Positions 1 to 64,000 of a stretch of 64,000 nt of DNA are shown one piece after another. Source of the DNA: Spirochaetia bacterium. Its GTDB lineage: Bacteria; Spirochaetota; Spirochaetia; UBA9216. Positions within the stretch are counted from its first letter, which is position 1; each line of letters opens with the position of its first letter. The notes beneath the pieces were generated by a model that made no database searches, was not told the DNA's origin, and worked only from the letters and a program-made list of their open reading frames with translations. The position numbers and the translations under genes are program-made. The stretch lies in contig OZ223266.1 of NCBI GenBank assembly GCA_965140585.1, positions 1 through 64,000 of the forward strand, given 5' to 3'.

Positions 1-2
1 GT

Positions 3-1346
3 ACAGTAGCCTCAAGCACTTCGGCTACCCTGAACAGTTCATACTCAGGTGCCAATTATATGCGCATCAGCAACGACGGGGGATCCTCCTGGTCCGGATG
101 GTATTCAGCCTCATCCAGCATGTCCTGGACCCTGAGTACTGCCAGCGGATACAGCGGGTACGGCTCGAAGAAAGTCATAGTTCAATTCTCTGATTACGCC
201 GGAGTCTACTCAAGAAATTCCGTCACCCAGGAGGCCGCGCATTATACCGAAGTAAGTGATGCAATATTCTACGGCACCCCGGTGATGAACAATTCCTATA
301 AGGGCTATACTAAAAATGGTTATATCAGAACTCACTATGAAGAGTATGGAAATGATACAGCAAGCAGCAATACCTATTATGTATACTATGCAACAAGTCC
401 GACCGGAACAAAATATACAAAGGGCAGTACGGGCAGTACGGCCAGTTACAGCGACTATTATACAGAGGGAGTTCCATATTATCTGTTTATCCGTGTCTAC
501 AACCCTGAAATAGGCTACACAAATTACAGCAGTTACTCGCTGGGGTACAGCTCGGATATGACTATTATATACGACGATGATGATCCGGATGATACAGATC
601 TGGCAAGTCTGCTCAAGAGCAGGATAACAACTGACTGGGTATCTGCAAACCCGAGCTATGTGTTTATGAATGGTTCATATACATGGACCGAGTTTACCGT
701 GACAATGATTCCGGAAGATGAGGTTCCAACCACCTTCAAGGATGATGGTGTCGACGAAACTGTGATCTACGGCGATCCGATAATAATAACACCGTCAGCG
801 GCAAATCTCTATGCAAGTACAACAAGGGCAAAAAATGTTGCCTACAGCGGTCATGGTGTTGTGGGAATGCACTACTACGGCTGGCGTTTCTTCCAGACGC
901 TTGTTAACAACTGGACGAGTCTGGGCCTGAATTCAATAGGTTCCGGGGTCGCACCGACAGATCTTGACTACGCGTATTCCAAGGGAGATACCCAGTATGC
1001 CAATATAAAGCCTTATTCTTCGGAGTATGATTATATATGGCACAGGTATATGTATTACAAGCCGCTGTATGACAGCTACCTGTATACTGAAGATTATGAT
1101 GCCCTGATGTTTACTTCAACTACAGGATATCCCTACAGTATTGCAAACCGCTGGTCTTTGTATAATTCCAACTCGTCGGGTACGAACGGAACATATTTCT
1201 ATGCTGATGATCCGGATTATTCAAATTATTACACGGTGGTTCGGCAGAACAGGTTTGTTTACTGGGCGTATGATAAGGTTCCAGGATATTATTATGGAAT
1301 ACCATTCCTTTATAATATCGTCCGGTATCTGAATTATTACTATTAA
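3..1346 (+). CDS. Ser/Tyr-rich putative extracellular/surface protein, 5' end outside the window
   Basis: The reading frame is open from base 3 (TVASSTSATLNSSYSGANY-MRISND...), so the ATG at 60 is internal. It contains an MRISND..WSGW..SWTLS..G.K.VIVQFSD.AG module like the Ig-like repeats of bacterial surface proteins, and a Tyr-rich C-terminal region. Confidence 0.6.
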   Translation, partial: TVASSTSATLNSSYSGANYMRISNDGGSSWSGWYSASSSMSWTLSTASGYSGYGSKKVIVQFSDYAGVYSRNSVTQEAAHYTEVSDAIFYGTPVMNNSYKGYTKNGYIRTHYEEYGNDTASSNTYYVYYATSPTGTKYTKGSTGSTASYSDYYTEGVPYYLFIRVYNPEIGYTNYSSYSLGYSSDMTIIYDDDDPDDTDLASLLKSRITTDWVSANPSYVFMNGSYTWTEFTVTMIPEDEVPTTFKDDGVDETVIYGDPIIITPSAANLYASTTRAKNVAYSGHGVVGMHYYGWRFFQTLVNNWTSLGLNSIGSGVAPTDLDYAYSKGDTQYANIKPYSSEYDYIWHRYMYYKPLYDSYLYTEDYDALMFTSTTGYPYSIANRWSLYNSNSSGTNGTYFYADDPDYSNYYTVVRQNRFVYWAYDKVPGYYYGIPFLYNIVRYLNYYY

Positions 1347-1402
1347 AAGGCTCTTATTGTTTTTAAATTTTGATTAGAATATAATAAATACAGGGAGTCC
1401 AG

Positions 1403-2786
1403 ATGGATAATGAACACCGTTTTGAGAGATCCTCGGATTACTTTGAGAAAGTACAGCGGCTTGCCAGGGTAGGCTCATGGGTTTACCACGTGGCGTCCAC
1501 CAGGTTTACTGCCTCAAAGGAAGCACAGAATATATACGGAATTTCGGGTGAGGATTTTTCGCTTGAGACGATTCGCAGTATCTCTCTACCTGAAGACAGG
1601 AAGAGTCTTCAGGATGAAATGAAAAACCTGATTAGCGGAGTCTCGGATATTTATGATATTGAGTTCAGTATTCAGAGACCTAATGACGGCCGTATTGCCG
1701 TAATACATTCGGTAGCTGATTTCGATCCTGAACAAAACAGGGTCGTAGGTGTTCTTCAGGATATTACCGAGAGCAGGAGCACCGAGAAGGCGCTCGCCGA
1801 AAGTGAGCAGATGTACAGAAGCCTTTTTGACCACTCTGTTTCAGGTATCCTCTACTCGGATCTTGACGGAACGATTATTGAAATCAATAAAAAAATGCTG
1901 ACTCTTCTCGGATCACCTTCCATTGAAGAAACAAAAAAAATTAATCTGCTCACCTTTCCCCTGCTCGTGAGCTCGGGTTTTTCCGGGGATCTGAAGCGCA
2001 CGGATAGAGACGAAAGAACCTGTTTCAAATTCAATGCTCTACCAAAGTAAATGGGGAAGTGAGCATTATCTTGAATACAGTTTGAGTCCTATCAGAATCG
2101 ATGAAAAAGTAACCGGAATAATGGCGAAGATTGAGGATATAACTGATCGTAAGGTGGCGGAGTCCAAAATTGAAACACTTTTAAAAGAGAAAGACCTAAT
2201 TCTGCGTGAAGTTCATCACCGCATAAAAAATAATATGGCCTGGGTTGAAAGCCTTTTGAGGCTTCAGAGTGATGAAGCCGCCAATGAAGGTGAGAAAAAT
2301 GCACTTATGGATGCTGCAGGCAGAGTAGGCAGCCTTAGGTTGTTGTACGAAAGTCTTTTTGAGTCGGAAGAGTTTCGTGAGACCTCATCTGCAGCCTACC
2401 TGAGCAATCTTATTGATGATATTGCAGATGTATTCTACCAGAGCCGGGATGTTGATATCGGGACTCATATAGATGATTTTCAGCTTTCTCCCGGTAAACT
2501 TTTTCATCTTGGAATCATAATTAACGAACTTGTTACAAACTGCATGAAATATGCCTTTAAGAATATGTCAGGGGAGAAAAGAATAGAAATTTCAGTAAGA
2601 CGCAGCAATGATCAGGTTGCATTCCTTGTTGTGAGAGATAACGGTAAGGGCCTTCCTGATGGAGAATCCGGGGATTCTACCGGATTCGGTCTGATGCTTA
2701 TCAGGATGCTAGCAGAACAGCTGGGCGGTAAACTTGAATACTGTAATGACGGCGGCGCTGTTTTTAAAATAGAGTTTATGCTTTGA
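1403..2786 (+). pseudogene. PAS-PAS HisKA_2-type sensor histidine kinase split by a +1 frameshift (real lesion or sequencing error)
   Basis: ORF 1403-2050 carries PAS domains and ORF 2034-2786 carries REVHHRIKNN, NELVTN, DNGKG and GFGL boxes. Removing one G from ACGG at 2000-2003 gives the continuous sequence DLKRT-IETKEPVSNSMLYQSKW. Confidence 0.8.
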
Positions 2787-2864
2787 TTACTACAATAGTT
2801 TTTCTTCACATATGGTAATAGCCGGGTTATAATTTCGTTAAATTTACATCTATTGGGAGAAGCC

Positions 2865-3302
2865 ATGGACAGAACTGAATTAGCAATTGAAACATTTAAT
2901 AAGGGTATAGACTGTGATAAGGCTGTTTTCAGTGCCTTTGAAAATGATGAGATTCTCAGCCCTAAAGAAGACAGGTATATTCATTCATGCGGTGAATTCC
3001 CGGGGCTTCCTCATTCAAAATGCGGGGCAGTAAGCGGCGCCGGATGTGTGATCTTTCATTACAAGGAGAATGTAGGCCATGAAGACACTGCAGAAGAAAT
3101 GTGGCAACGCTTCAAGGATAAATTTCTTGAAAGAAATTCATCACTTAAATGTACCGATCTAATTGGTTATGATCTCTCTGTCAGAAGGGACGCCATGGAA
3201 GTAATGGAAAAAGAGGTTATTAAAAAGACCTGTCCAAAATATATAAAAGATGCTGTCGAAATCCTTGAAGAAGTTATCGGTGTAACAGCAGAAGTGAAAT
3301 AA
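2865..3302 (+). CDS. C_GCAxxG_C_C family putative redox-active protein
   Basis: Cys pattern DCDKAV...CGAVSGA...LKCTDL...TCPKY; GGAGA RBS upstream of the ATG at 2865. Confidence 0.8.
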   Translation: MDRTELAIETFNKGIDCDKAVFSAFENDEILSPKEDRYIHSCGEFPGLPHSKCGAVSGAGCVIFHYKENVGHEDTAEEMWQRFKDKFLERNSSLKCTDLIGYDLSVRRDAMEVMEKEVIKKTCPKYIKDAVEILEEVIGVTAEVK

Positions 3303-3304
3303 TA

Positions 3305-4534
3305 ATGAATACTGAATATTACAAAAAGATAGCGGATTTAATGCTCTTCGGAGTGAGCTTTAAAAAAGGCGACAAGCTTTTTCTTCAGTTAAACCATGAC
3401 TGTAGGGACGCTGCCAAGGTTCTTGTTCAAAGGGCCTATGAAGCCGGAGCCTCCTTTGTAGATCTTGTTTATATTGATGACTTTGTACATGCTGCAGCTA
3501 TTCGTACAGGGAACAGGAAGCTGGAATATCCTGAATATTTTGATAAAAGGATGCGTGAGACCTGTGACCCCGGGTGGAAATCGGTGCATTATCTAAGTTA
3601 TTGTGAAACCGATGCGTATGCAGGCCTTTCCGGAGATGTCTCGGCAGAATATTTCAGAGACCGTCAGGCTGCTATTGCCTACAAACGTGAGAAGAGTCTC
3701 GCTGGTGCATTTCCATGGGTTCTGACCTTTATGCCCTCAGTTGACATCTCAATAAAGGCTTTTCCTGATCTTTCTCCGGAAGACGCTGTTGCTGAATACT
3801 GGAAGCATATAATCAAGATCATGCGTCTTGATGAAGATGATCCTGTTCAATGGTGGAAAAATAAGGCCGCAGTTGATCTTAAGCGAATAGAATACCTTGA
3901 AAAGCTTTCCCCTGACTATATAGAATTCAAAGGGTCTGGTACCGATCTTAAGATTGGTATTAATCCCGATGTAAACTGGCTGGGCGGAATCGGTAAATCA
4001 AGTACCGGTGAATCCTGGCTTGCAAATATCCCGACAGATGAAATTTTTACAGTTCCTGATTGCAGAAGGGTAGACGGCAGGGTCGCTTTAACCAGGCCGC
4101 TTGTTATGCATCAGAACCTGGGTGATATACCTGTCAACGCCTGGTTTGAGTTTAGGGACGGGCAGGTTATTGATTTCGGAGCAGATAAGGGTAAAGAATC
4201 ACTTGAAAATCTTTTTAAACGTGATGAACGTGCAAGGTATCTTGGAGAACTGGCTCTTGTTGATCCATGCTCACCCTTTGCCGAACCGGGAATAGTTTTT
4301 TATAACGGACTTTATGATGAGAATGCTGCCTGCCACATAGCACTTGGCGCTGGATTTCCTAAGGCTTTAAAAAATCCAGGCAACTTCTCAAAGGATGAAC
4401 TGCTCGATATGGGAATGAATGTAGCCGGAGTTCATGAAGATATGATGATCGGCGGTTCGGATGTTGATGTAATTGCAGTAGGCAGAGACGGAAAACGGAC
4501 TGAACTTATTAAAGACGGAAAGTTTCTGATATAA
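3305..4534 (+). CDS. Aminopeptidase, peptidase M29 (AmpS/PepS/AmpT family)
   Basis: Motifs ANIPTDEIFT, LGELALV, LYDENAACHIALG and HEDMMIG. Confidence 0.9.
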   Translation: MNTEYYKKIADLMLFGVSFKKGDKLFLQLNHDCRDAAKVLVQRAYEAGASFVDLVYIDDFVHAAAIRTGNRKLEYPEYFDKRMRETCDPGWKSVHYLSYCETDAYAGLSGDVSAEYFRDRQAAIAYKREKSLAGAFPWVLTFMPSVDISIKAFPDLSPEDAVAEYWKHIIKIMRLDEDDPVQWWKNKAAVDLKRIEYLEKLSPDYIEFKGSGTDLKIGINPDVNWLGGIGKSSTGESWLANIPTDEIFTVPDCRRVDGRVALTRPLVMHQNLGDIPVNAWFEFRDGQVIDFGADKGKESLENLFKRDERARYLGELALVDPCSPFAEPGIVFYNGLYDENAACHIALGAGFPKALKNPGNFSKDELLDMGMNVAGVHEDMMIGGSDVDVIAVGRDGKRTELIKDGKFLI

Positions 4535-4556
4535 CCGCTTTTTTCGAACAAAGCTG

Positions 4557-4592
4557 AAAAAAGGCCTGAGGATTAACACCTTCAGGCCTTTT
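4557..4592. terminator. Bidirectional intrinsic terminator
   Basis: AAAAAAGGCCTGA-GG-attaaca-CC-T-TCAGGCCTTTT hairpin between convergent genes. Confidence 0.8.
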
Positions 4593-4612
4593 CTGTTGTC
4601 AGGTTGAATCAA

Positions 4613-5515
4613 TTACCTGGTTTTGATTTTGCCTTTCATGCTTTCTACTTCTGCTATCGAAGGAATGGAGCCGCAGGCACCGTTTTTGGAAACAGAAATA
4701 GCTGCTGCCAGAGATGCAGTCTCAAGGACTTCCTTTACTGGTGTTCCCTTGAAGTATCCGGATACAAAAAATCCGGTAAAAGTATCGCCGGCAGCTGTTG
4801 TATCAACAGTTTTAACATCAAAGGCTTTAAGCTGCACTTCTTCATCACCCTTTTTAAAGCATACTCCGTCTCCTCCGAGTGTCAGTACTGTAGCAGAATC
4901 AGGATACATGCTGCTCATTTTTTCCAGTATTTTATCTGCCTCTTTCTCTCCTGTAAGTTCAAAACCCTCGGTTTCATTAATAAGAAAGAGAGATACAAGG
5001 TCAAAGCGGCATTTTTTCAGGTTGTCATCAATAGGTGAGGGGTTAAGGACAATCCTCATTCCCAGGTTAGCTGCCTTTTCAATTATATAATCAAGACTGC
5101 TTATTTCGTTTTGTAGAACGATTACATCACCCTGATCGAAATTTGCCAGGACTGAATCAACAAATGACGGTTCTATACTTCTGTTTGCCCCGCCAAGAAG
5201 GACTATGGAATTCTGGCCTGTTTTATCTACCTGAATAATAGCTCTACCTGCCGGTGTTTCGGATATCTTTATGTATTCGGTGGAGATATGCATCTCATTG
5301 AGACTGTGAACAAGCTCCATTCCGTCTTTTCCTGTTGCACCGGCATGCCAGAGGTCTTCTGTTCCGGCTTTTGCCAGGGCTATTGACTGGTTTAGTCCCT
5401 TGCCCCCGGTGAACTGCTTGTACTCTGTACTTGCCGTTGTCTCCCCGGGTTTTACGATGTGATCAACTGAGAAAACCTGATCAAGGTTCAGTGAACCAAA
5501 ATTAAGTATCTTCAT
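4613..5515 (-). CDS. rbsK: Ribokinase (PfkB family)
   Basis: Motifs GSLNLD, GGKGLNQSIALA, LQNEI, INETE and DTTAAGDTF. Confidence 0.88.
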   Translation of the reverse strand: MKILNFGSLNLDQVFSVDHIVKPGETTASTEYKQFTGGKGLNQSIALAKAGTEDLWHAGATGKDGMELVHSLNEMHISTEYIKISETPAGRAIIQVDKTGQNSIVLLGGANRSIEPSFVDSVLANFDQGDVIVLQNEISSLDYIIEKAANLGMRIVLNPSPIDDNLKKCRFDLVSLFLINETEGFELTGEKEADKILEKMSSMYPDSATVLTLGGDGVCFKKGDEEVQLKAFDVKTVDTTAAGDTFTGFFVSGYFKGTPVKEVLETASLAAAISVSKNGACGSIPSIAEVESMKGKIKTR

Positions 5516-5792
5516 GGTGCTCCTCTTCTATTTAAAAGCTTCTTATTTAATTTTAATGCTCAATCTGCATTTCTTCAAGTGAAGGCTGAAATAGTAATAA
5601 AACTATTATTTAGTGTTGAAAGTAAAAGTTATAAATTGTATAGTATTGTTACATCATTGTTTTACTTAAAAATTATATTAAATAACTACACTGAAAAAAA
5701 TTAAAAATTTATAGTTGTTAAATTCGGGGAAATTCCCGGTTTTATACATTTGTAAATAATTAGAATACTAATAAAAAAATAAAGGAGTATTT

Positions 5793-6743
5793 ATGAGAAA
5801 ATTAGTGTTTTTACTAATCATGCTTTGCGTTGCCCTTCCAATGGCCGTAACAGCAGGGGGTCAGCAGGATGCTGATGCAACAACAATCGTATTCGGTGAT
5901 GTATCCTGGGATAGTGTTCAGGTTCATAACCGGATTGTAGCCTTCATTATTGAAAACGGTATGGAAGGATACAAGGCCGAATTTATTCCCGGCGACACTC
6001 TGCCTATTGCAAATGGTCTGGCACAGGGTGATGTTGATGTTGACATGGAATCCTGGCACTCAAACTGGAAAGAAGCATATGATAAGTACATTGAAGCAGG
6101 AGATATAATCGACCTTGGAAAGAATATGCCTGACGGCCCTCAGGGCTGGTGGGTTCCAAGATACGTGGTTGAAGGTTCCGACGCTCTTGCACCGGGTCTT
6201 AAGTCAGTAGCTGATCTTCCGAAATATGCAGATCTTTTCAAGGATCCTGAAGATCCAAAGAAAGGAATTGTGTACGGAGGTGTTGCTGGCTGGTCACAGA
6301 TGGAAATTTCAGAGAAAATCTTCAATGACAATAATCTGGAAGATACCTTTAACCTCGGTGTAGCAGGATCAAATGCCGCTCTTATCGGTGTTATCGCAGG
6401 CGCCTACCAGAAAGGTGAAGCAGTTTGCGGTTACTACTGGGCTCCAACCGCGCTTCTTGGCAAGTTTGATATGGTTAGACTTCCCGGATCTGAATATGAA
6501 GCTGCGGATGTCAACATTCTCGTTAACAAAAGCATGACTGAAAAGGCTCCGGATGTTGTTGAAATGCTGAAAAAGTATTCAACTACCGTAGCTGACAATA
6601 ATGAGTTCCTTGCAAAAATGGATGAAAATGACTGGGATTCAACTCAGGCTGCAGAATGGTTCCTTAAAAACAAGGAAGACGTTTGGACCAAGTGGGTTTC
6701 AGCTGATGTAGCAGACAAGGTGAAGGCTGCTCTCGGAGAATAA
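5793..6743 (+). CDS. proX: Glycine betaine/proline ABC transporter substrate-binding protein
   Basis: Signal peptide followed by AGGQQ; motifs VSWDS, DVDMESW and YYWAPT; adjacent to the ATPase and permease genes. Confidence 0.85.
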   Translation: MRKLVFLLIMLCVALPMAVTAGGQQDADATTIVFGDVSWDSVQVHNRIVAFIIENGMEGYKAEFIPGDTLPIANGLAQGDVDVDMESWHSNWKEAYDKYIEAGDIIDLGKNMPDGPQGWWVPRYVVEGSDALAPGLKSVADLPKYADLFKDPEDPKKGIVYGGVAGWSQMEISEKIFNDNNLEDTFNLGVAGSNAALIGVIAGAYQKGEAVCGYYWAPTALLGKFDMVRLPGSEYEAADVNILVNKSMTEKAPDVVEMLKKYSTTVADNNEFLAKMDENDWDSTQAAEWFLKNKEDVWTKWVSADVADKVKAALGE

Positions 6744-6746
6744 TCG

Positions 6747-7976
6747 ATGTCTGAAAATATTGACGGGGCGCATGAAGCGCCCCAGATTGTTATAAAAGAT
6801 ATCTGGAAAGTTTTCGGCCGTGATCCCAAGAGGGTTCTCGGAAAGAAATACAGAGATCTAAGTAAAGAGGAAGTTCAGAAGAAAACCGGATGCATCATAG
6901 GCATGCGGAATATCAGCCTGAATATCAGAAAGGGAGAGTTTTATATACTTATGGGGCTCTCAGGAAGTGGTAAATCAACACTTATCAGAAATCTTATCCG
7001 TCTTGTTAATCCAACTTCAGGTTCAATCGTAATTGATGGCAGTGATATTACCAAGATGAGCAGTGAGAATCTGCTTGAGTTTAGAAGAAAGACTTTCGGA
7101 ATGGTTTTCCAGCACTATGGTCTTCTGCCTCACTTGACTGTGCTTGATAATGCAGCATACGGACTGAAGGTCAGAGGCATCCCCAAGGGCGAGCGATATG
7201 CCAAGGCTATGCGGACGCTTGAGACCGTAGGCCTCAAAGGCTGGGAAGATTATTATCCCGGCTCTCTCAGCGGCGGAATGCAGCAGAGAGTAGGACTTGC
7301 CCGTGCGCTTGCAAATGATCCCGAAATTCTTTTGATGGATGAGCCTTTCAGCGGACTTGATCCGCTAATCAGAAGGCAAATGCAGGATGAACTGGTTGAG
7401 CTTCAGGATAAACTTAAGAAGACCATCGTTTTTGTTACGCATGACCTTCATGAGGCTTTGAAGCTTGGAGACCGCATAGCAATAATGCGTAACGGTGAGG
7501 TGGTTCAGGAGGATATTCCAGAGAATATTGTTACACACCCTGCTAATGACTATGTCAGGGAATTCGTCAAGGATGCATCTCCTGCAAAAGTTCTTACCGC
7601 AGGCAGTATTATGACCGACCCGCAGGTTCTCCTGTATGGCTGGGAAGGGCCGAAGACAGCTCTCAAAATTCTTCGAGACAATAACAGAAAGGCTGCTTTT
7701 GTCGTAGACAAGGGTAAAAAGCTGATGGGTGTAGCTCATGAAGATAAACTTCTGAAGCTCAGTGACAAAGATGCCGGTGTTGAGAAGCTTTTTTATGCAA
7801 CACTACAGCAGGTTCCTTCAGTAACTGAAGACACCATTCTTGAAGATCTTTTTTCAATAGTCACTGAGAACAAATACCCTATACCTGTTGTTGATGAGGA
7901 TAATAAACTTAAGGGCCTGGTGACTACAGACAGTATTTTTGAAAGCATCAGTCCGGCGGAGGGTGAACATGATTGA
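6747..7976 (+). CDS. proV: Glycine betaine ABC transporter ATP-binding protein with CBS domains
   Basis: Motifs GLSGSGKST, LSGGMQQRVGLARAL and DEPFSGLDPLIR; C-terminal CBS pair. Confidence 0.92.
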   Translation: MSENIDGAHEAPQIVIKDIWKVFGRDPKRVLGKKYRDLSKEEVQKKTGCIIGMRNISLNIRKGEFYILMGLSGSGKSTLIRNLIRLVNPTSGSIVIDGSDITKMSSENLLEFRRKTFGMVFQHYGLLPHLTVLDNAAYGLKVRGIPKGERYAKAMRTLETVGLKGWEDYYPGSLSGGMQQRVGLARALANDPEILLMDEPFSGLDPLIRRQMQDELVELQDKLKKTIVFVTHDLHEALKLGDRIAIMRNGEVVQEDIPENIVTHPANDYVREFVKDASPAKVLTAGSIMTDPQVLLYGWEGPKTALKILRDNNRKAAFVVDKGKKLMGVAHEDKLLKLSDKDAGVEKLFYATLQQVPSVTEDTILEDLFSIVTENKYPIPVVDEDNKLKGLVTTDSIFESISPAEGEHD

Positions 7977-8820
7977 ATTTCCTGATATACCTTTTATTTC
8001 ACTTGCAGACTGGATAGACGCGGCAATGTCATGGCTTTTAAAGCATCTTGATGGATTTTTTGATGTTATAGGCTCCATAATGCTTCATGTTGTAATGGCA
8101 TTTGAGACAGTTTTTCTATATATTCCCTGGTTCGTCATTATCCTGCTTGTGGGTTTTGCTGGCTGGAAACTGATGGGAAGGCTAAAAAGCGGTCTAGGAT
8201 TTATGGTTCTAATGATGCTGATAGGCATTTTTGGTTACTGGGAGCTTGCCATGAAGACTCTGAGTCTTGTTATGGCATCGGTTGTACTGTCTCTGCTTAT
8301 CGGAATCCCGACAGGAATACTGATGGCCAGAAACGACAGGGCAGAGACTATTCTTAAACCACTGCTTGACGGTATGCAGACTATGCCGAGTTTTGTATAT
8401 CTGATACCTGCGCTTATGTTTTTCGGTATGGGAAAGGTTCCCGCAACCTTTGCAACCATTATTTATGCGGCTCCTCCTGTTGTCAGGCTGACTAATGTCG
8501 GAATTAGAACCGTTGATAAAGAGGCCGTTGAGGCTTCAAAAGCCTTTGGTGCTACAAGCCGTCAGGTTCTGTTTGATGTACAGCTTCCTCTTGCCAAGCC
8601 TCAGATCATGGTCGGTATCAACCAGACTACAATGATGGCTCTTGCCATGGTTGTTATCGGTTCAATGATCGGCGCAAAGGGACTTGGAATGGAAGTTCTG
8701 CTTGCTATCAACAGGATCGAAGTAGGCCGCGGTTTTGAAGCCGGCCTGTCGATAGTTTTTCTTGCCATCGTAATTGACAGGATTACACATTCATTTGCTG
8801 GAAAGAAGAAAGACGAATAG
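7969..8820 (+). CDS. proW: Glycine betaine ABC transporter permease
   Basis: Motifs LDGMQTMPSFVYLIP and GINQTTMMALAMVV; the ATG at 7969 overlaps the end of proV. Confidence 0.92.
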   Translation: MIEFPDIPFISLADWIDAAMSWLLKHLDGFFDVIGSIMLHVVMAFETVFLYIPWFVIILLVGFAGWKLMGRLKSGLGFMVLMMLIGIFGYWELAMKTLSLVMASVVLSLLIGIPTGILMARNDRAETILKPLLDGMQTMPSFVYLIPALMFFGMGKVPATFATIIYAAPPVVRLTNVGIRTVDKEAVEASKAFGATSRQVLFDVQLPLAKPQIMVGINQTTMMALAMVVIGSMIGAKGLGMEVLLAINRIEVGRGFEAGLSIVFLAIVIDRITHSFAGKKKDE

Positions 8821-8890
8821 TAAATAATTTAAATTAACTGTAACAGATACTGACTTCTATAACGAAAAAGTATCTTAATTTTGCGGTAGA

Positions 8891-8924
8891 TAAAGCCCTA
8901 CAGCAGTGTTGCTGTAGGGCTTTA
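8891..8924. terminator. Bidirectional intrinsic terminator
   Basis: Perfect 15-bp stem TAAAGCCCTACAGCA-gtgt-TGCTGTAGGGCTTTA between convergent genes. Confidence 0.9.
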
Positions 8925-8949
8925 ATAATATTATAAGTATTAAAAAAAT

Positions 8950-11110
8950 TTATTTGTTTAATTCAGCTGCTTTTTCGCCGGCAAGACGGCCTGAAGTGAG
9001 GACATAACCCTGTGCAGCACCTCCATAGGTTACATAAGCATTCTTGTTAGTAAAAAGCACTCCCATCGAATCCTGACCAACCGCATAGAGATTATTAATT
9101 ACACTTCCGTCAGTTTTTAGGACATTGAAATTTTTCATCAATATCAAGTCCTCCACATGTGCCGTATGTGTAACCTGCTCCAAGTACTGCATAAAAGGGA
9201 CCGTTTATAAGAGGATGAATGAGTGAATTATCCTTTCCAAACGGGTCATTTCCTGTTTCTGAATAGCTGCTGTATTCATTTGCCTGCCGTACAAGCTCGG
9301 GTGCTCCAAGTTTTTCTGCAAGGGCTTCCATTGTATCTGCTTTTACAACTATACCGTAATCTGCTCCGACTTTAAGAATGTTCTCCATGTCTTCAATAGG
9401 TACGTTAGCCTCAACTTTACTACCCTGTAATAAAGTTCTTGGATTCGGTGCAATTGACATACCGGAGTTTGCATATTCACTAATTTGCGACTGTGAGTAA
9501 ATAGAATAGTACACCGGACCGCCTTTCCAGTTATCAAAAGCTATATTTCCTGCTTCATTCATGTATCTCTTTCCGTCTGCATTGGTTATCATTGCATCTG
9601 ATTTTAGAACGAGTGAAGTAAGCACTGCTTTTCCGTGCGGATCGAGATCATCATTTGTAATAAGAGTTTTCGTCTGGGCAATATGAACCATAGGAGGCAT
9701 ATCAATATTGTATGTTGCAGCGCCTACATCCATGGCCATCTGTATACCGGCGCCGTTATCCTGCATCATTCCTTTGACATTGTAATTGCCGCCTATATAT
9801 TTTTCTTTCATTTCTGCATTACCGATAAATCCTCCGGTAGCAAGTATGACTGAATCACCGTAAATTTCATAAATCGATCCGTCAAAATATTCTGCTTTTA
9901 CACCAACCACCTTATCATCTTGTGTAATAAGATCAGTTGCGGTTAATTCAAGCATATAATCATTTTTATCATCTTTTAAGACGGCATTGTTTATAGCACG
10001 AGTATACATAGTATCCTTATCGCCTGTGTAATAAGCCCATACTACCCATCGTTTTGGGTGAAAGAAAGCTTTTAGCGGTCCGAATGAAAACTCATGGTCT
10101 CTGACAAGCCAATCCATTGTTTCACCTGATTCATAAACGAATTTCCTGATAAGCGATTCTTTTGCGTCTCCGTGAGTATAGCTGACCCAATCCTCAATTA
10201 GATCTTCTTCATTCAGCCATTTCTGGCCGTTATTTTCTGTTTTCATTTTATCCGGGGGATTAATTGCCATTGGTCCGGATACATTGGTTGATGTTCCTCC
10301 GATTTTACCCGCACTGTCGAGCCCGAATACTGTTGCTCCGTTTTCAGCAGCACTGATATATGCGCTCATACCCGCACCGCCCAGACCTACGACAATTACA
10401 TCATAGCCATCAATAGTTACGGTTTTATTGCTTTTGCTGATTGGTGTGTACCATTCCGAGGAGTCCCCTCCATTTGTATCTATTGCGACAGCTACTGCTG
10501 ATTTTATAGCATTTGAAGATACTGTCGCACCGGTAATACTGTCTACAGCAAGGCTTTGTCGACCAAGAATTCTGGGAATCATCAGATCAATTGCAGACTG
10601 AAGGATTGCCGAGGTTTCTTCGTTTTCTTTTACAGTTATTTCTTTAAGTTCATTTTCGTAGAATCGAACCTGTACATTCATTTTCGTTGTCAGGCTATGT
10701 CCAATTACCTGATAAACTGCATCAGAATCAGCTACAGGAGTTCTGTTAATATCTTCTCCTCTTGCTTTTCTAAGTGCTGTTTTCGCAGCATTTCTTACAG
10801 CAGCTGATGTATAGGACGCACCGGAAACTGTATCGAGTTTATAAAAGCTTAAATCAGTCAGATCTGTCCCTTCAAGGAGCGGGAAAATCTCTGTATTATA
10901 TTTTTCAATTGCGGCGCCTCCAAGATTCGGTGTTTCCGCATCTCCAGTTGCGGTAATTTTTTCAACAACACCGTTGTTCACAGTCAATTCGACTGTTACA
11001 TCACCTCCGTATCCTTTGGTTGAAGATGAATGCATTTCAGTATTCAGACAACCTGCTAACATAATTACAACCAAAAATACTGTAACGATTTGTGGGCATA
11101 GTCTTTTCAT
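8950..11110 (-). pseudogene. Lipoprotein FAD-dependent (flavocytochrome-c-like) reductase with two FMN-binding domains; C-terminal frameshift (real or artefact)
   Basis: Lipobox LAGC; flavinylation motifs DTVSGAS and DSITGAT; FAD motif DVIVVGLGGAG; LATGGF. Removing one base from the T5 run at 9131-9135 restores GGLDIDENFNVLKTDGSVINNLYAVG...SGRLAG. Confidence 0.85.
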
Positions 11111-11151
11111 CTGCCTTTCTCCTTTGATATGATATGAATAAATATTTTAAT

Positions 11152-11182
11152 ATCTTGAAGTTTAAACCGGGTATAGAGTCAA
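11152..11182 (-). promoter_or_regulatory. Candidate MerR-type promoter (19-bp spacer with dyad) for the reductase
   Basis: TTGACT-19 bp-CAAGAT with the imperfect dyad TATACC-C-GGTTTA in the spacer. The -10 element is a weak match. Confidence 0.5.
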
Positions 11183-11199
11183 TGATTAATAATTTTTTA

Positions 11200-11987
11200 T
11201 CAAGTGGGAGCCCAGACTTCAAAGTAATCTTCATTGCCATTATTAAACAGACATACAGATTTCATGATCACTGGTTTTTAAACTGATAGTTATTTCCAAG
11301 CATAGTTTTTAGAGCCTCTCTAACCTGGAAATCATAACTATAATTAATTTCAATATTCATGGTAAAACGCATAATAAAATGGTCGCATAAAGTCGAGTCA
11401 AACAAATTACTGTTTTCAATTGTTGGAAAATTATTCGATTCTGCATCTTCTTTTTTAATCAGCAGATAACGACTAAGTTCATTACTATCCGGTTTATCGA
11501 TAAGTAAACCGAAATTTGATGCCGGCATAATGGAAAGCCATTTTGCTAACAAAGGAGAGGCTTTTTTTATATTGAATTTGCTGCCAAGGTAAAGACCATA
11601 AAACACAGGACTTTTTATATTATTTATAATGCTTTTTTGATTATCCGGTGAAATAGTCTTAAGATTTACATTCAGTCGATTTATCTCCTCAAGCATTTTT
11701 TTTGTGCGGCTCAGCTGCTCTTCCAGTGCTATTGCTTGCCTGGACAGAATTTCCTGCCTGTCGGTAATTTCGGGAGTTATCAGTAATTGTTGAATATTTT
11801 CAAGTGATAAACCCATGTTTCTATAAACTCTTATCATCATGATCTTTCTTAGATCAAAAACACTGTATTTACGGTAGTTTGATTCCGGATTTCGAATGAT
11901 TTTGATAAGACCCATACGTTCATATTTACGAATCATTTCCATAGATACGCCTGTCAGGCTTGCAATTTCACTAATGCTGTACATCAT
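11200..11987 (-). pseudogene. MerR family transcriptional regulator; frameshift near the C-terminus (real or artefact)
   Basis: MerR HTH YSISEIASLTGVS..IRKYERMGLI..RNPESNYRKY. Adding one base to the T5 run at 11275-11279 extends the protein to KPVIMKSVCLFNNGNEDYFEVWAPT*, a typical effector-domain end. Confidence 0.75.
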
Positions 11988-11992
11988 TTTTC

Positions 11993-12943
11993 CTATTTTG
12001 CACTGATTGTCAGCGTAAGAATATCTTCATAATCACCTGCCGGAAGGGCAGGGCTTCCTGAATAGCTTATTCTGAGTTCTTTTGACAGCCATTCAGGAAG
12101 AGTTGTTGCATTTGAATCGGTGATGAAGGCAGAGCCTGACGACCACCCGCCTACCAGTGTTCCGTCATAAGTCAGACTGTAGTCCAGGCTTCCGGTTCCG
12201 CTGCTGTGCAGGAAAAAGGGAGCGATTGCTCCGCCTGAATCATTTTCAAGATTATAGCTCGTAACCGAAACCGTATATCCGGTTGCCGAGTTGCTTCTTT
12301 CGTTTACTGTTGCGATCAGCTTATTGCTCTGGCTTATTGTCAGATCCATGAATCTTATACCGGGTTCACGTATGCAGTAAATATCAATCAGTCTGGCCAT
12401 TCGTCCGTTCACAGTGATGCTGACGCTGTCTACCGGAACATGAGTTCCGGCGTTGGAATAGTCGCCCTCGTAAAGATAGAGGGTTATTGTGTCAGTATAT
12501 GTTCCTGCAGGAATAAACTGTCCTGAAGAGGCGTAAAAATAGATGCTGAATGTCTGAGTTTCAATAGTTGCCGCAGCGGAGGAGAAATCGGCTGAAGTAA
12601 CAACATTGGAAAGAGCCAGAACCTCGGGAGGCGCCTTGATTATTTCAGTGGAAGGAGAAGCGGACTTATAGATCTGATAGTTAAGTGTATTGCCTCCTGA
12701 AACCAGCTGCCTTGGTTCATAGGATGATGATGCTCCTTCATCAGCAGCAATAAACCAGGAGCTGATGCCGACACCCTCGTGCTCAACGGTAATATCCACT
12801 TTAACTTCGGAATTCTGCTCAAAGGAACAGTTGAGATATACACCGCCGGGAGGCGCATTGAACCCGAAGATATCGGCAGCGGGAATTCCGGCCGATATAA
12901 CTGTAAGGAAAATAAATATTTGAAGGCTTCTTTTCTTTATCAT
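11993..12943 (-). CDS. Chaperone-usher pilus tip adhesin/minor subunit with two spore-coat-U (Csu-type) domains
   Basis: Signal peptide; LNYQIY...PAGTYTDTITL and LDYSLTY...PAGDYEDILTLTISAK motifs; last gene after the usher. Confidence 0.8.
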   Translation of the reverse strand: MIKKRSLQIFIFLTVISAGIPAADIFGFNAPPGGVYLNCSFEQNSEVKVDITVEHEGVGISSWFIAADEGASSSYEPRQLVSGGNTLNYQIYKSASPSTEIIKAPPEVLALSNVVTSADFSSAAATIETQTFSIYFYASSGQFIPAGTYTDTITLYLYEGDYSNAGTHVPVDSVSITVNGRMARLIDIYCIREPGIRFMDLTISQSNKLIATVNERSNSATGYTVSVTSYNLENDSGGAIAPFFLHSSGTGSLDYSLTYDGTLVGGWSSGSAFITDSNATTLPEWLSKELRISYSGSPALPAGDYEDILTLTISAK

Positions 12944-15324
12944 CTGCCCTTGCCCTTGATTACAATAGTTCCCGAATCAAAGTATCCGGTTTCTGATTCT
13001 TTAATCTCAATTGTTTGTGTATTCTCAAATCCGGCCAGTTTAAGTATATACCTTCCGGGTTCAAGATTATAAGCCTCGAAATAGCCCTTTTTATCGGTAA
13101 AGAATTCAACAGTATGAGGTTCTCCTTCTGAAGTTTCAGCTGTAAGAATTCCGGGCTTCATCCCCAGCGCAGTACCTTCTTCATCTGTTATGTAGCCGCC
13201 TGTGTAGACTCTTATGACTATCTCGGGGTAAATGACAGCGCCAGATTTATAACTGGGGGTAAAGTGGTACATCATATTTCTGTCATCCATTCCGGGTATC
13301 AGCTCCTGTGCCTCAATATTTATCTTATTGACCGAATAGGAATTAATTCCGGACAGAACGCCCGGTGAATCACTTACAGTAATATTTGATGAAGTTCCGG
13401 GGTTTACATCAAGAATATTATCTCTGAACTGCTCTGATGGTGCAATGATGATGAATGAATCCCGAACCGGAGCAGTGAGAGCAAGGTATCCGCCGGTGTA
13501 CACTATGCCGCTCTCTGCAGAGATTGAAGTTGAATTGCTGGTTTCTTCGGCCGCGATTATAGTATCAAAATCATGTGATACATAACCGTTGAACAAACTG
13601 TGTATATATCCGGCTCTGGCTCCCAGAGAAAGTCTTTCATCAAGTTCAATAGGTATTTCGGCTGAGACATTCAGTGTGTAGTCACTTGCAGCATCCGATG
13701 CGTATTTGTTCCAGTAGGCTGAGAGTTTCTGAGTGTCCAGGTTTTCAAGAAGATAGAGGTTCTGGTTAACCTCGGGGAAGGATGAAGAGAAGCTTACGGT
13801 TCCTGAGAATGCGGGACCCTCATCCCATTCAACACCTACAGTTGCAGAAATGGAACTTCCGCCGCGTATGCTTTTCTTAAAGGAGCCTCTAAGCTTGAAT
13901 ACATTCTTTGCTTCTTCAATCCGGTATTCCCAGAAGAATCTAGGTGTGAGGCTGAAACCTCCCGGGAACAGGAGTGTTGTGTAATTATCAGAGTAGAAAG
14001 ATGATACTGTCTCCGGTGCGTATAGAATGGCATCGGTACGGTAGCCTGTTGTAGTTCCGAAATTCCAGTAGTAATCATTTCCGGTATTCAGATACTGGTA
14101 TCCAAGTTCAACCGCAGTCTTCATTCCACCGCCGAAGATCATTCCCCATTCCGGATACAGTCTGAATGTTCCGAAGTTAGTCGAATAAAGAAAGTCTGCT
14201 GCAATACTGATTTCAGAGTTGTCTGAATTATATCCCTCCGTCAGTCCCATTGTCAGGCTGTCGGTCAGCCCGGCATACTGATGGGATGAAACCACCGGAA
14301 GAACGATGTTCCGGTCGGGAATTCCTGCCGAGATACCCATATCAAGTTCGCCGGTTTTCAGAAGACTGTTTTCATACGGGATGATCATTTCCTCTGTATG
14401 CGGACCTTCACTGTCCTGCCATTTTATGGATATTCTGTTAATACCTCGAGACAGCTGAAAATCATTGAAGATGTAGGTTCCGCTCTGATAATCAGCTTCC
14501 TTAATTTTAATATCGTTGAGGTATATTTCAACCCTTGAAGGTTCGCGAAGAAAGATCTCCTTGGTGTATGGAAGGCTGTCGTCATAATCAGGATCGATGC
14601 GGGTATTCCGCCGGAATGAGGCTCCGGTTATATTTGATATGCCTGTTAACCCGGTTACAGGCCAGGAAACATCACCAATCTCAAGGGTGTAGGATAAGGC
14701 GCTGAAGTCATGGATAACCCTGGCATAATCAAGAAAAAAAGGTTCCGAGCCGCTCCTTACTCCTCCGCGAACTTCAGCTATCCAGTCATAGATATTCATT
14801 CCAAGCTCGGGTGTCACAGAGTAATCGAATGTTATGGTTTCATAGATAATTCGACTCCACAGCCCGAGATTGAAAAAGGCGCTGAAATCCTGTTTTGTTA
14901 TTTCTTTTCCGGCGGGTGCAACTTCTTTTCCTGTAAGCGATATCACATTCTCACGGCGAAGATGTGCCGGTATATATACATGTAGAGTGAGATCTTCAAA
15001 CTTGAAAACTATTCTCACGCCCAGGCCGCCCATATCGGTGAGGTTTAGCCAGCCTTCCGCCGGAAAGATCATTTCTGCAGTCTGTATGGTTTCCTCGGAA
15101 AGCAGATCTCTAAGATATGCTATCAGTTCAGAAGGTCGAAGCTGGACTGATTCGTCAGGCAGAATTGCAGCTGAAATCTCACCGGCATATATGTCGTCAA
15201 TATAGAGCGGTACTGGTACAGTGTCTGCGTCCTGAGCGCCCAGAAAAGGACAGGGGAAAAGTATGATGAATACAAGGTATAGAGGGAAAATTAATGCTTT
15301 TCCGGATTTATTCCCTTTTCTCAT
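12940..15324 (-). CDS. Fimbrial outer-membrane usher protein
   Basis: 794 aa with signal peptide; EIGDV..P, PSRVEIYLND..GTY..DFQL..G.N and SLLK.GE segments; C-terminal FFTD..GYFE..NLEPGRY; lies between the chaperone and adhesin genes. Confidence 0.8.
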   Translation of the reverse strand: MRKGNKSGKALIFPLYLVFIILFPCPFLGAQDADTVPVPLYIDDIYAGEISAAILPDESVQLRPSELIAYLRDLLSEETIQTAEMIFPAEGWLNLTDMGGLGVRIVFKFEDLTLHVYIPAHLRRENVISLTGKEVAPAGKEITKQDFSAFFNLGLWSRIIYETITFDYSVTPELGMNIYDWIAEVRGGVRSGSEPFFLDYARVIHDFSALSYTLEIGDVSWPVTGLTGISNITGASFRRNTRIDPDYDDSLPYTKEIFLREPSRVEIYLNDIKIKEADYQSGTYIFNDFQLSRGINRISIKWQDSEGPHTEEMIIPYENSLLKTGELDMGISAGIPDRNIVLPVVSSHQYAGLTDSLTMGLTEGYNSDNSEISIAADFLYSTNFGTFRLYPEWGMIFGGGMKTAVELGYQYLNTGNDYYWNFGTTTGYRTDAILYAPETVSSFYSDNYTTLLFPGGFSLTPRFFWEYRIEEAKNVFKLRGSFKKSIRGGSSISATVGVEWDEGPAFSGTVSFSSSFPEVNQNLYLLENLDTQKLSAYWNKYASDAASDYTLNVSAEIPIELDERLSLGARAGYIHSLFNGYVSHDFDTIIAAEETSNSTSISAESGIVYTGGYLALTAPVRDSFIIIAPSEQFRDNILDVNPGTSSNITVSDSPGVLSGINSYSVNKINIEAQELIPGMDDRNMMYHFTPSYKSGAVIYPEIVIRVYTGGYITDEEGTALGMKPGILTAETSEGEPHTVEFFTDKKGYFEAYNLEPGRYILKLAGFENTQTIEIKESETGYFDSGTIVIKGKGR

Positions 15325-15338
15325 ATATTCCGCTGTCT

Positions 15339-16082
15339 TTAATATGTTGGTTTATATTTTATTGTTCCGTAAAGAGGGCCGTCCCATAAGCTTTCAGGTA
15401 GGGGGATATAAAAAACCCGCTGTATTCCTGCGAGCATATTTTCTCCGGTGAGTCCCTGCATTTTTTCATCGGTGAGTTTTAGAGGAGATGGATCATTTTC
15501 ATCCCGTTTGAGTGTCAGCTCAGCCTCGCGCAAAAGTGAATGCCTTGTCCCTTTATTGGTCAGTTCGACAGCCAGAAGGGATCTTCCTTCCCTTGTTACG
15601 CGTTTTACAGAATCAACGACTATGTCATCGATTGCTGTATCAGGAACAATATAAACATTGCCCTCATAGCGGTAGGTAAGCTCGATTCTGCCCCCGTCAA
15701 CAGGAGTTGATTCAGTGAACTCAACCGGAACCTGTTCTGCAATAATTCTGAATGTCTGTTCTTCGGAAAGTTCCTGTTCACCGGTCCATTTAACCCTTAT
15801 ACTTCTTGCCTCCCCGGCTTCTAGAATCATCTGACGCGGGTAGATGATGAACTTGTCGGTTTCTTCACCCTGAATTTCTGTTCCGTCATATTCAATCGAT
15901 CTGGGATGAATACTTACGGATACGGCAATTTTATCATTACCGGTATTTACTACCCTGAAAACGCGGTTTGCTCCGCGTCCGTAGGGTGTAAAGTCCTGAG
16001 AGATAGGCTCAAAATTAAAAGCCTGCAGCTGAAAAGTGACAGCTAAAAGCAGAAGAGGCAGGATGATTTTTTTCAGCTGCAT
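15339..16082 (-). CDS. Periplasmic fimbrial chaperone (PapD-like fold)
   Basis: Signal peptide; F.V.N, IYPRQMILEAGEARSIRVKW, E..FRII.EQVP and NKGTRH motifs. Confidence 0.88.
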   Translation of the reverse strand: MQLKKIILPLLLLAVTFQLQAFNFEPISQDFTPYGRGANRVFRVVNTGNDKIAVSVSIHPRSIEYDGTEIQGEETDKFIIYPRQMILEAGEARSIRVKWTGEQELSEEQTFRIIAEQVPVEFTESTPVDGGRIELTYRYEGNVYIVPDTAIDDIVVDSVKRVTREGRSLLAVELTNKGTRHSLLREAELTLKRDENDPSPLKLTDEKMQGLTGENMLAGIQRVFYIPLPESLWDGPLYGTIKYKPTY

Positions 16083-16086
16083 TAGT

Positions 16087-16590
16087 TTATTTTGCCCTCA
16101 GTACAATAGTGAGCTGATCAGAGTAGTAACCTGCAGGATGACTGGCAGATTGAGTATAGGTGATGTCAAGACTCTGAGCAGTGTCGGTTGTTGCAGCTGC
16201 GGCCTGTCCGAAGAGGACTCCGGCTGTTGATGGAGCTGTGGTTGCAACACCGCCTGTACCCGCGTAGGTCAGGGTATATGCTATGCTGTCAGTATCATCA
16301 TTATCGATAGATCCACCGTTAACCGAGAATATCCATAATTCCCAGCCTGCTGTATTGTTGGTAGATATTGTTATGTCAGCCAGATTTTCTGTAGTTGAAG
16401 TGTCAGCACCGGTGGTGGTGAGCGGAAGATTGTCCGCGGCAGCGTCAGGGGTTACTGTGAGGTTGAGGATCAACGGAACAGTTCCTCCGATGTTTATGGT
16501 ATCGCCGTTTGATGCAAATACTGCTGTTGCAGTCAGCAAAAGAACCACAAACATCGTTAACATTTTTAAAAGCTTTCCATGGTTGCACAT
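16087..16590 (-). CDS. Major pilin of chaperone-usher pilus
   Basis: Signal peptide ending AVFA; N-terminal donor-strand-like DTINIGGTV; C-terminal PAGYYSDQLTIVL; GGAGG RBS; first gene of the operon. Confidence 0.8.
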   Translation of the reverse strand: MCNHGKLLKMLTMFVVLLLTATAVFASNGDTINIGGTVPLILNLTVTPDAAADNLPLTTTGADTSTTENLADITISTNNTAGWELWIFSVNGGSIDNDDTDSIAYTLTYAGTGGVATTAPSTAGVLFGQAAAATTDTAQSLDITYTQSASHPAGYYSDQLTIVLRAK

Positions 16591-16774
16591 AGTTTCCTCC
16601 GTGTAAGTTAATGGTTCTTTTTTGTTATATATTCAAATATTAATACTAATACATGGACAAAATCAAATAAATAAAAAAAAAAGTGCGGATCCTGGTAAAG
16701 ATACTGCATTTTTACAGCCATATTTTAAAAAATTGTTAAAAAAATAATACAAGTACCCCTATAAAAAGTTGACA

Positions 16775-17050
16775 GCTGATAATTTATGCTTTTCTGTTGA
16801 TTCTAACTGTAATTCTTGTTGCCGGTGTATTTACATCAGGTGATCAGGAAGGCGGGAAAAAATGAGGTCCGTAACACTCAAGTTTAACTCTTTACTGTCC
16901 AGTAATGGATCCTGACTACGGATACTGGTCTGAATTCTGCAACTATATAGCTGAAACTTCAAAAGGTACGCTGGGATGTTGATATTTATCCTACTGAATC
17001 ACTCGGTAGAACAATTGACATGATAGGAGCTATTTCACAGGGTGTCCCCC
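16775..17050 (+). pseudogene. Relic of TRAP substrate-binding protein (DctP), N-terminal part
   Basis: Broken frames read LLILTVILVAGVFTSGDQEGGK, VTLKFNSL and ETSKGTL/VDIYPTESLGRTIDMIGAISQG. Boundaries are approximate. Confidence 0.65.
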
Positions 17051-17089
17051 TATCCTTCAGGATTGTGCTCCCAGTCCCACCTTTCAGAC

Positions 17090-17315
17090 TGCGCTGATGA
17101 TTACCGTATCCTTTGTTTCAAAGAAAAGGGGATATAAACCCTCAAGAGATAAGAAAGCGTCGGGTAAAGAGATCTTCAAGCAGTTTAAAGAATCAATCTG
17201 GGCATTTTTTTCTGCCTTTCGGAATTCTTATGGGGACTTCGTATGGGTATGATTTCTCCATCCGGGGCAGGGAGCCATATCTGTAGTTTATGCAGTCCTT
17301 ATAGGAGTTTTTATT
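17090..17315 (+). pseudogene. Relic of TRAP large permease (DctM), internal fragment
   Basis: Fragments ALMITVSFVSKKRGYKPSRDKKASGKEIFKQFKESIWAF and GAISVVYAVLIGVFI. Boundaries are approximate. Confidence 0.7.
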
Positions 17316-17319
17316 CCCC

Positions 17320-18060
17320 ATGGACATTGATTATGTTTTCATGAATGCTTTTTTATGAAGAGATTATACGCGGTATTATTAAAGGAGGCTGACAGTAAAG
17401 GATTCTATATTCCTTCTATATAATAATGTCACAATAATAACTATCTGGATGTAATCTACCAGAACCGGATAGACGGTCCTTTTGTTATCAGCCCAGGTCT
17501 TAATCACATGGATATTCTTGATAATATCAAAGGAAACAGGAATACCTACGATTCTTACATCAAGGATGCCGTGTAATACAAATGTACCCCATGTCTGTGT
17601 AAACAACTACAAGGGGGGCCATGATTGCCGTAGAGCATCTAATCTCTCTTTGACATGAGAGGATTTGTTTTATAAAACGGTCCTCAGTTTCTTTCCAGTA
17701 GTACAAACCAACTTCAGGGGATACAGAGATGCTATGAATAATCACGGTCCTTTAGGTAAAAGAAGAATATATTAGAAACTAGTGCCAATAATATTGACAG
17801 CGGGGATGGTGATAATGAAGCCGCTTCTTGAAGAAGTTGACCTAACTGCTGTATTTGTCGCCGGAGACTTTATGGCATTCGGTGTAATGAATGAAATTCA
17901 GGAGAAGGGGCTGAAAATACCTGATGATATTTCTGTGATTGACTTTGATGATATCGCAATGGCCAAAGTCATGAACTCTCCGCTGACTACCATAAATCAG
18001 GCAACCTACGATAAGGGACGTCCGGGTGTTGAACTCCTGGTTACGATAAGAAAGTTATGG
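17320..18060 (+). pseudogene. Relic of LacI family regulator (no HTH seen; frameshifts and stops)
   Basis: Fragments NVPHVCVNNYKG/AMIAVEHLISL*HERICF and LTAVFVAGDFMAFGVMNEIQEKGLKIPDDISVIDFDD..PLTTINQ. Confidence 0.75.
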
Positions 18061-18094
18061 AACTTTCCGGTGAAAAGGGGGGTAAGCGGGTTTT

Positions 18095-18315
18095 TGAAGT
18101 ATCGGTAGCGCTTCGTGAAATAGAACTTAAGGGCGTATGAATTCATCCTTATAATCATTTCCGTGCAGCTGCAGAGATCATAAACCAGGGAAAGATTAAC
18201 AATAAGCTTAATAAACGGGTCAGCAGAGTATATCAGGTTGAAGATGCCATGAATGCCTTTGACGATATTCACAAAGATATAATCACTGTAAAGGCGCTTT
18301 AATTCAGTTCTCATA
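18095..18315 (+). pseudogene. Relic C-terminus of a zinc-dependent (MDR) dehydrogenase
   Basis: Fragments REIELKGV* and FRAAAEIINQGKI..VSRVYQVEDAMNAFD..TVKAL. Confidence 0.55.
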
Positions 18316-18324
18316 GGAGAAGAA

Positions 18325-18760
18325 ATGACATCTAAAGAAAGAGTATTAACTGCTTATGAACACAAGGAGGCTGACAGGGTCCCGATGTTGTAAAGAAGAT
18401 TGGTCATGACCTTTTCACTACAGAGCTTGATCAGGCAACCGGCCACTGGAGCAAGTTTACCTACGAGAAATCGTGATGGAAGTAGATTCCTACGAGAAGC
18501 AGGATGGTGAGAAGGGCGAGGATTTTTTTCATATGGCCAAGATTCCCAATCTCATTCCTTCAGGCAGAAGCTGGTATACAGAGTCGACGGTGTGCTAATT
18601 GCAGTAGGCTGGGCTATGAACTCAGGACCGATAATGCCTCCGTATTATATAGAAGAGTTTATGGTTCTCCAGGTAAATACGATTGCAGATTACTGCAGAT
18701 TCAGTGATGGCAATGGTAGAGACTGTTGAGAAATACGGAATTTATCCGATAGATTGTTAG
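18325..18760 (+). pseudogene. Relic of UroD/MtaA-family protein; both termini kept, middle largely deleted
   Basis: AGGAG RBS followed by MTSKERVLTAYEHKEADRVPM; C-terminus AMVETVEKYGIYPIDC*; only about 435 bp in total. Confidence 0.7.
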
Positions 18761-18787
18761 AGAATAAGAGATAGTAAGTTATGAGAA

Positions 18788-18818
18788 CGGTAAGGATTTA
18801 GTCTTTACAGTTTTTTTT
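18788..18818 (+). terminator. Intrinsic terminator of the relic operon
   Basis: GTAAGGA-tttag-TCTTTAC hairpin followed by T8. Confidence 0.5.
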
Positions 18819-18827
18819 GCCGCAATT

Positions 18828-18862
18828 AAAAAAAGGACCGGACAATGATTGTCCAGCCCCTT
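18828..18862 (-). terminator. Intrinsic terminator of fucI
   Basis: Minus strand reads GGGCTGGACAA-tca-TTGTCCGGTCC-TTTTTTT. Confidence 0.8.
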
Positions 18863-18911
18863 ACAGATTCAATTGAATCAAGTCGTCCTAATAATAAAAT
18901 CCTTATGGAGT

Positions 18912-20717
18912 TTATTTATATATTGGTCCGAAGTTTCCGCAGGCTCTGTAGTCTGCACCTTCTTTGTCCATACCGAATGAATTCCATACTGCAGGCCTGA
19001 AGATTCTTTCATCTTCAACGTTATGCATGCATACAGGAATCCTCAGCATAGAACATAGTGTTATCAGTTTATCGCCGATATGTCCATAGCTGATGGCGCC
19101 ATGGTTTGCACCCCAATTTGCCATTACAGAATATACATCCTTGAAAGCCCCGTCCTTTCCTGTCACTCTTGGCGCGAACCAGGTGGTCGGCCATGTAGGA
19201 TTGGTTCTGACATCGAGAGTCTTATGTGCTTTCTCGGGTATTGTTACAGTCCAGCCTTCAGCAAGTTGAAGAACAGGTCCAAGCCCCTTGATTATGTTCA
19301 CGCGGCTCATAGTAATAGGCATATCACCCTTCGTGAGGAAGTCGGTTGAATAGCCGCCGCCTCTGAAGTATCCACCGTCGCCGACACAGAACTCGGTTGC
19401 TTCAAGACATTTTTTAACTTCATCTTCTGTAATATCCCAGAAAGGTTTCATTACGGGCTTGCCGTCTTTATCCGTCTGTTCACCTGTTCCGTCAAGGGTT
19501 GTCGAGCCGGAGTTTATCAGGTGGATAAGACCGTCAGCAGCCTTACCTTCAGGTTTCCATCCTGTTACTCTTTCAATTGCTTCCGGGCTCCAGTAAGTTC
19601 TTACATCGCTGAAGATTTGAGCTGTATCTGTGAGAAGGTGGCCGAAAAGCATGGGGACAGCATTAAGTGCATCGTTTTCAGTGGCAAAAACGAAGGCTTC
19701 ACGTATTCCGTTCCAGTCAAAGGATGTATTGAGCATGGTTTCCATGAAGTCGCCGTTGGGGTAGTGGTCGGTCCATGATCTCTGGCCCTGAAATCCGCCT
19801 GCGATTGCATTGCGGCCCATGGCCTCTTCTCCATATCCCATCTCTGCAAGCTTGGGATTGCCTACCATAAGGTCCCGGCCTATCATAACCATCTTGGTTA
19901 CATATTCCCAATCGCTCTGGCGCTGTTCGGGTGAGCGTCTCCACTCAGGAGGATTAACAGTGTCTTCCTGCTCTTTGCAGTTCTTTTTTACCCATTCAAG
20001 AGCTATTTTAAACTCATCTTTGTCGTAGATATCCTCTTCGACACGGCGGGCAACTTCACTCATGTCAACTACTTCGGTCCGCATTCCAAGATATTCCTGG
20101 AAAAAATCCTGGTCTACAATTGATCCTGCAATACCCATAGAGGTTCCGCCGATTGAAAGGTATGATTTACCCTTCATGTAGGCTACAGCCAGTCCGGCCT
20201 TTGAGAATGAGAGCAGTTTGCCTTTAACGTCTTCAGGAATTGATGTATCGTCAGAGTCCTGAACATCACGTCCGTAAATACCGAATGCGGGCAGGCCCTT
20301 CTGGGCATAACCGGCAAGAGCTGCGGCAAGATAAACCGCACCCGGGCGTTCTGTACCGTTAAATCCCCATACAGCTTTCGGCAGGTTGGGATCGGCATCC
20401 ATTACCTCGGTTCCATAGCACCAGCAGGGGGTTACTGTAAGGGAAACACCTACACCTTCTCTGGCGAATTTCTCAGCGCACTGAGCCGCTTCTGCAACTC
20501 CGCCTATTGTTGTATCGGAAATAACGCATTCAACAGGAAGTCCGTTGGGATGCCTGAGATTTTCAGTAATTAATTTTGCGGCTGATGCAGCCATGTTCAT
20601 AGTCTGGACTTCGAGTGATTCGCGTACACCCCTCATCCTTCCGTCAATAACAGGACGTATGCCGATTTTAGGCATTTCGCCTTTTAGTCTGTTTTTGAAT
20701 TCCTTTCCTGTACTCAT
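18912..20717 (-). CDS. fucI: L-fucose isomerase
   Basis: Motifs [47 protein letters not shown] and NWGANHG; GGAG RBS before the ATG at 20717. Confidence 0.97.
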
Positions 20718-20753
20718 CAGAAAAAACTCCTTAAACTGTCGATAATCAAGAGT

Positions 20754-20777
20754 ATAAATGTAATCGATTACATTTAT
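20754..20777. promoter_or_regulatory. LacI-type operator upstream of fucI
   Basis: Perfect 24-bp palindrome ATAAATGTAATCGATTACATTTAT with central CG, lying between the LacI gene and fucI. Confidence 0.85.
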
Positions 20778-20851
20778 TATCCACCGATTTAAAATAAAAA
20801 TCAAGAAAAATCTGTCTGCAAATTTAAGTATTATTCAGGATGGGTTGAAAT

Positions 20852-21838
20852 TCAATGCTCAATGAGGCTGGTTTCAAGTCTTATTATCGAGCAGCATTCT
20901 TCTGTTTCCTTCTTTATCCGACTCATAAGCAGATTCGCTGCTGTCTTTCCCATCTCAAGCATAGGCTGCGAAACCGTTACGCTTGAAAATCCGAGTATTG
21001 AAGAGAGTGCCATATCATCAAAACCGGCGATCCGGATATCACAGGGGAGATCGTTTTTGTGTTCGAACAGAAATTTTGCCGCTCCTACATGAAGAAAGTA
21101 GTTGGCTATAAATACATTTTCAGGCGGGGAAGGGGCTTCCATCAGCTCTTTCATGAATCTGTAGCCGGATTCTATGTGAACATCTCCGAACTTGATAATT
21201 TCAGGCTCAGGTTTAATTCCGTGGGCATCAAGGGCCTGCTGAAAGCCTTCATACCGTTCACGAAAGTTTGAGAGATCAAGGCTCCCGCCGATAAACCCGA
21301 AGCGCCTGCAGCCGTCTGCTATCAGTTTTTCTACTGCCGAAAACGCTCCGCTTATGTTATCAGCCAGTACCGCGTCACTCGAGAAATCCTCTACCAGTCT
21401 GTCGACAAGTACAACCGGGGTTCCTGTTCTGCTTAAAAGATTGAAATGGTTTCCTTTGGAACCGACCGGAATGATAATCACACCATCTACACACTGCTCT
21501 ATAAGAAGTTCAATTCGGTCTTTCTCGTCATCTGTATTTTCATTTGCATTGCAGAGAATTACGCCGTAGCCGTAGGCCCGAAGCTCATCTTCAACGCCCT
21601 TTGCCACAGTCATAAAAAAGTCGTTTACAAGTTCCGGTACAAGCAGGCCTACAGTTCCTGTCCTGGAAGTTTTCAGGCTTCTTGCCGCACGGTTCATTCT
21701 GTAGCCTGTTTCCTTGATCGCTTTCAGGACTTTTTCCCTTGTGGACGGTTTTATACCGGGGTCGTTATTCAGGACTCTTGAGACCGTAGCTGTTGAAACA
21801 CCTGCATGAACTGCTACTTCTTTTACTGTGATGGCCAT
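20852..21838 (-). CDS. LacI family transcriptional regulator (likely fucose regulon)
   Basis: HTH TVKEVAVHAGVSTATVSRVLN; ARSLK hinge; sugar-binding domain. Confidence 0.93.
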   Translation of the reverse strand: MAITVKEVAVHAGVSTATVSRVLNNDPGIKPSTREKVLKAIKETGYRMNRAARSLKTSRTGTVGLLVPELVNDFFMTVAKGVEDELRAYGYGVILCNANENTDDEKDRIELLIEQCVDGVIIIPVGSKGNHFNLLSRTGTPVVLVDRLVEDFSSDAVLADNISGAFSAVEKLIADGCRRFGFIGGSLDLSNFRERYEGFQQALDAHGIKPEPEIIKFGDVHIESGYRFMKELMEAPSPPENVFIANYFLHVGAAKFLFEHKNDLPCDIRIAGFDDMALSSILGFSSVTVSQPMLEMGKTAANLLMSRIKKETEECCSIIRLETSLIEH

Positions 21839-21844
21839 GGCCCG

Positions 21845-21874
21845 AGTATAGCACTCATTTTTAAAAGTTGGCAA
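21845..21874 (-). promoter_or_regulatory. sigma70-type promoter predicted to give a leaderless LacI mRNA
   Basis: TTGCCA-18 bp-(TG)cTATACT followed by 6 nt and then ATG; no Shine-Dalgarno sequence. Confidence 0.6.
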
Positions 21875-21918
21875 GTTAATGAATACTTAAAATAGGCATC
21901 TTGTACAAGGATAGATAC

Positions 21919-21955
21919 TTGACATATTTGTTTAAAAGTTTCTTAATAAGGAAAC
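21919..21955 (+). promoter_or_regulatory. Promoter with imperfect dyad (ArsR/SmtB-like operator candidate)
   Basis: TTGACA at 21919 and the near-palindrome GTTTCTTAATAAGGAAAC at 21938-21955, over the -10 region. Confidence 0.45.
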
Positions 21956-21981
21956 AATGAAACATAAAAAGGAGTATCACA

Positions 21982-22359
21982 ATGTCATGCTGTTGCGGTG
22001 ATGATAAAAAGGTCAGGCTTATATATTCATGTTCAGGTGCAGCCAATACCGGGTATCTGGCTGATCAGGTTTTTAGAACGCTGAAGTCAGAAGGAGTTGC
22101 TGCCGGAACCTGTCTGGCTGCAGTCGGTGCGGATCTTTCAGGATTTCTGCTCTCTGCAAAAGAGTCAGACGGTAATTTTATTATGGACGGATGCAAGGTA
22201 GGGTGCGGAAAGAAAATATTTGAAAATAAAAACCTGCCCTATACACAGTTTGTGATGACTGATTACGGAGTGGAAAAAGGTAAAACAGAAATTACCGATG
22301 AAATTATTAAGCGTGTCAGCAGTGAGATTGGTGAAATAGTAGGGAAAACTGATGAATAA
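21982..22359 (+). CDS. DGC-domain putative zinc-binding protein
   Basis: Motifs MSCCCG, YSCSGAANTG..AD, CLA and MDGC.VGC. Confidence 0.85.
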   Translation: MSCCCGDDKKVRLIYSCSGAANTGYLADQVFRTLKSEGVAAGTCLAAVGADLSGFLLSAKESDGNFIMDGCKVGCGKKIFENKNLPYTQFVMTDYGVEKGKTEITDEIIKRVSSEIGEIVGKTDE

Positions 22360-23530
22360 GAAGAACTCAATGCTTATGATTCTCGGTCTTATGGCATTTA
22401 TGACTAACGGAGATAATTACGCAGCTGCGCCCCTATTGCTGAAAATATCCGAAGATTTGAATCTTACAGTCCAGCATGCCGCATACTCTGTAACTGCATA
22501 TATGCTATCGTTCGGACTTTTTACATTGATTTTCGGTCCGCTTTCCGACAGGTTCGGAAAAGTCCGGATTATCCGTATCGCAGCCTTCGGTACCGCCGTC
22601 TTCAGTATTCTGGGTGGGGTTGCATTTAATCTGCAGAGTTTGATGGTTTTCAGAGCATTCAATGGAGCTTTCGGAGCGGGAATATTCCCTGTAACAATGG
22701 CCCTGGTCGGTCAGTCTTTTAATGATAAGGAACGGCAGGGGGCACTTGGAAAGGTTATGGGAATGATGTTTCTCGGCGGAGCTACTGCTACAGCTATTGG
22801 CGGTGTTCTCTCATATTTCGGTTCATGGAGACTTGTGTATATCATCTATGGTGTCGGAGAGCTTGCGGCAGCAGTTGTAATTACCAGAATGCTTGAAAAG
22901 GACAGTGGAGTGGTAGATAGACTAAATTTTGTAACTGCCTATAAGACGCCGCTGTCTAACGCCAGGTTTATGCGGCTGGTTATTACAATTTTCTTTGTCG
23001 GCTTTGCAGTTTTTGGAAGTTTTACCTATTCAGGAAAGCTGCTCCAGCAGGCAACCGGATTATCTGTTCTTCAGGTAGGATTGATTTTATCCTGCTTCGG
23101 CGTCGGTACAGTCTTCGGCGGAAGAATTGCACCGAAAATGCGACAATTATTAAAACATGGTTTTCTTGCTGCCGCCGGAATTCTCGGTTTTGCGGGTCTG
23201 TACATATTATCCCGGTTTTCCGGTGTATTCATGTTATGTCTCGGGCTGTTCAGTTTCGGTCTTGCATTCATTTTTCTGCAGACCACGCTGGTTTCAACTG
23301 CACAGATGAAACTTCCCTCAATGCGCGGAACGGCAATGTCTCTGGCTTCCTTCAATATGTTTGTGGGAGGAGCTTTGGGGACAATGGTAAACGGCAGAAT
23401 TATGATAAATACCGCAATCAGTAATATATTCCTTTATGCTTCAGTCGTTATGCTGATAGTAGGCCTTGCCTCAGCTTTTTTTCTGGTAGGTTTTGAAACC
23501 CGAAGAAAACAATCAGAAGTTTCCGGTTAA
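22352..23530 (+). CDS. MFS transporter (DHA1-like)
   Basis: About 12 TM segments; motif A GPLSDRFGK; FGSWR. Confidence 0.88.
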   Translation: MNKKNSMLMILGLMAFMTNGDNYAAAPLLLKISEDLNLTVQHAAYSVTAYMLSFGLFTLIFGPLSDRFGKVRIIRIAAFGTAVFSILGGVAFNLQSLMVFRAFNGAFGAGIFPVTMALVGQSFNDKERQGALGKVMGMMFLGGATATAIGGVLSYFGSWRLVYIIYGVGELAAAVVITRMLEKDSGVVDRLNFVTAYKTPLSNARFMRLVITIFFVGFAVFGSFTYSGKLLQQATGLSVLQVGLILSCFGVGTVFGGRIAPKMRQLLKHGFLAAAGILGFAGLYILSRFSGVFMLCLGLFSFGLAFIFLQTTLVSTAQMKLPSMRGTAMSLASFNMFVGGALGTMVNGRIMINTAISNIFLYASVVMLIVGLASAFFLVGFETRRKQSEVSG

Positions 23531-23693
23531 GCTCTATTGCATACAGGCATTAGCTGTCCTCTTCGGTCACTTGCAGCAGTACTGTAAATATCAGCAGTGT
23601 TCAGTTAAACCTCCTGTGCAAGATCTTCCTTGACGATTTGGTAGTTCACGCTGCTATAATGAAGGGGGCAGTTTTTAACAGGGGAGGTCTGAT

Positions 23694-24995
23694 ATGCTGC
23701 ATGATCCAAGCCACAGGCCGGAGATTCCGGTAGAAGAGGAAATTATTCTTGATAGAGATGAGATTGATGTTCTAAAAAGGCTTGGCAGCCGAATTGCAGA
23801 AATTGCCGATGACCCGGTTAATTCCCAAAGGGCACAACTTTGGACCCGGCTGAATGATCTGAAAAATCCCCGTCCTCTTGTCTGGATAAACGAGATTCCA
23901 TGGCATGAGATGAATGTCGATGATGAACTTACGCTGAAGACCAGGCATCCCTGGGCACAGGAGCTTGAAACAAGACTTCGAAGAACTATTTACCAGTGGA
24001 ATCACATGCCCGGAGACATGATAGTAAATCCCCGCATCGAATGCCCCCTGGTTATTCACAGTACCGACTTCGGAATTATCGAAAAAGCCGATGTAGCAAA
24101 AACCGATGAAGAAAATGATATCTATTCAAGGCATTTTGAAATCCAGATAAAAGACATGGATGACCTGCAGAAGATAAGAATGCCCGTCGTGACCCATTTT
24201 GAAAAAGCTACCCGGTTCAGTTTTGAGGCAATGACTCAAATCTTTGAGGGAATAATTCCGGTGAAAAAGACCGGCCAGAGCCATATCTGGTTTACTCCCT
24301 GGGATTATTTAATTCGCTGGTGGGGAGTTTCGGAGGCGATGATGGATCTGGCCATGAGGCCTGATATGGTTCACACCTTTGTTGATAGGATGGTTGATGC
24401 ATGGATGGCTGAACTGGATCAGTTTGTACAGCAGAACCTATTGTCCCTTGACTGCAATAATACCAGAATAGGCTCCGGCGGTTACGGTTATATAAGTGAT
24501 ATGCCGGGGGATGATTATGACCCCGCATACGTAATGCCGCATAATATGTGGGGCTGCTCGAATGCCCAGATATTCAGTGAAGTCTCCCCGTCCATGCACT
24601 GGGAGTTTGCAATTGAACATGATATGCGCTGGCTTAAACGCTGGAAGTACACCTACTACGGATGCTGTGAACCTCTTGACGGCAAGGCTGAAATACTGCG
24701 GCGTATTCCAAACCTCAGGAAGGTTTCTGTTTCACCCTGGTCTAATACTGAGCGGGCTGTAGAAAATTTCGGTGATCGATACGTAATGAGCCGGAAGCCC
24801 AATCCTGCAATTCTTGCCGAAAGCAGCTGGGAGCCGAAGCGGGCGGAAGCTGAGATCAGGGATTTTCTTGATAAAACCGAAGGAAAGTGCAATATTGAGC
24901 TTATTATGAAGGATATCTCAACGGTGAAATATCATCCTGAAAGGTTGTGGGACTGGGAGACTATAGCTTCCCGGGTTGTTCAGGACTACTGCTGA
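23694..24995 (+). CDS. UroD/MetE-fold (URO-D/CIMS-like) protein of unknown function
   Basis: Motifs EVSPSMHWEF, YYGCCEPLD, NLRKVSVSPW and SRKPNP; has its own promoter (TGcTATAAT near 23652) and a GGAGG RBS. Confidence 0.7.
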   Translation: MLHDPSHRPEIPVEEEIILDRDEIDVLKRLGSRIAEIADDPVNSQRAQLWTRLNDLKNPRPLVWINEIPWHEMNVDDELTLKTRHPWAQELETRLRRTIYQWNHMPGDMIVNPRIECPLVIHSTDFGIIEKADVAKTDEENDIYSRHFEIQIKDMDDLQKIRMPVVTHFEKATRFSFEAMTQIFEGIIPVKKTGQSHIWFTPWDYLIRWWGVSEAMMDLAMRPDMVHTFVDRMVDAWMAELDQFVQQNLLSLDCNNTRIGSGGYGYISDMPGDDYDPAYVMPHNMWGCSNAQIFSEVSPSMHWEFAIEHDMRWLKRWKYTYYGCCEPLDGKAEILRRIPNLRKVSVSPWSNTERAVENFGDRYVMSRKPNPAILAESSWEPKRAEAEIRDFLDKTEGKCNIELIMKDISTVKYHPERLWDWETIASRVVQDYC

Positions 24996-26017
24996 GAAAT
25001 ACTTCTGCAGGAGCCCCTTTCCACCAGGTGCTGCTGAACCTTGAGTCCGTGCTGATTGTTGGGAGTGTTCTCAATCCTGTTTATAAGCATCTGCACAATT
25101 ATCTTGCCCATATAAGCAGTGTCTATCTTCATAGTAGTGATTGGCGGAATGTAGGGCATGTTGTAATCAAGAACATCCCCGGGGGCGATAATCGATACAT
25201 CTTCAGGAATTGAAAGCGTAAGTTCTTTGAGTGCAAGAATTACGCGTAAAGCCAGATCATCATCAAGACAGAAAACAGCCGTGGGTTTCACCTTGTTTTC
25301 GGGGTTGAAAACAGGATAAAGATCCTTGCGCAGTTTATCCATATGGCCGGTTTCGAACTCGAAAATATACTCCCGCGGAAGTTCTATTCTGTTTACGTCC
25401 ATCGATTTTTTAAATCCGATAAAACGGTCGTTTGAAAGGGCCGGAAGATCAATTCGCTGAATTCCAACATAGGCGATTTTACGATGTCCGAGTCTTATCA
25501 GATGATTTCCTGCTTCATATGCTCCCTGAAAGTCATCGACGCATATTGAGTAGTATTTATCGTGAAACTCAGAATTCATCACTGTTATTACCATCATCCC
25601 GGCTGTTTCAAGACGGGCGAAAAGTTCGTCGTTTCCGAAGTGAAGCGAAATTACTGCTCCTGAGCCGGACGACTTTATTTTGTCAAACATCTGCTGAGGT
25701 GTTTCACGGTGATAAATTGGGATAAGAATCAGATTCAGTCCTACTGCTTTCAGGTCACTCTCAATAGATTCAATGATCGGTCTTATGAATTTGAATATAA
25801 AAGCCCATTCATAGTCTCCGTTAATCAGTACACAGACGTGGTCGAAGTCGGATATCCTGTTAATTTTTTCTTTACGCTTGTAGCCGAGCTTTTCCGCTGC
25901 TGCAAATACCTTGGCTCTCGTCTCATCTGATATTCTGCCTGTTTCTGAGAGAGCCATCGAGGCCGCTGTCAGGGACACTCCGGCTTTTTCTGCAACATCA
26001 CGCAATTTAGGTTTCAT
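24986..26017 (-). CDS. LacI family transcriptional regulator
   Basis: HTH KLRDVAEKAGVSLTAASMALS; LGHRKIAY and IPEDVSII motifs. Confidence 0.9.
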   Translation of the reverse strand: MKPKLRDVAEKAGVSLTAASMALSETGRISDETRAKVFAAAEKLGYKRKEKINRISDFDHVCVLINGDYEWAFIFKFIRPIIESIESDLKAVGLNLILIPIYHRETPQQMFDKIKSSGSGAVISLHFGNDELFARLETAGMMVITVMNSEFHDKYYSICVDDFQGAYEAGNHLIRLGHRKIAYVGIQRIDLPALSNDRFIGFKKSMDVNRIELPREYIFEFETGHMDKLRKDLYPVFNPENKVKPTAVFCLDDDLALRVILALKELTLSIPEDVSIIAPGDVLDYNMPYIPPITTMKIDTAYMGKIIVQMLINRIENTPNNQHGLKVQQHLVERGSCRSISQQ

Positions 26018-26099
26018 TTATTCATCCAGCAAATCAATTTAGCAGTATTTTATCATCCTTTGGGGTTCTGTCAATCTTTTTTAAAATAATTTTATCAAA

Positions 26100-26174
26100 A
26101 TTTTAGCAAGAATACGCCATAAATAGGCAAATATTTGATAAATAAGGCCTAAATTTACATATTCTTGCTAAAAT
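26100..26174. repeat. 15-bp perfect inverted repeat with 45-bp spacer in a divergent promoter region
   Basis: ATTTTAGCAAGAATA (26100-26114) and TATTCTTGCTAAAAT (26160-26174), flanked by divergent TTGACA -35 boxes at 26069-26074 (-) and 26231-26236 (+). Confidence 0.8.
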
Positions 26175-26281
26175 AAGGTAAAAACAAGATAAAAATATTA
26201 CTATATTGAATAAAATTTTAACAAAAAAACTTGACAGTCAAAAATTCCGTGTTAGGATAGGATTAATACGGAGACAGTGCT

Positions 26282-26602
26282 ATGAGATTCGGACAGGTTA
26301 TCGGCCTTAAAAAAGAAAATTACGAGAAGTATAAGCAGTATCATGCAAACGCATGGCCTGAGATAAACAGCAAAATAACTGAATGCAACATTAAGAACTA
26401 CACCATCTTTTTTAAAGATGAACTGCTTTTTGCGTATTTTGAATATGTCGGTGAAGATTTTGAAGCTGACATGCAAAAAATGGCGGATGATCCGAAGACC
26501 CAGGAATGGTGGGCAATAATGAAACCGCTGCAGAGCCCGCTTGAAACAAGAAAAGATGGCGAATGGTGGGCGTATATGGAGGAAATGTACCATCTTGACT
26601 GA
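26282..26602 (+). CDS. rhaM: L-rhamnose/L-fucose mutarotase (RhaM, DUF718 family)
   Basis: Motifs YKQYHANAWPEI, NIKNYTIF, LFAYFEY and TQEWW. Confidence 0.85.
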   Translation: MRFGQVIGLKKENYEKYKQYHANAWPEINSKITECNIKNYTIFFKDELLFAYFEYVGEDFEADMQKMADDPKTQEWWAIMKPLQSPLETRKDGEWWAYMEEMYHLD

Positions 26603-26632
26603 GGGTGCATTAAACAGAAAAGAGGGTTTGAT

Positions 26633-28138
26633 GTGAGTAGTGAGAATTTTGGAATAGCCCTTCAGATGAAGGGGGTCAGCAAGAGTTTTCCCGGAACGCT
26701 TGCTGTAGACAATGTTGATTTTGATGTCCGTGCCGGAGAGGTTCATGCCCTTATCGGTGAAAACGGAGCAGGAAAATCAACGCTTATGAAGATAATAGCC
26801 GGTTCTTTTAATGATTACACCGGCAGAATATTCATAGGCTCAAAAGAGACGACTCTGCATTCACCGGTGCAGTCTAAAAAGAACGGAATCGAAATGATTT
26901 ACCAGGAACTCAGTCTGGCATTGCCTCTGAGCATTGCAGAGAATGTCCTGGTAGGAAGACTTCCGAAAAAGGGAATCTTTCTTGATAAGGAAAAAATCTA
27001 TAAAGAGACCAAGCGCTGTTTAAAACAGGTCGGTCTTGACCACCTTGATCCTGATCTTGAAATCGAAGAGATAAGCCAGCACGAAAGTCAGCTTGTCGAG
27101 ATAGGCAAGGCGCTTGGAAACAATCCGTGTATCCTGGTAATGGATGAGCCTACATCAGCCCTTTCGCGTGAAGAGGTTGAAAGGCTTTTTGAAATTATCA
27201 AGAAATTGAAAAACCGCGGACTTGCCATTATCTATATTTCGCACCATCTACCCGAGATTTTTGAAGTGGCCGACAGAGTAACTGTCATGCGCGACGGTAA
27301 AAAGATTGATACCCGGGATATTGATAATGTAAGCAGTGAAGAGCTGGTTCAGATGATGGTCGGGCACTCTGTTAAGGAGTTCTACTCTCATGAGAGCCAT
27401 GCAACAGAGGAGGAACGGCTGAAGGTTGAGAACCTTTTCCGGTACGGTTTCTTCCATAATGTATCCTTTACAGCAAAGAAGGGTGAGATTCTCGGTATCT
27501 GCGGACTTTCAGGTGCTGGACGAAGCGAGATTGCAAGGGTCCTTGTAGGGCTTGATGACCGGCATGAAGGTCAGGTTTTTATTGACGGCAGGGAAATAAA
27601 CCCAAAAACGATGGCGAGGGCTCTTGAAGCGGGCATAACCTATCTTACCGAGAACCGCAAGACAGAAGGCCTCGCTTTAAGGCTTGATATCAAGGAGAAC
27701 ATCCTTGCAGGTATAGTGCCCAAGCTCACCAGGGCTGGAATCTATCATGAGAATGAAGGGCTGGATCGGATGAAGGAGCTGATAAAAGAACTGCTTATTT
27801 ATCCACCTGATTCATCAAGGATTACCGGCAACCTCTCAGGCGGAAATCAACAGAAGGTGCTTCTTGCCAAATGGATAGCCCTCGATCCGAAGGTCCTCAT
27901 TCTGGATGAGCCGACCCGCGGTGTTGATATCGGTGCAAAGATGACAATCCATGAGTCTATCGAAAAGCTGGCAGCCAACGGTACGACCGTACTGCTTATA
28001 TCATCAGACCTGCCTGAGCTTGTCTCTCTTTCAAACAGGGTATTGATCATGAGGCAGGGACATATCATTCACGAAATGGATCAGTCGGTTTGTACAGAGG
28101 AAAGCGTTCTCCTTGCGGCAAATGGTGAGGGAATATAA
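26633..28138 (+). CDS. Monosaccharide (CUT2) ABC transporter ATP-binding protein
   Basis: Two nucleotide-binding domains: GENGAGKSTL, DEPTS, LSGGNQQKV and DEPTRGVD. Confidence 0.95.
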   Translation: MSSENFGIALQMKGVSKSFPGTLAVDNVDFDVRAGEVHALIGENGAGKSTLMKIIAGSFNDYTGRIFIGSKETTLHSPVQSKKNGIEMIYQELSLALPLSIAENVLVGRLPKKGIFLDKEKIYKETKRCLKQVGLDHLDPDLEIEEISQHESQLVEIGKALGNNPCILVMDEPTSALSREEVERLFEIIKKLKNRGLAIIYISHHLPEIFEVADRVTVMRDGKKIDTRDIDNVSSEELVQMMVGHSVKEFYSHESHATEEERLKVENLFRYGFFHNVSFTAKKGEILGICGLSGAGRSEIARVLVGLDDRHEGQVFIDGREINPKTMARALEAGITYLTENRKTEGLALRLDIKENILAGIVPKLTRAGIYHENEGLDRMKELIKELLIYPPDSSRITGNLSGGNQQKVLLAKWIALDPKVLILDEPTRGVDIGAKMTIHESIEKLAANGTTVLLISSDLPELVSLSNRVLIMRQGHIIHEMDQSVCTEESVLLAANGEGI

Positions 28139-29199
28139 TGAGTGAGACACAGGTGATGGAAAAGGAAGAACAGAATGTAGCCCAGCCCGCAGACAGAAGG
28201 GCGACAAGTTACAGTATTATAGGTAAGGTTTTTCACGGAATCGGCATATATGCGGTTGCAGCGATGTTCCTGATTCTCGGAATCATTCTGCAGCTTCTGG
28301 GGGTCATCAACAACTTCATGACTCCGCAGAATATGCTCAACATTATTGATGCGGTTTCAATGCTTGGAATCGTAGCCGTCGGAATGGCTTTTATCACTTA
28401 TTCCGGCCACTACGCCGACCTGTCGGCTCCCACAACCATGGCGTTGACAGGTATTGTTGCCGTTCAAATGCTCCAGTTCGGTTTTATTTCTGCTCTGATT
28501 GCAGCCTTTGCAACCGGTATTGTGATAGGTCTTATAAATGCAATAGCAGTAGGTAAGTTCAAGGCAAACCCGATAATCTGGACCCTTGCCGTTAACTATG
28601 TAACCCTGGGGGTTATCAGGCTGGTATGGGTCAACAAGCAGATCTATCCGGACATGATTGCAAAGACCCAGCGTGCAAGTGAGCTGTTTGACAACATCTA
28701 CCGGCTGCGCTTCTTCAATAAGATAGCACTTCCTGTAGTGTTCCTTGTAATTCTTGTGATTGTAATGAACTTTATAATGAAGAAAACAAAGTACGGCCAG
28801 CAGCTTAAGATGACCGGAGCTTCAAGAAAGGCAGCAAAGTTTTCAGGTGTTAATGTTGAAAGGGTAATAGGACTAAGCTTTATTATCTGTGCGCTTACAG
28901 CTACACTCGGCGGGCTGACAATAACTTCGCTTTCCAGGGTAGGTGCCTACTACAACGGTGAAGGCTACGACTTCAAGGCTGTAACCGCAATAGTTATCGG
29001 AGGAATGACCCTTGCCGGCGGACGCGGTTCTATAATCGGAGTGCTCGGCGGCGTACTTATAATCGGACTTATGAACAATATCATGACACTGCTCGGTGTT
29101 GGGACTTTCTCTCAGGACATGATCCGCGGAGCGATATTCATAATCGTCGTTGGTATAAATGCTAAATCTCTGAGATCTCTGGGGCGTGACGATGCTTAA
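28138..29199 (+). CDS. Monosaccharide ABC transporter permease 1
   Basis: RbsC-type DLS and AIVIGGMTLAGGRGS motifs. Confidence 0.92.
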   Translation: MSETQVMEKEEQNVAQPADRRATSYSIIGKVFHGIGIYAVAAMFLILGIILQLLGVINNFMTPQNMLNIIDAVSMLGIVAVGMAFITYSGHYADLSAPTTMALTGIVAVQMLQFGFISALIAAFATGIVIGLINAIAVGKFKANPIIWTLAVNYVTLGVIRLVWVNKQIYPDMIAKTQRASELFDNIYRLRFFNKIALPVVFLVILVIVMNFIMKKTKYGQQLKMTGASRKAAKFSGVNVERVIGLSFIICALTATLGGLTITSLSRVGAYYNGEGYDFKAVTAIVIGGMTLAGGRGSIIGVLGGVLIIGLMNNIMTLLGVGTFSQDMIRGAIFIIVVGINAKSLRSLGRDDA

Positions 29200-30214
29200 A
29201 AACAAGAAGAATTCAATTTTGACAATAGTAGATAAAAACAGAATATACATTCTCTTCGGCCTGGTATTCATTATCATGGCTCTCTTTGCTCCGCGTTTTT
29301 TCAATGTGTTCAACCTGACCACGATAATGCGGACAATGTCGATGAATGCGGTTGTTGCAATAGGCTTTACTGTAATCCTTATTGTCGGTCAGCTTGATCT
29401 TTCAATTGGTACAATTGTTACATTCACCGGAATCCTGGGGCTTGGTCTCAAGGAATACCTGGGGTACGGCGGTTCAGTTCCTACGGCAATTATAGCCGGA
29501 GGTCTAATCGGACTGATAAACGGACTGCTTGTTTCAAAGGCTAAAATCAGTTCGTTTATTGTAACGCTTGGTATGATGACGGTTCTGCAGGGCGCAATTT
29601 ATACCTTTACAGGGGGAAACTCGGTTAGTCTTTCTACAGACGATGCCTTTGCAGTGTCTGACTGGTTGGCGAAAATGATTTTCCCGCTTGCGACACCCAG
29701 AGTTATTATAACTGTTTTACTTGTTGCCGGGGCATCAGTATTTATGCGGAAAACCAGAACAGGCCGTAACTTCTACATGGTCGGCGGAAACAGCCAGACT
29801 GCCTGGCTTGCCGGTATCGATACTGATAAATATACAATAGCAGCCTTTGTGATCTCCGGTGTTATGGCCGGTATAGGCGGAGTTCTTTTCGCAATGGAAA
29901 GCGCCGCCGCAACCCTGAATATGGGAACTTCTTCACTTATGTACGTTCTTTCCGCCACAATAATCGGAGGAACTTCAATGTCCGGCGGAAAAGGCGGAGT
30001 ATTTAAGACCTTCGTAGCAATCCTGATGCTAGATGTTCTTTATAATGGAATTATCCTTTTCGGTCTCGGAAATGAAGTAAAGATTTTTATAGCGGGAATT
30101 ATTCTTGCCTTCGTTGTTCTGTATGAAGCTTATGTTGCATACAAACATGAAAAAGTTATCGGCCAGCGTCCTGAACTGATGAAGGAACTGGCAGCGGTCC
30201 AAAATCAGGTTTAA
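29192..30214 (+). CDS. Monosaccharide ABC transporter permease 2
   Basis: GQLDLS and IIGGTSMSGGKG motifs; alternative GTG start at 29186. Confidence 0.92.
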   Translation: MLKNKKNSILTIVDKNRIYILFGLVFIIMALFAPRFFNVFNLTTIMRTMSMNAVVAIGFTVILIVGQLDLSIGTIVTFTGILGLGLKEYLGYGGSVPTAIIAGGLIGLINGLLVSKAKISSFIVTLGMMTVLQGAIYTFTGGNSVSLSTDDAFAVSDWLAKMIFPLATPRVIITVLLVAGASVFMRKTRTGRNFYMVGGNSQTAWLAGIDTDKYTIAAFVISGVMAGIGGVLFAMESAAATLNMGTSSLMYVLSATIIGGTSMSGGKGGVFKTFVAILMLDVLYNGIILFGLGNEVKIFIAGIILAFVVLYEAYVAYKHEKVIGQRPELMKELAAVQNQV

Positions 30215-30245
30215 TACCTTTTGGAATAACCATTAAAATTGGAGG

Positions 30246-31448
30246 ATGAAAATGAAAAGACTTTTAACTCTTTTCTGCGCCCTGCTTCTTGTTTTTACAG
30301 TTGCAGGAAACCTGACTGCCGGAGGACAGCAGGAAACAAAAACATCAGGCGGAAGCGGTAATCTTGAAGCTTCACTCGCTCTTGATAAGACAGCTGATGC
30401 GCTTACAGCAGCAGACGGCCAGCCGCTTATTAAAGTAGGCGGAGCAGTACGTGAAGTACCTGCCAGACCGGCTGATCCCGCAGCACTTCCTGAAACTGAT
30501 CCCCTGCACTGGTGGGATATGGAATTTGCCGGATGGGTTACTAACAAAACAAATATTCCTGAATCACCCAAAGACGGGGCAATTGGTAAAAAGGTAATAA
30601 TGATCGTTCACGGTGACCATCCCTGGACAACAGCATGTACAACCGGAGCTCAGAAGGTTGCCGATGCATACCAGATGGACATCAAAATACTGTCACCCAA
30701 CTGGGACCTCGCAGTACAGAACCAGATGATCGACCAGTCAATCAATGAAAGACCCGACATGATACTTCTTATTCCGCTTGATGCAAAAACAGCACCTCAG
30801 CAGGCGAGAAAAATCAATCAGGCCGGTGTTCCTTTAATTCTTTTCAATACACTTCCTGATGCAAAGGCAATGGATTACGCAATTGCATGGACAGGTCCGG
30901 ATGACTTCGGCCAGTTCAGAATCCTTTCAAAGCTCTGGGCAGATAAGCTCGGCAAGGAAGGCGGCGTTGCATACATTCAGCATGCACCGGGCGGATCTCC
31001 CTACTTCTCAAGATGCTGGGGCCCAATTTCCGAACTTTCACAGTACGCTCCCAATATCAAGGTTCTTGACAAGCAGGCTCCGGGATTTGAAGCAGACAAG
31101 ACTATGCAGCTTGTTTCCGACTGGCTCACAAGATTCGGCGATGATCTTAAAGGTATCTGTGCAGCTGATGACTCAGCCCAGGCTCTTGGAATCTTTGAAG
31201 CTCTCAAGAAAGCAGGACGTGAAGATGTTGTAGTAGTTGCAGCCGGTAACAGTAAGGTCGGTATGGACCTCGTTAAAGACGGAAAGCTCTATGCTATTAC
31301 ATATCAGACTGCAGAAGGCGACGGCGCCCTTGCTGTAAAAACAGCTGCCGACTGGTTCAACGGAAAGGACATTCCTCCTGTACGTTACCTGCCCCAGCAC
31401 ATGATCACAATTGACGACGTAGAAGAATTCTATCCTCCTCAGTGGTAG
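30246..31448 (+). CDS. Sugar ABC substrate-binding protein with long N-terminal extension
   Basis: Signal peptide followed by AGGQQE; type I periplasmic-binding domain starting around GKKVIMIVHGDHPW. Confidence 0.88.
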   Translation: MKMKRLLTLFCALLLVFTVAGNLTAGGQQETKTSGGSGNLEASLALDKTADALTAADGQPLIKVGGAVREVPARPADPAALPETDPLHWWDMEFAGWVTNKTNIPESPKDGAIGKKVIMIVHGDHPWTTACTTGAQKVADAYQMDIKILSPNWDLAVQNQMIDQSINERPDMILLIPLDAKTAPQQARKINQAGVPLILFNTLPDAKAMDYAIAWTGPDDFGQFRILSKLWADKLGKEGGVAYIQHAPGGSPYFSRCWGPISELSQYAPNIKVLDKQAPGFEADKTMQLVSDWLTRFGDDLKGICAADDSAQALGIFEALKKAGREDVVVVAAGNSKVGMDLVKDGKLYAITYQTAEGDGALAVKTAADWFNGKDIPPVRYLPQHMITIDDVEEFYPPQW

Positions 31449-31464
31449 GAGATACAAACTTTGG

Positions 31465-31494
31465 TGACTGCGGCGGTGCAATCCGCTGCGGTCA
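31465..31494 (+). other. Intergenic stem-loop after the SBP gene (mRNA stabiliser or partial terminator)
   Basis: TGACTGCGGCGG-tgcaat-CCGCTGCGGTCA, with no U-tract. Confidence 0.55.
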
Positions 31495-31521
31495 GCTTCA
31501 ATAAACGGACGGAGGTAAGCG

Positions 31522-32688
31522 GTGAAAAGAACGGATAACTGTATAAAAAAACTGAACAGGATAAATACCGCTCTGGCGCATAAGGAGCCCGACAGGGTGC
31601 CTTTAAGCGACTTCTTCTGGCTTACCTTTATTCAGCGGTGGCAGCAGGAGCTTGGGCTCCCGAAAGATGCCAGCCCCTATTACTATTATGATCTCGACTG
31701 GGTTGCAACAACCCCGAATATGGATCCCCATATAAAGGATTTCGAGATCATATCGGACAGCGACGGAGATATGGTAGTACGGACTGGTTTTGAAGCAGTG
31801 ATCCGGCATCGTGACGGAAGACAGATGCCGTATTTTGAGCATTTTGAAACCGATACCATCGATAAAATGATGGCCTTTGAATTTGATGATCCCTGGGATG
31901 AACGCAGATACTTCAGGGGCGGCGACAATCAGATTGCAGGTGTTTCCGAGGTTATCTCGAGAAACATCCCGCCCTGGATCGAAACTGTTAAATCATTTCA
32001 TCCCGACTTTCCGGTATACGGCTCGGTGTGTGAAGGGCATGAGGAAGGCTGGAGAATCATAGGCTCGGAGAATATGATGCTCTGGATGGGTCTCTACCCT
32101 GAGGAGCTGGGCAGGTTTATCAGCCGGGTAAATGAGTTTAGCCTTGAGCTGACAAAGGCCCAGATTAAGGCCGCCGACGGTATGCTTGACGGTATGGTTA
32201 TCTGGGGTGATGTTGCATATGTAAACGGAATGCTGTTTTCTCCTGATTTCTGGAGGCAGCATTTTAAACCGGGAGTGAAGGCAATAATTGATTACTGCCA
32301 TTCGAAGAACCTTCCGGTAATATACCACGGCTGCGGCAATGCTTCGGCCATCTACAGGGATTTTATAGAAATGGGGCTTGATGCATATAATCCGCTTGAG
32401 GCTAAATCGGGTCTGAATGTCATTGAGCTTAGAAAGCAGTACGGACATGATATGGGTTTCTGCGGAAACATCGACGCACTGAACTGGGGAACCGCTCCGC
32501 TTGATCAGCTTAAGGAGGAAGTTCTTACAAAGATGAATGCCGCCAAGGGAGGCGGATACATTGTTCAGTCTGACCATTCCGTACCTGGTAACGTAAGTGC
32601 CGAAAGGTATGAATTTGTAGTAGATCTGGTCCGGAAATACGGTGACTATCCTCTGAATCTAGGAGAGTACAATATTACGGAACTGTAA
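31522..32688 (+). CDS. Uroporphyrinogen decarboxylase/MtaA-CmuA family protein
   Basis: Motifs HKEPDRVP, WGDVAY..MLFSP, YHGCG, FCGNID and QSDHS; GTG start with GGAGG RBS. Confidence 0.88.
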   Translation: MKRTDNCIKKLNRINTALAHKEPDRVPLSDFFWLTFIQRWQQELGLPKDASPYYYYDLDWVATTPNMDPHIKDFEIISDSDGDMVVRTGFEAVIRHRDGRQMPYFEHFETDTIDKMMAFEFDDPWDERRYFRGGDNQIAGVSEVISRNIPPWIETVKSFHPDFPVYGSVCEGHEEGWRIIGSENMMLWMGLYPEELGRFISRVNEFSLELTKAQIKAADGMLDGMVIWGDVAYVNGMLFSPDFWRQHFKPGVKAIIDYCHSKNLPVIYHGCGNASAIYRDFIEMGLDAYNPLEAKSGLNVIELRKQYGHDMGFCGNIDALNWGTAPLDQLKEEVLTKMNAAKGGGYIVQSDHSVPGNVSAERYEFVVDLVRKYGDYPLNLGEYNITEL

Positions 32689-32698
32689 GGAGATTAGA

Positions 32699-33745
32699 AT
32701 GACGCATTTGGAACGATTTTATGCAACGATAGAGAGAAAGCCGGTTGATTATCCGGCGAGCTGGCTGGGCCTTCCGGTTCCTGATGCCCATCAATCGCTG
32801 CTGGAATATTTTAAAATAAGTGATATTGAAGAGATGACTAAGGCTGTTAATGATGATATTTATCCGGTTGAACTGCCTTACCATTCACCGGCAAGTAATG
32901 CGATTTATGCCGCCTTTGACTTTGCGAAGGACTTTGAAACCGACAGGGATGACGATTTTGAGCGGACGCTGACTGCGGCCGGGTTTTTTGAAGATTATTC
33001 CGATCCTTCAAAGATAGACGATTTTGACTGGCCGGTGCCCTCGAAATATATAGATCCTGCTGAATGTACTGCGGCAGTTGAAGCAGCACCTGCGGACAAG
33101 GCAGTGCTCGGGGTCGTGTGGTCTGCTCACTTTCAGGATGCCTGCGCAGCCTTCGGTATGGAAACAGCACTTATGAAGATGGTGCTTGAACCCGAGATGT
33201 TCAGGGTAGTGATAGACCGGATCCTTGATTTCTATCTTGAGGCCAATGAGATTTTCTACAAGGCTACAGAAGGCAAGCTGCATGCCGTACTTATAGGAAA
33301 CGATCTGGGTAGTCAGGAAAGTCTGATGCTGTCGGCTGATATGATTCGTGATTTTGTTCTGCCCGGTACAAGGAAACTGGTTGAGCAGGCTCACCGCTAC
33401 GGGCTTAAGGTTATTCACCATTCCTGCGGATCTATAAGACCGATTATTGATGATTTGATCGAATGCGGCGTAGATGCAGTACATCCTATTCAGGCCCTTG
33501 CAAAAGGAATGGACCCGTATTCGCTTAAGGATGAGTTCGGTGACAGGGTTTCATTCTGCGGCGGAGTAGATGCTCAGTATCTTCTGGTGAAAGGCAATGC
33601 TGATGATGTAGGCAAGAAGGTTGCAGAGCTCAAGACGCTGTTTCCAACAGGGCTTATAATATCACCCAGTCATGAAGCCATACTGCCGGATATTCCACCT
33701 GAAAATATTGATGCGCTTTTTAAGAGCATTAGGCAATCTTTGTAA
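32699..33745 (+). CDS. Uroporphyrinogen decarboxylase/MtaA-CmuA family protein
   Basis: Motifs MTHLERF, GNDLGSQ..LMLS, HHSCG, HPIQ, FCGGVD and SPSHE...PPENI. Confidence 0.88.
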   Translation: MTHLERFYATIERKPVDYPASWLGLPVPDAHQSLLEYFKISDIEEMTKAVNDDIYPVELPYHSPASNAIYAAFDFAKDFETDRDDDFERTLTAAGFFEDYSDPSKIDDFDWPVPSKYIDPAECTAAVEAAPADKAVLGVVWSAHFQDACAAFGMETALMKMVLEPEMFRVVIDRILDFYLEANEIFYKATEGKLHAVLIGNDLGSQESLMLSADMIRDFVLPGTRKLVEQAHRYGLKVIHHSCGSIRPIIDDLIECGVDAVHPIQALAKGMDPYSLKDEFGDRVSFCGGVDAQYLLVKGNADDVGKKVAELKTLFPTGLIISPSHEAILPDIPPENIDALFKSIRQSL

Positions 33746-33810
33746 AGAATTCAAATGAATTTCGGCTGATTCTTGTTAACTTGCATGCTTAACAGGTGTA
33801 TTATAGTTCT

Positions 33811-34755
33811 ATGATTTTTGTTGCAGTAATACTTTTTATCATTTTGCTTGATGCATCAATAATGTTTTATTTTATCCATGCGCTTCTGCTGAAATCCCGC
33901 AGAAAATATGAGTATTTCAGAGAGTACGGTATTTCACGGGGGCAGTACAGCAGAAGCATGGCAGCGGCTATTGAGGAAACCTGGATTAAGTTCCGGATAA
34001 AATCCCCTTTCGGCTACCTTCTTGACGGTAATGCATACCCCGCACCCGGTTTTCACGGCAGGGGGGGCAAGAAAACCATTATTTTTTGTCACGGTATAAA
34101 CTGGAGCCGCTGGGGAATGGTCAAATACATCAAACCATTTCTGAGCTCAGGCTGGAATATTATTATCTATGATAACCGGGCGCACGGACTGAGTGAGGGG
34201 AAATATCCTTCATACGGCTACTTTGAGAAGCATGATCTGAAAACAATTTGTGATTATTCGAGAAGTATTTTCCCCGATACTGAAATTGCCGGCGTTTTCG
34301 GAGAGTCTATGGGAGCGGCAACCGTCCTTCAGTATGCAAAGATTGCCGAGAATCTGAACTTTATAATTGCAGACTGTCCATACTCTTCGCTGGTTGAAGA
34401 GCTTGAGTATCAGCTGCATAGGTATTATATACCGAAATTTTACCATCGTTTCATGCTATACCGCATGAGAATTGCCACAAGGCTTATGGCTCATTTTGAT
34501 ATAGATACGGTAAGGCCTGATGAGGATATCATGGAAACAGATGTTCCTCTGCTGCTTATTCATGGAAAAAGCGACCGCTACGTTCCGAGTTCAATGTCAA
34601 TTGCCATGTACAAAAAAAGAAAAGACCAGTACCGGACTGAACTTTTTCTGGTCGATAAAGCCCGCCATGTCAAAAGCGTAATGGTTGCCCGTGAAAAGTA
34701 TTATGACAGGCTTAAGGAATTTATCAACAGCATAAGTCCTGATTTAATTGACTGA
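33811..34755 (+). CDS. Membrane-anchored alpha/beta hydrolase (YqkD-like)
   Basis: N-terminal TM; motifs CHG, YDNRAHG.S, GESMG nucleophile elbow, IHGKSD and ARH. The start codon is uncertain (33796 or 33811). Confidence 0.85.
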   Translation: MIFVAVILFIILLDASIMFYFIHALLLKSRRKYEYFREYGISRGQYSRSMAAAIEETWIKFRIKSPFGYLLDGNAYPAPGFHGRGGKKTIIFCHGINWSRWGMVKYIKPFLSSGWNIIIYDNRAHGLSEGKYPSYGYFEKHDLKTICDYSRSIFPDTEIAGVFGESMGAATVLQYAKIAENLNFIIADCPYSSLVEELEYQLHRYYIPKFYHRFMLYRMRIATRLMAHFDIDTVRPDEDIMETDVPLLLIHGKSDRYVPSSMSIAMYKKRKDQYRTELFLVDKARHVKSVMVAREKYYDRLKEFINSISPDLID

Positions 34756-35824
34756 ATCCGGCAGGCTTACTCTGAAAATTACGCTTCCATGATTAGTGTT
34801 GAATGCTGTTATTCTGCCATTGTGTTTTTCTACAATAGTTTTAGTGATGTTTAAGCCGAGGCTGTTGCCTTTCTTCTTCTATACTGCGTTGTTTTCGGTC
34901 TCGATTATTACAGAGCTGCTGTTTTTATAAATTTTAAGATTCACACCAATGCTCTCATCGCTGTGAATGAGTGCATTTGAAATAAGGTTGTTGAAAACCC
35001 TTGTCATCAGTTCTCTGTCTGCGGTGAGAGTTTCGGGGGCGTTATCAAGGTTAATGTTAAGGTTTATCATTTCCTGAAGCGCTTCCGCTGCAAAACGGTT
35101 GTATAGATCCTCGCAGAAGGGGATAAGGGGGAAGGTTTCCCTCTATAACTGCGTCAAGCTGACTTCGAAGGGCGGTTACAGGTGATTTAAGGTCATGGGT
35201 AATATCGGCAAGCCATCTCTGCTGAATAAGTTCATCCTTTACAAGCTGTGCAGAGGAACGGCTTATCTGAAATGAAAGAAGTATTGATATGATTACCGAT
35301 AAAATCAGAGAAATAGTGACACCTGTAAGGAAGGATGAAGTAAAGATTTTATCAAAAAAACTGGTGTAGTCAAAACCTATCAACGGCGTTAAAAGGCTTG
35401 AGCAGTATCCCGCAATTTTCCCGTCAACAATTATCGGGTTAATGCTTTTTATGGCAGAAGATTCAGGATTTTTATTTAGTTCATAATTGATCAATTTCCT
35501 GATTATGCCGCTGTAGTCTTTAGTGTTCTCCGGTCTCATCTGTGCGGTGGTATCCCAGCTGAAAACCTTTTCCTTTTCTGCATCCCAGAGTTCAAGTTTT
35601 ATCAGCTGCTCCATCTCTGTTTTTTCCTCTCTGAAAAGATTCCGGTTTTTATTTTCAGAGAAATATTCCGAAAGAAGTGCAGATGCTTCCGTTGACTGCC
35701 TGTGAGCCCAGGCGCCGGAGATGTTAATAAATCCCCTGGTTGTGCTGAAACTTATCAAGAAAACTATGAACAGATTAAGTACTAGAAAGCTCAGCATAAT
35801 TTTTGTCTGCAGCGTTTTCATCAT
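34744..35824 (-). pseudogene. Membrane sensor histidine kinase with internal deletions
   Basis: Two TMs run directly into ADITHDLKSP (no HAMP). A separate frame holds the N-box RVFNNLISNA and a third frame holds GNSLGLNITKTIVEKHNGRI...SVN*. Confidence 0.8.
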
Positions 35825-36022
35825 TATTTTTATATTCCATATCCTCAAGTTGTTCAAACTGCATCTGTTTGAACAACTTGAGGATACACATAAAAAACAC
35901 AATATCAACAAAAACAGGACATTGGCCGCCGCGATTATTACATTGTTTACAATCAATTTACTATCAGTTAACTGGCGGTCTGCTAAGTCAAAGTATATTT
36001 AAAAAACTAACGGAGAGTGAAA

Positions 36023-36285
36023 ATGTATACTATTGCTGCTGTTGAAGATAATGATGCTATCCGCGAAGCGGTTGTGTCCTACCTGAATCTTGAAGAGTGT
36101 TCCGCAGTTGAATTTCCCTGCTGCACCGGCGTTATTGAACATCTTAACTCAAATAATGTTAAGAATTAATGTACTGCTTCGCCGTACAAACAGGAAGCTC
36201 GTTTCTTCCGGGGCATGAGCTTTTCGTGGATAGAAACCTTAAGATGTTACGGTTACTGCTTCTGCGGCACGCCATCAGCCGACTG
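36023..36285 (+). pseudogene. OmpR-type response regulator relic (termini only)
   Basis: GGAG RBS followed by MYTIAAVEDNDAIREAVVSYL...*, then the C-terminal-like segment WIETLRCYGYCF. Confidence 0.7.
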
Positions 36286-36632
36286 ATTCGGGAAAGTCCT
36301 TCATCTTTCAATCAAAAAATCTTCAATAACGAACCACATAGCCTCCATATACTCCACATATAAAGACCAGATCCTGTAGAGGAAAAGACTGTCTATTTTA
36401 CTTGCATTGATTCTGGTTGTCCGCGCGGGGGCTTTTGCCGATGTTGACCTCAACGGAGAATTTATGTTCGGTGTAACAAACCTTGGTGCACTTTGTATTA
36501 GTGCGGGTTTTGTTTTAGCCGGCGGTGATGATATTTTAACTATTATCTATGGGAACAACGGAACAGTTGCCGGAAATGGTGCATCCCTCTTCTTTGATAT
36601 AGACTATTAAGCAATCTTACCGATTAGTTGAT

Positions 36633-36660
36633 GGGGCCTTCCTTATGGGGGTCCTTTTTT
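36633..36660 (+). terminator. Probable intrinsic terminator
   Basis: GGGGCCTTC-cttat-GGGGGTCCT stem (with G-U pairs) followed by a T-run. Confidence 0.55.
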
Positions 36661-36667
36661 ATTAGAA

Positions 36668-36717
36668 TCTCAATTTGAAATTTCAATATGTAATGCAATA
36701 TGAAATGTAAATTGAAA
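36668..36717. promoter_or_regulatory. Candidate upstream activator sequences for the sigma54 activator
   Basis: Tandem CA-N3-TG(A/T)AA dyads TCTCAatttGAAA, TTTCAataTGTAA and ATGCAataTGAAA, about 120-160 bp upstream of the -24 box. Confidence 0.55.
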
Positions 36718-36824
36718 ATAAATTTTTAAAAATCGTATCAAGTAATTTCCCCTGAAAAAATTATAAAAGTATAAATCCCCATATAGCAATAAAATAAAAG
36801 TACATGAAATTTTCTTTTAGTTAC

Positions 36825-36840
36825 TGGCACGGTATTTGCA
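36825..36840 (+). promoter_or_regulatory. sigma54 (-24/-12) promoter
   Basis: TGGCAC-ggtat-TTGCA, the exact consensus and spacing, 48 bp before the first gene. Confidence 0.92.
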
Positions 36841-36888
36841 ATAAGAACAATACTAATTTAATAGTTTATCTATGGAAGGTGCTATACA

Positions 36889-37767
36889 GTGAATGTAGGG
36901 TTTATAGGCTTTGGTGAAGCAGCATATTATGTTTCTATGGGTCTGAAGGATGAAGGCGTATCCGGAATTGTTGCTTACGATGCAATGCTGGAGCATCCTG
37001 TTGCCGGAAAGAAAATAAAACAAAGAGCACAGGAAAGCCGGGTTAAACTGCTTGTTTCTCCGGCAGATACGGTAGATACGACCGATTTCCTTTTTGTCGC
37101 AGTCCCTGCTGTGAATGCTCAGGATGTATGCAATGAAATTACTCCATTTCTAAAAGCAGGGCAGCTGTATATTGATGTGAGCGCTTCGACACCTAAAGTT
37201 AAAGAATCATTTGAAAAAATGGTAGAGAAATCGGGCGCACTATACGTGGATGCCGCTATGCTTGGTTCTCTTCCTCTGAACAGGCATAAGGTTCCCATAA
37301 CAGCCAGCGGAATCGGCGCTGAAAAATTCAAGGAAATAATGTCCAAGAAGGGTATGAATATCACCTGTGTCGGTTCTCAGGCTGGATCAGCCTCGGCAAT
37401 CAAGCTTATACGAAGTGTTTTCATGAAAGGTATTGCAGCACTCATGCTTGAAATGCTTGAAGGTGCTTATAGGTATGATGTGATCGATGAAGTTGTTTCT
37501 TCTCTCAGTGCATCTATGGATGGTATATCATTTGAAAGTCATTTAAAAAGACTTATTACGGGAACAGCTGTCCATGCAAAGAGGCGAGCCGAAGAATTGA
37601 ACGGCTCGGTTCAAATGCTGATGGATCGGAATGTAGATAATGAAATGGTTAAGGCATCAAAATATAAACATGAATATCTTGCCGAATGTCTATCAGGCGA
37701 ACAGGCGAAGGATGAGTATGAAGACATCCATTCAGTACTTGCTGCCATGAAGACAAAGCCGCAGTAA
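36889..37767 (+). CDS. NAD(P)-dependent beta-hydroxyacid dehydrogenase (6PGD/3HIBADH fold, DUF1932-type C-terminus)
   Basis: Motifs GFIGFGEAA, YVDAAMLG, ASAIKLIRSVFMKG and HAKRRAEE. Confidence 0.85.
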   Translation: MNVGFIGFGEAAYYVSMGLKDEGVSGIVAYDAMLEHPVAGKKIKQRAQESRVKLLVSPADTVDTTDFLFVAVPAVNAQDVCNEITPFLKAGQLYIDVSASTPKVKESFEKMVEKSGALYVDAAMLGSLPLNRHKVPITASGIGAEKFKEIMSKKGMNITCVGSQAGSASAIKLIRSVFMKGIAALMLEMLEGAYRYDVIDEVVSSLSASMDGISFESHLKRLITGTAVHAKRRAEELNGSVQMLMDRNVDNEMVKASKYKHEYLAECLSGEQAKDEYEDIHSVLAAMKTKPQ

Positions 37768-37778
37768 AAGGAGAGCTT

Positions 37779-38480
37779 ATGCCGGTTGGTAAACGAATTT
37801 ATTTAAAGAGGGATCTGCCTGATCCTGAATTGGTAGCACAATTTAACAGCATACCTGCTTCAAATTGTGCAGATGTTATGGAAAGATCATGTGCTATGAA
37901 TCCCCGGATCCGGCTTATGAGCAGTCCGTCCAGACAGTGTATTGCAGGACCGGCCTTCACTGTCAAGGCAAGGGCCGGAGACAATCTTCTTATCCATGCG
38001 GCTCTAAATCTTGTAAGTGAAGGTGATATGCTGGTTATTTCAAATGAAGGTGATCAGACCCGTTCACTTATTGGTGAGGTTATGCTTGCTTATCTCTTTT
38101 ATACAAAGAAAATTGCCGGTATTATACTTGACGGCCCGATACGGGATATCGATGAAGTCCACAGCTGGAATTTTCCAATATATGCTACCGGCACAACCCC
38201 GGGCGGACCTTATAAGGAAGGTCCGGGTGAGATAAATGTTCCAATCTCCTGCGGAGAAATCAGTGTAAATCCCGGAGATATTATTCTGACTGATCCGGAT
38301 GGTGTTATTGTGATTCCAAGAAAGGATGCAGAAGTAACTCTGGAGAAGGCAAAAGCTTTCCAGGTTCAGGATGAGAAAAAACTGGCTGCAGCTAAAGACG
38401 GAACTGCAAACAGAGAATGGGTTGGAAAGCTGCTTGATGAAAAAGGTTTTGAACTGATAGACGAAGTCTATCATCCGTGA
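37779..38480 (+). CDS. RraA/HMG-aldolase family protein
   Basis: Motifs GPAFTV, GDNL, IGEVM, DGPIRD and V.PGDII..D.DGVIVIP. Confidence 0.9.
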   Translation: MPVGKRIYLKRDLPDPELVAQFNSIPASNCADVMERSCAMNPRIRLMSSPSRQCIAGPAFTVKARAGDNLLIHAALNLVSEGDMLVISNEGDQTRSLIGEVMLAYLFYTKKIAGIILDGPIRDIDEVHSWNFPIYATGTTPGGPYKEGPGEINVPISCGEISVNPGDIILTDPDGVIVIPRKDAEVTLEKAKAFQVQDEKKLAAAKDGTANREWVGKLLDEKGFELIDEVYHP

Positions 38481-38525
38481 AGGTATCAAAATAAAAATTA
38501 AAATAAAAACTATGGAGGTTTTTTA

Positions 38526-39515
38526 ATGAAAAGGATTTTATCATTTTTACTGATCCTTACAGTAAGTGTCGCCCTGATGGTAAGCTGTTCTGCTAAGTCG
38601 GATAAGACTTCAGCGGAAACCACAACGGAAAAAGCGATAAGCGCTGCAGAAAACTGGCCCGAGCAGCCGATCAATATCCTGGTACCGGCTAAAGCAGGAG
38701 GTGGTTCTGATATTATAACAAGAATCATAACAAAATATATTACTCAGGAAACCGGACAGGCTGTTGTCGTAACCAATGTTACCGGGTTATCAGGTTATGA
38801 ACTGGTTCGAAAACAGGAGCCGAATGGATATAATTATGTTTTCGGAATCACTGGTTTGCTCATCTCGGCAGCCCAGGGGCAGCTTGAATTTGGACATGAA
38901 GCATTTGACGCGGCTTTTACGCCGGGTATGGATTCTTCAAATGGTATCCTTGTTCGCGGAGATTCTCCGTATAAGACTCTTAAAGATCTTTTTGATGCGA
39001 TTGAAAAAGATCCGGAAAGCGTAACAGGCGGTATCTCTATGACCGGTTACCCCTATCTTTGTAGTCTCGCTATAGAAGATGCTCTTGATATCGACATGTA
39101 TTGCATTGATGCTGGAAATACATCAGAAAGATCGGTTGCACTCTTGGGCGGTCAGGTAGATTTTATCATTTCAGGTATGGCTGCTATTACCGGATATCTT
39201 GATTCGGGTGATTTTCGATATCTCGCAATTACTGCAGAAGAAAGAAATAAATTCCTTCCCGATGTTCCTACTTTCAAAGAAAGCGGGTATGATTTCGCTT
39301 TTGTAGATCAGGGTGGATATCTTCTCGCTCCTAAGGGTACGGATCCTGCTATTCTCGAGAAATTCAACAAATTATTTTATGAGAAGATTCAGACTAACCC
39401 TGATTATCAGAAGGAAATGTCCAAATTTGGTATGATTGATGTAAAATATACACCAGATGAGCTGAAAGTTGAATTGGATCACGCAGCAGAAGTATTTAAG
39501 AAATACCTGCAATAA
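38526..39515 (+). CDS. tctC: Tripartite tricarboxylate transporter substrate-binding lipoprotein
   Basis: Lipobox MVSC; motifs WPEQPINILVPAKAGGGSD, LLGGQVD and PDVPTFKE. Confidence 0.9.
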   Translation: MKRILSFLLILTVSVALMVSCSAKSDKTSAETTTEKAISAAENWPEQPINILVPAKAGGGSDIITRIITKYITQETGQAVVVTNVTGLSGYELVRKQEPNGYNYVFGITGLLISAAQGQLEFGHEAFDAAFTPGMDSSNGILVRGDSPYKTLKDLFDAIEKDPESVTGGISMTGYPYLCSLAIEDALDIDMYCIDAGNTSERSVALLGGQVDFIISGMAAITGYLDSGDFRYLAITAEERNKFLPDVPTFKESGYDFAFVDQGGYLLAPKGTDPAILEKFNKLFYEKIQTNPDYQKEMSKFGMIDVKYTPDELKVELDHAAEVFKKYLQ

Positions 39516-39538
39516 AATAATTTTAAGGGATTTTTGAG

Positions 39539-40090
39539 ATGAAAAGCAAAATTGATAGTTTATTTTATAAGCTGGAAATTTATTTTTCTGCTTATCGGCT
39601 GATAGCACTCGGAATTATAATCGCATTGGTATCTCTTTTCATGTTGAATGAAACATCAGATTATGTTCAAAACGGAGGGCTTAATGTCGTCGATAATGCT
39701 GCTTTTGCTCCGCGCCTGATATTTAGCATTCTTTTTTTACTTGGGATTCTGATTTTTATTCAGGAATTGTTAAGGAATAAAGTCTTGCGAAAAGAGATAC
39801 TTAGCAGCGCCGTGGCAAAAGAAATAGTTGCAGGTAATCAAAAATCCCTGATTGTTCTGGGCAGTATATTGTTATTTATACTGCTCATGACTCAAATCGG
39901 CTTTATTTTGTCTTCAATAATTTATTTGATCTCTAATATGATCATAATGAATTCGAAGGAATCGAGAAATGTGAAAATGTACGCAATAATTGCAGTTATA
40001 GTTGCAGTTATAGTTTATTTTTGTTTTAAAGAATTTATCTATGTAAACCTGCCAATCGGGGCATTGTTTAAAGCAGTGTTGGGGAGATAA
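39539..40090 (+). CDS. tctB: Tripartite tricarboxylate transporter small subunit
   Basis: Hydrophobic; FAPR and GF..S motifs and C-terminal VNLP.G; lies between tctC and tctA. Confidence 0.82.
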   Translation: MKSKIDSLFYKLEIYFSAYRLIALGIIIALVSLFMLNETSDYVQNGGLNVVDNAAFAPRLIFSILFLLGILIFIQELLRNKVLRKEILSSAVAKEIVAGNQKSLIVLGSILLFILLMTQIGFILSSIIYLISNMIIMNSKESRNVKMYAIIAVIVAVIVYFCFKEFIYVNLPIGALFKAVLGR

Positions 40091-40091
40091 T

Positions 40092-41597
40092 ATGTTAGTT
40101 TCAACATTTTTAGGTTTAATGACACCGTTAAATATTACCCTGATGGTAGTTGGTGTAATCGTCGGTATTCTCTTTGGCGCAATTCCCGGATTGAGTTCAA
40201 CCATGGCGATCGCGTTGTTCCTGCCCGTCACCTTTGCGCTAGATGTGACAAGTGCCTTTGCACTTCTTATTGCCCTGTATATAGGCGGTGTTTCCGGGGG
40301 ATTGATTTCAGCTATTCTTATTAATATTCCCGGTTCGGCAATGTCGATAGCCACGACGTATGACGGTTCGCCAATGGCTGTAAAAGGTCATGCCCACAGG
40401 GCACTCGGAATAGGTATCGTTTTCTCAACACTTGGTACTATCGTGAGCCTCATTGTCCTTATTGCCGCTGCTCCTCCTCTTTCAAAGCTTACGATAAAGA
40501 TGAGTTCCTATGATTTCTTTGCGCTGACCCTGCTGTCGTTAACATTGATATCAGGAGTCTCCGGTAAGAATATGCTGCTTGGTTTATTATCCGGATTCAT
40601 GGGGCTTGCCATTGCGATGGTTGGTATCGCACCAATTGATGGAACGCCGCGTTTCACCTTCGGTGAAGTACAGCTGCTTAATGGATTTTCCCTGTTGCCA
40701 TCGGTTATTGGGTTATTTGCCGTAACTGAGATAATGAAGGCTGTCAGCAACGCTGATAAAAAATCGGAAGTAAAGGCTAAACCCGAAAAGGTCAGAGGCT
40801 TTGGGTTCTCTCTCCGGGAGTTTTTTGCTCAGGCAAAGAATTTTGTGATATCTTCTGTCATTGGAATAGTAATTGGATTTCTGCCGGGTATGGGTGGTTC
40901 CCTGGCTAACCAGGTTGCTTACGCGGCGGTGCAGAAGAACTCTAAGTACCCTGAGAAATTCGGAACTGGCATAATGGATGGTATAGTTGCATCGGAGACT
41001 TCGAATAACGCTTCCATAGGAGGCGCAATGATTCCCCTGCTTACGCTTGGTATTCCAGGTGATGGACCGACTGCGATGCTGCTCGGCGCATTTATGATCC
41101 ACGGGATTGTTCCAGGACCGCTTCTGTTTAAAACAAGCGGTTCGCTGGTAAATACAATCTTTGTAGCGTTGATTATATGTACTATTATTATGTTTTTCAT
41201 AGAATATTTCGGCTTACGGCTGTTTGTAAAGGCGTTGAATGTTCCAAAAGGCATACTCCTTCCGATTATACTGGTGCTATGCATTGTCGGTTCATATGCA
41301 AACAACAATAACATGTTTGATGTATGGACATTGCTGCTATTCGGTGTATTCGGTTTTTTGTTGTTTAAGATTGGAATACCAAGAGCACCGTTGGTTCTTG
41401 GCTTTGTTCTGGGGCCGTCAGTCGAAACAAATTTGCGGCGTGCAGTTCAGCACAGCCGGGGATCCATCATCCCTTTTCTGACCAGGCCCGTATGTGTAAC
41501 TTTGCTTACTCTGTGCCTTCTTATCATAGTTTTTGCATTTGTTTCTCAAATAAGGGCAGGTCGGGCAGAGAAGCGTGCAGCAGCTGCCGGAGAATGA
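40092..41597 (+). CDS. tctA: Tripartite tricarboxylate transporter large permease
   Basis: Motifs GAIPGLS, AILINIPG, ETSNNA and PLLTLGIPG. Confidence 0.93.
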   Translation: MLVSTFLGLMTPLNITLMVVGVIVGILFGAIPGLSSTMAIALFLPVTFALDVTSAFALLIALYIGGVSGGLISAILINIPGSAMSIATTYDGSPMAVKGHAHRALGIGIVFSTLGTIVSLIVLIAAAPPLSKLTIKMSSYDFFALTLLSLTLISGVSGKNMLLGLLSGFMGLAIAMVGIAPIDGTPRFTFGEVQLLNGFSLLPSVIGLFAVTEIMKAVSNADKKSEVKAKPEKVRGFGFSLREFFAQAKNFVISSVIGIVIGFLPGMGGSLANQVAYAAVQKNSKYPEKFGTGIMDGIVASETSNNASIGGAMIPLLTLGIPGDGPTAMLLGAFMIHGIVPGPLLFKTSGSLVNTIFVALIICTIIMFFIEYFGLRLFVKALNVPKGILLPIILVLCIVGSYANNNNMFDVWTLLLFGVFGFLLFKIGIPRAPLVLGFVLGPSVETNLRRAVQHSRGSIIPFLTRPVCVTLLTLCLLIIVFAFVSQIRAGRAEKRAAAAGE

Positions 41598-41599
41598 TT

Positions 41600-42415
41600 A
41601 TGGATATCACGGAAATTACAAAATTAACCAATAAGCGTCTTGCAGAACCATGGATTATAATGACAAAACCCTTCCATGTTGTAGGTAATATATATTTTGT
41701 TGGAACTTCCTGGGTATCATGTTTTCTTATTGAAACGGAAGAGGGCTTGATTTTAATTGATTGCGCTATGCAGGAAACAGCTTACCAGCTTATTGATGCC
41801 ATTCATCAGGTTGGGTTAAACCCGGGGAATATTAAGAAACTGTTTATTTCCCATGGTCATTTCGACCATTGCGGAGCAGCCCGAATTATTCAGGAAATGA
41901 CCGGTTGTGAGATTTGGCTCGGAAAAGACGATGAGTTCTTTTTCACAGAAAGACGGGATCTGATTCATTTTGAGCACACTGTTCCTGACTTTAAAATTAC
42001 CAATACCTATGATTATGATTCAGAATTTAATTTCGGAGGGACAATAATAAAGCCATTTCACTGCCCGGGGCATACTCCGGGTACAACCAGCTTTTTTATT
42101 GAAACCCAGAATGAAGGTAAAAATCTTACATGCGCAATGCATGGCGGGCTAGGCATTAATGGGATAAGTAAGCCTGAATTGATTGAAAACCGGCTGCCTG
42201 TGTCTCTTCATGATGATTACAGAAGGCAGCTTGAAGAAATGATGGAGAAGCATGTAGATATTGTTCTGCCTTCTCATGTAGGGCATGCTGTAGATTATGA
42301 TTTTCTGGGCCTTGGCTATGATACTTCCAGAGGCAGTGAAAAGTTTATTGATACGAATGCCTGGAGTAGAATGCTTTCATCCAAGCTGAAGCAGTTTGAG
42401 GAGAACTGCTGCTGA
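41600..42415 (+). CDS. MBL-fold metallohydrolase (B3-like)
   Basis: Motifs PFHVVGNIYFVG, SHGHFDHCG, PGHTPG and PSH; GGAG RBS before 41600; no signal peptide. Confidence 0.85.
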   Translation: MDITEITKLTNKRLAEPWIIMTKPFHVVGNIYFVGTSWVSCFLIETEEGLILIDCAMQETAYQLIDAIHQVGLNPGNIKKLFISHGHFDHCGAARIIQEMTGCEIWLGKDDEFFFTERRDLIHFEHTVPDFKITNTYDYDSEFNFGGTIIKPFHCPGHTPGTTSFFIETQNEGKNLTCAMHGGLGINGISKPELIENRLPVSLHDDYRRQLEEMMEKHVDIVLPSHVGHAVDYDFLGLGYDTSRGSEKFIDTNAWSRMLSSKLKQFEENCC

Positions 42416-42436
42416 TTTAGAATTACTGGAAAAACT

Positions 42437-43573
42437 ATGTTTGACTTACTTATCAAAAACGGAAATCTATTGATATCCGGACAAGATTCGCCTGGAAACA
42501 GCGATATCGGGATCTCAGGGAATAAGATTGTCAGAATTGGAAAAATCTCTGCAACTGAATCAAATCACGTAATTGATGCTTCAGATTGTATAGTCAGTCC
42601 AGGCCTTATCGATTTTCATTTACATCTGGCTCCGCTTGCTGAAATAGGAGTATGCGGAGAGGCTGCATGTTTTCCGTCTGGTGTAACAACGGTTGTAGAC
42701 TGCGGTAGTGCAGGGGCCGGAACTTATGCCGGGCACAGACCGGCAATAGCCGCCAGTTCTCTAAACGTTTTTACCTTTATGCATGTCTGTTCAGCCGGGC
42801 TTGCTACAGGCCGCTATCTGGAAAATCCGGACCCGAAGTACTATGACCTTGAAAAAATTAAAGAATATTTTGAAAAGTGGGGAAGCCGGGAGCTTATTGG
42901 TCTTAAAATCAGGCAGGGCAAAGAGATAGTCGGTTCTCTTGGTCTTGAGCCGCTTAAGAAAACTATTAGGCTTGCTGAAGAACTAAATGTTCCCGTAATG
43001 GTTCATTGCTCAAATCCGCCGGGTTCAATGGATGATATCCTCAACCTGTTGAGAAAGGGTGATATTTTTACACATGCCTTTCAGGACAAGGGCAGCAGCA
43101 TTCTCGGTACGGACGGACGGATATCTGAATCTGCTAAATCCGCAAGGGAGCGGGGTGTTATTTTCGATGTAGCAAATGCGAATATTCATTTCTCATTCGA
43201 GGTTGCAAGGCAGGCCATTTCAGAAGGATTTCTTCCGGATACCATCAGTACTGATTTAACCACCAGAAGCTTATATCTTCGTCCGAACGTTTTTAATTTA
43301 TTGCACGTCCTGTCAAAATACATAAGCCTTGGATTATCTGTCAGGCAGGTTTTTGATATGTGTACTGTGAACCCCGCAAAAATAATCGGAAAAGCCGGAG
43401 TTACGGCTTCCCTGAAAGAAGGCGCTGCTGCCGATATAGCGGTTATTCGTAATATAAAAAAGGATGTCATTTTTGGAGATAGAACTGGAAACACACTGAA
43501 GGGGAATTCGTTTCTAAAAACCATGGCTACAATAAAGGATGGAAAACTTGTCTATCGTGACCAGGAATTCTAA
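42437..43573 (+). CDS. Amidohydrolase/deacetylase (dihydroorotase-like, COG3964-type)
   Basis: Motifs PGLIDFHLH, GVTTVVDCGSAG, GLKIR, VMVH, TH and PDTISTD. Confidence 0.87.
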   Translation: MFDLLIKNGNLLISGQDSPGNSDIGISGNKIVRIGKISATESNHVIDASDCIVSPGLIDFHLHLAPLAEIGVCGEAACFPSGVTTVVDCGSAGAGTYAGHRPAIAASSLNVFTFMHVCSAGLATGRYLENPDPKYYDLEKIKEYFEKWGSRELIGLKIRQGKEIVGSLGLEPLKKTIRLAEELNVPVMVHCSNPPGSMDDILNLLRKGDIFTHAFQDKGSSILGTDGRISESAKSARERGVIFDVANANIHFSFEVARQAISEGFLPDTISTDLTTRSLYLRPNVFNLLHVLSKYISLGLSVRQVFDMCTVNPAKIIGKAGVTASLKEGAAADIAVIRNIKKDVIFGDRTGNTLKGNSFLKTMATIKDGKLVYRDQEF

Positions 43574-43623
43574 AAACAATAAACAAATAATTAGTTAACA
43601 GTGAATACCATAAGGAGAACGGC

Positions 43624-45462
43624 ATGAGTAAAAAGCCGAAACTGGTGTCAACTCTGGACTACACCATTAGAATAGGTGGAGAAGGAGGAGATGGAGTTAT
43701 AAGCTGCGGTGAACTTCTTGCACAGGCTGCTGCACGTACGGAATTTCATGTTTTTACTTTTATTACCTATCCGTCAGAAATGAGGGGCGGATTTTCCATG
43801 ATTCAGATAAGGTTGAGGGATATAACAATTTATTCCATGGGAAGCAGTGTGGATTGTCTGCTTGTCTTCAATCAGGAGGCACTTCAAAATACCCGATCGG
43901 TACTCAGGGAAGGTGGAGTTCTGATATATGATCCGGACACGGTTGATGTAAGTGATATGAAAGACTGTCAGCTCAAACCCGTTCCATTTACTGCTCTTGC
44001 CCGGGAGACCAATGGGGTTGTTCTTGGTAAGAACGTGGTTGCTCTTGGTACGCTGGGCAGCGTCCTGGGAATTGATAAAAATTTACTTCAGGATTTGCTG
44101 AAAGAAAAATTCGGGAAAAAGGGTGCTGGTGTTATAGAAAAGAACAATAAAGCCCTTCAGGCTGGAATGGATGCGGCAGCCAGAATTGATATGCCGGTAA
44201 ATTTCAGAATTACAGACCTGAAACCTGCCGGTGAAGATTATATGTTTATTAGCGGTAATCAGGCTGTGGCCCTCGGTGCTATTGCTGCCGGCTGCAGGTT
44301 TACAGCCGGATATCCGATAACCCCTTCTACATCAATTTTTGAAACCCTAACCAGACTTATGCCGCTTGTCGGCGGCAGGGCTATTCAGATGGAGGATGAG
44401 ATCGCTGCTATCAGTGCTGTGATTGGAGCTTCATTCGCCGGCGAAAAGGTTATTATACCAACCTCCGGACCGGGGCTGATGCTTATGACAGAGCAGCTTA
44501 GTCTTGCATCGATGATCGAAGTTCCGATGGTGCTTGTAGATGTACAGCGCGCCGGGCCTTCTACAGGTCTTCCTACAAAAACTGAACAGTCAGACCTTAA
44601 GTTTGCTGTTTATGGTGCGGCCGGGGACAGTCCAAGAATTATCATGGCGCCAACCACAGTGGAAGATACTTTCTATCAAACTATCAGGGCTTTTAATCTG
44701 TCAGAAAGATATCAGATTCCGGTAATTCTGCTTCTTGATCAGTCCATAGGATACCGGAAAGCAACTGTTAAAATGCCTAACTTTGATCAGATCAAAGAAC
44801 TTGATCAGATGGAGTGCTTTAAAAGTCTGCGTATTCCTCATGCCAATAAAATAGATCTCAGGCGAAGAAGGGAACCCGACTCAAATGATCTTGAAGATTA
44901 TAAGCGGTATCTTGATACCCCGGATGGAGTCAGTCCTATTGCAAGACCAGGTACTCCCGGAGGTCAGTATCTTGCTACCGGTCTGGAGCATGATGAATAC
45001 GGGCATACCGATCAATCACCACTTAATCATCAGAAAATGAGCCTTAAGAGATTCAGGAAGATGGAGGCAATCTCCAAAGAGTTTGAAAAAAACCCGATAG
45101 AGTTTTACGGCGATCCTGACGCAACAATTGGGGTTATTGGCTGGGGATCTACCGAGGGGGCTATCCGTGAAGCCAGATACATGGCTGAAAATAACGGTAT
45201 TAAAATTCGTCACCTCCATCCGCATACTATAAGTCCTCTTCCCCACAGGCAAATCTCCCTGTTTCTGGCAAGGCTGGATCATCTTATTGTAGTAGAAGAA
45301 AATCTTACCGGACAATTTACAAATTATCTTAAAGCCAAGTTCAGGATTAATCCTCAGAATATACGTAAATGTCAGGGTATACCTCTGACCGCAGAAGAAA
45401 TTTATGAAGGAATTGAAAAGGTAGCGAGGTTGGACAATGATGAACACAGTAAATTCTTTTAA
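43624..45462 (+). CDS. 2-oxoacid:ferredoxin oxidoreductase alpha subunit (gamma-alpha fusion, KorA-like)
   Basis: Motifs GGEGGDG, YPITP, QMEDE, TSGPG and QRAGPSTGLPT. Confidence 0.92.
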   Translation: MSKKPKLVSTLDYTIRIGGEGGDGVISCGELLAQAAARTEFHVFTFITYPSEMRGGFSMIQIRLRDITIYSMGSSVDCLLVFNQEALQNTRSVLREGGVLIYDPDTVDVSDMKDCQLKPVPFTALARETNGVVLGKNVVALGTLGSVLGIDKNLLQDLLKEKFGKKGAGVIEKNNKALQAGMDAAARIDMPVNFRITDLKPAGEDYMFISGNQAVALGAIAAGCRFTAGYPITPSTSIFETLTRLMPLVGGRAIQMEDEIAAISAVIGASFAGEKVIIPTSGPGLMLMTEQLSLASMIEVPMVLVDVQRAGPSTGLPTKTEQSDLKFAVYGAAGDSPRIIMAPTTVEDTFYQTIRAFNLSERYQIPVILLLDQSIGYRKATVKMPNFDQIKELDQMECFKSLRIPHANKIDLRRRREPDSNDLEDYKRYLDTPDGVSPIARPGTPGGQYLATGLEHDEYGHTDQSPLNHQKMSLKRFRKMEAISKEFEKNPIEFYGDPDATIGVIGWGSTEGAIREARYMAENNGIKIRHLHPHTISPLPHRQISLFLARLDHLIVVEENLTGQFTNYLKAKFRINPQNIRKCQGIPLTAEEIYEGIEKVARLDNDEHSKFF

Positions 45463-46297
45463 CAGGGAAGGGGTTAAGCCGGTATGGTGTCCGGGCTGCG
45501 GTGATTATGGCGTGCTTACGGCCCTTAAAAAGTCACTTGCCGAGCTGCAGCTTTCGCCTGAAGAAATCATGGTGATATCGGGTATAGGATGTTCTGGGCG
45601 GTTTTCTCACTACCTTAATACTTACAGCCTTCACGGTACTCACGGCAGGGCTCTTCCGACAGCTTGCGGGGCAAAGGCTGCCAGTCCGGAAATGACCGTG
45701 CTTGCAGTAGGCGGTGATGGAGACGGTTTGTCGATCGGCGGAGGCCATATAAGTCATACTGCAAGAAGGAATGCAAACATCACTTATCTTCTTTTAGATA
45801 ATCATATTTACGGACTCACAAAGGGGCAGACATCTCCAACTACTCCTGTCGGCTATCAGGGGAAAACCTCTCCGTATGGAGTGACAGAAGAAGAGCTGAA
45901 CCCGATACCGGTTTTTCTTACATATGGTGCTTCATTTGTAGCCCGGGGGCACAGTTTTGATATTAAGCAGCTTACACATCTCATTACAGAGGGGATAAAG
46001 CATCCCGGATTTTCAATTATCTATGTTCATTCGCCCTGTGTGACTCACCCTTCACTCGAATGGAAGAAGCTTAAAGAAAAGATCTGCAGTCTTCCTGAAG
46101 GATTTCCTGTTCAGGATATTATGACCGCCATGCCCTATGCTTTTTTAAAGGATAAGCTTTATACAGGAATATTCTACCAGGTCAGAAAGCCGACTTTGGA
46201 AGAGCGGCTGGTGGAGGTTCAGGAACGGGCTCTTGAAAGGCAGAAGGGCGAGGGGCTTGATGTTTCAGTCAGACATATTATGAACAGGTTCCGATGA
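45437..46297 (+). CDS. 2-oxoacid:ferredoxin oxidoreductase beta subunit (KorB-like)
   Basis: Motifs WCPGCG, SGIGCS, HGRALP, the ThDP motif GGDGD and SPCVT. Confidence 0.92.
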   Translation: MMNTVNSFNREGVKPVWCPGCGDYGVLTALKKSLAELQLSPEEIMVISGIGCSGRFSHYLNTYSLHGTHGRALPTACGAKAASPEMTVLAVGGDGDGLSIGGGHISHTARRNANITYLLLDNHIYGLTKGQTSPTTPVGYQGKTSPYGVTEEELNPIPVFLTYGASFVARGHSFDIKQLTHLITEGIKHPGFSIIYVHSPCVTHPSLEWKKLKEKICSLPEGFPVQDIMTAMPYAFLKDKLYTGIFYQVRKPTLEERLVEVQERALERQKGEGLDVSVRHIMNRFR

Positions 46298-46364
46298 TTT
46301 CGCAACGAAACAATATTGAGAACTTAAATTTATTCTTAACAGATTTTTATACAGGAGCGATTGT

Positions 46365-47732
46365 ATGAATACAGTTGAATATATTGCCGGATATATAGAA
46401 AGAGCTAGAAAAGCTCAGAAGGAATTTGAGGCCTGGTCGCAAGGGCAGGTGGATGAGGCCGTAAGGCTGATTGCAAAAGTGGTATATGATAATGCTGAAT
46501 ATCTTGCAGGGATGGCAGTAGCTGAAACCGAAATGGGAAATGTTCCTGATAAAATTCTAAAAAACAGAGGAAAGGCCGGTATAATCTGGAACAGTCTCAA
46601 AGGAAAAAAATCAAGAGGCATAATTAAGAGGGATGCGCAAACGGGAATTACTGAAATTGCAAAACCTGTCGGAGTAATTGCTGCAATTACTCCTTGTACA
46701 AACCCTGTTGTTACCCCGATGTGTAATGCAATGTTTGCGCTGAAGGGTGGAAACGCAGTGGTTATCACTCCCCATCATCGCTCATATAAAACAAGTGAAG
46801 AAACTGTCAGGCTTATAAATGAAGAACTGCAGAAGATTGGTGCTCCTGAAAATCTTGTTCAGATTGTTGATCATCAGTCCAGGGAAAATACCCGGGAGCT
46901 TATCTCTGCGGCAGATACTGTTGTGGCGACCGGGGGAATGAGTATGGTCAAGGCTGCATACAGCAGCGGAAAGCCGGCCCTTGGCGTTGGCGCGGGAAAT
47001 GTGCAGTGCATCATAGACCGGGATGTTGATTTCAGTGAAATGGTTCCAAAGATTGTTAACGGCAGAAGTTTCGACTATGGAATTATATGTTCGGGAGAGC
47101 AGACTGTAATTGTTCACGAAGAGGACCTGGATGCCGTCATGGAAGAGTTTAGAAAAAACAGCGGATATGTTGTTTTTGATGAACAGGAAGTTGGCTCCTT
47201 CCGGAAGGCTATATTCCCAAACGGTAAAATGAATCCTGATCTTGTTGGTCAGTCAACAGCAAGGGTGGCAGAACTGGCAGGTACTGAAATTCCTGAAGAT
47301 ACCAGAGTAATTCTGCTTAAAGCCGCCGGAGCGGGAAGAGAAGACTTTCTTTCCAAGGAAAAAATGTGCCCGGTGCTTTCAATTTATACATATAAAAATT
47401 TTGATGAAGCAATAGATATTGCAGAAGCAAATCTGGAATATGAAGGAGCCGGCCATTCTGTTTCGCTGCACAGCCACAGTGAAGAACATATTGAAGCGGC
47501 CGCTCTTAGGCTGAAGGCAAGTAGGTTTGTAATTAATCAGCCCTCTTCAACCAGCGCAGGCGGGAGCTGGTATAACGGTTTTTCTCCGACAACGACTCTG
47601 GGCTGCGGTTCGTGGGGGAATAACAGTATTTCTGAGAATCTGACATATACTCATATGATCAATGTTTCAAGAATCGGATATTTTATGAAAGATGCGGAAA
47701 TACCTTCAGAGGATATCCTTTGGAATAGTTAA
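46365..47732 (+). CDS. sucD: CoA-acylating aldehyde dehydrogenase, succinate-semialdehyde dehydrogenase-like
   Basis: TNPVVTPMCNAM, GIICSGEQ, KEKMCPVL and TTTLGCGSWGNNSISENLTY..INVSRIGYF closely recall clostridial SucD (not the succinyl-CoA synthetase sucD). Confidence 0.8.
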   Translation: MNTVEYIAGYIERARKAQKEFEAWSQGQVDEAVRLIAKVVYDNAEYLAGMAVAETEMGNVPDKILKNRGKAGIIWNSLKGKKSRGIIKRDAQTGITEIAKPVGVIAAITPCTNPVVTPMCNAMFALKGGNAVVITPHHRSYKTSEETVRLINEELQKIGAPENLVQIVDHQSRENTRELISAADTVVATGGMSMVKAAYSSGKPALGVGAGNVQCIIDRDVDFSEMVPKIVNGRSFDYGIICSGEQTVIVHEEDLDAVMEEFRKNSGYVVFDEQEVGSFRKAIFPNGKMNPDLVGQSTARVAELAGTEIPEDTRVILLKAAGAGREDFLSKEKMCPVLSIYTYKNFDEAIDIAEANLEYEGAGHSVSLHSHSEEHIEAAALRLKASRFVINQPSSTSAGGSWYNGFSPTTTLGCGSWGNNSISENLTYTHMINVSRIGYFMKDAEIPSEDILWNS

Positions 47733-47754
47733 AAATGCTAAGTTCATTTATTAT

Positions 47755-47782
47755 AAAGGCCGGGGTGATCCGGCCTTTTTTT
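47755..47782. terminator. Intrinsic terminator between the operon and the convergent activator
   Basis: AAAGGCCGG-ggtgat-CCGGCCTTTTTTT. Confidence 0.88.
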
Positions 47783-47794
47783 ATTCATGTGACA

Positions 47795-49720
47795 TCAGAT
47801 TTCTGAATTAAAAAGTTTTTCTTTTCTCCATAAAGTAGTAATGCTTATTCCAAGTATTGCGGCCGCCATTTCCCTGTTCCCTTTTGTCTGCTGCAGAACT
47901 TCAAGAATCAGTTTCTTTTCCATTGTTTTGAGCAGGCCTTCGGTTTGAGGCGTCGCATCTGAAATTGATTTTAGAAAGTCTGTTTTAAAGCTGTCTAAGC
48001 CTTGACTCGACTTTGCAGGCTGTTCGATAATATCTTCTCTTGAAGAAATTAATTCCGAAATAAGTTTTTCATCAATCTGATTTTTATTATTAAGAACATT
48101 TGCTCTTTCGGTAACATTCTTCAGCTGCCTTACGTTGCCGGGCCATGAATAGTTAGAGATGTATTTTTCAGCTTTTTCTGTTAGAAAATTGTAGTTTTGA
48201 AGATAATGGCTGAATAAGGCCGGAATATCTTCTTTTCTTTCCCTTAACGGGGGAATTTTCAGCTCGAGCACACAAATCCTGTAATATAAATCCTCTCTGA
48301 AATTGTTGTTTTTTACTTCTTCATAAAGATCTTTATTACATGCTGCAATTATTCTGATGTCGATAGGCACTATTCTGTTATCGCCTATTCGTGTTATCTC
48401 TTTTTCCTGAAGAACTCTCAGTAGTTTGGCCTGTACATCCGGTGGTATTTCTGTAATTTCATCCAGAAAAACCGTACCCCTATGAGCCTGTTCGAAGACC
48501 CCTGCTTTTCCTCCGGTTTTAGCTCCTGTAAAGGCTCCTTCAGCATATCCGAACAGTTCACTTTCGAGGATGCTTTTGGGAAGAGCTGCGCAGTTGATTG
48601 CAATAAAGGGGTTAAGCTTTCGTATGCTGTCGTTATGGATGCTTTGAGCAAACATCTCTTTTCCGGTTCCTGTTTCACCGGTAAGCAGGATTGTACTTTC
48701 TGTTTTAGCGTATAGCTTGGCAGTGTCGATAGTCTTATGGATTGTCTTTGATTCTCCAATTATATTTGAGAAGTTTATTTTTGCGTAATGACCTCTGCCT
48801 ATCTGCTTCTTTCTGATCTTTGAATCAATAATCTGTATATTGGTTTCTTCCTGTATCGATATGACGGCTCCGTTGATCTGATTATTGATGATTATAGGCA
48901 GACAGCTGTATACCAGCGAGAGCCTGTTGATTGTAATAAGCTCATCATAAACTGGTTTTCCTGACTGAATGGTTTTTTGTATATTGGTTGTGTTTATTAA
49001 AGTCTCTATATAAGTTTTCTCTTCTTCGGCCTCACGCTGCAGCAGTGCTTTAGCTATTTTGTTGATATTCAGAATTTTCCCCGAGTTATCAATACCAATA
49101 ATCCCTTCAGAGGTGCTGTCCAGTAATGTTGAAATTAAACTGTACTGTTTTTCCCTTTCCTCTTCGACATATAGACTGTACAGAGCTTCGTCAATTGCAA
49201 GCTCAACTTCCGATTCATCAGGATAAATGGAATAGAAGGGCATGTTGTTGCTGATGCAGATTTCCCTTAATTGAAAACCTCCGATAAATGCTTCTGCGCC
49301 GATTTCTCTGGCTTTTGTAAAGGCATCTTTGAATTCTCTTGCATCATCAACCTGAAACACCAGAAGTGATTCGTTCATTATGGAATTAAACTTATTAGCA
49401 ATATTGCAGAATTGTGAAAAACCTATTGCGGCAACCTTGTTATAACTTGTACTTGTCTTTCTGACAGCCAGGAAAAAACTAAGAAAACTGTGTCTGATAT
49501 CGATGATTGGCATATCAAGATTTTCTCTAAGCAGTGCCGCGCTTCCTCCCCGGCAGACAAGAACTTTTGTTCCGTTTTTCTGACATTCCTTAGCTTTTTC
49601 AAGAGCCGTATGAGTGGTTAGTTCATAAACAGGTATTCCGGATATCTGCAGCTTATTTAATACATATTCACAACTTTGAGACATACCAGGGGTAGTTGAA
49701 AATATGACTATTTTATTCAT
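47795..49720 (-). CDS. PrpR-type sigma54-dependent activator (PrpR_N-PAS-AAA+-HTH)
   Basis: VCRGGSA in PrpR_N; PAS; GETGTGKE, ESELFG, GAFTGA and WPGNVRQL; Fis-type HTH. Confidence 0.93.
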   Translation of the reverse strand: MNKIVIFSTTPGMSQSCEYVLNKLQISGIPVYELTTHTALEKAKECQKNGTKVLVCRGGSAALLRENLDMPIIDIRHSFLSFFLAVRKTSTSYNKVAAIGFSQFCNIANKFNSIMNESLLVFQVDDAREFKDAFTKAREIGAEAFIGGFQLREICISNNMPFYSIYPDESEVELAIDEALYSLYVEEEREKQYSLISTLLDSTSEGIIGIDNSGKILNINKIAKALLQREAEEEKTYIETLINTTNIQKTIQSGKPVYDELITINRLSLVYSCLPIIINNQINGAVISIQEETNIQIIDSKIRKKQIGRGHYAKINFSNIIGESKTIHKTIDTAKLYAKTESTILLTGETGTGKEMFAQSIHNDSIRKLNPFIAINCAALPKSILESELFGYAEGAFTGAKTGGKAGVFEQAHRGTVFLDEITEIPPDVQAKLLRVLQEKEITRIGDNRIVPIDIRIIAACNKDLYEEVKNNNFREDLYYRICVLELKIPPLRERKEDIPALFSHYLQNYNFLTEKAEKYISNYSWPGNVRQLKNVTERANVLNNKNQIDEKLISELISSREDIIEQPAKSSQGLDSFKTDFLKSISDATPQTEGLLKTMEKKLILEVLQQTKGNREMAAAILGISITTLWRKEKLFNSEI

Positions 49721-49824
49721 CCTGTTATCCTTTAAAGCAATAAGTAGTAGTTTATCTCAATTTTCAGGATTTATAAATCAGTAATTAAATTTGTTCACAT
49801 CTGAATAAAGCGGTAGTATAGTTG

Positions 49825-49853
49825 TGATGTCGGTTGTTCAACAACTGACATCA
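49825..49853. promoter_or_regulatory. GntR/FadR-type operator
   Basis: TGATGTCGGTTGT-tca-ACAACTGACATCA, a 12/13 dyad with the FadR core TnGT-N3-ACnA, just upstream of the GntR relic. Confidence 0.75.
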
Positions 49854-49887
49854 TATAAGCAATAATATTTTATAAAAGAACATATTT

Positions 49888-50432
49888 GGGAAAGCCGCTT
49901 TAAGAATCTGAATGTGGGAAACTAAGTATATAAACAAATGATGGAAAAGATTATCAATAATGTCTGGAACCCCGGTTCAAAGATTCCGTTAGAGAATGAG
50001 TTATGTATAAATCTTGGTGTCTGCAGACATACAATCCGGGCTGTTCTAAACAAGCTGAATGCCCTGGGACTTTTTGAAACGAATCATGATGAAGGTGCTT
50101 TTGTTAAGAAACTTGAACCGTCACGTCAATATATCTTAACTCTCTTGTTTCTGTTGTTTTCTTGGGAAAGCATAAATATCGAACAATTATGGAATTCCGA
50201 AAAGGTATTGAAGTTGAAGCAATATGGCTGGTTGCAAAATGTTACTGAAGAAAATATTGCTGAGCTTCAGCTAATTGAAGATGAATTAACAAAGAACAAA
50301 GATTATATTGAAAGTTATGCAGAATATGATATTGACTTCCATGTGGCAATTTCAAAAGCTTCAAAAAATCAAATGTTCTTGCAGACCATGAATATTATTA
50401 AGGTAATACTTTCTGCTCAGCTGCATGAGTAA
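49888..50432 (+). pseudogene. FadR/GntR family regulator relic
   Basis: wHTH WNPGSKIPLENELC..LGVCRHTIR and FCD DIDFHVAISKASKN; the middle is frameshifted and the start codon is lost. Confidence 0.75.
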
Positions 50433-50491
50433 GCATTTAAGCTTGGTAATAGACAAACTAGAAAAATAAGTAAATTTCTTTATCCGAATCA

Positions 50492-50730
50492 ATGGAGGAA
50501 GAATCACGTGAGCTACTGGAACGTCTCAATGCAAAAATAGATCCTAAGGAAAAAGTCAAAGATCTTGGGAATGGTCAGCAGAAGATGATTGAAATAGCGA
50601 AGGCTCTTTCAGTTGATACACAGGTTATCGTTTTTGATGAACTCACAAGATCTCTTACAAATAAAGAAATCGAAGAACTCTTCAGGCTGATAAGGTTTCT
50701 GAAGGAGAATGATGTAAGCATTTTTTATCT
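50492..50730 (+). pseudogene. Internal fragment of a sugar ABC ATP-binding protein
   Basis: DLGNGQQKMIEIAKALS..VFDELTRSLTNKEIEELF..SIFY, fused in frame to the next relic. Confidence 0.8.
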
Positions 50731-51617
50731 TAACCCGGCTGGTAATAAAACCCTTCTTACTGATATAGATGAGCAGAAACTGGCTGAAGGTAGAGAAAAA
50801 CTTTTGTCTGTATCCGGTTAAAAGAAGAAAATGGGCTTAATTCAAAGGCAGAGGCTGAGGGGTCGCCTTTGATCTGATTGAAACAAGTACTGATATTAAA
50901 AAAGCAGCTGACAGAGCCTTCATGGTAATAGAATTTATCGTTGAGAAAGTTGAGGCTAAACAGGAACTCTTTGCTAACCTTGATGCGATACTTCCTCTTG
51001 ATGTTTCAATTTAAAGCAATACAAGCGAGCTGAGAATTACCGATATAAGTACGAAATGTATATATCCGGAGCGTGCTGTTACAACTCATTTATGGCTTTC
51101 TGCATATCTTGTTCCGCTTGTCGACGTTATTATGGGAGACCGGGCTGATATTGCTGTTGCCGAGAAAGTTCGTGATGAATTGATAAAATGGAAGAAGTCT
51201 CCGGTCTTTTTCTGGCGGGATCTTTCAGGACAGCTTGCAAACAGGGTTTTTCAGGTTATAATAAGGGAATCGATAGATATAGTGGCCAGCGGACTTGCAA
51301 TGGCAGTGGATGTTGATACCGCTATTGCAGCAGGCATGCCTATGAGATTTCCGGTGCGGGAGCCTATTATGCATCTTGATGCAATAGGTACAGATCTCGG
51401 GCTTTCTGTTCAGCAGACAGTGCTCCCCGGTATTAATGCCGATAGACAGCCCAGCTCATACATCAGTGATATGGTTGAACGCGGAGATCTGGGAGCCGGT
51501 ACCGGTAAAGGTTTTTATGACTGGAGTCAGAGAAGCATAGATGATGATATAAAAAAACGCGGCCTGTTTATAATAGAAGCAGTTAAAATTACTGATAAAC
51601 TGAATAATCAGATATAG
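50730..51617 (+). pseudogene. 3-hydroxyacyl-CoA dehydrogenase family (possibly L-gulonate 3-dehydrogenase-like) relic
   Basis: Fragments AGNKTLLTDIDE, VIEFIVEKVEAKQELF, *SNTS (in-frame stop), VPLVD, GQLANR and GTGKGFYDW. Confidence 0.8.
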
Positions 51618-51629
51618 CGGAGGCGGCAG

Positions 51630-52706
51630 ATGAAACAGTATTTTGCTTTGGGTTCATACACTGAACCTATTTTATTCGGCACCGGAGAGGTCTACCAGGG
51701 GCAGGGAAAAGGAATTACTATCTGCTCCTTTGAAAATGGTAAAATTGAAATAGTTAAAGAGATCGAAATCCGCAATCCTTCTTTTCTTTGTATCGATGAA
51801 AAAAATAAAAAGATATACGCAGTAAATGAAATGAAAGAATACCTTGGTGAAGAAGGCGGCGGCCTTACGCAGCTTTCCTATGCTGATGATTTTTCCATGT
51901 CGGTTGAAGGTTCATGGAATACAGGCGGAAAAGATCCCTGTCATCTTGAGATTTCACCTGACTCCAGTTTTATCGCTATATCAAATTTTGCAAGCGGTTC
52001 AGTTACTTTTTTTTCGCTTGAACATGAAGGTAATGTAACGGCTGACAGCAGGGCGATCTTTCAGCATAGCGGAAGCAGCATTCACCCTGTTAGACAGACA
52101 AGGCCTCATGCCCACAGCTGTATATTCAGCCGGGGGAATAATATGCTTTATGTTCCTGATTTAGGTCTGGATAAGGTCGTTGCGTATAAAATTGAAGATA
52201 GTATGATTTCGATGGATGAAACGAAGCTCATTGAAGTTGCCGCCGGCAGCGGGCCCCGTTACGGAGAGTTCACTAAGGACGGGAAGCATTTCTACCTTAT
52301 TAACGAAATCAGTTCCCGGATTATTCATTATACATGTGAAAACGGCACTCTAAATTTTAGACAGGTTGTTGAAACGCTCCCGGATGATTTTAAAGGTGAC
52401 AACATCTGTTCCGATCTCCATCTTACACCGGATGGAACAAAACTTTATGCTTCCAACAGAGGTCATGACAGTATTGTAAGCTATGAGATCAACAGTTCCG
52501 GTGAACTTACTCTGACAGGCAGAACACCCTGCGGAGGTAAAACTCCCAGGAATTTTGCAGTAGATCCGGCCGGAACTCATCTTCTGGTTGGTAACCAGGA
52601 CAGTGATTTGATTACCGTATTCAGAATTACTTCTGACGGGCAGCTTGAAAAATTGATTGATTGGGATACGGGTTCACCTGTCTGCATCAAGTTTTTTAAT
52701 CCATAG
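51630..52706 (+). CDS. pgl: Beta-propeller lactonase (6-phosphogluconolactonase family)
   Basis: Motifs GSYT, NPSFL, YAVNE, RPHAH, DLGLD, GSGPR, SNRGHDS and PRNF. Confidence 0.88.
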   Translation: MKQYFALGSYTEPILFGTGEVYQGQGKGITICSFENGKIEIVKEIEIRNPSFLCIDEKNKKIYAVNEMKEYLGEEGGGLTQLSYADDFSMSVEGSWNTGGKDPCHLEISPDSSFIAISNFASGSVTFFSLEHEGNVTADSRAIFQHSGSSIHPVRQTRPHAHSCIFSRGNNMLYVPDLGLDKVVAYKIEDSMISMDETKLIEVAAGSGPRYGEFTKDGKHFYLINEISSRIIHYTCENGTLNFRQVVETLPDDFKGDNICSDLHLTPDGTKLYASNRGHDSIVSYEINSSGELTLTGRTPCGGKTPRNFAVDPAGTHLLVGNQDSDLITVFRITSDGQLEKLIDWDTGSPVCIKFFNP

Positions 52707-52730
52707 AAATCCTATAACAAGGAGAAAAAT

Positions 52731-53497
52731 ATGCTTAAACTCAAAACTACGGGTAAATACGATTTAATTTGCCAGGCTAGTATAGGTGTGCGCATCACCC
52801 CTGCAGACAGACTTCCGGTTCATACAAGCCGGATGTTTCAGATGCAGTCAACCAGTGCCGAAAGCAATGTTCTAAATGTCTCTGCAGCACTTGGGCTTCG
52901 GACCAAGGGGCTGACTGCCTTTGTTAAGGACAGTCCGGTTTCCCGGTTTGTCAAAAGTGAGCTGCGTTTCCGCAATGTGGAATTTGAAGGACCTGAGGTA
53001 GAGTAGGACGGGCCCTGGGGAGTGAGGCCCCAGTTTAATATTGCCGACACCGGCTACGGTTTACGAGGGCCCCGGGTCTGGAACGACAGAGCCGGTGAAG
53101 TAGGAAGAACTTTAAATATCAAAGATTTTGATACAAAGAAAAATTTTCAGGAGGAAGGTGTAAAAATTCTTCATCTTTCAGGGCCTATTGCTGCAATGAG
53201 TACCGAAACTACTGAGTTCTGTCTCGAACTTGCGAGAGCAGCCGGAAAAAGCGGTACTCTTATTTCCTTTGATTTTAATTTCAGAGCTTCGTTCTGAAAG
53301 GGCCGGAAGCCGGCGGTGACGGCTTTGTTGCCGGACTTCTTTATGCTATTCTTAGAAACTGGAGTGAAGATGAGTGGATGCAGTTCGGCTTGGCTACCGG
53401 CGTTCTTGCCGCGTCAGTTCTGGATGATTACGGAACTCCGGCTGATGAAGAGCAGGTCTGGAGCATATACAAGGGCAATGCCAGGGTAAAGAGGTGA
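52731..53497 (+). pseudogene. PfkB-family sugar-acid kinase (KDG/gluconate kinase-like)
   Basis: TSAESNV, DRAGEV and SFDFNFRAS; in-frame TAG at 53004 and TGA at 53295; deletion up to GGDGFVAGLLYAIL...GNARVKR*. Confidence 0.85.
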
Positions 53498-53500
53498 TTT

Positions 53501-54955
53501 ATGAAAAAAGCTGATATTGGTCTTATCGGTCTCGCTGTTATGGGTGAGAATCTGGTGATGAATATGGAATCAAAGGGATTCACCGCCGTAGTTTATAATC
53601 GTACCACAAGTAAGGTTGATGACTTTGTTAACGGCAGGGCCAGGGGGAAAAACATTATTGGAACACATAGTCTTTCCGAGCTGGCAGATAATCTTGCAAA
53701 ACCCAGGAAAGTAATGATGATGGTTAAGGCCGGTAAGCCGGTTGATGAACTTATAGACCAGCTTCTGGAAGTCGTTGAACCGGGTGATATTATCATTGAC
53801 GGAGGCAACAGCCACTTTTCCGACACAATCAGAAGAACCGAATATGTAGAAAGTAAGGGGCTTTATTATATAGGAAGCGGTGTTTCAGGCGGTGAAGAGG
53901 GTGCTTTAAAGGGTCCGAGCATAATGCCCGGCGGCAGCCCGTCGGCCTGGCCGTCAGTTAAGCCCCTCCTTCAGGCAATTTCTGCAAAAGTAGAAGACGG
54001 GTCGCCATGCTGCGACTGGGTCGGTGAAAACGGGGCCGGTCATTTTGTAAAGATGGTTCATAACGGTATTGAGTACGGTGATATGCAGATAATCTGCGAG
54101 GCCTATCAGCTTATGAAAGACCTGCTTGGAATGAGTGCCGATGAGATGCATGAGGTGTTTAAGCAGTGGAATGAAACTGAACTTGACAGCTACCTCATCG
54201 AAATAACCCGCGATATTCTTGCATACAAGGATACTGACGGAAAACCTATAGTAGATAAAATACTTGATACGGCAGGGCAGAAGGGAACAGGTAAGTGGAC
54301 CGGTATTACAGCGCTTGATGAAGGCGTTCCCCTGACGCTGATTGGTGAGAGTGTTTTCAGCCGCTGCCTGTCGGCTATCAAGGATGAGCGTGTTAAAGCT
54401 GCACAGGAGTATTCTGGAAAGCAGAAATCAGTATTCAGCGGTGACCGGAAGCAGTTTATTGCTGATATTAAAAGTGCACTGTATGCGTCGAAGATTATTT
54501 CATACGCTCAGGGTTACAGTCTTATGAGAACAGCTGCTGCCACATACAAATGGAACCTCAATTACGGCGGCATTGCTCTCATGTGGCGGGGCGGATGTAT
54601 AATAAGGTCTGTATTTCTGGGTAAGATTAAAGAGGCCTTCGACAGTAATCCGGAACTTACAAACCTTCTGCTTGATCCCTACTTTAAGGGAGTGATGGAA
54701 TCGCTTCTTGAACCATGGCGCAGGGTTGTTTCCCAGGCTGTGCTTTGCGGTGTTCCGGTGCCTGCATTTGCAGCGGCCTTGTCCTACTTTGACGGTTATA
54801 CATGTGAACGTCTCCCTGCAAATCTGCTTCAGGCACAGAGGGATTATTTCGGCGCCCATACCTACGAAAGGCTTGATGAAGTACGGGGAAAGTTTTTTCA
54901 TACAAACTGGACCGGGCACGGCGGAAGCACCTCTGCTTCCACATACAATGTTTAA
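53501..54955 (+). CDS. gnd: NADP-dependent 6-phosphogluconate dehydrogenase
   Basis: Motifs GLIGLAVMG, GVSGGEEGA, KMVHNGIEYGDMQ and QRDYFGAH. Confidence 0.97.
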   Translation: MKKADIGLIGLAVMGENLVMNMESKGFTAVVYNRTTSKVDDFVNGRARGKNIIGTHSLSELADNLAKPRKVMMMVKAGKPVDELIDQLLEVVEPGDIIIDGGNSHFSDTIRRTEYVESKGLYYIGSGVSGGEEGALKGPSIMPGGSPSAWPSVKPLLQAISAKVEDGSPCCDWVGENGAGHFVKMVHNGIEYGDMQIICEAYQLMKDLLGMSADEMHEVFKQWNETELDSYLIEITRDILAYKDTDGKPIVDKILDTAGQKGTGKWTGITALDEGVPLTLIGESVFSRCLSAIKDERVKAAQEYSGKQKSVFSGDRKQFIADIKSALYASKIISYAQGYSLMRTAAATYKWNLNYGGIALMWRGGCIIRSVFLGKIKEAFDSNPELTNLLLDPYFKGVMESLLEPWRRVVSQAVLCGVPVPAFAAALSYFDGYTCERLPANLLQAQRDYFGAHTYERLDEVRGKFFHTNWTGHGGSTSASTYNV

Positions 54956-54959
54956 CGTT

Positions 54960-56201
54960 ATGACAAATACAGAAATCAAAAATCAAATTGAGTTATTTCT
55001 TGCATCGCAGGGAGAACTCAAAAGAGTTCTCCTTGTAGGGCCGGATTTTACCCGTTATTTTTCAAATGCGGGGTATATATGCAACTATGCCTACCACTGG
55101 CTTGTAGAGCGGGGCTGTGAAGTAAAAATACTTGAAGCCCTTGGAACCCATGTTGCAATGACTGAAGAAGAACTCAGTGAAATGTACGGAGATATTCCAC
55201 ACTCCTGTTTTGTAGTTCATGACTGGAGAAATGATGTTGAAACCATCGGTGAGGTGCCCGCTACTTTTTTAAGTGAGGTTACCGACGGAATCTGGACTGA
55301 AGGCATATCGGTACAGGTTAACAGGCTTGTCCTTGACCCCTCGTTTGACCTGATACTTTCTGTAGGACAGGTCGTTCCGCATGAAGTAATAGGTATGGCA
55401 AACCATGCGAAAAATCTCTTTGTCGGGGTCGGCGGAGCAGACATGATCAATAAGAGCCATATGGTCGGGGCGGTATACGGAATGGAAAAGATGATGGGCA
55501 AGGATTTTACCCCGGTACGGAAGGTATTTGACTATGCCCTTGATAAGTTTCTGTCCGAACTTCCGATATGGTTTGCTCTCACAGTTTGTACTGCACCGGA
55601 GGGTGATATTGAAACTCATGGTTTTTTCATAGGCAACACCAGAAAAGTTCTGGAAGACGCGGTAGCTCTGTCGCAGGAGAAGAATATTGATTTCGTTGAT
55701 CACGGCATACAGAAATGTGTTGTATATCTTGATCCGAAAGAGTTTAAAAGCACCTGGCTTGGAAACAAGAGTATATACCGTACCCGCATGGCCATTGCCG
55801 ATGGGGGCGAACTGCTGGTTCTTGCCCCCGGAGTTGATAGGTTCGGTGAGGATCCGCAGAATGATGAGCTTATCAGAAAATATGGATACCGGGGGCGTGT
55901 ACATACCCTGGAAGAGTTCAAGAACAACAGCGATCTTGCAGGGAACGCCGGAGTTGCCGCCCATCTTATACACGGTTCATCCGATGAGAGGTTTTCAATT
56001 ACCTACGCGGTGAAGAATATAACCGAGAAGGAAATTGATGATATCGGATTTAAAAGTACATCCTATGATGAGATGGTTAAAATCTATAATCCGGAAAAAC
56101 TTGTCTACGGCTATAACAAAATGCCCGATGGTGAAGTTATTTACTTCATTCCAAACCCGGCTTTGGGGCTGTGGATTAACCGGGAGAAGTTTGAGGGTTG
56201 A
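54960..56201 (+). CDS. LarA (lactate racemase) family protein, D-gluconate/D-mannonate 2-epimerase-like
   Basis: Motifs PDFTR, ALGTH, HDW, VVPHEVIGMAN and KSTWLGNKSIYRTRMAIADGG. The ATG at 54960 has no clear RBS, so the N-terminus may be clipped. Confidence 0.78.
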   Translation: MTNTEIKNQIELFLASQGELKRVLLVGPDFTRYFSNAGYICNYAYHWLVERGCEVKILEALGTHVAMTEEELSEMYGDIPHSCFVVHDWRNDVETIGEVPATFLSEVTDGIWTEGISVQVNRLVLDPSFDLILSVGQVVPHEVIGMANHAKNLFVGVGGADMINKSHMVGAVYGMEKMMGKDFTPVRKVFDYALDKFLSELPIWFALTVCTAPEGDIETHGFFIGNTRKVLEDAVALSQEKNIDFVDHGIQKCVVYLDPKEFKSTWLGNKSIYRTRMAIADGGELLVLAPGVDRFGEDPQNDELIRKYGYRGRVHTLEEFKNNSDLAGNAGVAAHLIHGSSDERFSITYAVKNITEKEIDDIGFKSTSYDEMVKIYNPEKLVYGYNKMPDGEVIYFIPNPALGLWINREKFEG

Positions 56202-56203
56202 AA

Positions 56204-56250
56204 ATTATCTTTGAATATTCGGAGTGTCAATCCGGATTTTCAAGGATAAA
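56204..56250. repeat. 47-bp imperfect palindrome, copy 1 of a direct repeat
   Basis: ATTATCTTTGAATATTCGG-agtgtcaat-CCGGATTTTCAAGGATAAA; 44/47 identical to 61365-61411. Confidence 0.9.
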
Positions 56251-56288
56251 TCTGTTTGCTGGCGATTGTATAAACTCAAATAAAAAAA

Positions 56289-56317
56289 TTGACAGCTGGC
56301 TTCTTTTCCTGTACCTT
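56289..56317 (+). promoter_or_regulatory. sigma70-type promoter upstream of the riboswitch
   Basis: TTGACA-17 bp-TACCTT. Confidence 0.6.
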
Positions 56318-56357
56318 GTTTGCAAGTTCCTGAGAACTATCAATACATGATTATTTA

Positions 56358-56472
56358 ATTCGGCTCCGAGCACTCTTATCCTAAAAACTGTAAACCTTAC
56401 AGTTCATTCAGGGATATTGTGCCGATAGGGTTCTGCCGGAAACAGCAGAGCCTCCCGTATTGGAAAGGAGAG
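56358..56472 (+). ncRNA. Moco (molybdenum cofactor) riboswitch-like RNA motif
   Basis: CTCCGAGC...TATCCTAA...AGGGATA...GCCGAT-AGGGT-TCTGC-GGAAAC-GCAGA-GCCTCCCG-TATTGGAAAGGAG. The 5' CTCC can pair with the GGAG RBS; extra hairpin AACTGTAA/TTACAGTT. Confidence 0.85.
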
Positions 56473-56477
56473 AAAGA

Positions 56478-57587
56478 ATGTGCCTCAAAAAAAGAATTAT
56501 ATTAATTCTATTAATCACATTTTTGCCAATGACGATGCTGTCCGCCGCAGGGCAGCAGGAAACCACGACCGCTGATGAAGCAGTATCCGAAACACGAACT
56601 GTGACCGACATGAAAGGCAATGAAATAATTCTGCCTGTTCAGGGTACCAGATATGCTGTCCTCGGAGGACCAATAAGCCTCACACCCTACCTTTTTGGTG
56701 TTCAGGAAGATGTAATTGCTGTAACCAAAGGTCCCCAGAAGATGCGGATGATGCAGATTATGGATCCCGGCATAGTTAATAAACCGGCTCCACGTACCAC
56801 AAATGGAAATGTTAATGTTGAAGAACTTCTTATGTCCGATCCGGACTGTGTTATCAGTTTTGAAGTTGACGGTCAGATTGTAGTTGATCACACAGATATT
56901 CCGGTTATTTTTCTTACCGGTTCGATGGGCGACGGTTTTGAAGAAATTAAAAACGAAGTTCGTTTTTTCGGCGGAGTATTTCAGAATGCAGAAAAGGCTG
57001 AAGAGTACTGCAGTTACATGGACAGTACCCTGGCACTGATTGATGAAAGGCTGAAAGATATCAAGGAAGCAGATTTTCGCTCCGTTTATCTTGGTGAAGG
57101 ACTTAAGCATCTTGATATTCTAGGCGGCGATACCTTCATGAATGAATGGCTTAATGCTGCTCATTGTAAGAATGCATCCTTTGATATTCTTACTGCTGAA
57201 GGAAAAGAGGGTGATCTTCATTCAGGATTCCGTGAGATTTCGATGGAACAGGTTCTTGCTTCCGACCCTGAAATAATTATTATCAATGAAGGCAAACCTG
57301 AAGACTTAACACAGGATCCCAGGTGGAATGAGATAACCGCAGTAAAGGATGGCCGCGTATTTATGGCTCCCAGCGGACTCTTTGTATGGAGCCGTCCGTC
57401 AATCGAATCCGCAGTTCTGTATCCTCTGTGGATAGCCTTTCAGGTTTACCCGGAATATTTTGCAGACCTTTCTCTAGAAGATGAGTTCACAAAGTTCTAT
57501 AACGAAATGTTTAACTTTAATATTGAGCCCGAGGTTGTTAAAGCCGTAATTTCAGGTGCCTTCAGTTCAAACTTCAATCCTTTTTAG
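56478..57587 (+). CDS. Type II ABC transporter substrate-binding protein (FecB/BtuF/MolA class)
   Basis: Signal peptide followed by AAGQQE; motifs TVTDMKG, NVEELL..DPD, ISMEQVL..DPEII, ITAVKDGRV...P and WSRPS.E. Confidence 0.88.
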   Translation: MCLKKRIILILLITFLPMTMLSAAGQQETTTADEAVSETRTVTDMKGNEIILPVQGTRYAVLGGPISLTPYLFGVQEDVIAVTKGPQKMRMMQIMDPGIVNKPAPRTTNGNVNVEELLMSDPDCVISFEVDGQIVVDHTDIPVIFLTGSMGDGFEEIKNEVRFFGGVFQNAEKAEEYCSYMDSTLALIDERLKDIKEADFRSVYLGEGLKHLDILGGDTFMNEWLNAAHCKNASFDILTAEGKEGDLHSGFREISMEQVLASDPEIIIINEGKPEDLTQDPRWNEITAVKDGRVFMAPSGLFVWSRPSIESAVLYPLWIAFQVYPEYFADLSLEDEFTKFYNEMFNFNIEPEVVKAVISGAFSSNFNPF

Positions 57588-57595
57588 GCATTAAT

Positions 57596-58633
57596 GTGGA
57601 TAAACTGTTAAAAAAGGAAAAATGGGGAGTATTGCATTACAGGCAGATAATTATTATTTCGTCTTTAGTATTGTTTGCCGTAATTCTGACCGCTCTTTGC
57701 CTCGGGCGGTACAGAATATCCCCGCCTGAAGTTTTTAAAATTCTACTATATAAACCCTTTGCTTCTGAGCCATCGTGGTCTAAAAATGTAGAGACTGTTA
57801 TCTTTCAGGTAAGGCTGCCCAGAATTATAGCAGGCTTTCTTGTCGGAGCAGGGCTTTCCCTTGCAGGGGCCAGTCTGCAGTCGATGTTTAAAAACCCGCT
57901 GGTTTCCTCACAGATCCTCGGCGTGGCCTCCGGAGCCGGTTTCGGCGCCGCAATTGCAATCCTTCTGTTTGAAAGCATAATAATCACGCAGATATCATCC
58001 TTTGTTTTCGGCCTTGCAGCAGTTGGGTTGACATGGCTCTTAAGCCGCAGAAAATCTGTAACTCCAGTCATACTGCTTGTCCTATCCGGTGTGGTTGTCG
58101 GCAGTTTATTCTCCTCTATGACATCAATGGTGAAATATCTTGCCGATCCGATGAACAAGATGCCGGCAATTGTATTCTGGCTGCTGGGGTCTCTTAATCA
58201 TGTTAATGTAAATGAGCTGCGACTTCTGGGGCCTGTAATGATAGTTTCGGGCGGGATGCTGCTTCTTATCAGGTGGCGTTTGAATATTCTTACAATGGGT
58301 GATGAATCCGCTAAAGCTCTTGGGGTGAATACAGAGCAGCTGAAGGTTATAGTCATAATATGCTCTACTTTGCTAACTGCTTCATCTGTCTGCCTTTGCG
58401 GAATAATCGGTTGGGTGGGTCTGGTCATTCCCCATATAGGAAGGCTGATTGCCGGCCCGGATAACCGAAGACTGCTGCCGATTTGTGTTCTTGTGGGCGG
58501 GGCTTTCATGATCATTGTGGATACCATAGCAAGGACTGCGACCGAGACTGAGATTCCGCTTGGTGTGCTTACGTCTGTAATAGGTGCTCCAATCTTTTCA
58601 ACATTATTGCTGAGAAAGGAGACAGGATGGTAG
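57596..58633 (+). CDS. FecCD/BtuC-family ABC permease
   Basis: Motifs RLPR, FKNPLVS, WLLGSL and GWVGLVIPH. Confidence 0.92.
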   Translation: MDKLLKKEKWGVLHYRQIIIISSLVLFAVILTALCLGRYRISPPEVFKILLYKPFASEPSWSKNVETVIFQVRLPRIIAGFLVGAGLSLAGASLQSMFKNPLVSSQILGVASGAGFGAAIAILLFESIIITQISSFVFGLAAVGLTWLLSRRKSVTPVILLVLSGVVVGSLFSSMTSMVKYLADPMNKMPAIVFWLLGSLNHVNVNELRLLGPVMIVSGGMLLLIRWRLNILTMGDESAKALGVNTEQLKVIVIICSTLLTASSVCLCGIIGWVGLVIPHIGRLIAGPDNRRLLPICVLVGGAFMIIVDTIARTATETEIPLGVLTSVIGAPIFSTLLLRKETGW

Positions 58634-59436
58634 GAACATCTGAAGCAGTCAGGATAAGTGTTCAGAACCTGACTTTTAACTATGGGGACAAAGCGGCTGA
58701 TGTTTTCAGGGATGTCAGCTTTGATATTATTGAGGGGGATGTTATATCCCTTCTGGGCCCGAACGGCACAGGGAAATCGACACTGCTGAAATGTATTGCC
58801 GGTGTTCTTGATTCGCATGGACGTATTTTTCTTGACGGAAAGGATGTTGATGAAATGCATCATAATGCAATTGCTGCAAAGATTGCCTATGTACCGCAGA
58901 CCCAGGTTTCACCCTTTCCATATCCTGTTAAAGAGATAGTAATGATGGGCCGGGCATCCCACCTTGGTCTTTTTTCATCTCCCGGCATGCATGATGAAGA
59001 TATCTGCAATGAAGCTATGAAGCGGGTAGGGATTGAATATCTTGCAGACCGCCCCTGTACAAGAATAAGCGGTGGTGAGTGGCAGCTGGTTCTGATAGCC
59101 CGGGCAATTGCTCAGGAGTCGGGAATCCTGCTTCTTGATGAACCCACCTCTCACCTGGATCTTGGGAATCAGATGAGAATTCTTGAAACTATAAATAGTC
59201 TATCAGTAGCAGGCTTCACAATTATGGTAGCTACTCATTTTCCTGATCATGCTCTGCTTACTTCAAACAGGGCTGCCATTCTTAAAGACGGTCGGCTCTC
59301 GGATTTATTGGAACCTGAGAAAATAATCACGGAAGATATGATTGCAAGGACATATGGTGTTGATGTAAAGATAATTCAGCATGAAAGTCTTGGTAAAAGA
59401 AAAATGATTGTACCAATGTTAAAGGAGAAAGTATGA
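58627..59436 (+). CDS. ABC transporter ATP-binding protein (FecE/MolC class)
   Basis: Motifs GPNGTGKSTLL, ISGGEWQLV, DEPTSHLD and THFPDHA. Confidence 0.92.
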   Translation: MVGTSEAVRISVQNLTFNYGDKAADVFRDVSFDIIEGDVISLLGPNGTGKSTLLKCIAGVLDSHGRIFLDGKDVDEMHHNAIAAKIAYVPQTQVSPFPYPVKEIVMMGRASHLGLFSSPGMHDEDICNEAMKRVGIEYLADRPCTRISGGEWQLVLIARAIAQESGILLLDEPTSHLDLGNQMRILETINSLSVAGFTIMVATHFPDHALLTSNRAAILKDGRLSDLLEPEKIITEDMIARTYGVDVKIIQHESLGKRKMIVPMLKEKV

Positions 59437-60197
59437 TAGTTGATAAAATAATAGAGCAGGCGACAGAAAGAGCACTTAAAGGCGGCCAGACTTTGAAACG
59501 GCTGGTAGTAGGTGTCAAATATCTCGGGGTTGAGCTTTCAGACGGAAGCTGCGGATTGGCATTCCGCTTTGATCCGGATCCCTTCCATTTTATTGCAAAG
59601 AAATCCGGATCAGATGAGTATGATAAACTTCCCCTTACGACCCTTATAGGTTTTGCCGCCGATAACAGATCGCTTTTAAGATCCGGTATTGGAATTGCCG
59701 TAATTAACGCGCTTACTCCGTGGGAAGAAATGCAGAGCCCGGAAAAGAAGGATTCTGCCGAGGCTGCCGGAATAAAAGATGGTGATGTAGTCGGTATGGT
59801 CGGGTTTTTTCCGCCGCTGGTAAAGATGCTTGAAAAAAGAGATGTTGATCTACGTGTTTTTGAACGCTCAGTTCATCAGCCTCATCCTTATCTCTACCCT
59901 GACTGGGCTGAGCACAGACTCCTGCCCGAATGTGATGTTGTCATACTTACCGGAACCTCCTGTATTAATGGGACAATTGATCAGCTTCTTGACTACTGCT
60001 CAAATGCAAGACAGGTAAGCGTTACCGGACCCTCCACTCCCATGTATCCGAAAGCCTTTGCCGGTACGAATGCTACAATACTTGCCGGGGCAAAATATAA
60101 GGAAGATGAGAAAGAAGAGTTATTCAAGGCATTATCGCTTGGTTACTGCGGTTCAGAGACTCTTAACTATATGGATAAGTTTGCCTGGCGGCTGTAG
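59433..60197 (+). CDS. DUF364 (enolase N-terminal-like plus Rossmann-like) protein
   Basis: Motifs GLAF, IGIAVINAL, VGMVGFF.P, VFER, DVVILTGTS.INGTI..LL and GPSTPM. Confidence 0.85.
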   Translation: MIVDKIIEQATERALKGGQTLKRLVVGVKYLGVELSDGSCGLAFRFDPDPFHFIAKKSGSDEYDKLPLTTLIGFAADNRSLLRSGIGIAVINALTPWEEMQSPEKKDSAEAAGIKDGDVVGMVGFFPPLVKMLEKRDVDLRVFERSVHQPHPYLYPDWAEHRLLPECDVVILTGTSCINGTIDQLLDYCSNARQVSVTGPSTPMYPKAFAGTNATILAGAKYKEDEKEELFKALSLGYCGSETLNYMDKFAWRL

Positions 60198-60238
60198 ATC
60201 TTACGAAGTATCATTATTTACTTGCAAAAACAATTATT

Positions 60239-61357
60239 TCAGGGTTGTAGTATACTAATTATTTCCTGAAGAGGGCAGGCTTCAATTATACCGGTTAAAG
60301 GAAATTGTTCCTTAACGGGGTAGATGATGTACAACTTTTCAAGTGAAAGATCGTTTATTGCAATATGCATCGATTTTGTTGTTTTAGGTGCTTCAGAAAA
60401 TTTAAATTCCAGACCGATTTTCTTTCCGTCTTTTTGGAGAAATAAATCAATTTCTGCGCCGCTGTATGTCGACCAGAAATTCGGAACAACGCTCGGTGAA
60501 GTCTTGAGAACCTGTTCCATGGCAAAGCCTTCCCATGAGGCGCGCCAAGGGCCGGATGGCTTAGAAGTGTATTCTTGTCGTTGATTCCCAGTAAGTGATG
60601 CAGCAATCCTGAGTCGGTAAAATAGATTTAGGTGATTTTACCTGACGTTTTTTTAAATTTTCAAACCAGGATTGAAGAGGTCTAATCATGTATGTCGCGC
60701 TTAGTATATCAATATACTATCTGATGGTTTTATCGCTCATACCCATTGAGCCTGCAAGCTGTGAACTGTTAAGCAGCTGACCATTGCTGTGAGCAAGCAT
60801 AGTCCAGAAACGCCGAAGGGCTGTAGATGGAATAATAATTCCCAGCTGCGGAATATCCCTTTCAAGAAAGGTCCGGATGAATCCCTCTCTCCAGGACAGG
60901 CTGTCCTCTTCTGTTTTGGAAAGAAAAGACAGCGGGAATCCGCCTCACAGCCAAAGTTGTTCTAAACTGCCTGTTCCTGTTTCAGATAAGTTGAGACCAT
61001 GCAGATCAATGAATTCAATTCTGCCGGCAAGTGATTCTGAAGTCCTTTTAACAAGTGAAGGAGAGGCTCTTCCTATAATCAGAAATCTTCCATTCTCAGC
61101 TGTTTTGTCAGCCAGTACTCTATCTGTATTTCATCTATAATAATCAGTCCGTGGAGATTTGAAAGATAAAGTTCCGGATTCTGCATTTTATCCATGTCTG
61201 TAGGTGATTCCAGATCCAGAAAATGTGATTCGACCTGCTGTGCGATTTCTCTGGCCAGTGTAGTTTTTCCGAACTGACGCGGGCCCAGCAGCGCTGTGAT
61301 TCTGGATCTTTTTAATGCCCGATAACTCTGCTCCTTATATGCAGTCCGCTCAATCAT
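60239..61357 (-). pseudogene. AAA+ ATPase with DUF4143 domain (AAA_14 family), multiply frameshifted
   Basis: GPRQFGKTTL, IIIDEIQ, FLIIG..SP, LAGRI, GGFP, KRQVKSPK/DSGLLH and EIDL..GLEFK are spread over several frames. Confidence 0.85.
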
Positions 61358-61364
61358 ATCTAAT

Positions 61365-61411
61365 ATTATCTTTGAATATTCGGAGTGTTGATCCGGATTT
61401 TCAAGAATAAA
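61365..61411. repeat. 47-bp imperfect palindrome, copy 2; lies immediately upstream of the AAA ATPase start
   Basis: ATTATCTTTGAATATTCGG-agtgttgat-CCGGATTTTCAAGAATAAA, 7 bp from the ATG at 61357. Confidence 0.9.
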
Positions 61412-61429
61412 CATGGCGATGTATTGAAT

Positions 61430-62148
61430 CTATCCTTCAACAGCATTATACAAGCCATCAATATCAAGAATATTGATGGTATTTTTTTAATTTCAACGAA
61501 ACCTTCAGATTCAAGGCTATGCAATTCCTTGCTCAAGGCCGATCGTGAAAGATTGAGATAATTTGCCATTGTTTCCATGTTGTATGAAAAATGATAGGTT
61601 ACAGACTTCCGTTTATTTGCAATCTGGATTAGAAAAAGGCATATACGGTCTCTGGCTTTCTGATACTTTAAAATATAGCCGTGATATATGAAATATTCAG
61701 ATTTCATTCCGAAATATTTGAGTACGGCATCTTTTAGGGGGCTTAGAATATCCATAAGTTCAACAAATTTTCTGCCCGGGATACTGATGATGGTTGCGTC
61801 CTTTTCAACCTTGATTAGTGCGGTAAGTCTGCTTCCTGTTACTGTTTCAAGGCATCCGAAAATTTCACCCTCGGCAAAAATATGATGAATAAGTTCTCTT
61901 CCGTCCGGAGTATACTGGACAGATTTTAAAATACCTTCCTGAATAAGCAGAATATTTTCAACAGCTTCATTCTCACTTAGAAGCGTAGTTTTCTGTGAAA
62001 CCTGATGTTTGATCATGTGTGGTTGAAGATAGAAGATAACTGTGTCGAGTATGTCCTTTTGCAGTTCAGAGAATAGCTCGAAGTTTTCAAATCTGCAGTT
62101 GACAAGCATCTTTATCTCCGGGAAATGACAATGTATTTCAGATGACAT
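61430..62148 (-). CDS. Crp/Fnr family transcriptional regulator (probable homopolymer frameshift at the C-terminus)
   Basis: cNMP domain GEIFG and HTH MANYLNLSRSALSKEL. Adding one base to the T7 run at 61482-61488 gives EIKKNTINILDIDGLYNAVEG*. Confidence 0.82.
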
Positions 62149-62276
62149 TTTTATCTTATTTATTTCAAGAATCTCTGAATTTAAGATAAGTGTTGTCTTA
62201 GCATTAACAGCCCTACAAACGATACTATCCTAAAATCCTTCTAAAATCAAATTATTCTCAATCTAAGGAGATATAA

Positions 62277-63029
62277 ATGGCGACAAAAACAAAATTTGTT
62301 GGCTGGCCAAATTTTGAAGAGATGAAAGAAATTTTCAAGGAACATTTCATTATAGAAAGACGTGAAGACGGTGTTGTTCTTGTTCAGATGCATACACAGG
62401 GAGAATCCCAGCTCTGGAGTATGGAGCTTCATGATGCGATAGGAAAGATGTGGAGATTTCTCGGAACAGACAGAGAAACTGAATGTATTATTTTTACCGG
62501 AACCGGTGAAAACTGGATCAGTGTCTTTGAACCTGAGAGCTGGGCTCCGGAAAAGACAGATCCCGAAGGTACGCGTTATGATCATATGTTTATCGACGGA
62601 CGCAGAATGCTGATTGCACTTGTTCAGGATGTTGAAGTCCCCACCATCGGTGCTCTTGTAGGCAGGGGAGGACATTCTGAACTTGCCCTTATGTGCGACA
62701 TATGTATTATGGCTGAAGATTCTGTAATTTCTGATCCTCACTATATAAGCGGTATAGTTCCGGGCGATGGAATTCACAGCTGCTTTTTTGAGCTAATGGG
62801 CACAAGGTGTGCAGTGTATGCAATGTTCATGAATCAGATGATGGATGCATATACATGCCTTGAGTACAGGATGGTAAGTGAGGTTGTTCCCAGAGACAAA
62901 ATTATAGATCGTGCATACGAAATAGCAGATGTCATTATGGCTCAGCACAGGACAATACGAAGACTTACAACGCAGGTAGCAAGAAGACCCTGGAAACAGA
63001 ACCCTCATATCAAATTGAAATTGAAGTGA
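62277..63029 (+). CDS. Crotonase-fold protein, 6-oxocamphor/beta-diketone hydrolase-like; C-terminus probably replaced by deletion
   Basis: Motifs IFTGTG, VPTIGA, HSELALMCDI and DPH..GIVPGDG; AAGGAG RBS. Confidence 0.78.
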   Translation: MATKTKFVGWPNFEEMKEIFKEHFIIERREDGVVLVQMHTQGESQLWSMELHDAIGKMWRFLGTDRETECIIFTGTGENWISVFEPESWAPEKTDPEGTRYDHMFIDGRRMLIALVQDVEVPTIGALVGRGGHSELALMCDICIMAEDSVISDPHYISGIVPGDGIHSCFFELMGTRCAVYAMFMNQMMDAYTCLEYRMVSEVVPRDKIIDRAYEIADVIMAQHRTIRRLTTQVARRPWKQNPHIKLKLK

Positions 63030-64000
63030 ATATAAAAAACTCTACCCTAACAATATCTGATAACGGCCTTGGCCTGGATTCTGATGAAGTAAATCGTTAT
63101 ATTAATCAGATTGCCTTTTCCGGGGCTTCCGATTTCCTTAATAAATTTAAAGAATGTCCGGATGAACAGCAGGTAATAGGACACTTCGGCCTTGGGTTCT
63201 ATTCATCATTCATGGTCGCAGATAAAGTGAGTATAAACAGTCTCTCATATAAAGATAATTCAGAAGGAATCTTTTGGGAATGTGACACCAGTATGAACTA
63301 TTCAATGAAAAAAGGTTCACGGTGCTGGACAGGAACCGATGTGATTCTACATCTTTCACCTTCATCTGAATATCTAAACCCTGTGCTGCTTGAAAAAACA
63401 GTAAAAAAATATTTCCGATTTTTCCCCGTACCTATTTGTATTAATTATATCAGCGAAACCGATGATAAATATCATGAATACGGAAGCCGGGTAATTAATG
63501 ATATTGAACCCCTGTGGAACAGAAAACCGGAATATTGTTCAAGAGATGATTATTTGAATTTCTATCAGACTGTATTTGGAAAAAGTTCAAATCCTGTCCT
63601 CTGGATTCACTTGTATAAACCCGATATCGGCGTACGGGGGATCGTTTATTTCAGAGACAGAGATAGTATGGAAAGATCGCTTGATGGAACCATGCTCCTG
63701 TATAGTAATCAAGTCTTCATAAATGATTCGGCAAAGGGCATTATCCCTGAGTTTCTGTTTTTTCAGGATGGAATAATCGACTGTCAGAATATACCCCTGA
63801 TAGTCTCAAGAACTGATCTGCAGCAGGATGAATCCGTTTCCGTAATTGCAAAATATATAACAGAGCAAATTGCTTTTAAAATCTACGCTACCTTCGAGCA
63901 GGAAAGAGATTATTATGAACGCATATGGGAAGATCTAAATCCTTTTATTAAATTCAGCTGTCTAAAGGATAAGTATTTCAGCAGCTTTGCAGATAAAGCT
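62999..64000 (+). pseudogene. htpG: HtpG (Hsp90)-like chaperone lacking its N-terminus; continues off the window
   Basis: Open frame, absent from the ORF track, reading TLTISDNGLG..EVNRYINQIAFSGA..IGHFGLGFYSSFMVADKV..GTDVILHL..PLW..LYSNQVF..IPLIVSR. No HtpG-like sequence upstream of about 62999. Confidence 0.85.

Follow-up and report, generated by a model that had tools for sequence, protein, structure and literature searches.

A fucose locus of a Spirochaetia bacterium encodes candidate corrinoid-dependent demethylases of O-methyl-L-fucose

Introduction

Aryl methyl ethers are cleaved in anaerobes by three-component O-demethylases, in which a methyltransferase of the UroD superfamily (MT I) is combined with a corrinoid protein, a second methyltransferase (MT II) and an activating enzyme. 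OdmB and VdmB, which are MT I proteins of aryl O-demethylases, are described as UroD superfamily members in PMC10418091. The locus presented here resembles these systems in its UroD-superfamily MT1 candidates, in a corrinoid protein with a DxHxxG motif and in a RACo-type activator, and in some relatives also in a pterin-binding MT2. As far as OdmB and VdmB can be compared by description, it differs in that an aliphatic sugar methyl ether would take the place of the phenyl methyl ether. Moreover, its MT1 genes belong to sugar loci, and the corrinoid protein, MT2 and activator are mostly encoded at other sites.

The closest solved sequence relative of P0002 and P0003, the two proteins central to this study, is MtaA from Methanosarcina mazei (PDB 4AY7/4AY8). 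It has the same fold (TM 0.62-0.73), and the His-x-Cys of its zinc site is conserved in both proteins. Nevertheless, identity is about 16%, the NCBIfam cut-offs for MtaA/CmuA are missed by about 200 bits, and MtaA methylates a thiol from methyl-cobamide, whereas the reverse half-reaction, starting from an ether, would be needed here. The only carbohydrate demethylase that surfaced in our literature searches was the cytochrome P450 enzyme acting on 6-O-methyl-D-galactose, which relies on oxygen-dependent heme chemistry and releases formaldehyde. This enzyme is likewise described as removing a methyl ether so that the sugar can be catabolised (PMC6292453), but its fold is unrelated, and our locus would instead use oxygen-independent methyl transfer to cobalt. 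Lastly, Kountz and Balskus described Type 1 mlp gene clusters, which contain two or three Mlps and have been connected with the metabolism of methyl-sulfur or methyl-selenide compounds (PMC10418091). A cluster elsewhere in our genome looks similar to these as described there, while the P0002 and P0003 clades stand apart from MtaA-like proteins, and the words sugar, carbohydrate, fucose and rhamnose are absent from the main text of that article.

Results

The window analysed here is the whole stretch of 64,000 nucleotides (C3:1-64000), the ORF translations of which were searched with Pfam and NCBIfam profiles. The genes, motifs and operon layout of the original prediction were borne out by these searches. 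On the reverse strand, the L-fucose isomerase gene fucI (18912..20804) matched the NCBIfam equivalog NF008220 at 1085 bits (cut-off 775) and a second equivalog at 1069 bits (cut-off 850), as well as all three Fucose_iso Pfam domains. Since the NF008220 match spans FucI residues 41-630, the true start is probably located downstream of the listed TTG. Adjoining fucI on the same strand is a gene for a LacI-family regulator (20852..21874; Pfam LacI and Peripla_BP_1/3). A second one (24986..26017, reverse strand; Pfam LacI and Peripla_BP_3) diverges from the importer operon and is kept at the same place in the nearest Spirochaetia loci.

The importer operon, on the forward strand, starts with a RhaM-family mutarotase gene (26282..26602; PF05336, 110.6 bits). 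Its product finds its best solved matches in the 'L-fucose mutarotase' chains 7BYU and 7BYW at 117.5 bits, as compared to 30 bits for the L-rhamnose mutarotase 6HHN. Judged by this sequence comparison, the sugar is of the fucose type rather than the rhamnose type, which corrects the predicted fucose/rhamnose locus towards fucose. Next follows a CUT2 ABC importer (26633..31448), composed by Pfam of an ATPase with two ABC domains (26633-28138), two BPD_transp_2 permeases (28138-29199 and 29186-30214) and a secreted Peripla_BP_4 binding protein (30246-31448), which carries a predicted signal peptide and whose best solved matches are named CUT2 (92 bits). The operon continues with P0002 (31522..32688) and P0003 (32699..33745), and ends with an alpha/beta hydrolase gene (33796..34755; Pfam Hydrolase_4/Abhydrolase_1). 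From the binding protein gene onward, the gaps on this strand measure 73, 10 and 50 bases, and no terminator-like site stood out in them, the sites found in a scan not exceeding those of its shuffles. Membership of the hydrolase in the fucose system is doubtful; among 80 P0002 loci and 24 P0003 loci, a relative was present in one each, and both of these belong to the nearest relative genome.

As predicted, genes for a kinase, an aldolase, a corrinoid protein, its activator and heme enzymes are absent from the window: Pfam revealed neither an FGGY kinase nor a class II aldolase and no B12-binding, RACo or heme gene, and whole-genome searches with PF02310, PF14574 and PF00596 gave zero matches on C3:1-64000. 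The predicted relic of a further UroD-like gene (18325..18387, forward strand) is a 5′ remnant of 21 codons. Over 21 residues, it shares 57% identity with the N-terminus of a paralogue in the same genome (C4:459859-461130; E 1.5e-4 in a 2-kb search). Beyond these residues the in-frame similarity stops, and the reading frame ends after 33 codons; with its 21 residues, the relic is very thin.

The predicted UroD/MtaA fold was confirmed for P0002 and P0003 by matches to PF01208 at 72 and 80 bits, respectively, while both proteins remained far below the cut-offs of the HemE equivalog TIGR01464 (22.9 and 16 bits versus 303) and of the MtaA/CmuA family TIGR01463 (35 and 43 bits versus 235). An AlphaFold2 model of P0002 (pLDDT 89.9) retrieved UroD and MtaA in Foldseek with TM 0.60-0.73, followed by MetE as the next-best structural match, and displayed an extra beta-rich insert at residues 60-150 relative to MtaA. 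MtaA was matched by P0003 (4AY7) at E 3.8e-8 and by P0002 at E 7e-4. In the translations, P0002 carries the motifs IYHGCG and QSDHS (H269-x-C271 and the invariant D351-H352), and P0003 carries IHHSCG and SPSHE (H240-x-C242 and S324-H325-E326). This agrees with the SDH and PSH reported for the region of the last zinc-binding Cys of MtaA. In the alignment, that third zinc ligand is replaced by a His-Glu region in P0003, where E326 takes its position, and by a His-Ser region in P0002. The metal site is therefore putative, and its swapped third ligand was counted against a methyltransferase function. The P0002 family is 54-85% identical across phyla. P0003 represents a separate subfamily, recovered with 100% support as a distinct clade in the tree, in which UroD-like proteins from sugar loci fall into at least four separate clades.

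P0001 (23694..24995, forward strand; 433 residues) belongs to a distant family without a name. It had been predicted to share the UroD fold. Its YYGCCEP motif is present, and the fold itself was moderately confirmed by a model and by ESM-Atlas clusters automatically named URO-D. P0001 had no Pfam or NCBIfam match even at E 10, nor did it match the P0002 family in profile comparisons. The first 23 Foldseek hits of its AlphaFold2 model (pLDDT 73) were all UroD or MtaA, although the match was weak (E 1.8e-5 to 1e-3, TM 0.42-0.55). Its relatives are 59-95% identical across phyla, and we regard P0001, on the basis of the modelled fold, as a candidate third methyltransferase.

Relatives of P0002 were found 146 times in species-representative genomes, and the best 80 loci were examined by six-frame search, GH29, GH95, GH95-like and GH139-like genes being counted as fucosidase families. 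Among these best 80 loci, 40 contained RhaM, 28 a RhaT-family permease, 20 a GH139-like gene and 43 at least one fucosidase family; at least one of fucosidase family, RhaT or RhaM was present in 68. The same genes were found in none of 14 control loci around the RACo genes of the same genomes. RhaM and fucosidase families occurred in 11 and 9 of 24 P0003 loci and in 26 and 27 of 80 P0001 loci, the latter also holding FucI (4/80) and P0002-like genes (25/80). Pfam searches on all 86 members of the two merged clusters confirmed the family names. In this neighbourhood analysis, of the kind proposed with the original prediction, all three families thus have relatives that keep company with fucosidase, RhaT and RhaM genes, and fucose genes are their neighbours in at least seven phyla.

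To our knowledge, the sole known activity of GH139 is that of a 2-O-methyl-fucosidase, and no other glycosidase family is known to free 2-O-methyl-fucose. The 2-O-methyl-alpha-L-fucosidase BT0984 and the GH139 structure PDB 9HYQ were reported in PMC12282258. One GH139-like neighbour of a P0002-like gene matched 9HYQ at 820 bits, and the catalytic and -1 subsite (sugar pocket) residues Q411, N412, W403, E561, N639, E641, W683 and D723 (BT0984 numbering) are retained in each of the 20 complete GH139-like neighbours. In contrast, the positive-subsite residues Q461, E472 and W490 vary, which suggests that the glycans concerned probably differ from RG-II chain B. Such close homologues of BT0984 would supply the proposed substrate; the enzyme itself is a glycosidase, and GH139 was found neither in the window nor in a search of this genome, which has just one GH29 gene.

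The genome-wide search for corrinoid proteins and activators that had been suggested located both outside the window, on contig C1, where one cluster comprises genes for PocR-AraC, the small corrinoid protein, an MtaA-like methyltransferase, CobW and RACo. A stand-alone pterin-binding methyltransferase was not found in this genome, only FolP-like and MetH-like genes. Among 50 genomes carrying P0002, the reductive activator RACo was present in 46 and a stand-alone corrinoid protein scoring 240 bits or more in 45; the four genomes in which RACo and the five in which the corrinoid protein was not seen are all MAGs, which may be incomplete. By comparison, in a sample of 201 Bacteroidota, RACo was present in five and the corrinoid protein in 21, and all three genomes with P0002 orthologues hold both. 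In 201 sampled Planctomycetota, RACo is common regardless (77; 38%), and seven of the eight genomes with P0002 orthologues have it. Fisher tests, which omitted the centre genome, gave 3e-4 for Bacteroidota and 0.013 for Planctomycetota; all of these co-occurrence counts ignore shared ancestry. RACo stands alone in most carrier genomes and could serve other corrinoid enzymes; in one locus (L090) it lies beside a homocysteine S-methyltransferase-like gene.

Five loci, all in Bacteroidota, link these genes to corrinoid components by adjacency. P0002-like genes are accompanied by RhaT, RhaM, a corrinoid protein and an MtaA-like gene in L036, and by GH29, GH95, a corrinoid protein and a pterin-binding methyltransferase in L061. 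P0003-like genes occur with RhaM, RACo and rhamnosidase-like genes in L107, and two genes upstream of RACo in L108. A single Bacteroidales operon, L115, combines a corrinoid protein, AraC, a formate channel, FTHFS, a pterin-binding methyltransferase, MTHFR, a P0003-like gene, RhaT, GH95 and GH29. As judged from record titles, some carriers belong to Pirellulales and Acidobacteriaceae, groups usually regarded as aerobic, and this was counted against the main reading.

Discussion

On balance, we favour the idea that the locus imports O-methylated L-fucose and demethylates it without oxygen, with the help of a B12 carrier protein whose gene lies in another part of the genome. P0002, P0003 and P0001 would then, with somewhat better than even likelihood, be substrate:corrinoid methyltransferases that act on O-methyl-L-fucose. 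The evidence consists of gene content, folds, motifs, neighbourhoods and genome co-occurrence, from which we infer what the substrate is, that a corrinoid is required, which metal is bound and which way the methyl group moves. The prediction that methylated deoxyhexoses are imported and then O-demethylated by MtaA-like enzymes is thereby supported, not proven, with all comparative tests that were run in its favour. Aliphatic methyl ethers are chemically harder to cleave than aryl ones, and we know of no enzyme of the UroD fold that does so; full-text literature searches yielded no report of a sugar methyl-ether demethylase of this kind.

In the proposed route, the CUT2 system would take up the free methylated sugar, which the organism, having no GH139 and a single GH29, probably scavenges after its release by other microbes. 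The mutarotase would deliver the needed anomer. P0002, P0003 and probably P0001 would each serve as an MT1 for one methyl ether: P0002 is a candidate O-methyl-fucose:corrinoid methyltransferase, most likely for 2-O-methyl-L-fucose, and P0003 a candidate for another methyl ether. A metal held by the conserved His-x-Cys and a later His, zinc by analogy to MtaA, would polarise the ether oxygen, whereupon the methyl group could be taken by the Co(I) form of the small MtaC-type corrinoid protein encoded on C1 together with the MtaA-like methyltransferase, CobW and the ATP-dependent reductive activator RACo. The methyl group would be passed on, in relatives with a pterin-binding methyltransferase to tetrahydrofolate, and the freed L-fucose would enter catabolism via FucI.

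Conceivably, the UroD-fold proteins require a metal but no corrinoid and act on a fucose-type sugar, for example as a decarboxylase, as an isomerase or epimerase, or by transferring methyl directly to a thiol like MetE, and the RACo/corrinoid link merely reflects a shared lifestyle. UroD itself is a cofactor-free decarboxylase, MetE requires no corrinoid, and the third zinc ligand is unlike that of MtaA. In addition, our searches detected a corrinoid component in only five of the 104 loci examined for P0002 and P0003, leaving 99 without one, and in none of the 80 P0001 loci. We nonetheless consider this explanation unlikely, in view of the frequency of RACo in carriers as opposed to sampled Bacteroidota, and of the five loci that string these genes together with a corrinoid protein, RACo or pterin-binding methyltransferase. 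The presence of MTHFR, FTHFS and a formate channel in one of them has no sensible explanation unless a C1 unit is set free.

That the proteins are true uroporphyrinogen decarboxylases or MtaA-type methylcobamide:coenzyme M methyltransferases, as their URO-D match and usual database name would have it, is highly improbable given the equivalog scores, the lack of a heme gene in the window and the distance of their clades from MtaA-like proteins. There is a rather small chance that corrinoid-dependent demethylation concerns other methylated sugars, for instance O-methyl-rhamnose, 2-O-methyl-xylose, 6-O-methyl-galactose or methylated sugar acids, or that the three families are split among such substrates. 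The names RhaT and RhaM point to rhamnose, as does the combination in L107, while the C4 paralogue adjoins an FGGY kinase gene and a xylose-isomerase-like gene, and the number of separate clades could suit several substrates. Against this, the neighbourhood glycosidases belong overwhelmingly to fucosidase families, the mutarotase is of the L-fucose type, and fucI is located in the window.

Organization of the locus

The genome of this spirochaete (4.85 Mb, 98.5% complete) carries the locus within positions 1-64000 of contig C3, and the nearest public loci belong to Spirochaetia metagenome-assembled genomes, at 96% protein identity. Gene order was derived from the ORF listing together with Pfam and NCBIfam matches. 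The minus strand bears fucI (18912-20804; 1085 bits to the equivalog model versus a cut-off of 775) and a LacI regulator (20852-21874). Between this regulator and the gene for the UroD-like protein P0001 (23694-24995, plus strand) lies a translationally coupled pair on the plus strand, consisting of a DGC-domain gene (PF08859) and an MFS gene (21982-23530). A six-frame search detected relatives of this pair in only 1 of 80 loci encoding P0002 relatives, and it is therefore unlikely to belong to the system. A second LacI regulator (24986-26017, minus strand) is followed by a same-strand string of genes that opens with a RhaM-family mutarotase (26282-26602), continues with an ABC ATPase, two permeases and a binding protein (26633-31448) and the UroD-like proteins P0002 (31522-32688) and P0003 (32699-33745), and closes with an alpha/beta hydrolase (33796-34755).

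The gene set and the YHGCG, HHSCG and YGCCEP motifs of the original prediction were recovered when the translations were read. It had also stated that fuculokinase, aldolase, corrinoid protein, corrinoid activator and heme genes were missing from the window; indeed, Pfam/NCBIfam and profile searches of the window returned no FGGY kinase, class II aldolase, B12-binding protein, heme gene or RACo, the ATP-dependent reductive activator of corrinoid proteins. Its count of three intact UroD/MtaA-fold genes plus a relic held for P0002 and P0003, while the fold of P0001 is moderately supported (see below) and the relic, a plus-strand remnant of 21 codons (18325-18387), is very thin. Directly upstream of this remnant we noticed a decayed LacI-family gene (17515-18108, plus strand), which was matched by a LacI protein of the window in tblastn (24% identity over 187 residues) and includes a 108-codon ORF with a partial Peripla_BP_3 domain. 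An older copy of a regulator-plus-enzyme cassette seems to have eroded here. A promoter and terminator scan gave sites no more numerous than in shuffled sequences, and a search of four intergenic regions for a shared LacI operator palindrome yielded just one AT-rich palindrome.

Fold, families and metal site of the UroD-like proteins

P0002 and P0003 belong to the UroD superfamily, as they scored 72.1 and 80.1 bits against PF01208 (URO-D; gathering cut-off 23.9). The AlphaFold2 model of P0002, built with 34 homologues (pLDDT 89.9), was matched equally well by UroD and MtaA in Foldseek (TM 0.60-0.73), with MetE next. Neither the HemE equivalog model (TIGR01464; 22.9 bits for P0002 and 16 for P0003 versus 302.95, no match for P0001) nor the MtaA/CmuA model (TIGR01463; 35.4 and 42.7 bits, respectively, versus 235.4) recognized these proteins. 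The sole solved sequence relative was MtaA (4AY7), with E-values of 7e-4 for P0002 and 3.8e-8 for P0003. P0001 had no Pfam match at an E-value of 10, and hhalign assigned a probability of about 1% to a relationship with the P0002 family. The first 23 Foldseek matches of its model (pLDDT 73) were all UroD or MtaA, yet with TM values of 0.42-0.55, so that a UroD fold of P0001 is predicted with moderate support.

The zinc site of MtaA (4AY7) is made up of a His-x-Cys motif and a distal Cys. The His-x-Cys motif is invariant in the P0002 family (H269 and C271, with 34 of 34 sequences agreeing), as are D351-H352, E171, E174, D230, E293, K295 and C314. By hand count, the residue of P0003 opposite the distal Cys of 4AY7 is E326, directly preceded by H325, and P0002 has D351-H352 at this place. 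The distal Cys of an MtaA-type site is thus replaced in both proteins, which bears out the earlier remark that the region of the last MtaA zinc ligand reads SDH and PSH. Any metal site present would thus be altered compared with that of MtaA.

P0002 and P0003 share 31% identity over 180 residues. In a tree of 95 of the 110 candidate UroD-like ORFs, drawn at random, plus eight further rows, from which P0001 was excluded as too divergent to align, the P0002-like (61 rows) and P0003-like (22 rows) proteins each formed a clade of their own, supported at 99% and 100%, respectively. Proteins of about 420 residues, including two paralogues from the genome under study, made up a third clade, and a long branch parted the sugar-locus clades from three MtaA-like proteins. 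Of 6823 candidates in the search with P0002, 5726 proteins had an E-value of at most 0.001; relatives with 54-68% identity occurred in Planctomycetota, Bacteroidota, Verrucomicrobiota, Acidobacteriota and Chloroflexota. With the P0001 profile, 534 relatives were found in species-representative genomes, the relatives being 59-70% identical to P0001.

Weak P0002-profile matches of about 350 residues in RACo-negative Bacteroidota were considered as counter-examples and rejected, their identity to P0003 being only 24-30%. Five of six such proteins are encoded on the same contig as a small corrinoid protein and within a few kb of it (genomes G090, G190, G198, G214 and G226), and they look like components of another, MtaA-like corrinoid system.

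Neighbourhoods of the UroD-like genes

From 146 relatives of P0002 in species-representative genomes, we took the 80 best loci, covering 1.28 Mb. Pfam assignments for every one of the 86 proteins in the two largest clusters, together with a six-frame recount with reference proteins, served to define the neighbour families. RhaM was present in 40 of the 80 loci, a RhaT-family permease in 28 and a CUT2 ATPase in 15. Glycoside hydrolases were represented by GH139-like proteins (20 loci), GH29 (6 and 12 loci, with two reference proteins), GH95 (5 loci) and weak GH95-like proteins (14 loci), so that any fucosidase family was found at 43 loci. Sulfatases were encoded at 13 loci, P0003-like proteins at 16 and P0001-like proteins at 9; FucI was found at 0 of 80. 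At least one of fucosidase, RhaT and RhaM was found at 68 of the 80 loci, as opposed to none of the three families at 14 RACo-centred control loci of the same genomes (0.22 Mb). This favours the expected placement of homologues beside deoxy-sugar genes. Relatives of P0003 (24 loci) were accompanied by RhaM at 11 loci, a fucosidase family at 9 and RhaT at 4. At the best 80 loci from the 534 P0001 relatives, P0002-like genes were found 25 times, RhaM 26 times and a fucosidase family 27 times, and 4 loci had FucI.

The mutarotase of the operon matched the RhaM family (PF05336, 110.6 bits). It scored 117.5 bits against the 'L-fucose mutarotase' entries 7BYU/7BYW versus 30.1 bits against the L-rhamnose mutarotase 6HHN, and its 48.7 bits to the L-rhamnose mutarotase equivalog (TIGR02625) remained under the cut-off of 99.6. 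By these scores it classifies as a RhaM-family mutarotase of the L-fucose type. Since the neighbourhoods contain fucosidase, RhaM and RhaT genes and the mutarotase scores agree, the sugar is probably of the L-fucose type. Accordingly, the fucose half of the proposed fucose/rhamnose locus stands and the rhamnose half was dropped.

GH139-like neighbours and the methyl group

The methyl group is suggested by the GH139-like neighbours. Full-length members scored 213-357 bits to DUF5703_N, and the DUF5703_N neighbours scored 820 bits against PDB entry 9HYQ and 287 bits against 9HMB. Both entries stem from the 2025 GH139 paper, whose accessible text describes BT0984 as a 2-O-methyl-alpha-L-fucosidase of the exo type (PMC12282258). 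By hand count, 9HYQ bears W162, W403, Q411, N412, Q461, E472, W490 and E561, and likewise N639, E641, W683, D723 and N729, each at the number given in the accessible text of PMC12282258 minus one, and we have taken 9HYQ to be BT0984 because of this match. The alternative that the 9HYQ-like neighbours correspond to the inactive Verrucomicrobium homologue was rejected: 9HYQ has the BT0984 residues, and it is 9HMB that has no residue at the position of the catalytic acid, as the same text states for the inactive protein.

The GH139 reference was compared with 24 ORFs for which it was the best match. Twenty of these span the sites, the other four being left out (two were fragments, a contig end truncated the third and the fourth matched poorly). 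All 20 retained Q411, N412, W403, E561, N639, E641, W683 and D723 (BT0984 numbering, hand-mapped) and are thus GH139 members, whereas Q461, E472 and W490 of the positive subsite were all retained in only 2 of the 20. These three residues differed in a group-specific manner (Y/G/S, C/T/W, T/D/Y) at L013, L017, L018, L022, L027, L028 and other loci of relatives. Because the catalytic and -1 residues are kept while the positive subsite varies, the neighbours are predicted to be active, with the same sugar pocket, on other glycans. This suggests that methyl-fucose may cap glycans other than RG-II, often beside sulfatases.

A probable corrinoid hub elsewhere in the genome

Following the proposal that the genome be searched for a corrinoid protein and its activator, we found both on contig C1. 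The cluster at C1:780957-787453 (6958-13453 of the examined locus L081) encodes a PocR-AraC regulator, a 211-residue corrinoid protein, a 457-residue MtaA-like protein, a CobW GTPase and a 608-residue RACo. The corrinoid protein (C1:782509-783144) combines B12-binding and B12-binding_2 domains and has the DxHxxG signature in the form GDLHDIGKN, and the RACo shows the Fer2, RACo_linker, Raco_middle and RACo_C_ter domains of a reductive activator. The MtaA-like protein, whose gene adjoins that of the corrinoid protein, has a C-terminal extension and scored 183 bits to URO-D. No substrate-specific methyltransferase of another family was present in this cluster. It resembles the mlp gene clusters, in which MtaA-like proteins are found with a corrinoid protein and an activator according to the accessible part of PMC10418091, yet it contains a single Mlp-like gene; sugars are not mentioned in the accessible main text of that paper.

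Two further UroD-like proteins of about 420 residues with an HSCGS motif (loci L083 and L084) are encoded in this genome and belong to the third clade. The gene at C9:193340-194605 is located in a second cassette of CUT2 ABC and LacI genes, and that at C4:459859-461130 adjoins an AraC gene, an FGGY kinase gene and a xylose-isomerase-like gene. The genome further contains eight class II aldolase matches outside the window and one GH29, and neither a GH139 nor a stand-alone pterin-binding methyltransferase was found in it; methyltransferases of the latter kind are present at the Rikenellaceae and Bacteroidales loci L061 and L115. The picture is that of a scavenger of free sugar in which several methyltransferases from sugar loci would draw on a single, common corrinoid hub.

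Co-occurrence with corrinoid genes was followed in 50 of the 80 genomes carrying P0002 relatives, a selection favouring loci on longer contigs. RACo was found in 46 of the 50. A full-length, stand-alone corrinoid protein of the MtaC type, scoring at least 240 bits, was present in 45, the raw tally of 47 including MetH-like matches. An even sample of 201 Bacteroidota genomes contained RACo in 5, a small corrinoid protein in 21 and a P0002 orthologue in 3, and all 3 of these carriers held both RACo and the corrinoid protein. Among 201 Planctomycetota genomes, RACo was present in 77 and a P0002 orthologue in 8, 7 of them with RACo. With the centre genomes excluded, Fisher's test gave 3e-4 for Bacteroidota and 0.013 for Planctomycetota, values that ignore shared ancestry and come from genomes of unreported completeness.

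Corrinoid genes beside sugar loci

Corrinoid-system genes were clustered with the UroD-like gene at 5 of 104 P0002 and P0003 loci and at 0 of 80 P0001 loci; in the window, the clustering of a substrate:corrinoid methyltransferase (MT1), a corrinoid protein and a methyl-corrinoid:acceptor methyltransferase (MT2) is absent. A Paludibacter locus (L036) combines a UroD-like protein of the 420-residue clade with RhaT, RhaM, a P0002-like protein, AraC, a corrinoid protein and an MtaA-like protein. The Rikenellaceae locus (L061) encodes a P0002-like protein, GH29, GH95, a GH95-like protein, a corrinoid protein and a pterin-binding methyltransferase. In Bacteroidales, a P0003-like gene is accompanied by RhaM and RACo, followed by rhamnosidase-like genes (L107), and at another locus RACo lies two genes downstream of a P0003-like gene (L108). 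In a Bacteroidales metagenome-assembled genome, one string of genes (L115:68-16784) encodes a corrinoid protein, AraC, a formate/nitrite transporter, FTHFS, a pterin-binding methyltransferase and MTHFR, and continues with a GHL6-like protein, a P0003-like UroD protein, RhaT, GH95, GH29, an amidohydrolase_2 protein and a sulfatase. From its gene content, this string reads as a complete route in which a fucoside is hydrolysed, the sugar is taken up, the methyl group is passed to tetrahydrofolate, and the formate obtained by its oxidation is exported. It is the fullest version of the inferred pathway among the loci examined.

As a separate observation, a Verrucomicrobiota locus (L090, G048:C11) has genes in a row for a formate transporter, FTHFS, a corrinoid protein, RACo, a DUF1638 protein and a homocysteine S-methyltransferase-like protein. 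The row may represent a split module, methionine-synthase-like or for C1 metabolism, in which the corrinoid protein is used in common.

A putative corrinoid-dependent demethylation of O-methyl-L-fucose

From the observed genes, folds, motifs, neighbourhoods and co-occurrence we infer a substrate, a metal, a corrinoid dependence and a methyl acceptor. On balance, we favour an MT1 role for P0002, P0003 and probably P0001, in which they would demethylate O-methyl-L-fucose via a corrinoid protein. The methyl group would be moved to the Co(I) of the corrinoid protein, and the L-fucose left over would pass to FucI.

Several observations weigh against MT1 activity. Neither the window nor the majority of loci contain corrinoid genes, and the third metal ligand is unlike that of MtaA. 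RACo is mostly found alone and may serve other enzymes, as at L090 with the homocysteine S-methyltransferase-like protein, and it is common in Planctomycetota regardless. We know of no precedent for the cleavage of an aliphatic ether by a UroD fold. An enzyme that works independently of corrinoids would need no such genes nearby; with the co-occurrence in carrier genomes and the corrinoid genes in the L115 string on the other side, we consider it unlikely. That the proteins are demethylases for other methyl sugars appears rather improbable, the rhamnosidase-like genes at L107 having to be set beside the fucosidase-rich neighbourhoods and the mutarotase scores. True UroD or MtaA activity is hardly credible, because the HemE and MtaA/CmuA cut-offs were missed by a wide margin, even though both folds match the P0002 model.

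The reading of the proteins as MT1 enzymes can be widened to a scheme whose parts, taken jointly, we hold to be evenly balanced between right and wrong. Several phyla of polysaccharide degraders would share an oxygen-independent, B12-dependent cleavage of aliphatic sugar methyl ethers. At least four UroD-fold methyltransferase clades would each act on one methylated 6-deoxyhexose, P0002 on the 2-O-methyl-L-fucose freed by GH139. One corrinoid protein and one RACo per genome would be common to all clades, and the methyl group would pass to tetrahydrofolate and on to formate, as the L115 operon suggests.

Relation to known systems

Methyl ethers block sugar catabolism. Our full-text literature searches found nothing that links UroD-fold proteins or corrinoids to the demethylation of fucose or other sugars, and no paper on DUF5703. 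The sole carbohydrate demethylase they returned is an oxygen-dependent enzyme, the P450 for 6-O-methyl-galactose (PMC6292453). In the accessible main text of PMC12282258 the term 'demethyl' is absent, and the fate of RG-II-derived 2-O-methyl-fucose is not addressed there.

The favoured reading is a corrinoid methyltransferase system in which both the MT1 families and the class of substrate are new. If true, it would bring new chemistry to this enzyme class, with an aliphatic instead of an aryl ether, and would explain the fate of 2-O-methyl-fucose after GH139. Anaerobes would gain a route into methylated sugars, be they from pectin, from algal glycans or from dissolved organic matter, and several large, highly conserved families now annotated as 'uroporphyrinogen decarboxylase family protein' would receive names. 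Sugar breakdown would be linked with formate and C1 metabolism, and the breakdown of glycans in sediments, in guts and in the sea would become linked to the supply of B12. A few recombinant proteins and cultured carriers would allow a direct test of the hypothesis.

Other gene clusters in the window

Two further clusters were noted in the window. On the minus strand, a chaperone-usher-like cluster (11993-16590) encodes a protein with an SCPU (spore coat protein U) domain, a PapD-like chaperone, a 794-residue protein that has no Pfam match and a 167-residue ORF. The region 36889-49720 encodes a TctCBA tripartite tricarboxylate transporter, an RraA-like aldolase, a metallo-beta-lactamase-fold protein, an amidohydrolase, a two-subunit 2-oxoacid:ferredoxin oxidoreductase and an aldehyde dehydrogenase, followed by a divergent sigma-54 activator of the PrpR type, and looks like an organic-acid catabolic island.

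What the first reader, a model, noticed from the sequence alone, without database searches (positions are those of the whole stretch)
36668..49720. Intact sigma54/PrpR-controlled 10-gene operon: candidate unknown anaerobic catabolic pathway for an acylated or cyclic hydroxy-carboxylate
Seen: tandem UAS-like dyads and a perfect -24/-12 promoter, then a dehydrogenase, RraA-type aldolase/decarboxylase, TctCBA, an MBL-fold hydrolase, a COG3964-type amidohydrolase, OFOR alpha/beta and a SucD-like CoA-acylating dehydrogenase, a terminator and a convergent PrpR-type activator. All are uninterrupted despite decay on both flanks. Known: TTTs import carboxylates, RraA-fold enzymes cleave 4-hydroxy-2-oxoacids or decarboxylate oxaloacetate, and OFOR and SucD both yield acyl-CoA. 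Inference: import, then ring-opening or deacylation by the two hydrolases, NAD(P) oxidation, retro-aldol cleavage to a 2-oxoacid plus an aldehyde, and conversion of each fragment to acyl-CoA. I know no described pathway with this gene set.
Basis: partly seen in the sequence, partly recalled or inferred. Interest (0 to 1): 0.75.

Follow-up and report, generated by a model that had tools for sequence, protein, structure and literature searches.

The report
Mosaic sigma-54 carboxylate catabolic operon
A spirochaete carries an intact ten-gene, sigma-54-controlled operon whose conserved core (a carboxylate importer, metal hydrolases, an uncharacterised dehydrogenase and an oxaloacetate-decarboxylase-like enzyme) recurs in other anaerobes and has no described function, while its last three genes were found only in this genus.

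Summary
Ten tightly spaced + strand genes (36889-47732) follow the only exact TGGCAC-N5-TTGCW site in the window, end at a terminator, and face a convergent PrpR_N/PAS/sigma-54 activator.

The ten genes are not one conserved pathway. In other Sphaerochaetaceae and in metagenomes the recurring unit is the DUF1932 dehydrogenase plus the RraA-like enzyme. A TctCBA transporter and a COG3964 amidohydrolase often join them, and an MBL-fold hydrolase does so in some loci. The 2-oxoacid:ferredoxin oxidoreductase (OFOR) alpha/beta and the SucD-like gene accompany this unit only in this genus: 0 of 79 metagenome loci and 0 of 2 sister genomes.

Close RraA relatives elsewhere sit beside an aspartate aminotransferase, an Ldh/Mdh-family gene with citrate lyase, or a D-2-hydroxyacid dehydrogenase. 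That points to oxaloacetate-type decarboxylation. In the two sister genomes the core operon lies inside a citrate lyase/aconitase/isocitrate dehydrogenase island.

SucD keeps the succinyl-binding residues of the Clostridium kluyveri enzyme. OFOR and SucD therefore more likely act in series (2-oxoglutarate to succinyl-CoA to succinate semialdehyde) than in parallel.

The substrate is unknown, and no paper found describes the set. This is a new variant of known kinds, of moderate interest.

The parts
36671..36712 (.). Candidate activator-binding region (UAS): perfect palindrome TTGAAATTTCAA (36675-36686) plus imperfect direct and inverted copies with a TGAAAT core
   Evidence: the repeat finder. 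A related 18-nt-arm inverted repeat with a TGAATTTCA/TGAAATTCA core in L025, similar repeats in L012, and TGAAAT repeats in L065.
36825..36840 (+). Sigma-54 -24/-12 promoter, TGGCACGGTATTTGCA
   Evidence: Only exact TGGCAC-N5-TTGCW site in the window. TGGCAT-N5-TTGCT, -GTGCG and -CTGCT sit at the same place in L012, L025 and L065. One rpoN in the genome.
36889..37767 (+). NAD(P)-dependent dehydrogenase, DUF1932 + 6PGDH-type NAD-binding domain (distant beta-hydroxyacid dehydrogenase relative); substrate unknown
   Evidence: Pfam. The best solved structures are all uncharacterised: 3qsg, 4ezb, 1i36. Atlas clusters carry only generic names.
37779..38480 (+). RraA-like class II pyruvate aldolase / oxaloacetate decarboxylase family enzyme
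   Evidence: PF03737 at 1.3e-40; PRK06201 227 bits against a cut-off of 231. Aligns to 3NOJ with Arg-123/Asp-124, Asn-71, His-75, Gly-144 and Lys-147 conserved (residue roles from PMC5065237). Contexts of relatives.
38526..39515 (+). TctC solute-binding lipoprotein of a tripartite tricarboxylate transporter
   Evidence: PF03401. N-terminus MKRILSFLLILTVSVALMVSC. Best solved structure is BugD, 101 bits.
39539..40090 (+). TctB small membrane subunit
   Evidence: PF07331.
40092..41597 (+). TctA large membrane subunit
   Evidence: PF01970 at 6e-142.
41594..42415 (+). Cytoplasmic MBL-fold di-zinc hydrolase, B3-like but not a beta-lactamase by score. Start revised from 41492.
   Evidence: NF033105 150 bits against a cut-off of 240. 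HGHFDH plus later His residues, and no signal peptide. A 51% identical gene occupies the same TctA-MBL-Amido slot in L065.
42437..43573 (+). COG3964-group binuclear amidohydrolase-superfamily hydrolase (esterase, lactonase or amidase)
   Evidence: PRK12394 392 bits against 442. HxH, K157, H190, H213 and D268 invariant in 78 homologues. Model pLDDT 95. Z 55 to 8je0, 50 to 8wzy, 49 to 2ics, 48 to 2ogj, against about 29 for dihydroorotases.
43624..45462 (+). 2-oxoacid:ferredoxin oxidoreductase alpha subunit (gamma-alpha fused, two-subunit KorAB type)
   Evidence: TIGR03710 628 bits, above cut-off. Best PDB match 6n2n, 429 bits. Single copy in G000; no orthologue in G338 or G339.
45437..46297 (+). 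2-oxoacid:ferredoxin oxidoreductase beta subunit (TPP-binding)
   Evidence: TIGR02177 273 bits, above cut-off.
46365..47732 (+). SucD-like CoA-acylating succinate-semialdehyde dehydrogenase / succinyl-CoA reductase
   Evidence: 8cei (C. kluyveri SucD) 537 bits. Lys66, Lys70, Cys242, Ser243, His364 and Thr395 (as T396) conserved (residue roles from PMC10249356).
47755..47778 (+). Intrinsic terminator between the convergent operon and the activator gene
   Evidence: 10-pair stem, 6 GC pairs, then a T run (sequence).
47795..49720 (-). PrpR_N-PAS-AAA+(sigma-54)-HTH_8 enhancer-binding activator
   Evidence: Pfam. GAFTGA and Walker A read. TIGR02329 335 bits against 499, so not a PrpR equivalog. 65% identical orthologues sit next to the core operon in L012 and L025, and a 49% identical one in L065/L066.

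Best explanation
This is a mosaic catabolic operon driven by one sigma-54 promoter and a PrpR_N-type activator.

Core module (inferred functions):
- The TctCBA transporter imports a di- or tricarboxylate.
- The COG3964 amidohydrolase, here together with a cytoplasmic MBL-fold hydrolase, opens or de-acylates the imported compound.
- The DUF1932 dehydrogenase oxidises the freed 2-hydroxy group (less likely an amino group) to give an oxaloacetate-type 2-oxo-3-carboxy acid.
- The RraA-like enzyme decarboxylates that product to pyruvate, or for a tricarboxylate to 2-oxoglutarate.

The dehydrogenase and RraA-like enzyme together would act as a 'split' oxidative decarboxylase, analogous in function to malic enzyme or to tartrate or isocitrate dehydrogenase.

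Add-on in this genus (inferred): a KorAB-type 2-oxoacid:ferredoxin oxidoreductase and a SucD-type enzyme were added downstream. They most likely act in series, 2-oxoglutarate to succinyl-CoA to succinate semialdehyde.

Shown: gene content, operon structure, promoter, conservation pattern, catalytic residues.

Inferred: every substrate, the order of steps, and the direction of SucD.

The substrate class I favour is a conjugated or lactonised member of the malate/citrate/isocitrate family.
For: Operon and regulation:
- Tight spacing, a single exact -24/-12 site and a terminator.
- Sigma-54-type promoters and TGAAAT-core repeats are conserved upstream of the orthologous operons.
- rpoN is present once in the genome.
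- The activator carries GAFTGA.
- The same ten genes and the convergent activator occur in the sister species G001.

Conserved core (tblastn at E<=1e-8 and at least 50% query cover):
- Of the 79 metagenome loci with a dehydrogenase hit, 40 are at least 46% identical to the window's dehydrogenase.
- RraA lies within 8 kb in 27 of those 40.
- Among the 18 with at least 3 kb on both sides: RraA in 16, TctA in 9, the amidohydrolase in 7, a PrpR-type activator in 3, the MBL in 1.
- OFOR, SucD, CitE, CitXG and monomeric IDH: 0 of 79.
- Several of these loci are near-duplicates, so the counts overstate independence.
- L065 repeats the order PrpR, DH, RraA, TctC, TctB, TctA, MBL, amidohydrolase.
- L012 and L025 have DH, RraA, TctCBA, amidohydrolase, PrpR without OFOR or SucD.

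RraA as an oxaloacetate-type decarboxylase. Relatives 54-74% identical sit next to:
- a dicarboxylate symporter plus a class I/II aminotransferase (L018, L021);
- an Ldh/Mdh-family gene, a DASS transporter and citrate lyase genes citC and citE (ORFs in the citD and citF positions were not scanned) in one string (L017);
- LysR plus a D-2-hydroxyacid dehydrogenase, with a TehA/SLAC1 transporter in L013 (L013, L014).
The catalytic Arg-Asp pair and Asn-71, His-75 and Lys-147 equivalents are kept.

Link to the citrate family:
- In G338 and G339 the core operon lies between citXG and aconitase, monomeric IDH and citDEFC.
- The transporter is of the tricarboxylate type.

Serial reading of the add-on:
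- SucD scores 537 bits to C. kluyveri SucD, with the residues that bind the distal carboxylate conserved.
- OFOR alpha's best solved relative is 6n2n, which I recall to be a 2-oxoglutarate enzyme.
- JGI names for 60-71% identical homologues are 'korA'.
Against: - There is no biochemical or expression evidence for any step.
- The dehydrogenase family has no characterised member.
- The RraA-like enzyme keeps every aldolase residue I could check, so 4-hydroxy-2-oxoacid cleavage is not excluded. The Thr-145 and Arg-195 equivalents differ, and the Glu-199 alignment is ambiguous.
- In 2 of the 18 well-flanked loci the dehydrogenase has no RraA nearby. Where it is missing, an HMGL-like lyase (L053) or nothing recognisable takes its place.
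- The citrate-lyase neighbourhood is seen only in two related genomes. G000 and G001 have no CitF at all.
- If plain citrate were the substrate, neither hydrolase nor the dehydrogenase would be needed.
- M20 peptidases, an Asp/Glu racemase-family gene, and amino-acid-fermenting hosts of the amidohydrolase homologues hint instead at an amino-dicarboxylate conjugate.
- The OFOR's substrate cannot be read from sequence.
- The genome has two further SucD paralogues, 69% and 49% identical.
Confidence: 0.45

Rival explanations
1. The RraA-like enzyme is a retro-aldolase that splits a 4-hydroxy-2-oxoacid made by the dehydrogenase into pyruvate and an aldehyde-acid. OFOR and SucD then work in parallel: pyruvate to acetyl-CoA, and succinate semialdehyde to succinyl-CoA.
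For: - The family's type enzymes are aldolases, and the catalytic residues are kept.
- SucD specificity for a succinyl group would fit succinate semialdehyde as the aldehyde fragment.
- Where RraA is missing next to the dehydrogenase, an HMGL-like lyase can stand in its place (L053).
- An aldolase paired with a beta-hydroxyacid-dehydrogenase-type reductase is a known pairing, GarL/GarR (recalled).
Against: - Close RraA relatives lie next to an aminotransferase, an Ldh/Mdh-family gene with citrate lyase, or a D-2-hydroxyacid dehydrogenase, all of which make or use oxaloacetate.
- OFOR and SucD are absent from every other locus that carries the core, so they cannot be obligatory handlers of its products.
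- I know of no natural 2,4-dihydroxy-dicarboxylate substrate that fits.
Confidence: 0.2
2. A plain citrate/tricarboxylate utilisation locus. TctCBA imports citrate. The RraA-like enzyme is the soluble oxaloacetate decarboxylase that partners citrate lyase in the sister genomes. This genus lost the lyase and routes citrate through aconitase and isocitrate dehydrogenase encoded elsewhere, then through OFOR and SucD. The dehydrogenase and the hydrolases have side or regulatory roles.
For: - In G338 and G339 the operon is embedded in a citXG / aconitase / IDH / citDEFC island. In G339 the second MBL gene is 10 nt upstream of citD.
- L017 puts RraA in one string with citrate lyase genes.
- G000 has aconitase-family and Iso_dh-family genes elsewhere.
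Against: - No citrate lyase, CitXG or monomeric IDH appears in any of the 79 metagenome loci.
- G000 and G001 have no CitF.
- This reading leaves the two most tightly linked genes' partners, the dehydrogenase and the amidohydrolase, without a task.
Confidence: 0.15
3. An amino-dicarboxylate version. The hydrolases release aspartate, or a related amino acid, from an N-acyl, cyclic or peptide conjugate. The dehydrogenase oxidises the C-N bond to give oxaloacetate, which the RraA-like enzyme decarboxylates.
For: - M20 peptidases lie next to the module in L034, L058 and L061, and an Asp/Glu racemase-family gene in L052.
- The best solved relative of TctC is BugD, which I recall to be an aspartate binder.
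- Amidohydrolase homologues come from amino-acid fermenters: Synergistales, Acidaminobacter, Fusobacterium.
- In L018 and L021 an aminotransferase is paired with RraA.
Against: - I know of no amine- or imine-oxidising member of the DUF1932 family.
- The M20 genes lie in separate transcription units.
- The TctC match to BugD is weak, 101 bits.
Confidence: 0.12
4. The ten genes are not one transcription unit. OFOR alpha/beta and SucD form an independent operon that merely landed downstream.
For: - The block is specific to this lineage.
- The two largest gaps, 50 and 67 nt, flank it.
Against: - No terminator-like hairpin lies in either gap, and neither gap contains any of the listed sigma-70-like hits.
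- The strong terminator comes only after SucD.
- The arrangement is conserved at 95-98% protein identity in G001.
Confidence: 0.08

Closest known systems
HMG/CHA aldolase-oxaloacetate decarboxylase (LigK/GalC/ProA; Pseudomonas putida F1, PDB 3NOJ)
   Same: Same fold family (PF03737). Arg-123/Asp-124, Asn-71, His-75 and Lys-147 equivalents are present. The known secondary activity, oxaloacetate decarboxylation (PMC5065237, passages read), is the one proposed here.
   Different: Scores lie far below the LigK equivalog cut-offs: 114 against 304.5, and 128 against 179. There are no protocatechuate or gallate cleavage genes nearby. The host is an anaerobe. The partner is a DUF1932 dehydrogenase.
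One-protein oxidative decarboxylases of malate-type acids (malic enzyme, D-malate/tartrate dehydrogenase DmlA with the LysR regulator DmlR, isocitrate dehydrogenase) - recalled, not tested
   Same: The proposed net reaction: a 2-hydroxy-dicarboxylate or -tricarboxylate goes to a 2-oxoacid, CO2 and NAD(P)H. LysR is the usual regulator of the DH-RraA pair in metagenome loci.
   Different: Here the reaction would be split between two unrelated proteins. There is no homology to those families.
Citrate fermentation loci (citCDEFXG plus an oxaloacetate decarboxylase and a citrate carrier)
   Same: In G338, G339 and L017 the RraA gene lies with citrate lyase genes and a carboxylate transporter.
   Different: The window's genome has no CitF. 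The decarboxylase is RraA-like, not OadGAB or CitM. There is an extra dehydrogenase and extra hydrolases.
COG3964 amidohydrolases (PDB 2OGJ, 2ICS/EF_0837, 8JE0, 8WZY)
   Same: Same structural subgroup: Z 48-55 against about 29 for dihydroorotases. The binuclear-metal ligands are conserved.
   Different: Only 27-38% identity. The one activity I recall for this group (Atu3266, i.e. 2OGJ, hydrolysing acetyl-(R)-mandelate and other alpha-acyloxy acids; Ornelas et al. 2013) could not be read here. The PDB titles of 8JE0 and 8WZY say only 'a novel amidohydrolase'.
Clostridium kluyveri SucD with a KorAB-type 2-oxoglutarate:ferredoxin oxidoreductase
   Same: 537 bits to 8CEI with Lys70, Ser243 and Thr395 conserved. 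OFOR alpha scores 429 bits to 6N2N.
   Different: The two are fused onto a transporter/hydrolase operon. No 4-hydroxybutyrate dehydrogenase or CoA-transferase gene lies beside them. The direction of flux is unknown.
PrpR (2-methylcitrate-responsive activator of prpBCDE; ligand recalled) and PrdR
   Same: PrpR_N sensor, AAA+ sigma-54 domain and HTH_8, with a -24/-12 promoter and upstream dyads.
   Different: Below both equivalog cut-offs: 335 against 499, and 375 against 795. It controls no prp or prd genes.

Membership tests
HMG/CHA aldolase / oxaloacetate decarboxylase (LigK, TIGR02798; PRK09262) | Score at or above the curated equivalog cut-off | tested here: not met
   TIGR02798 114.4 against 304.5; NF006731 128.2 against 179.
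HMG/CHA aldolase / oxaloacetate decarboxylase (catalytic class) | Essential Arg-123 and metal ligand Asp-124 | tested here: met
   R122-D123 align with R123-D124 of 3NOJ. Residue roles from PMC5065237.
HMG/CHA aldolase / oxaloacetate decarboxylase (catalytic class) | Second metal ligand Glu-199 | tested here: inconclusive
   phmmer places Q197 opposite E199, with D198-E199 adjacent. The alignment is loose in this region.
RraA, regulator of RNase E | Score above the RraA equivalog cut-off, and loss of the catalytic motif | tested here: not met
   NF006875 81 against 136; TIGR02998 46 against 241. The catalytic R-D pair is present.
RraA-like subfamily PRK06201 | Score at or above the cut-off | tested here: inconclusive
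   227 against 231 bits, full length.
Tripartite tricarboxylate transporter | TctA, TctB and TctC genes adjacent, with an exported binding protein | tested here: met
   PF01970, PF07331 and PF03401 in adjacent genes. TctC has a lipoprotein-type N-terminus.
Subclass B3 metallo-beta-lactamase | Score at or above the NF033105 cut-off, and an export signal | tested here: not met
   149.8 against 240. No signal peptide from the likely start. The HxHxDH motif is present, so it is a metal hydrolase of the fold, not a beta-lactamase by these tests.
COG3964 amidohydrolase group (PRK12394/PRK09237/EF_0837) | Binuclear-metal ligands (HxH, Lys, His, His, Asp) and a fold closest to 2OGJ, 2ICS and 8JE0 | tested here: met
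   Invariant H61, H63, K157, H190, H213 and D268. Z 48-55. The NCBIfam scores are below cut-off: 392 against 442, and 316 against 371.
Two-subunit 2-oxoacid:acceptor oxidoreductase (TIGR03710 / TIGR02177) | Score at or above the cut-off for both subunits | tested here: met
   628 against 483, and 273 against 262.
2-oxoglutarate-specific OFOR | Substrate specificity | not testable with these tools
   Best PDB match is 6n2n. The korA names of homologues are automatic.
SucD succinyl-CoA reductase | Catalytic Cys242 and His364, and distal-carboxylate ligands Lys70, Ser243 and Thr395 | tested here: met
   All are conserved in the alignment to 8CEI, with Thr365 replaced by Ser. Residue roles from PMC10249356.
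Acylating sulfoacetaldehyde DH (SauS) / acetaldehyde DH (EutE type) | Score at or above the equivalog cut-off | tested here: not met
   433 against 600, and 404 against 620.
PrpR, propionate-catabolism activator | Equivalog score, and control of prp genes | tested here: not met
   TIGR02329 335 against 499. There are no prp genes in the operon. Only the domain architecture is shared.
Sigma-54 dependent promoter | GG/GC elements with TGGCAC-N5-TTGCW spacing upstream of the first gene, an enhancer-binding protein with GAFTGA, and rpoN in the genome | tested here: met

The most novel reading that the evidence does not exclude
The DUF1932 dehydrogenase and the RraA-like enzyme form a previously unrecognised two-protein oxidative decarboxylase, a non-homologous counterpart of malic enzyme and of tartrate or isocitrate dehydrogenase. 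It is fed by a COG3964 esterase/lactonase and a dedicated carboxylate importer. Together they would define a recurrent anaerobic pathway for a conjugated or lactonised hydroxy-dicarboxylate or -tricarboxylate, for example acyl-malate, acyl-tartrate, or an isocitrate or hydroxycitrate lactone of plant origin. That would give the first physiological role to both DUF1932 and COG3964.
Probability: 0.25. Interest if true: 0.65.

Novelty: new variant of a known kind. Interest (0 to 1): 0.5.

Why it matters
- The dehydrogenase-RraA pair recurs. 40 of 79 metagenome loci carry a dehydrogenase at least 46% identical. Single 90%-identity clusters of the RraA-like protein hold up to 858 members, some of them named from Oscillibacter and Lawsonibacter.
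- No member of the DUF1932 family has a known function.
- For COG3964 I know of only one activity, and that from memory.
- Working out the substrate would annotate two dark families at once and would name a carboxylate that many anaerobes import and ferment.
- The locus also shows how a conserved catabolic core is re-plumbed by lineage. In sister Sphaerochaetaceae it sits inside a citrate lyase/aconitase/IDH island. Here it has an OFOR-SucD tail.
- This is a caution against reading every gene of one operon as one pathway.

Tried and rejected
- Literature. The Ornelas 2013 COG3964 paper is not held. 'cog3964', 'DUF1932', '8JE0' and 'Atu3266' gave nothing useful. No paper holds RraA, tripartite tricarboxylate and amidohydrolase together.
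- Structure. Folding the amidohydrolase without an alignment failed, pLDDT 34. The second fold worked, but the top PDB titles say only 'a novel amidohydrolase', so no substrate clue came of it.
- The Atlas search on the dehydrogenase gave only generic names.
- I looked for a 4-hydroxybutyrate route downstream of SucD. The genome has 3-4 HpaB/AbfD-family hits, but the one neighbourhood I annotated shows no 4-hydroxybutyrate dehydrogenase or CoA transferase. This was left open.
- The 69% SucD paralogue has an uninformative neighbourhood.
- Ideas considered and not pursued for lack of any test: opine or lactam substrates, pyrone dicarboxylates (PDC, chelidonate), N-acetyl-aspartyl-glutamate.
- A true beta-lactamase role for the MBL gene is rejected on score and on the missing signal peptide.

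Full report
**1. What is in the sequence**

Between 36889 and 47732 there are ten open + strand genes. A convergent gene occupies 47795-49720.

| Gene | Coordinates | Family evidence |
|---|---|---|
| Dehydrogenase (DH) | 36889-37767 | DUF1932 + NAD_binding_2 |
| RraA-like | 37779-38480 | PF03737 |
| TctC / TctB / TctA | 38526-41597 | PF03401 / PF07331 / PF01970 |
| MBL-fold hydrolase | ORF 41492-42415 | Lactamase_B |
| COG3964-type amidohydrolase | 42437-43573 | PRK12394, 392 bits against 442 |
| OFOR alpha / beta | 43624-46297 | both above the curated subfamily cut-offs |
| CoA-acylating aldehyde dehydrogenase | 46365-47732 | Aldedh |
| Activator | 47795-49720 (-) | PrpR_N, weak PAS, sigma-54 AAA+, HTH_8 |

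- Gaps between genes run from -26 to 67 nt. The three junctions I read show ribosome-binding sites and no hairpins.
- TGGCACGGTATTTGCA at 36825-36840 is the only exact TGGCAC-N5-TTGCW site in the 64 kb.
- A 10-pair terminator follows the last gene.
- The genome has one rpoN, and the activator carries GAFTGA.
- Upstream lie a perfect palindrome, TTGAAATTTCAA, and imperfect copies of it.
- One correction: the MBL gene most likely starts at 41594 or 41600, overlapping the TctA stop, and has no signal peptide.
- TctC starts with a lipoprotein-type signal.

**2. Whose genome, and how widely the set is kept**

The record titles of the nearest loci name Spirochaetia/Sphaerochaetaceae MAGs.

- A sister species, G001/L011, has all ten genes at 89-98% protein identity and the same convergent activator.
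- Two other Sphaerochaetaceae genomes, L012/G338 and L025/G339, have RraA at 83% identity. Their operon is DH, RraA, TctC, TctB, TctA, amidohydrolase, activator. It has no OFOR and no SucD, and a different MBL gene lies after the activator.
- Both also have a sigma-54-type promoter in the same place and related TGAAAT(T)TCA dyads.
- The dehydrogenase is rare in the phylum: 3 of 301 sampled genomes at E<=1e-20, two of them at only 31% identity.
- SucD-level matches at E<=1e-120 occur in 1 of 301 genomes, the window's own.
- The OFOR is single-copy in G000 and has no orthologue in G338 or G339.

**3. The conserved unit**

A scan of metagenome contigs with an alignment of five dehydrogenases returned 80 loci. 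I ran tblastn with the window's proteins at E<=1e-8 and at least 50% query cover.

- 79 loci have a dehydrogenase hit, and 40 of those are at least 46% identical.
- Among those 40, RraA lies within 8 kb in 27.
- Among the 18 with at least 3 kb on both sides: RraA in 16, TctA in 9, the amidohydrolase in 7, a PrpR-type activator in 3, the MBL in 1.
- OFOR alpha, OFOR beta, SucD, CitE, CitXG and monomeric IDH: none in any locus.
- Several loci are near-duplicates (for example L048/L049 and L061/L063/L112), so these counts overstate independence.
- L065 repeats the window's order up to the amidohydrolase, including a 51% identical MBL in the same slot, and has a TGGCAT-N5-CTGCT promoter.
- Elsewhere the usual regulator is a divergent LysR. 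The transporter can be CitMHS/DASS or DcuC instead of TctCBA. An HMGL-like lyase can stand where RraA is missing (L053), and M20 peptidases and an Asp/Glu racemase-family gene occur nearby.

The ten genes are therefore a mosaic. There is a tightly linked dehydrogenase-RraA pair, often joined by an importer and a COG3964 hydrolase. In this genus alone there is also an OFOR-SucD tail.

**4. What the RraA-like enzyme probably does**

- It aligns with the P. putida HMG/CHA aldolase (3NOJ). The essential Arg-123, the metal ligand Asp-124, and Asn-71, His-75 and Lys-147 are conserved. The Thr-145 and Arg-195 equivalents differ, and Glu-199 is ambiguous (roles from passages of PMC5065237).
- That enzyme also decarboxylates oxaloacetate (same paper).
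- In 11 of the 15 genome loci, relatives lack the dehydrogenase. I annotated 7 of those 11. In five of them the RraA gene sits beside one of the following:
  - a dicarboxylate symporter and a class I/II aminotransferase (L018, L021);
  - an Ldh/Mdh-family gene, a DASS transporter, an alpha/beta hydrolase and citrate lyase genes citC and citE in one string (L017, Lactobacillus kalixensis; ORFs in the citD and citF positions were not scanned);
  - LysR and a D-2-hydroxyacid dehydrogenase, with a TehA/SLAC1-type transporter in L013 (L013, L014).
- Of the other two, L023 showed no recognisable neighbour, and L024 pairs RraA with a TRAP transporter, an Amidohydro_2 protein, DUF6282, PIG-L, LysR and a distant OFOR.
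- Oxaloacetate is the metabolite those three settings share.

By analogy, the DUF1932 dehydrogenase would make an oxaloacetate-type acid from a malate-type one. This is inference. The dehydrogenase family has no characterised member.

**5. The citrate neighbourhood**

- In G339 the order is citXG (opposite strand), monomeric IDH, the core operon with its activator, a second MBL gene, then citD, citE, citF and citC.
- In G338 aconitase and IDH sit between that MBL gene and citDEFC.
- G000 and G001 have no CitF and no monomeric IDH. They do have aconitase-family and Iso_dh-family genes elsewhere.
- This ties the core to tricarboxylate metabolism in the family. It is seen in only two related genomes.

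**6. The tail**

- The last gene scores 537 bits against C. kluyveri SucD (8CEI). It keeps Cys242, His364 and the three residues that hold the distal carboxylate: Lys70, Ser243 and Thr395 (roles from PMC10249356, abstract and passages).
- OFOR alpha is closest to 6N2N at 429 bits. I recall 6N2N to be a 2-oxoglutarate enzyme.
- Homologues 60-74% identical occur in other spirochaetes and in several other phyla, and they carry automatic korA names.

A serial reading, 2-oxoglutarate to succinyl-CoA to succinate semialdehyde, fits these facts. It also fits a tricarboxylate substrate whose oxidative decarboxylation yields 2-oxoglutarate.

**7. The hydrolases**

- The amidohydrolase has all the binuclear-metal ligands.
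- A confident model falls in the COG3964 subgroup: Z 48-55 to 8JE0, 8WZY, 2ICS and 2OGJ, against about 29 for dihydroorotases.
- The only activity I recall for that group is hydrolysis of alpha-acyloxy acids by Atu3266. I could not read that paper here.
- The MBL protein keeps the HxHxDH motif but scores far below the B3 beta-lactamase cut-off and looks cytoplasmic. I do not read it as a resistance gene.

**8. Verdict**

It is an intact sigma-54 operon of unknown substrate, but it is not a conserved ten-gene pathway.
- The chemistry more likely runs: import, hydrolysis, oxidation, oxaloacetate-type decarboxylation. A genus-specific 2-oxoglutarate to succinate-semialdehyde branch is added on.
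- No expression data could be found; no RNA holder was listed.
- I found no paper that describes the set. Subscription journals are mostly outside the library that was searched.

Noticed in passing
window 49938-51617: Three gene remnants in a row: a GntR regulator with only part of its FCD domain, the last third of an ABC ATPase, and a 3-hydroxyacyl-CoA dehydrogenase C-terminal domain on its own. Upstream, at about 36024-36170, a short frame reads like the start of a response-regulator receiver domain (read; not scanned).
   Followed up: partly
window 31522-33745: Two adjacent URO-D-family genes (uroporphyrinogen-decarboxylase-like or methyltransferase-like) follow a sugar-type ABC transporter and a LacI regulator. 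Function not examined.
   Followed up: no
L127 (G000:C6:566000-585999): A second sigma-54 activator-controlled cluster in the same genome: class III aminotransferase, a 49% identical SucD paralogue, a LarA-like protein, an aldehyde:ferredoxin oxidoreductase and a TRAP transporter. It looks like another uncharacterised acid-catabolic operon.
   Followed up: partly
L025 9106-10059: The dehydrogenase frame in this relative runs 59 nt into the RraA gene, with a lysine/arginine-rich tail that the other four orthologues lack. This could be a real extension or an assembly error.
   Followed up: no
protein P0241: A 279-residue database protein is 81% identical to half of the amidohydrolase and carries both amidohydrolase and Lactamase_B Pfam hits. 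This suggests a fused or frameshifted MBL-amidohydrolase call in a close relative.
   Followed up: no
G338 and G339: Both sister genomes carry two copies of the monomeric isocitrate dehydrogenase. In G338 both copies are paired with an aconitase; for G339 no adjacent aconitase was seen. One copy lies in the citrate island and one elsewhere.
   Followed up: no
L024 and L036: DUF6282 proteins recur next to RraA-like genes. In L024 they sit with a TRAP transporter, an Amidohydro_2 protein, a PIG-L deacetylase and a distant OFOR. In L036 they sit with the DH-RraA-amidohydrolase-TctCBA set and a CitMHS carrier.
   Followed up: no
window 54708-56201: The listed LarA-like ORF overlaps the end of the 6-phosphogluconate dehydrogenase gene by about 250 nt. 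Its Pfam match begins only at residue 104, so the true start is probably later.
   Followed up: no
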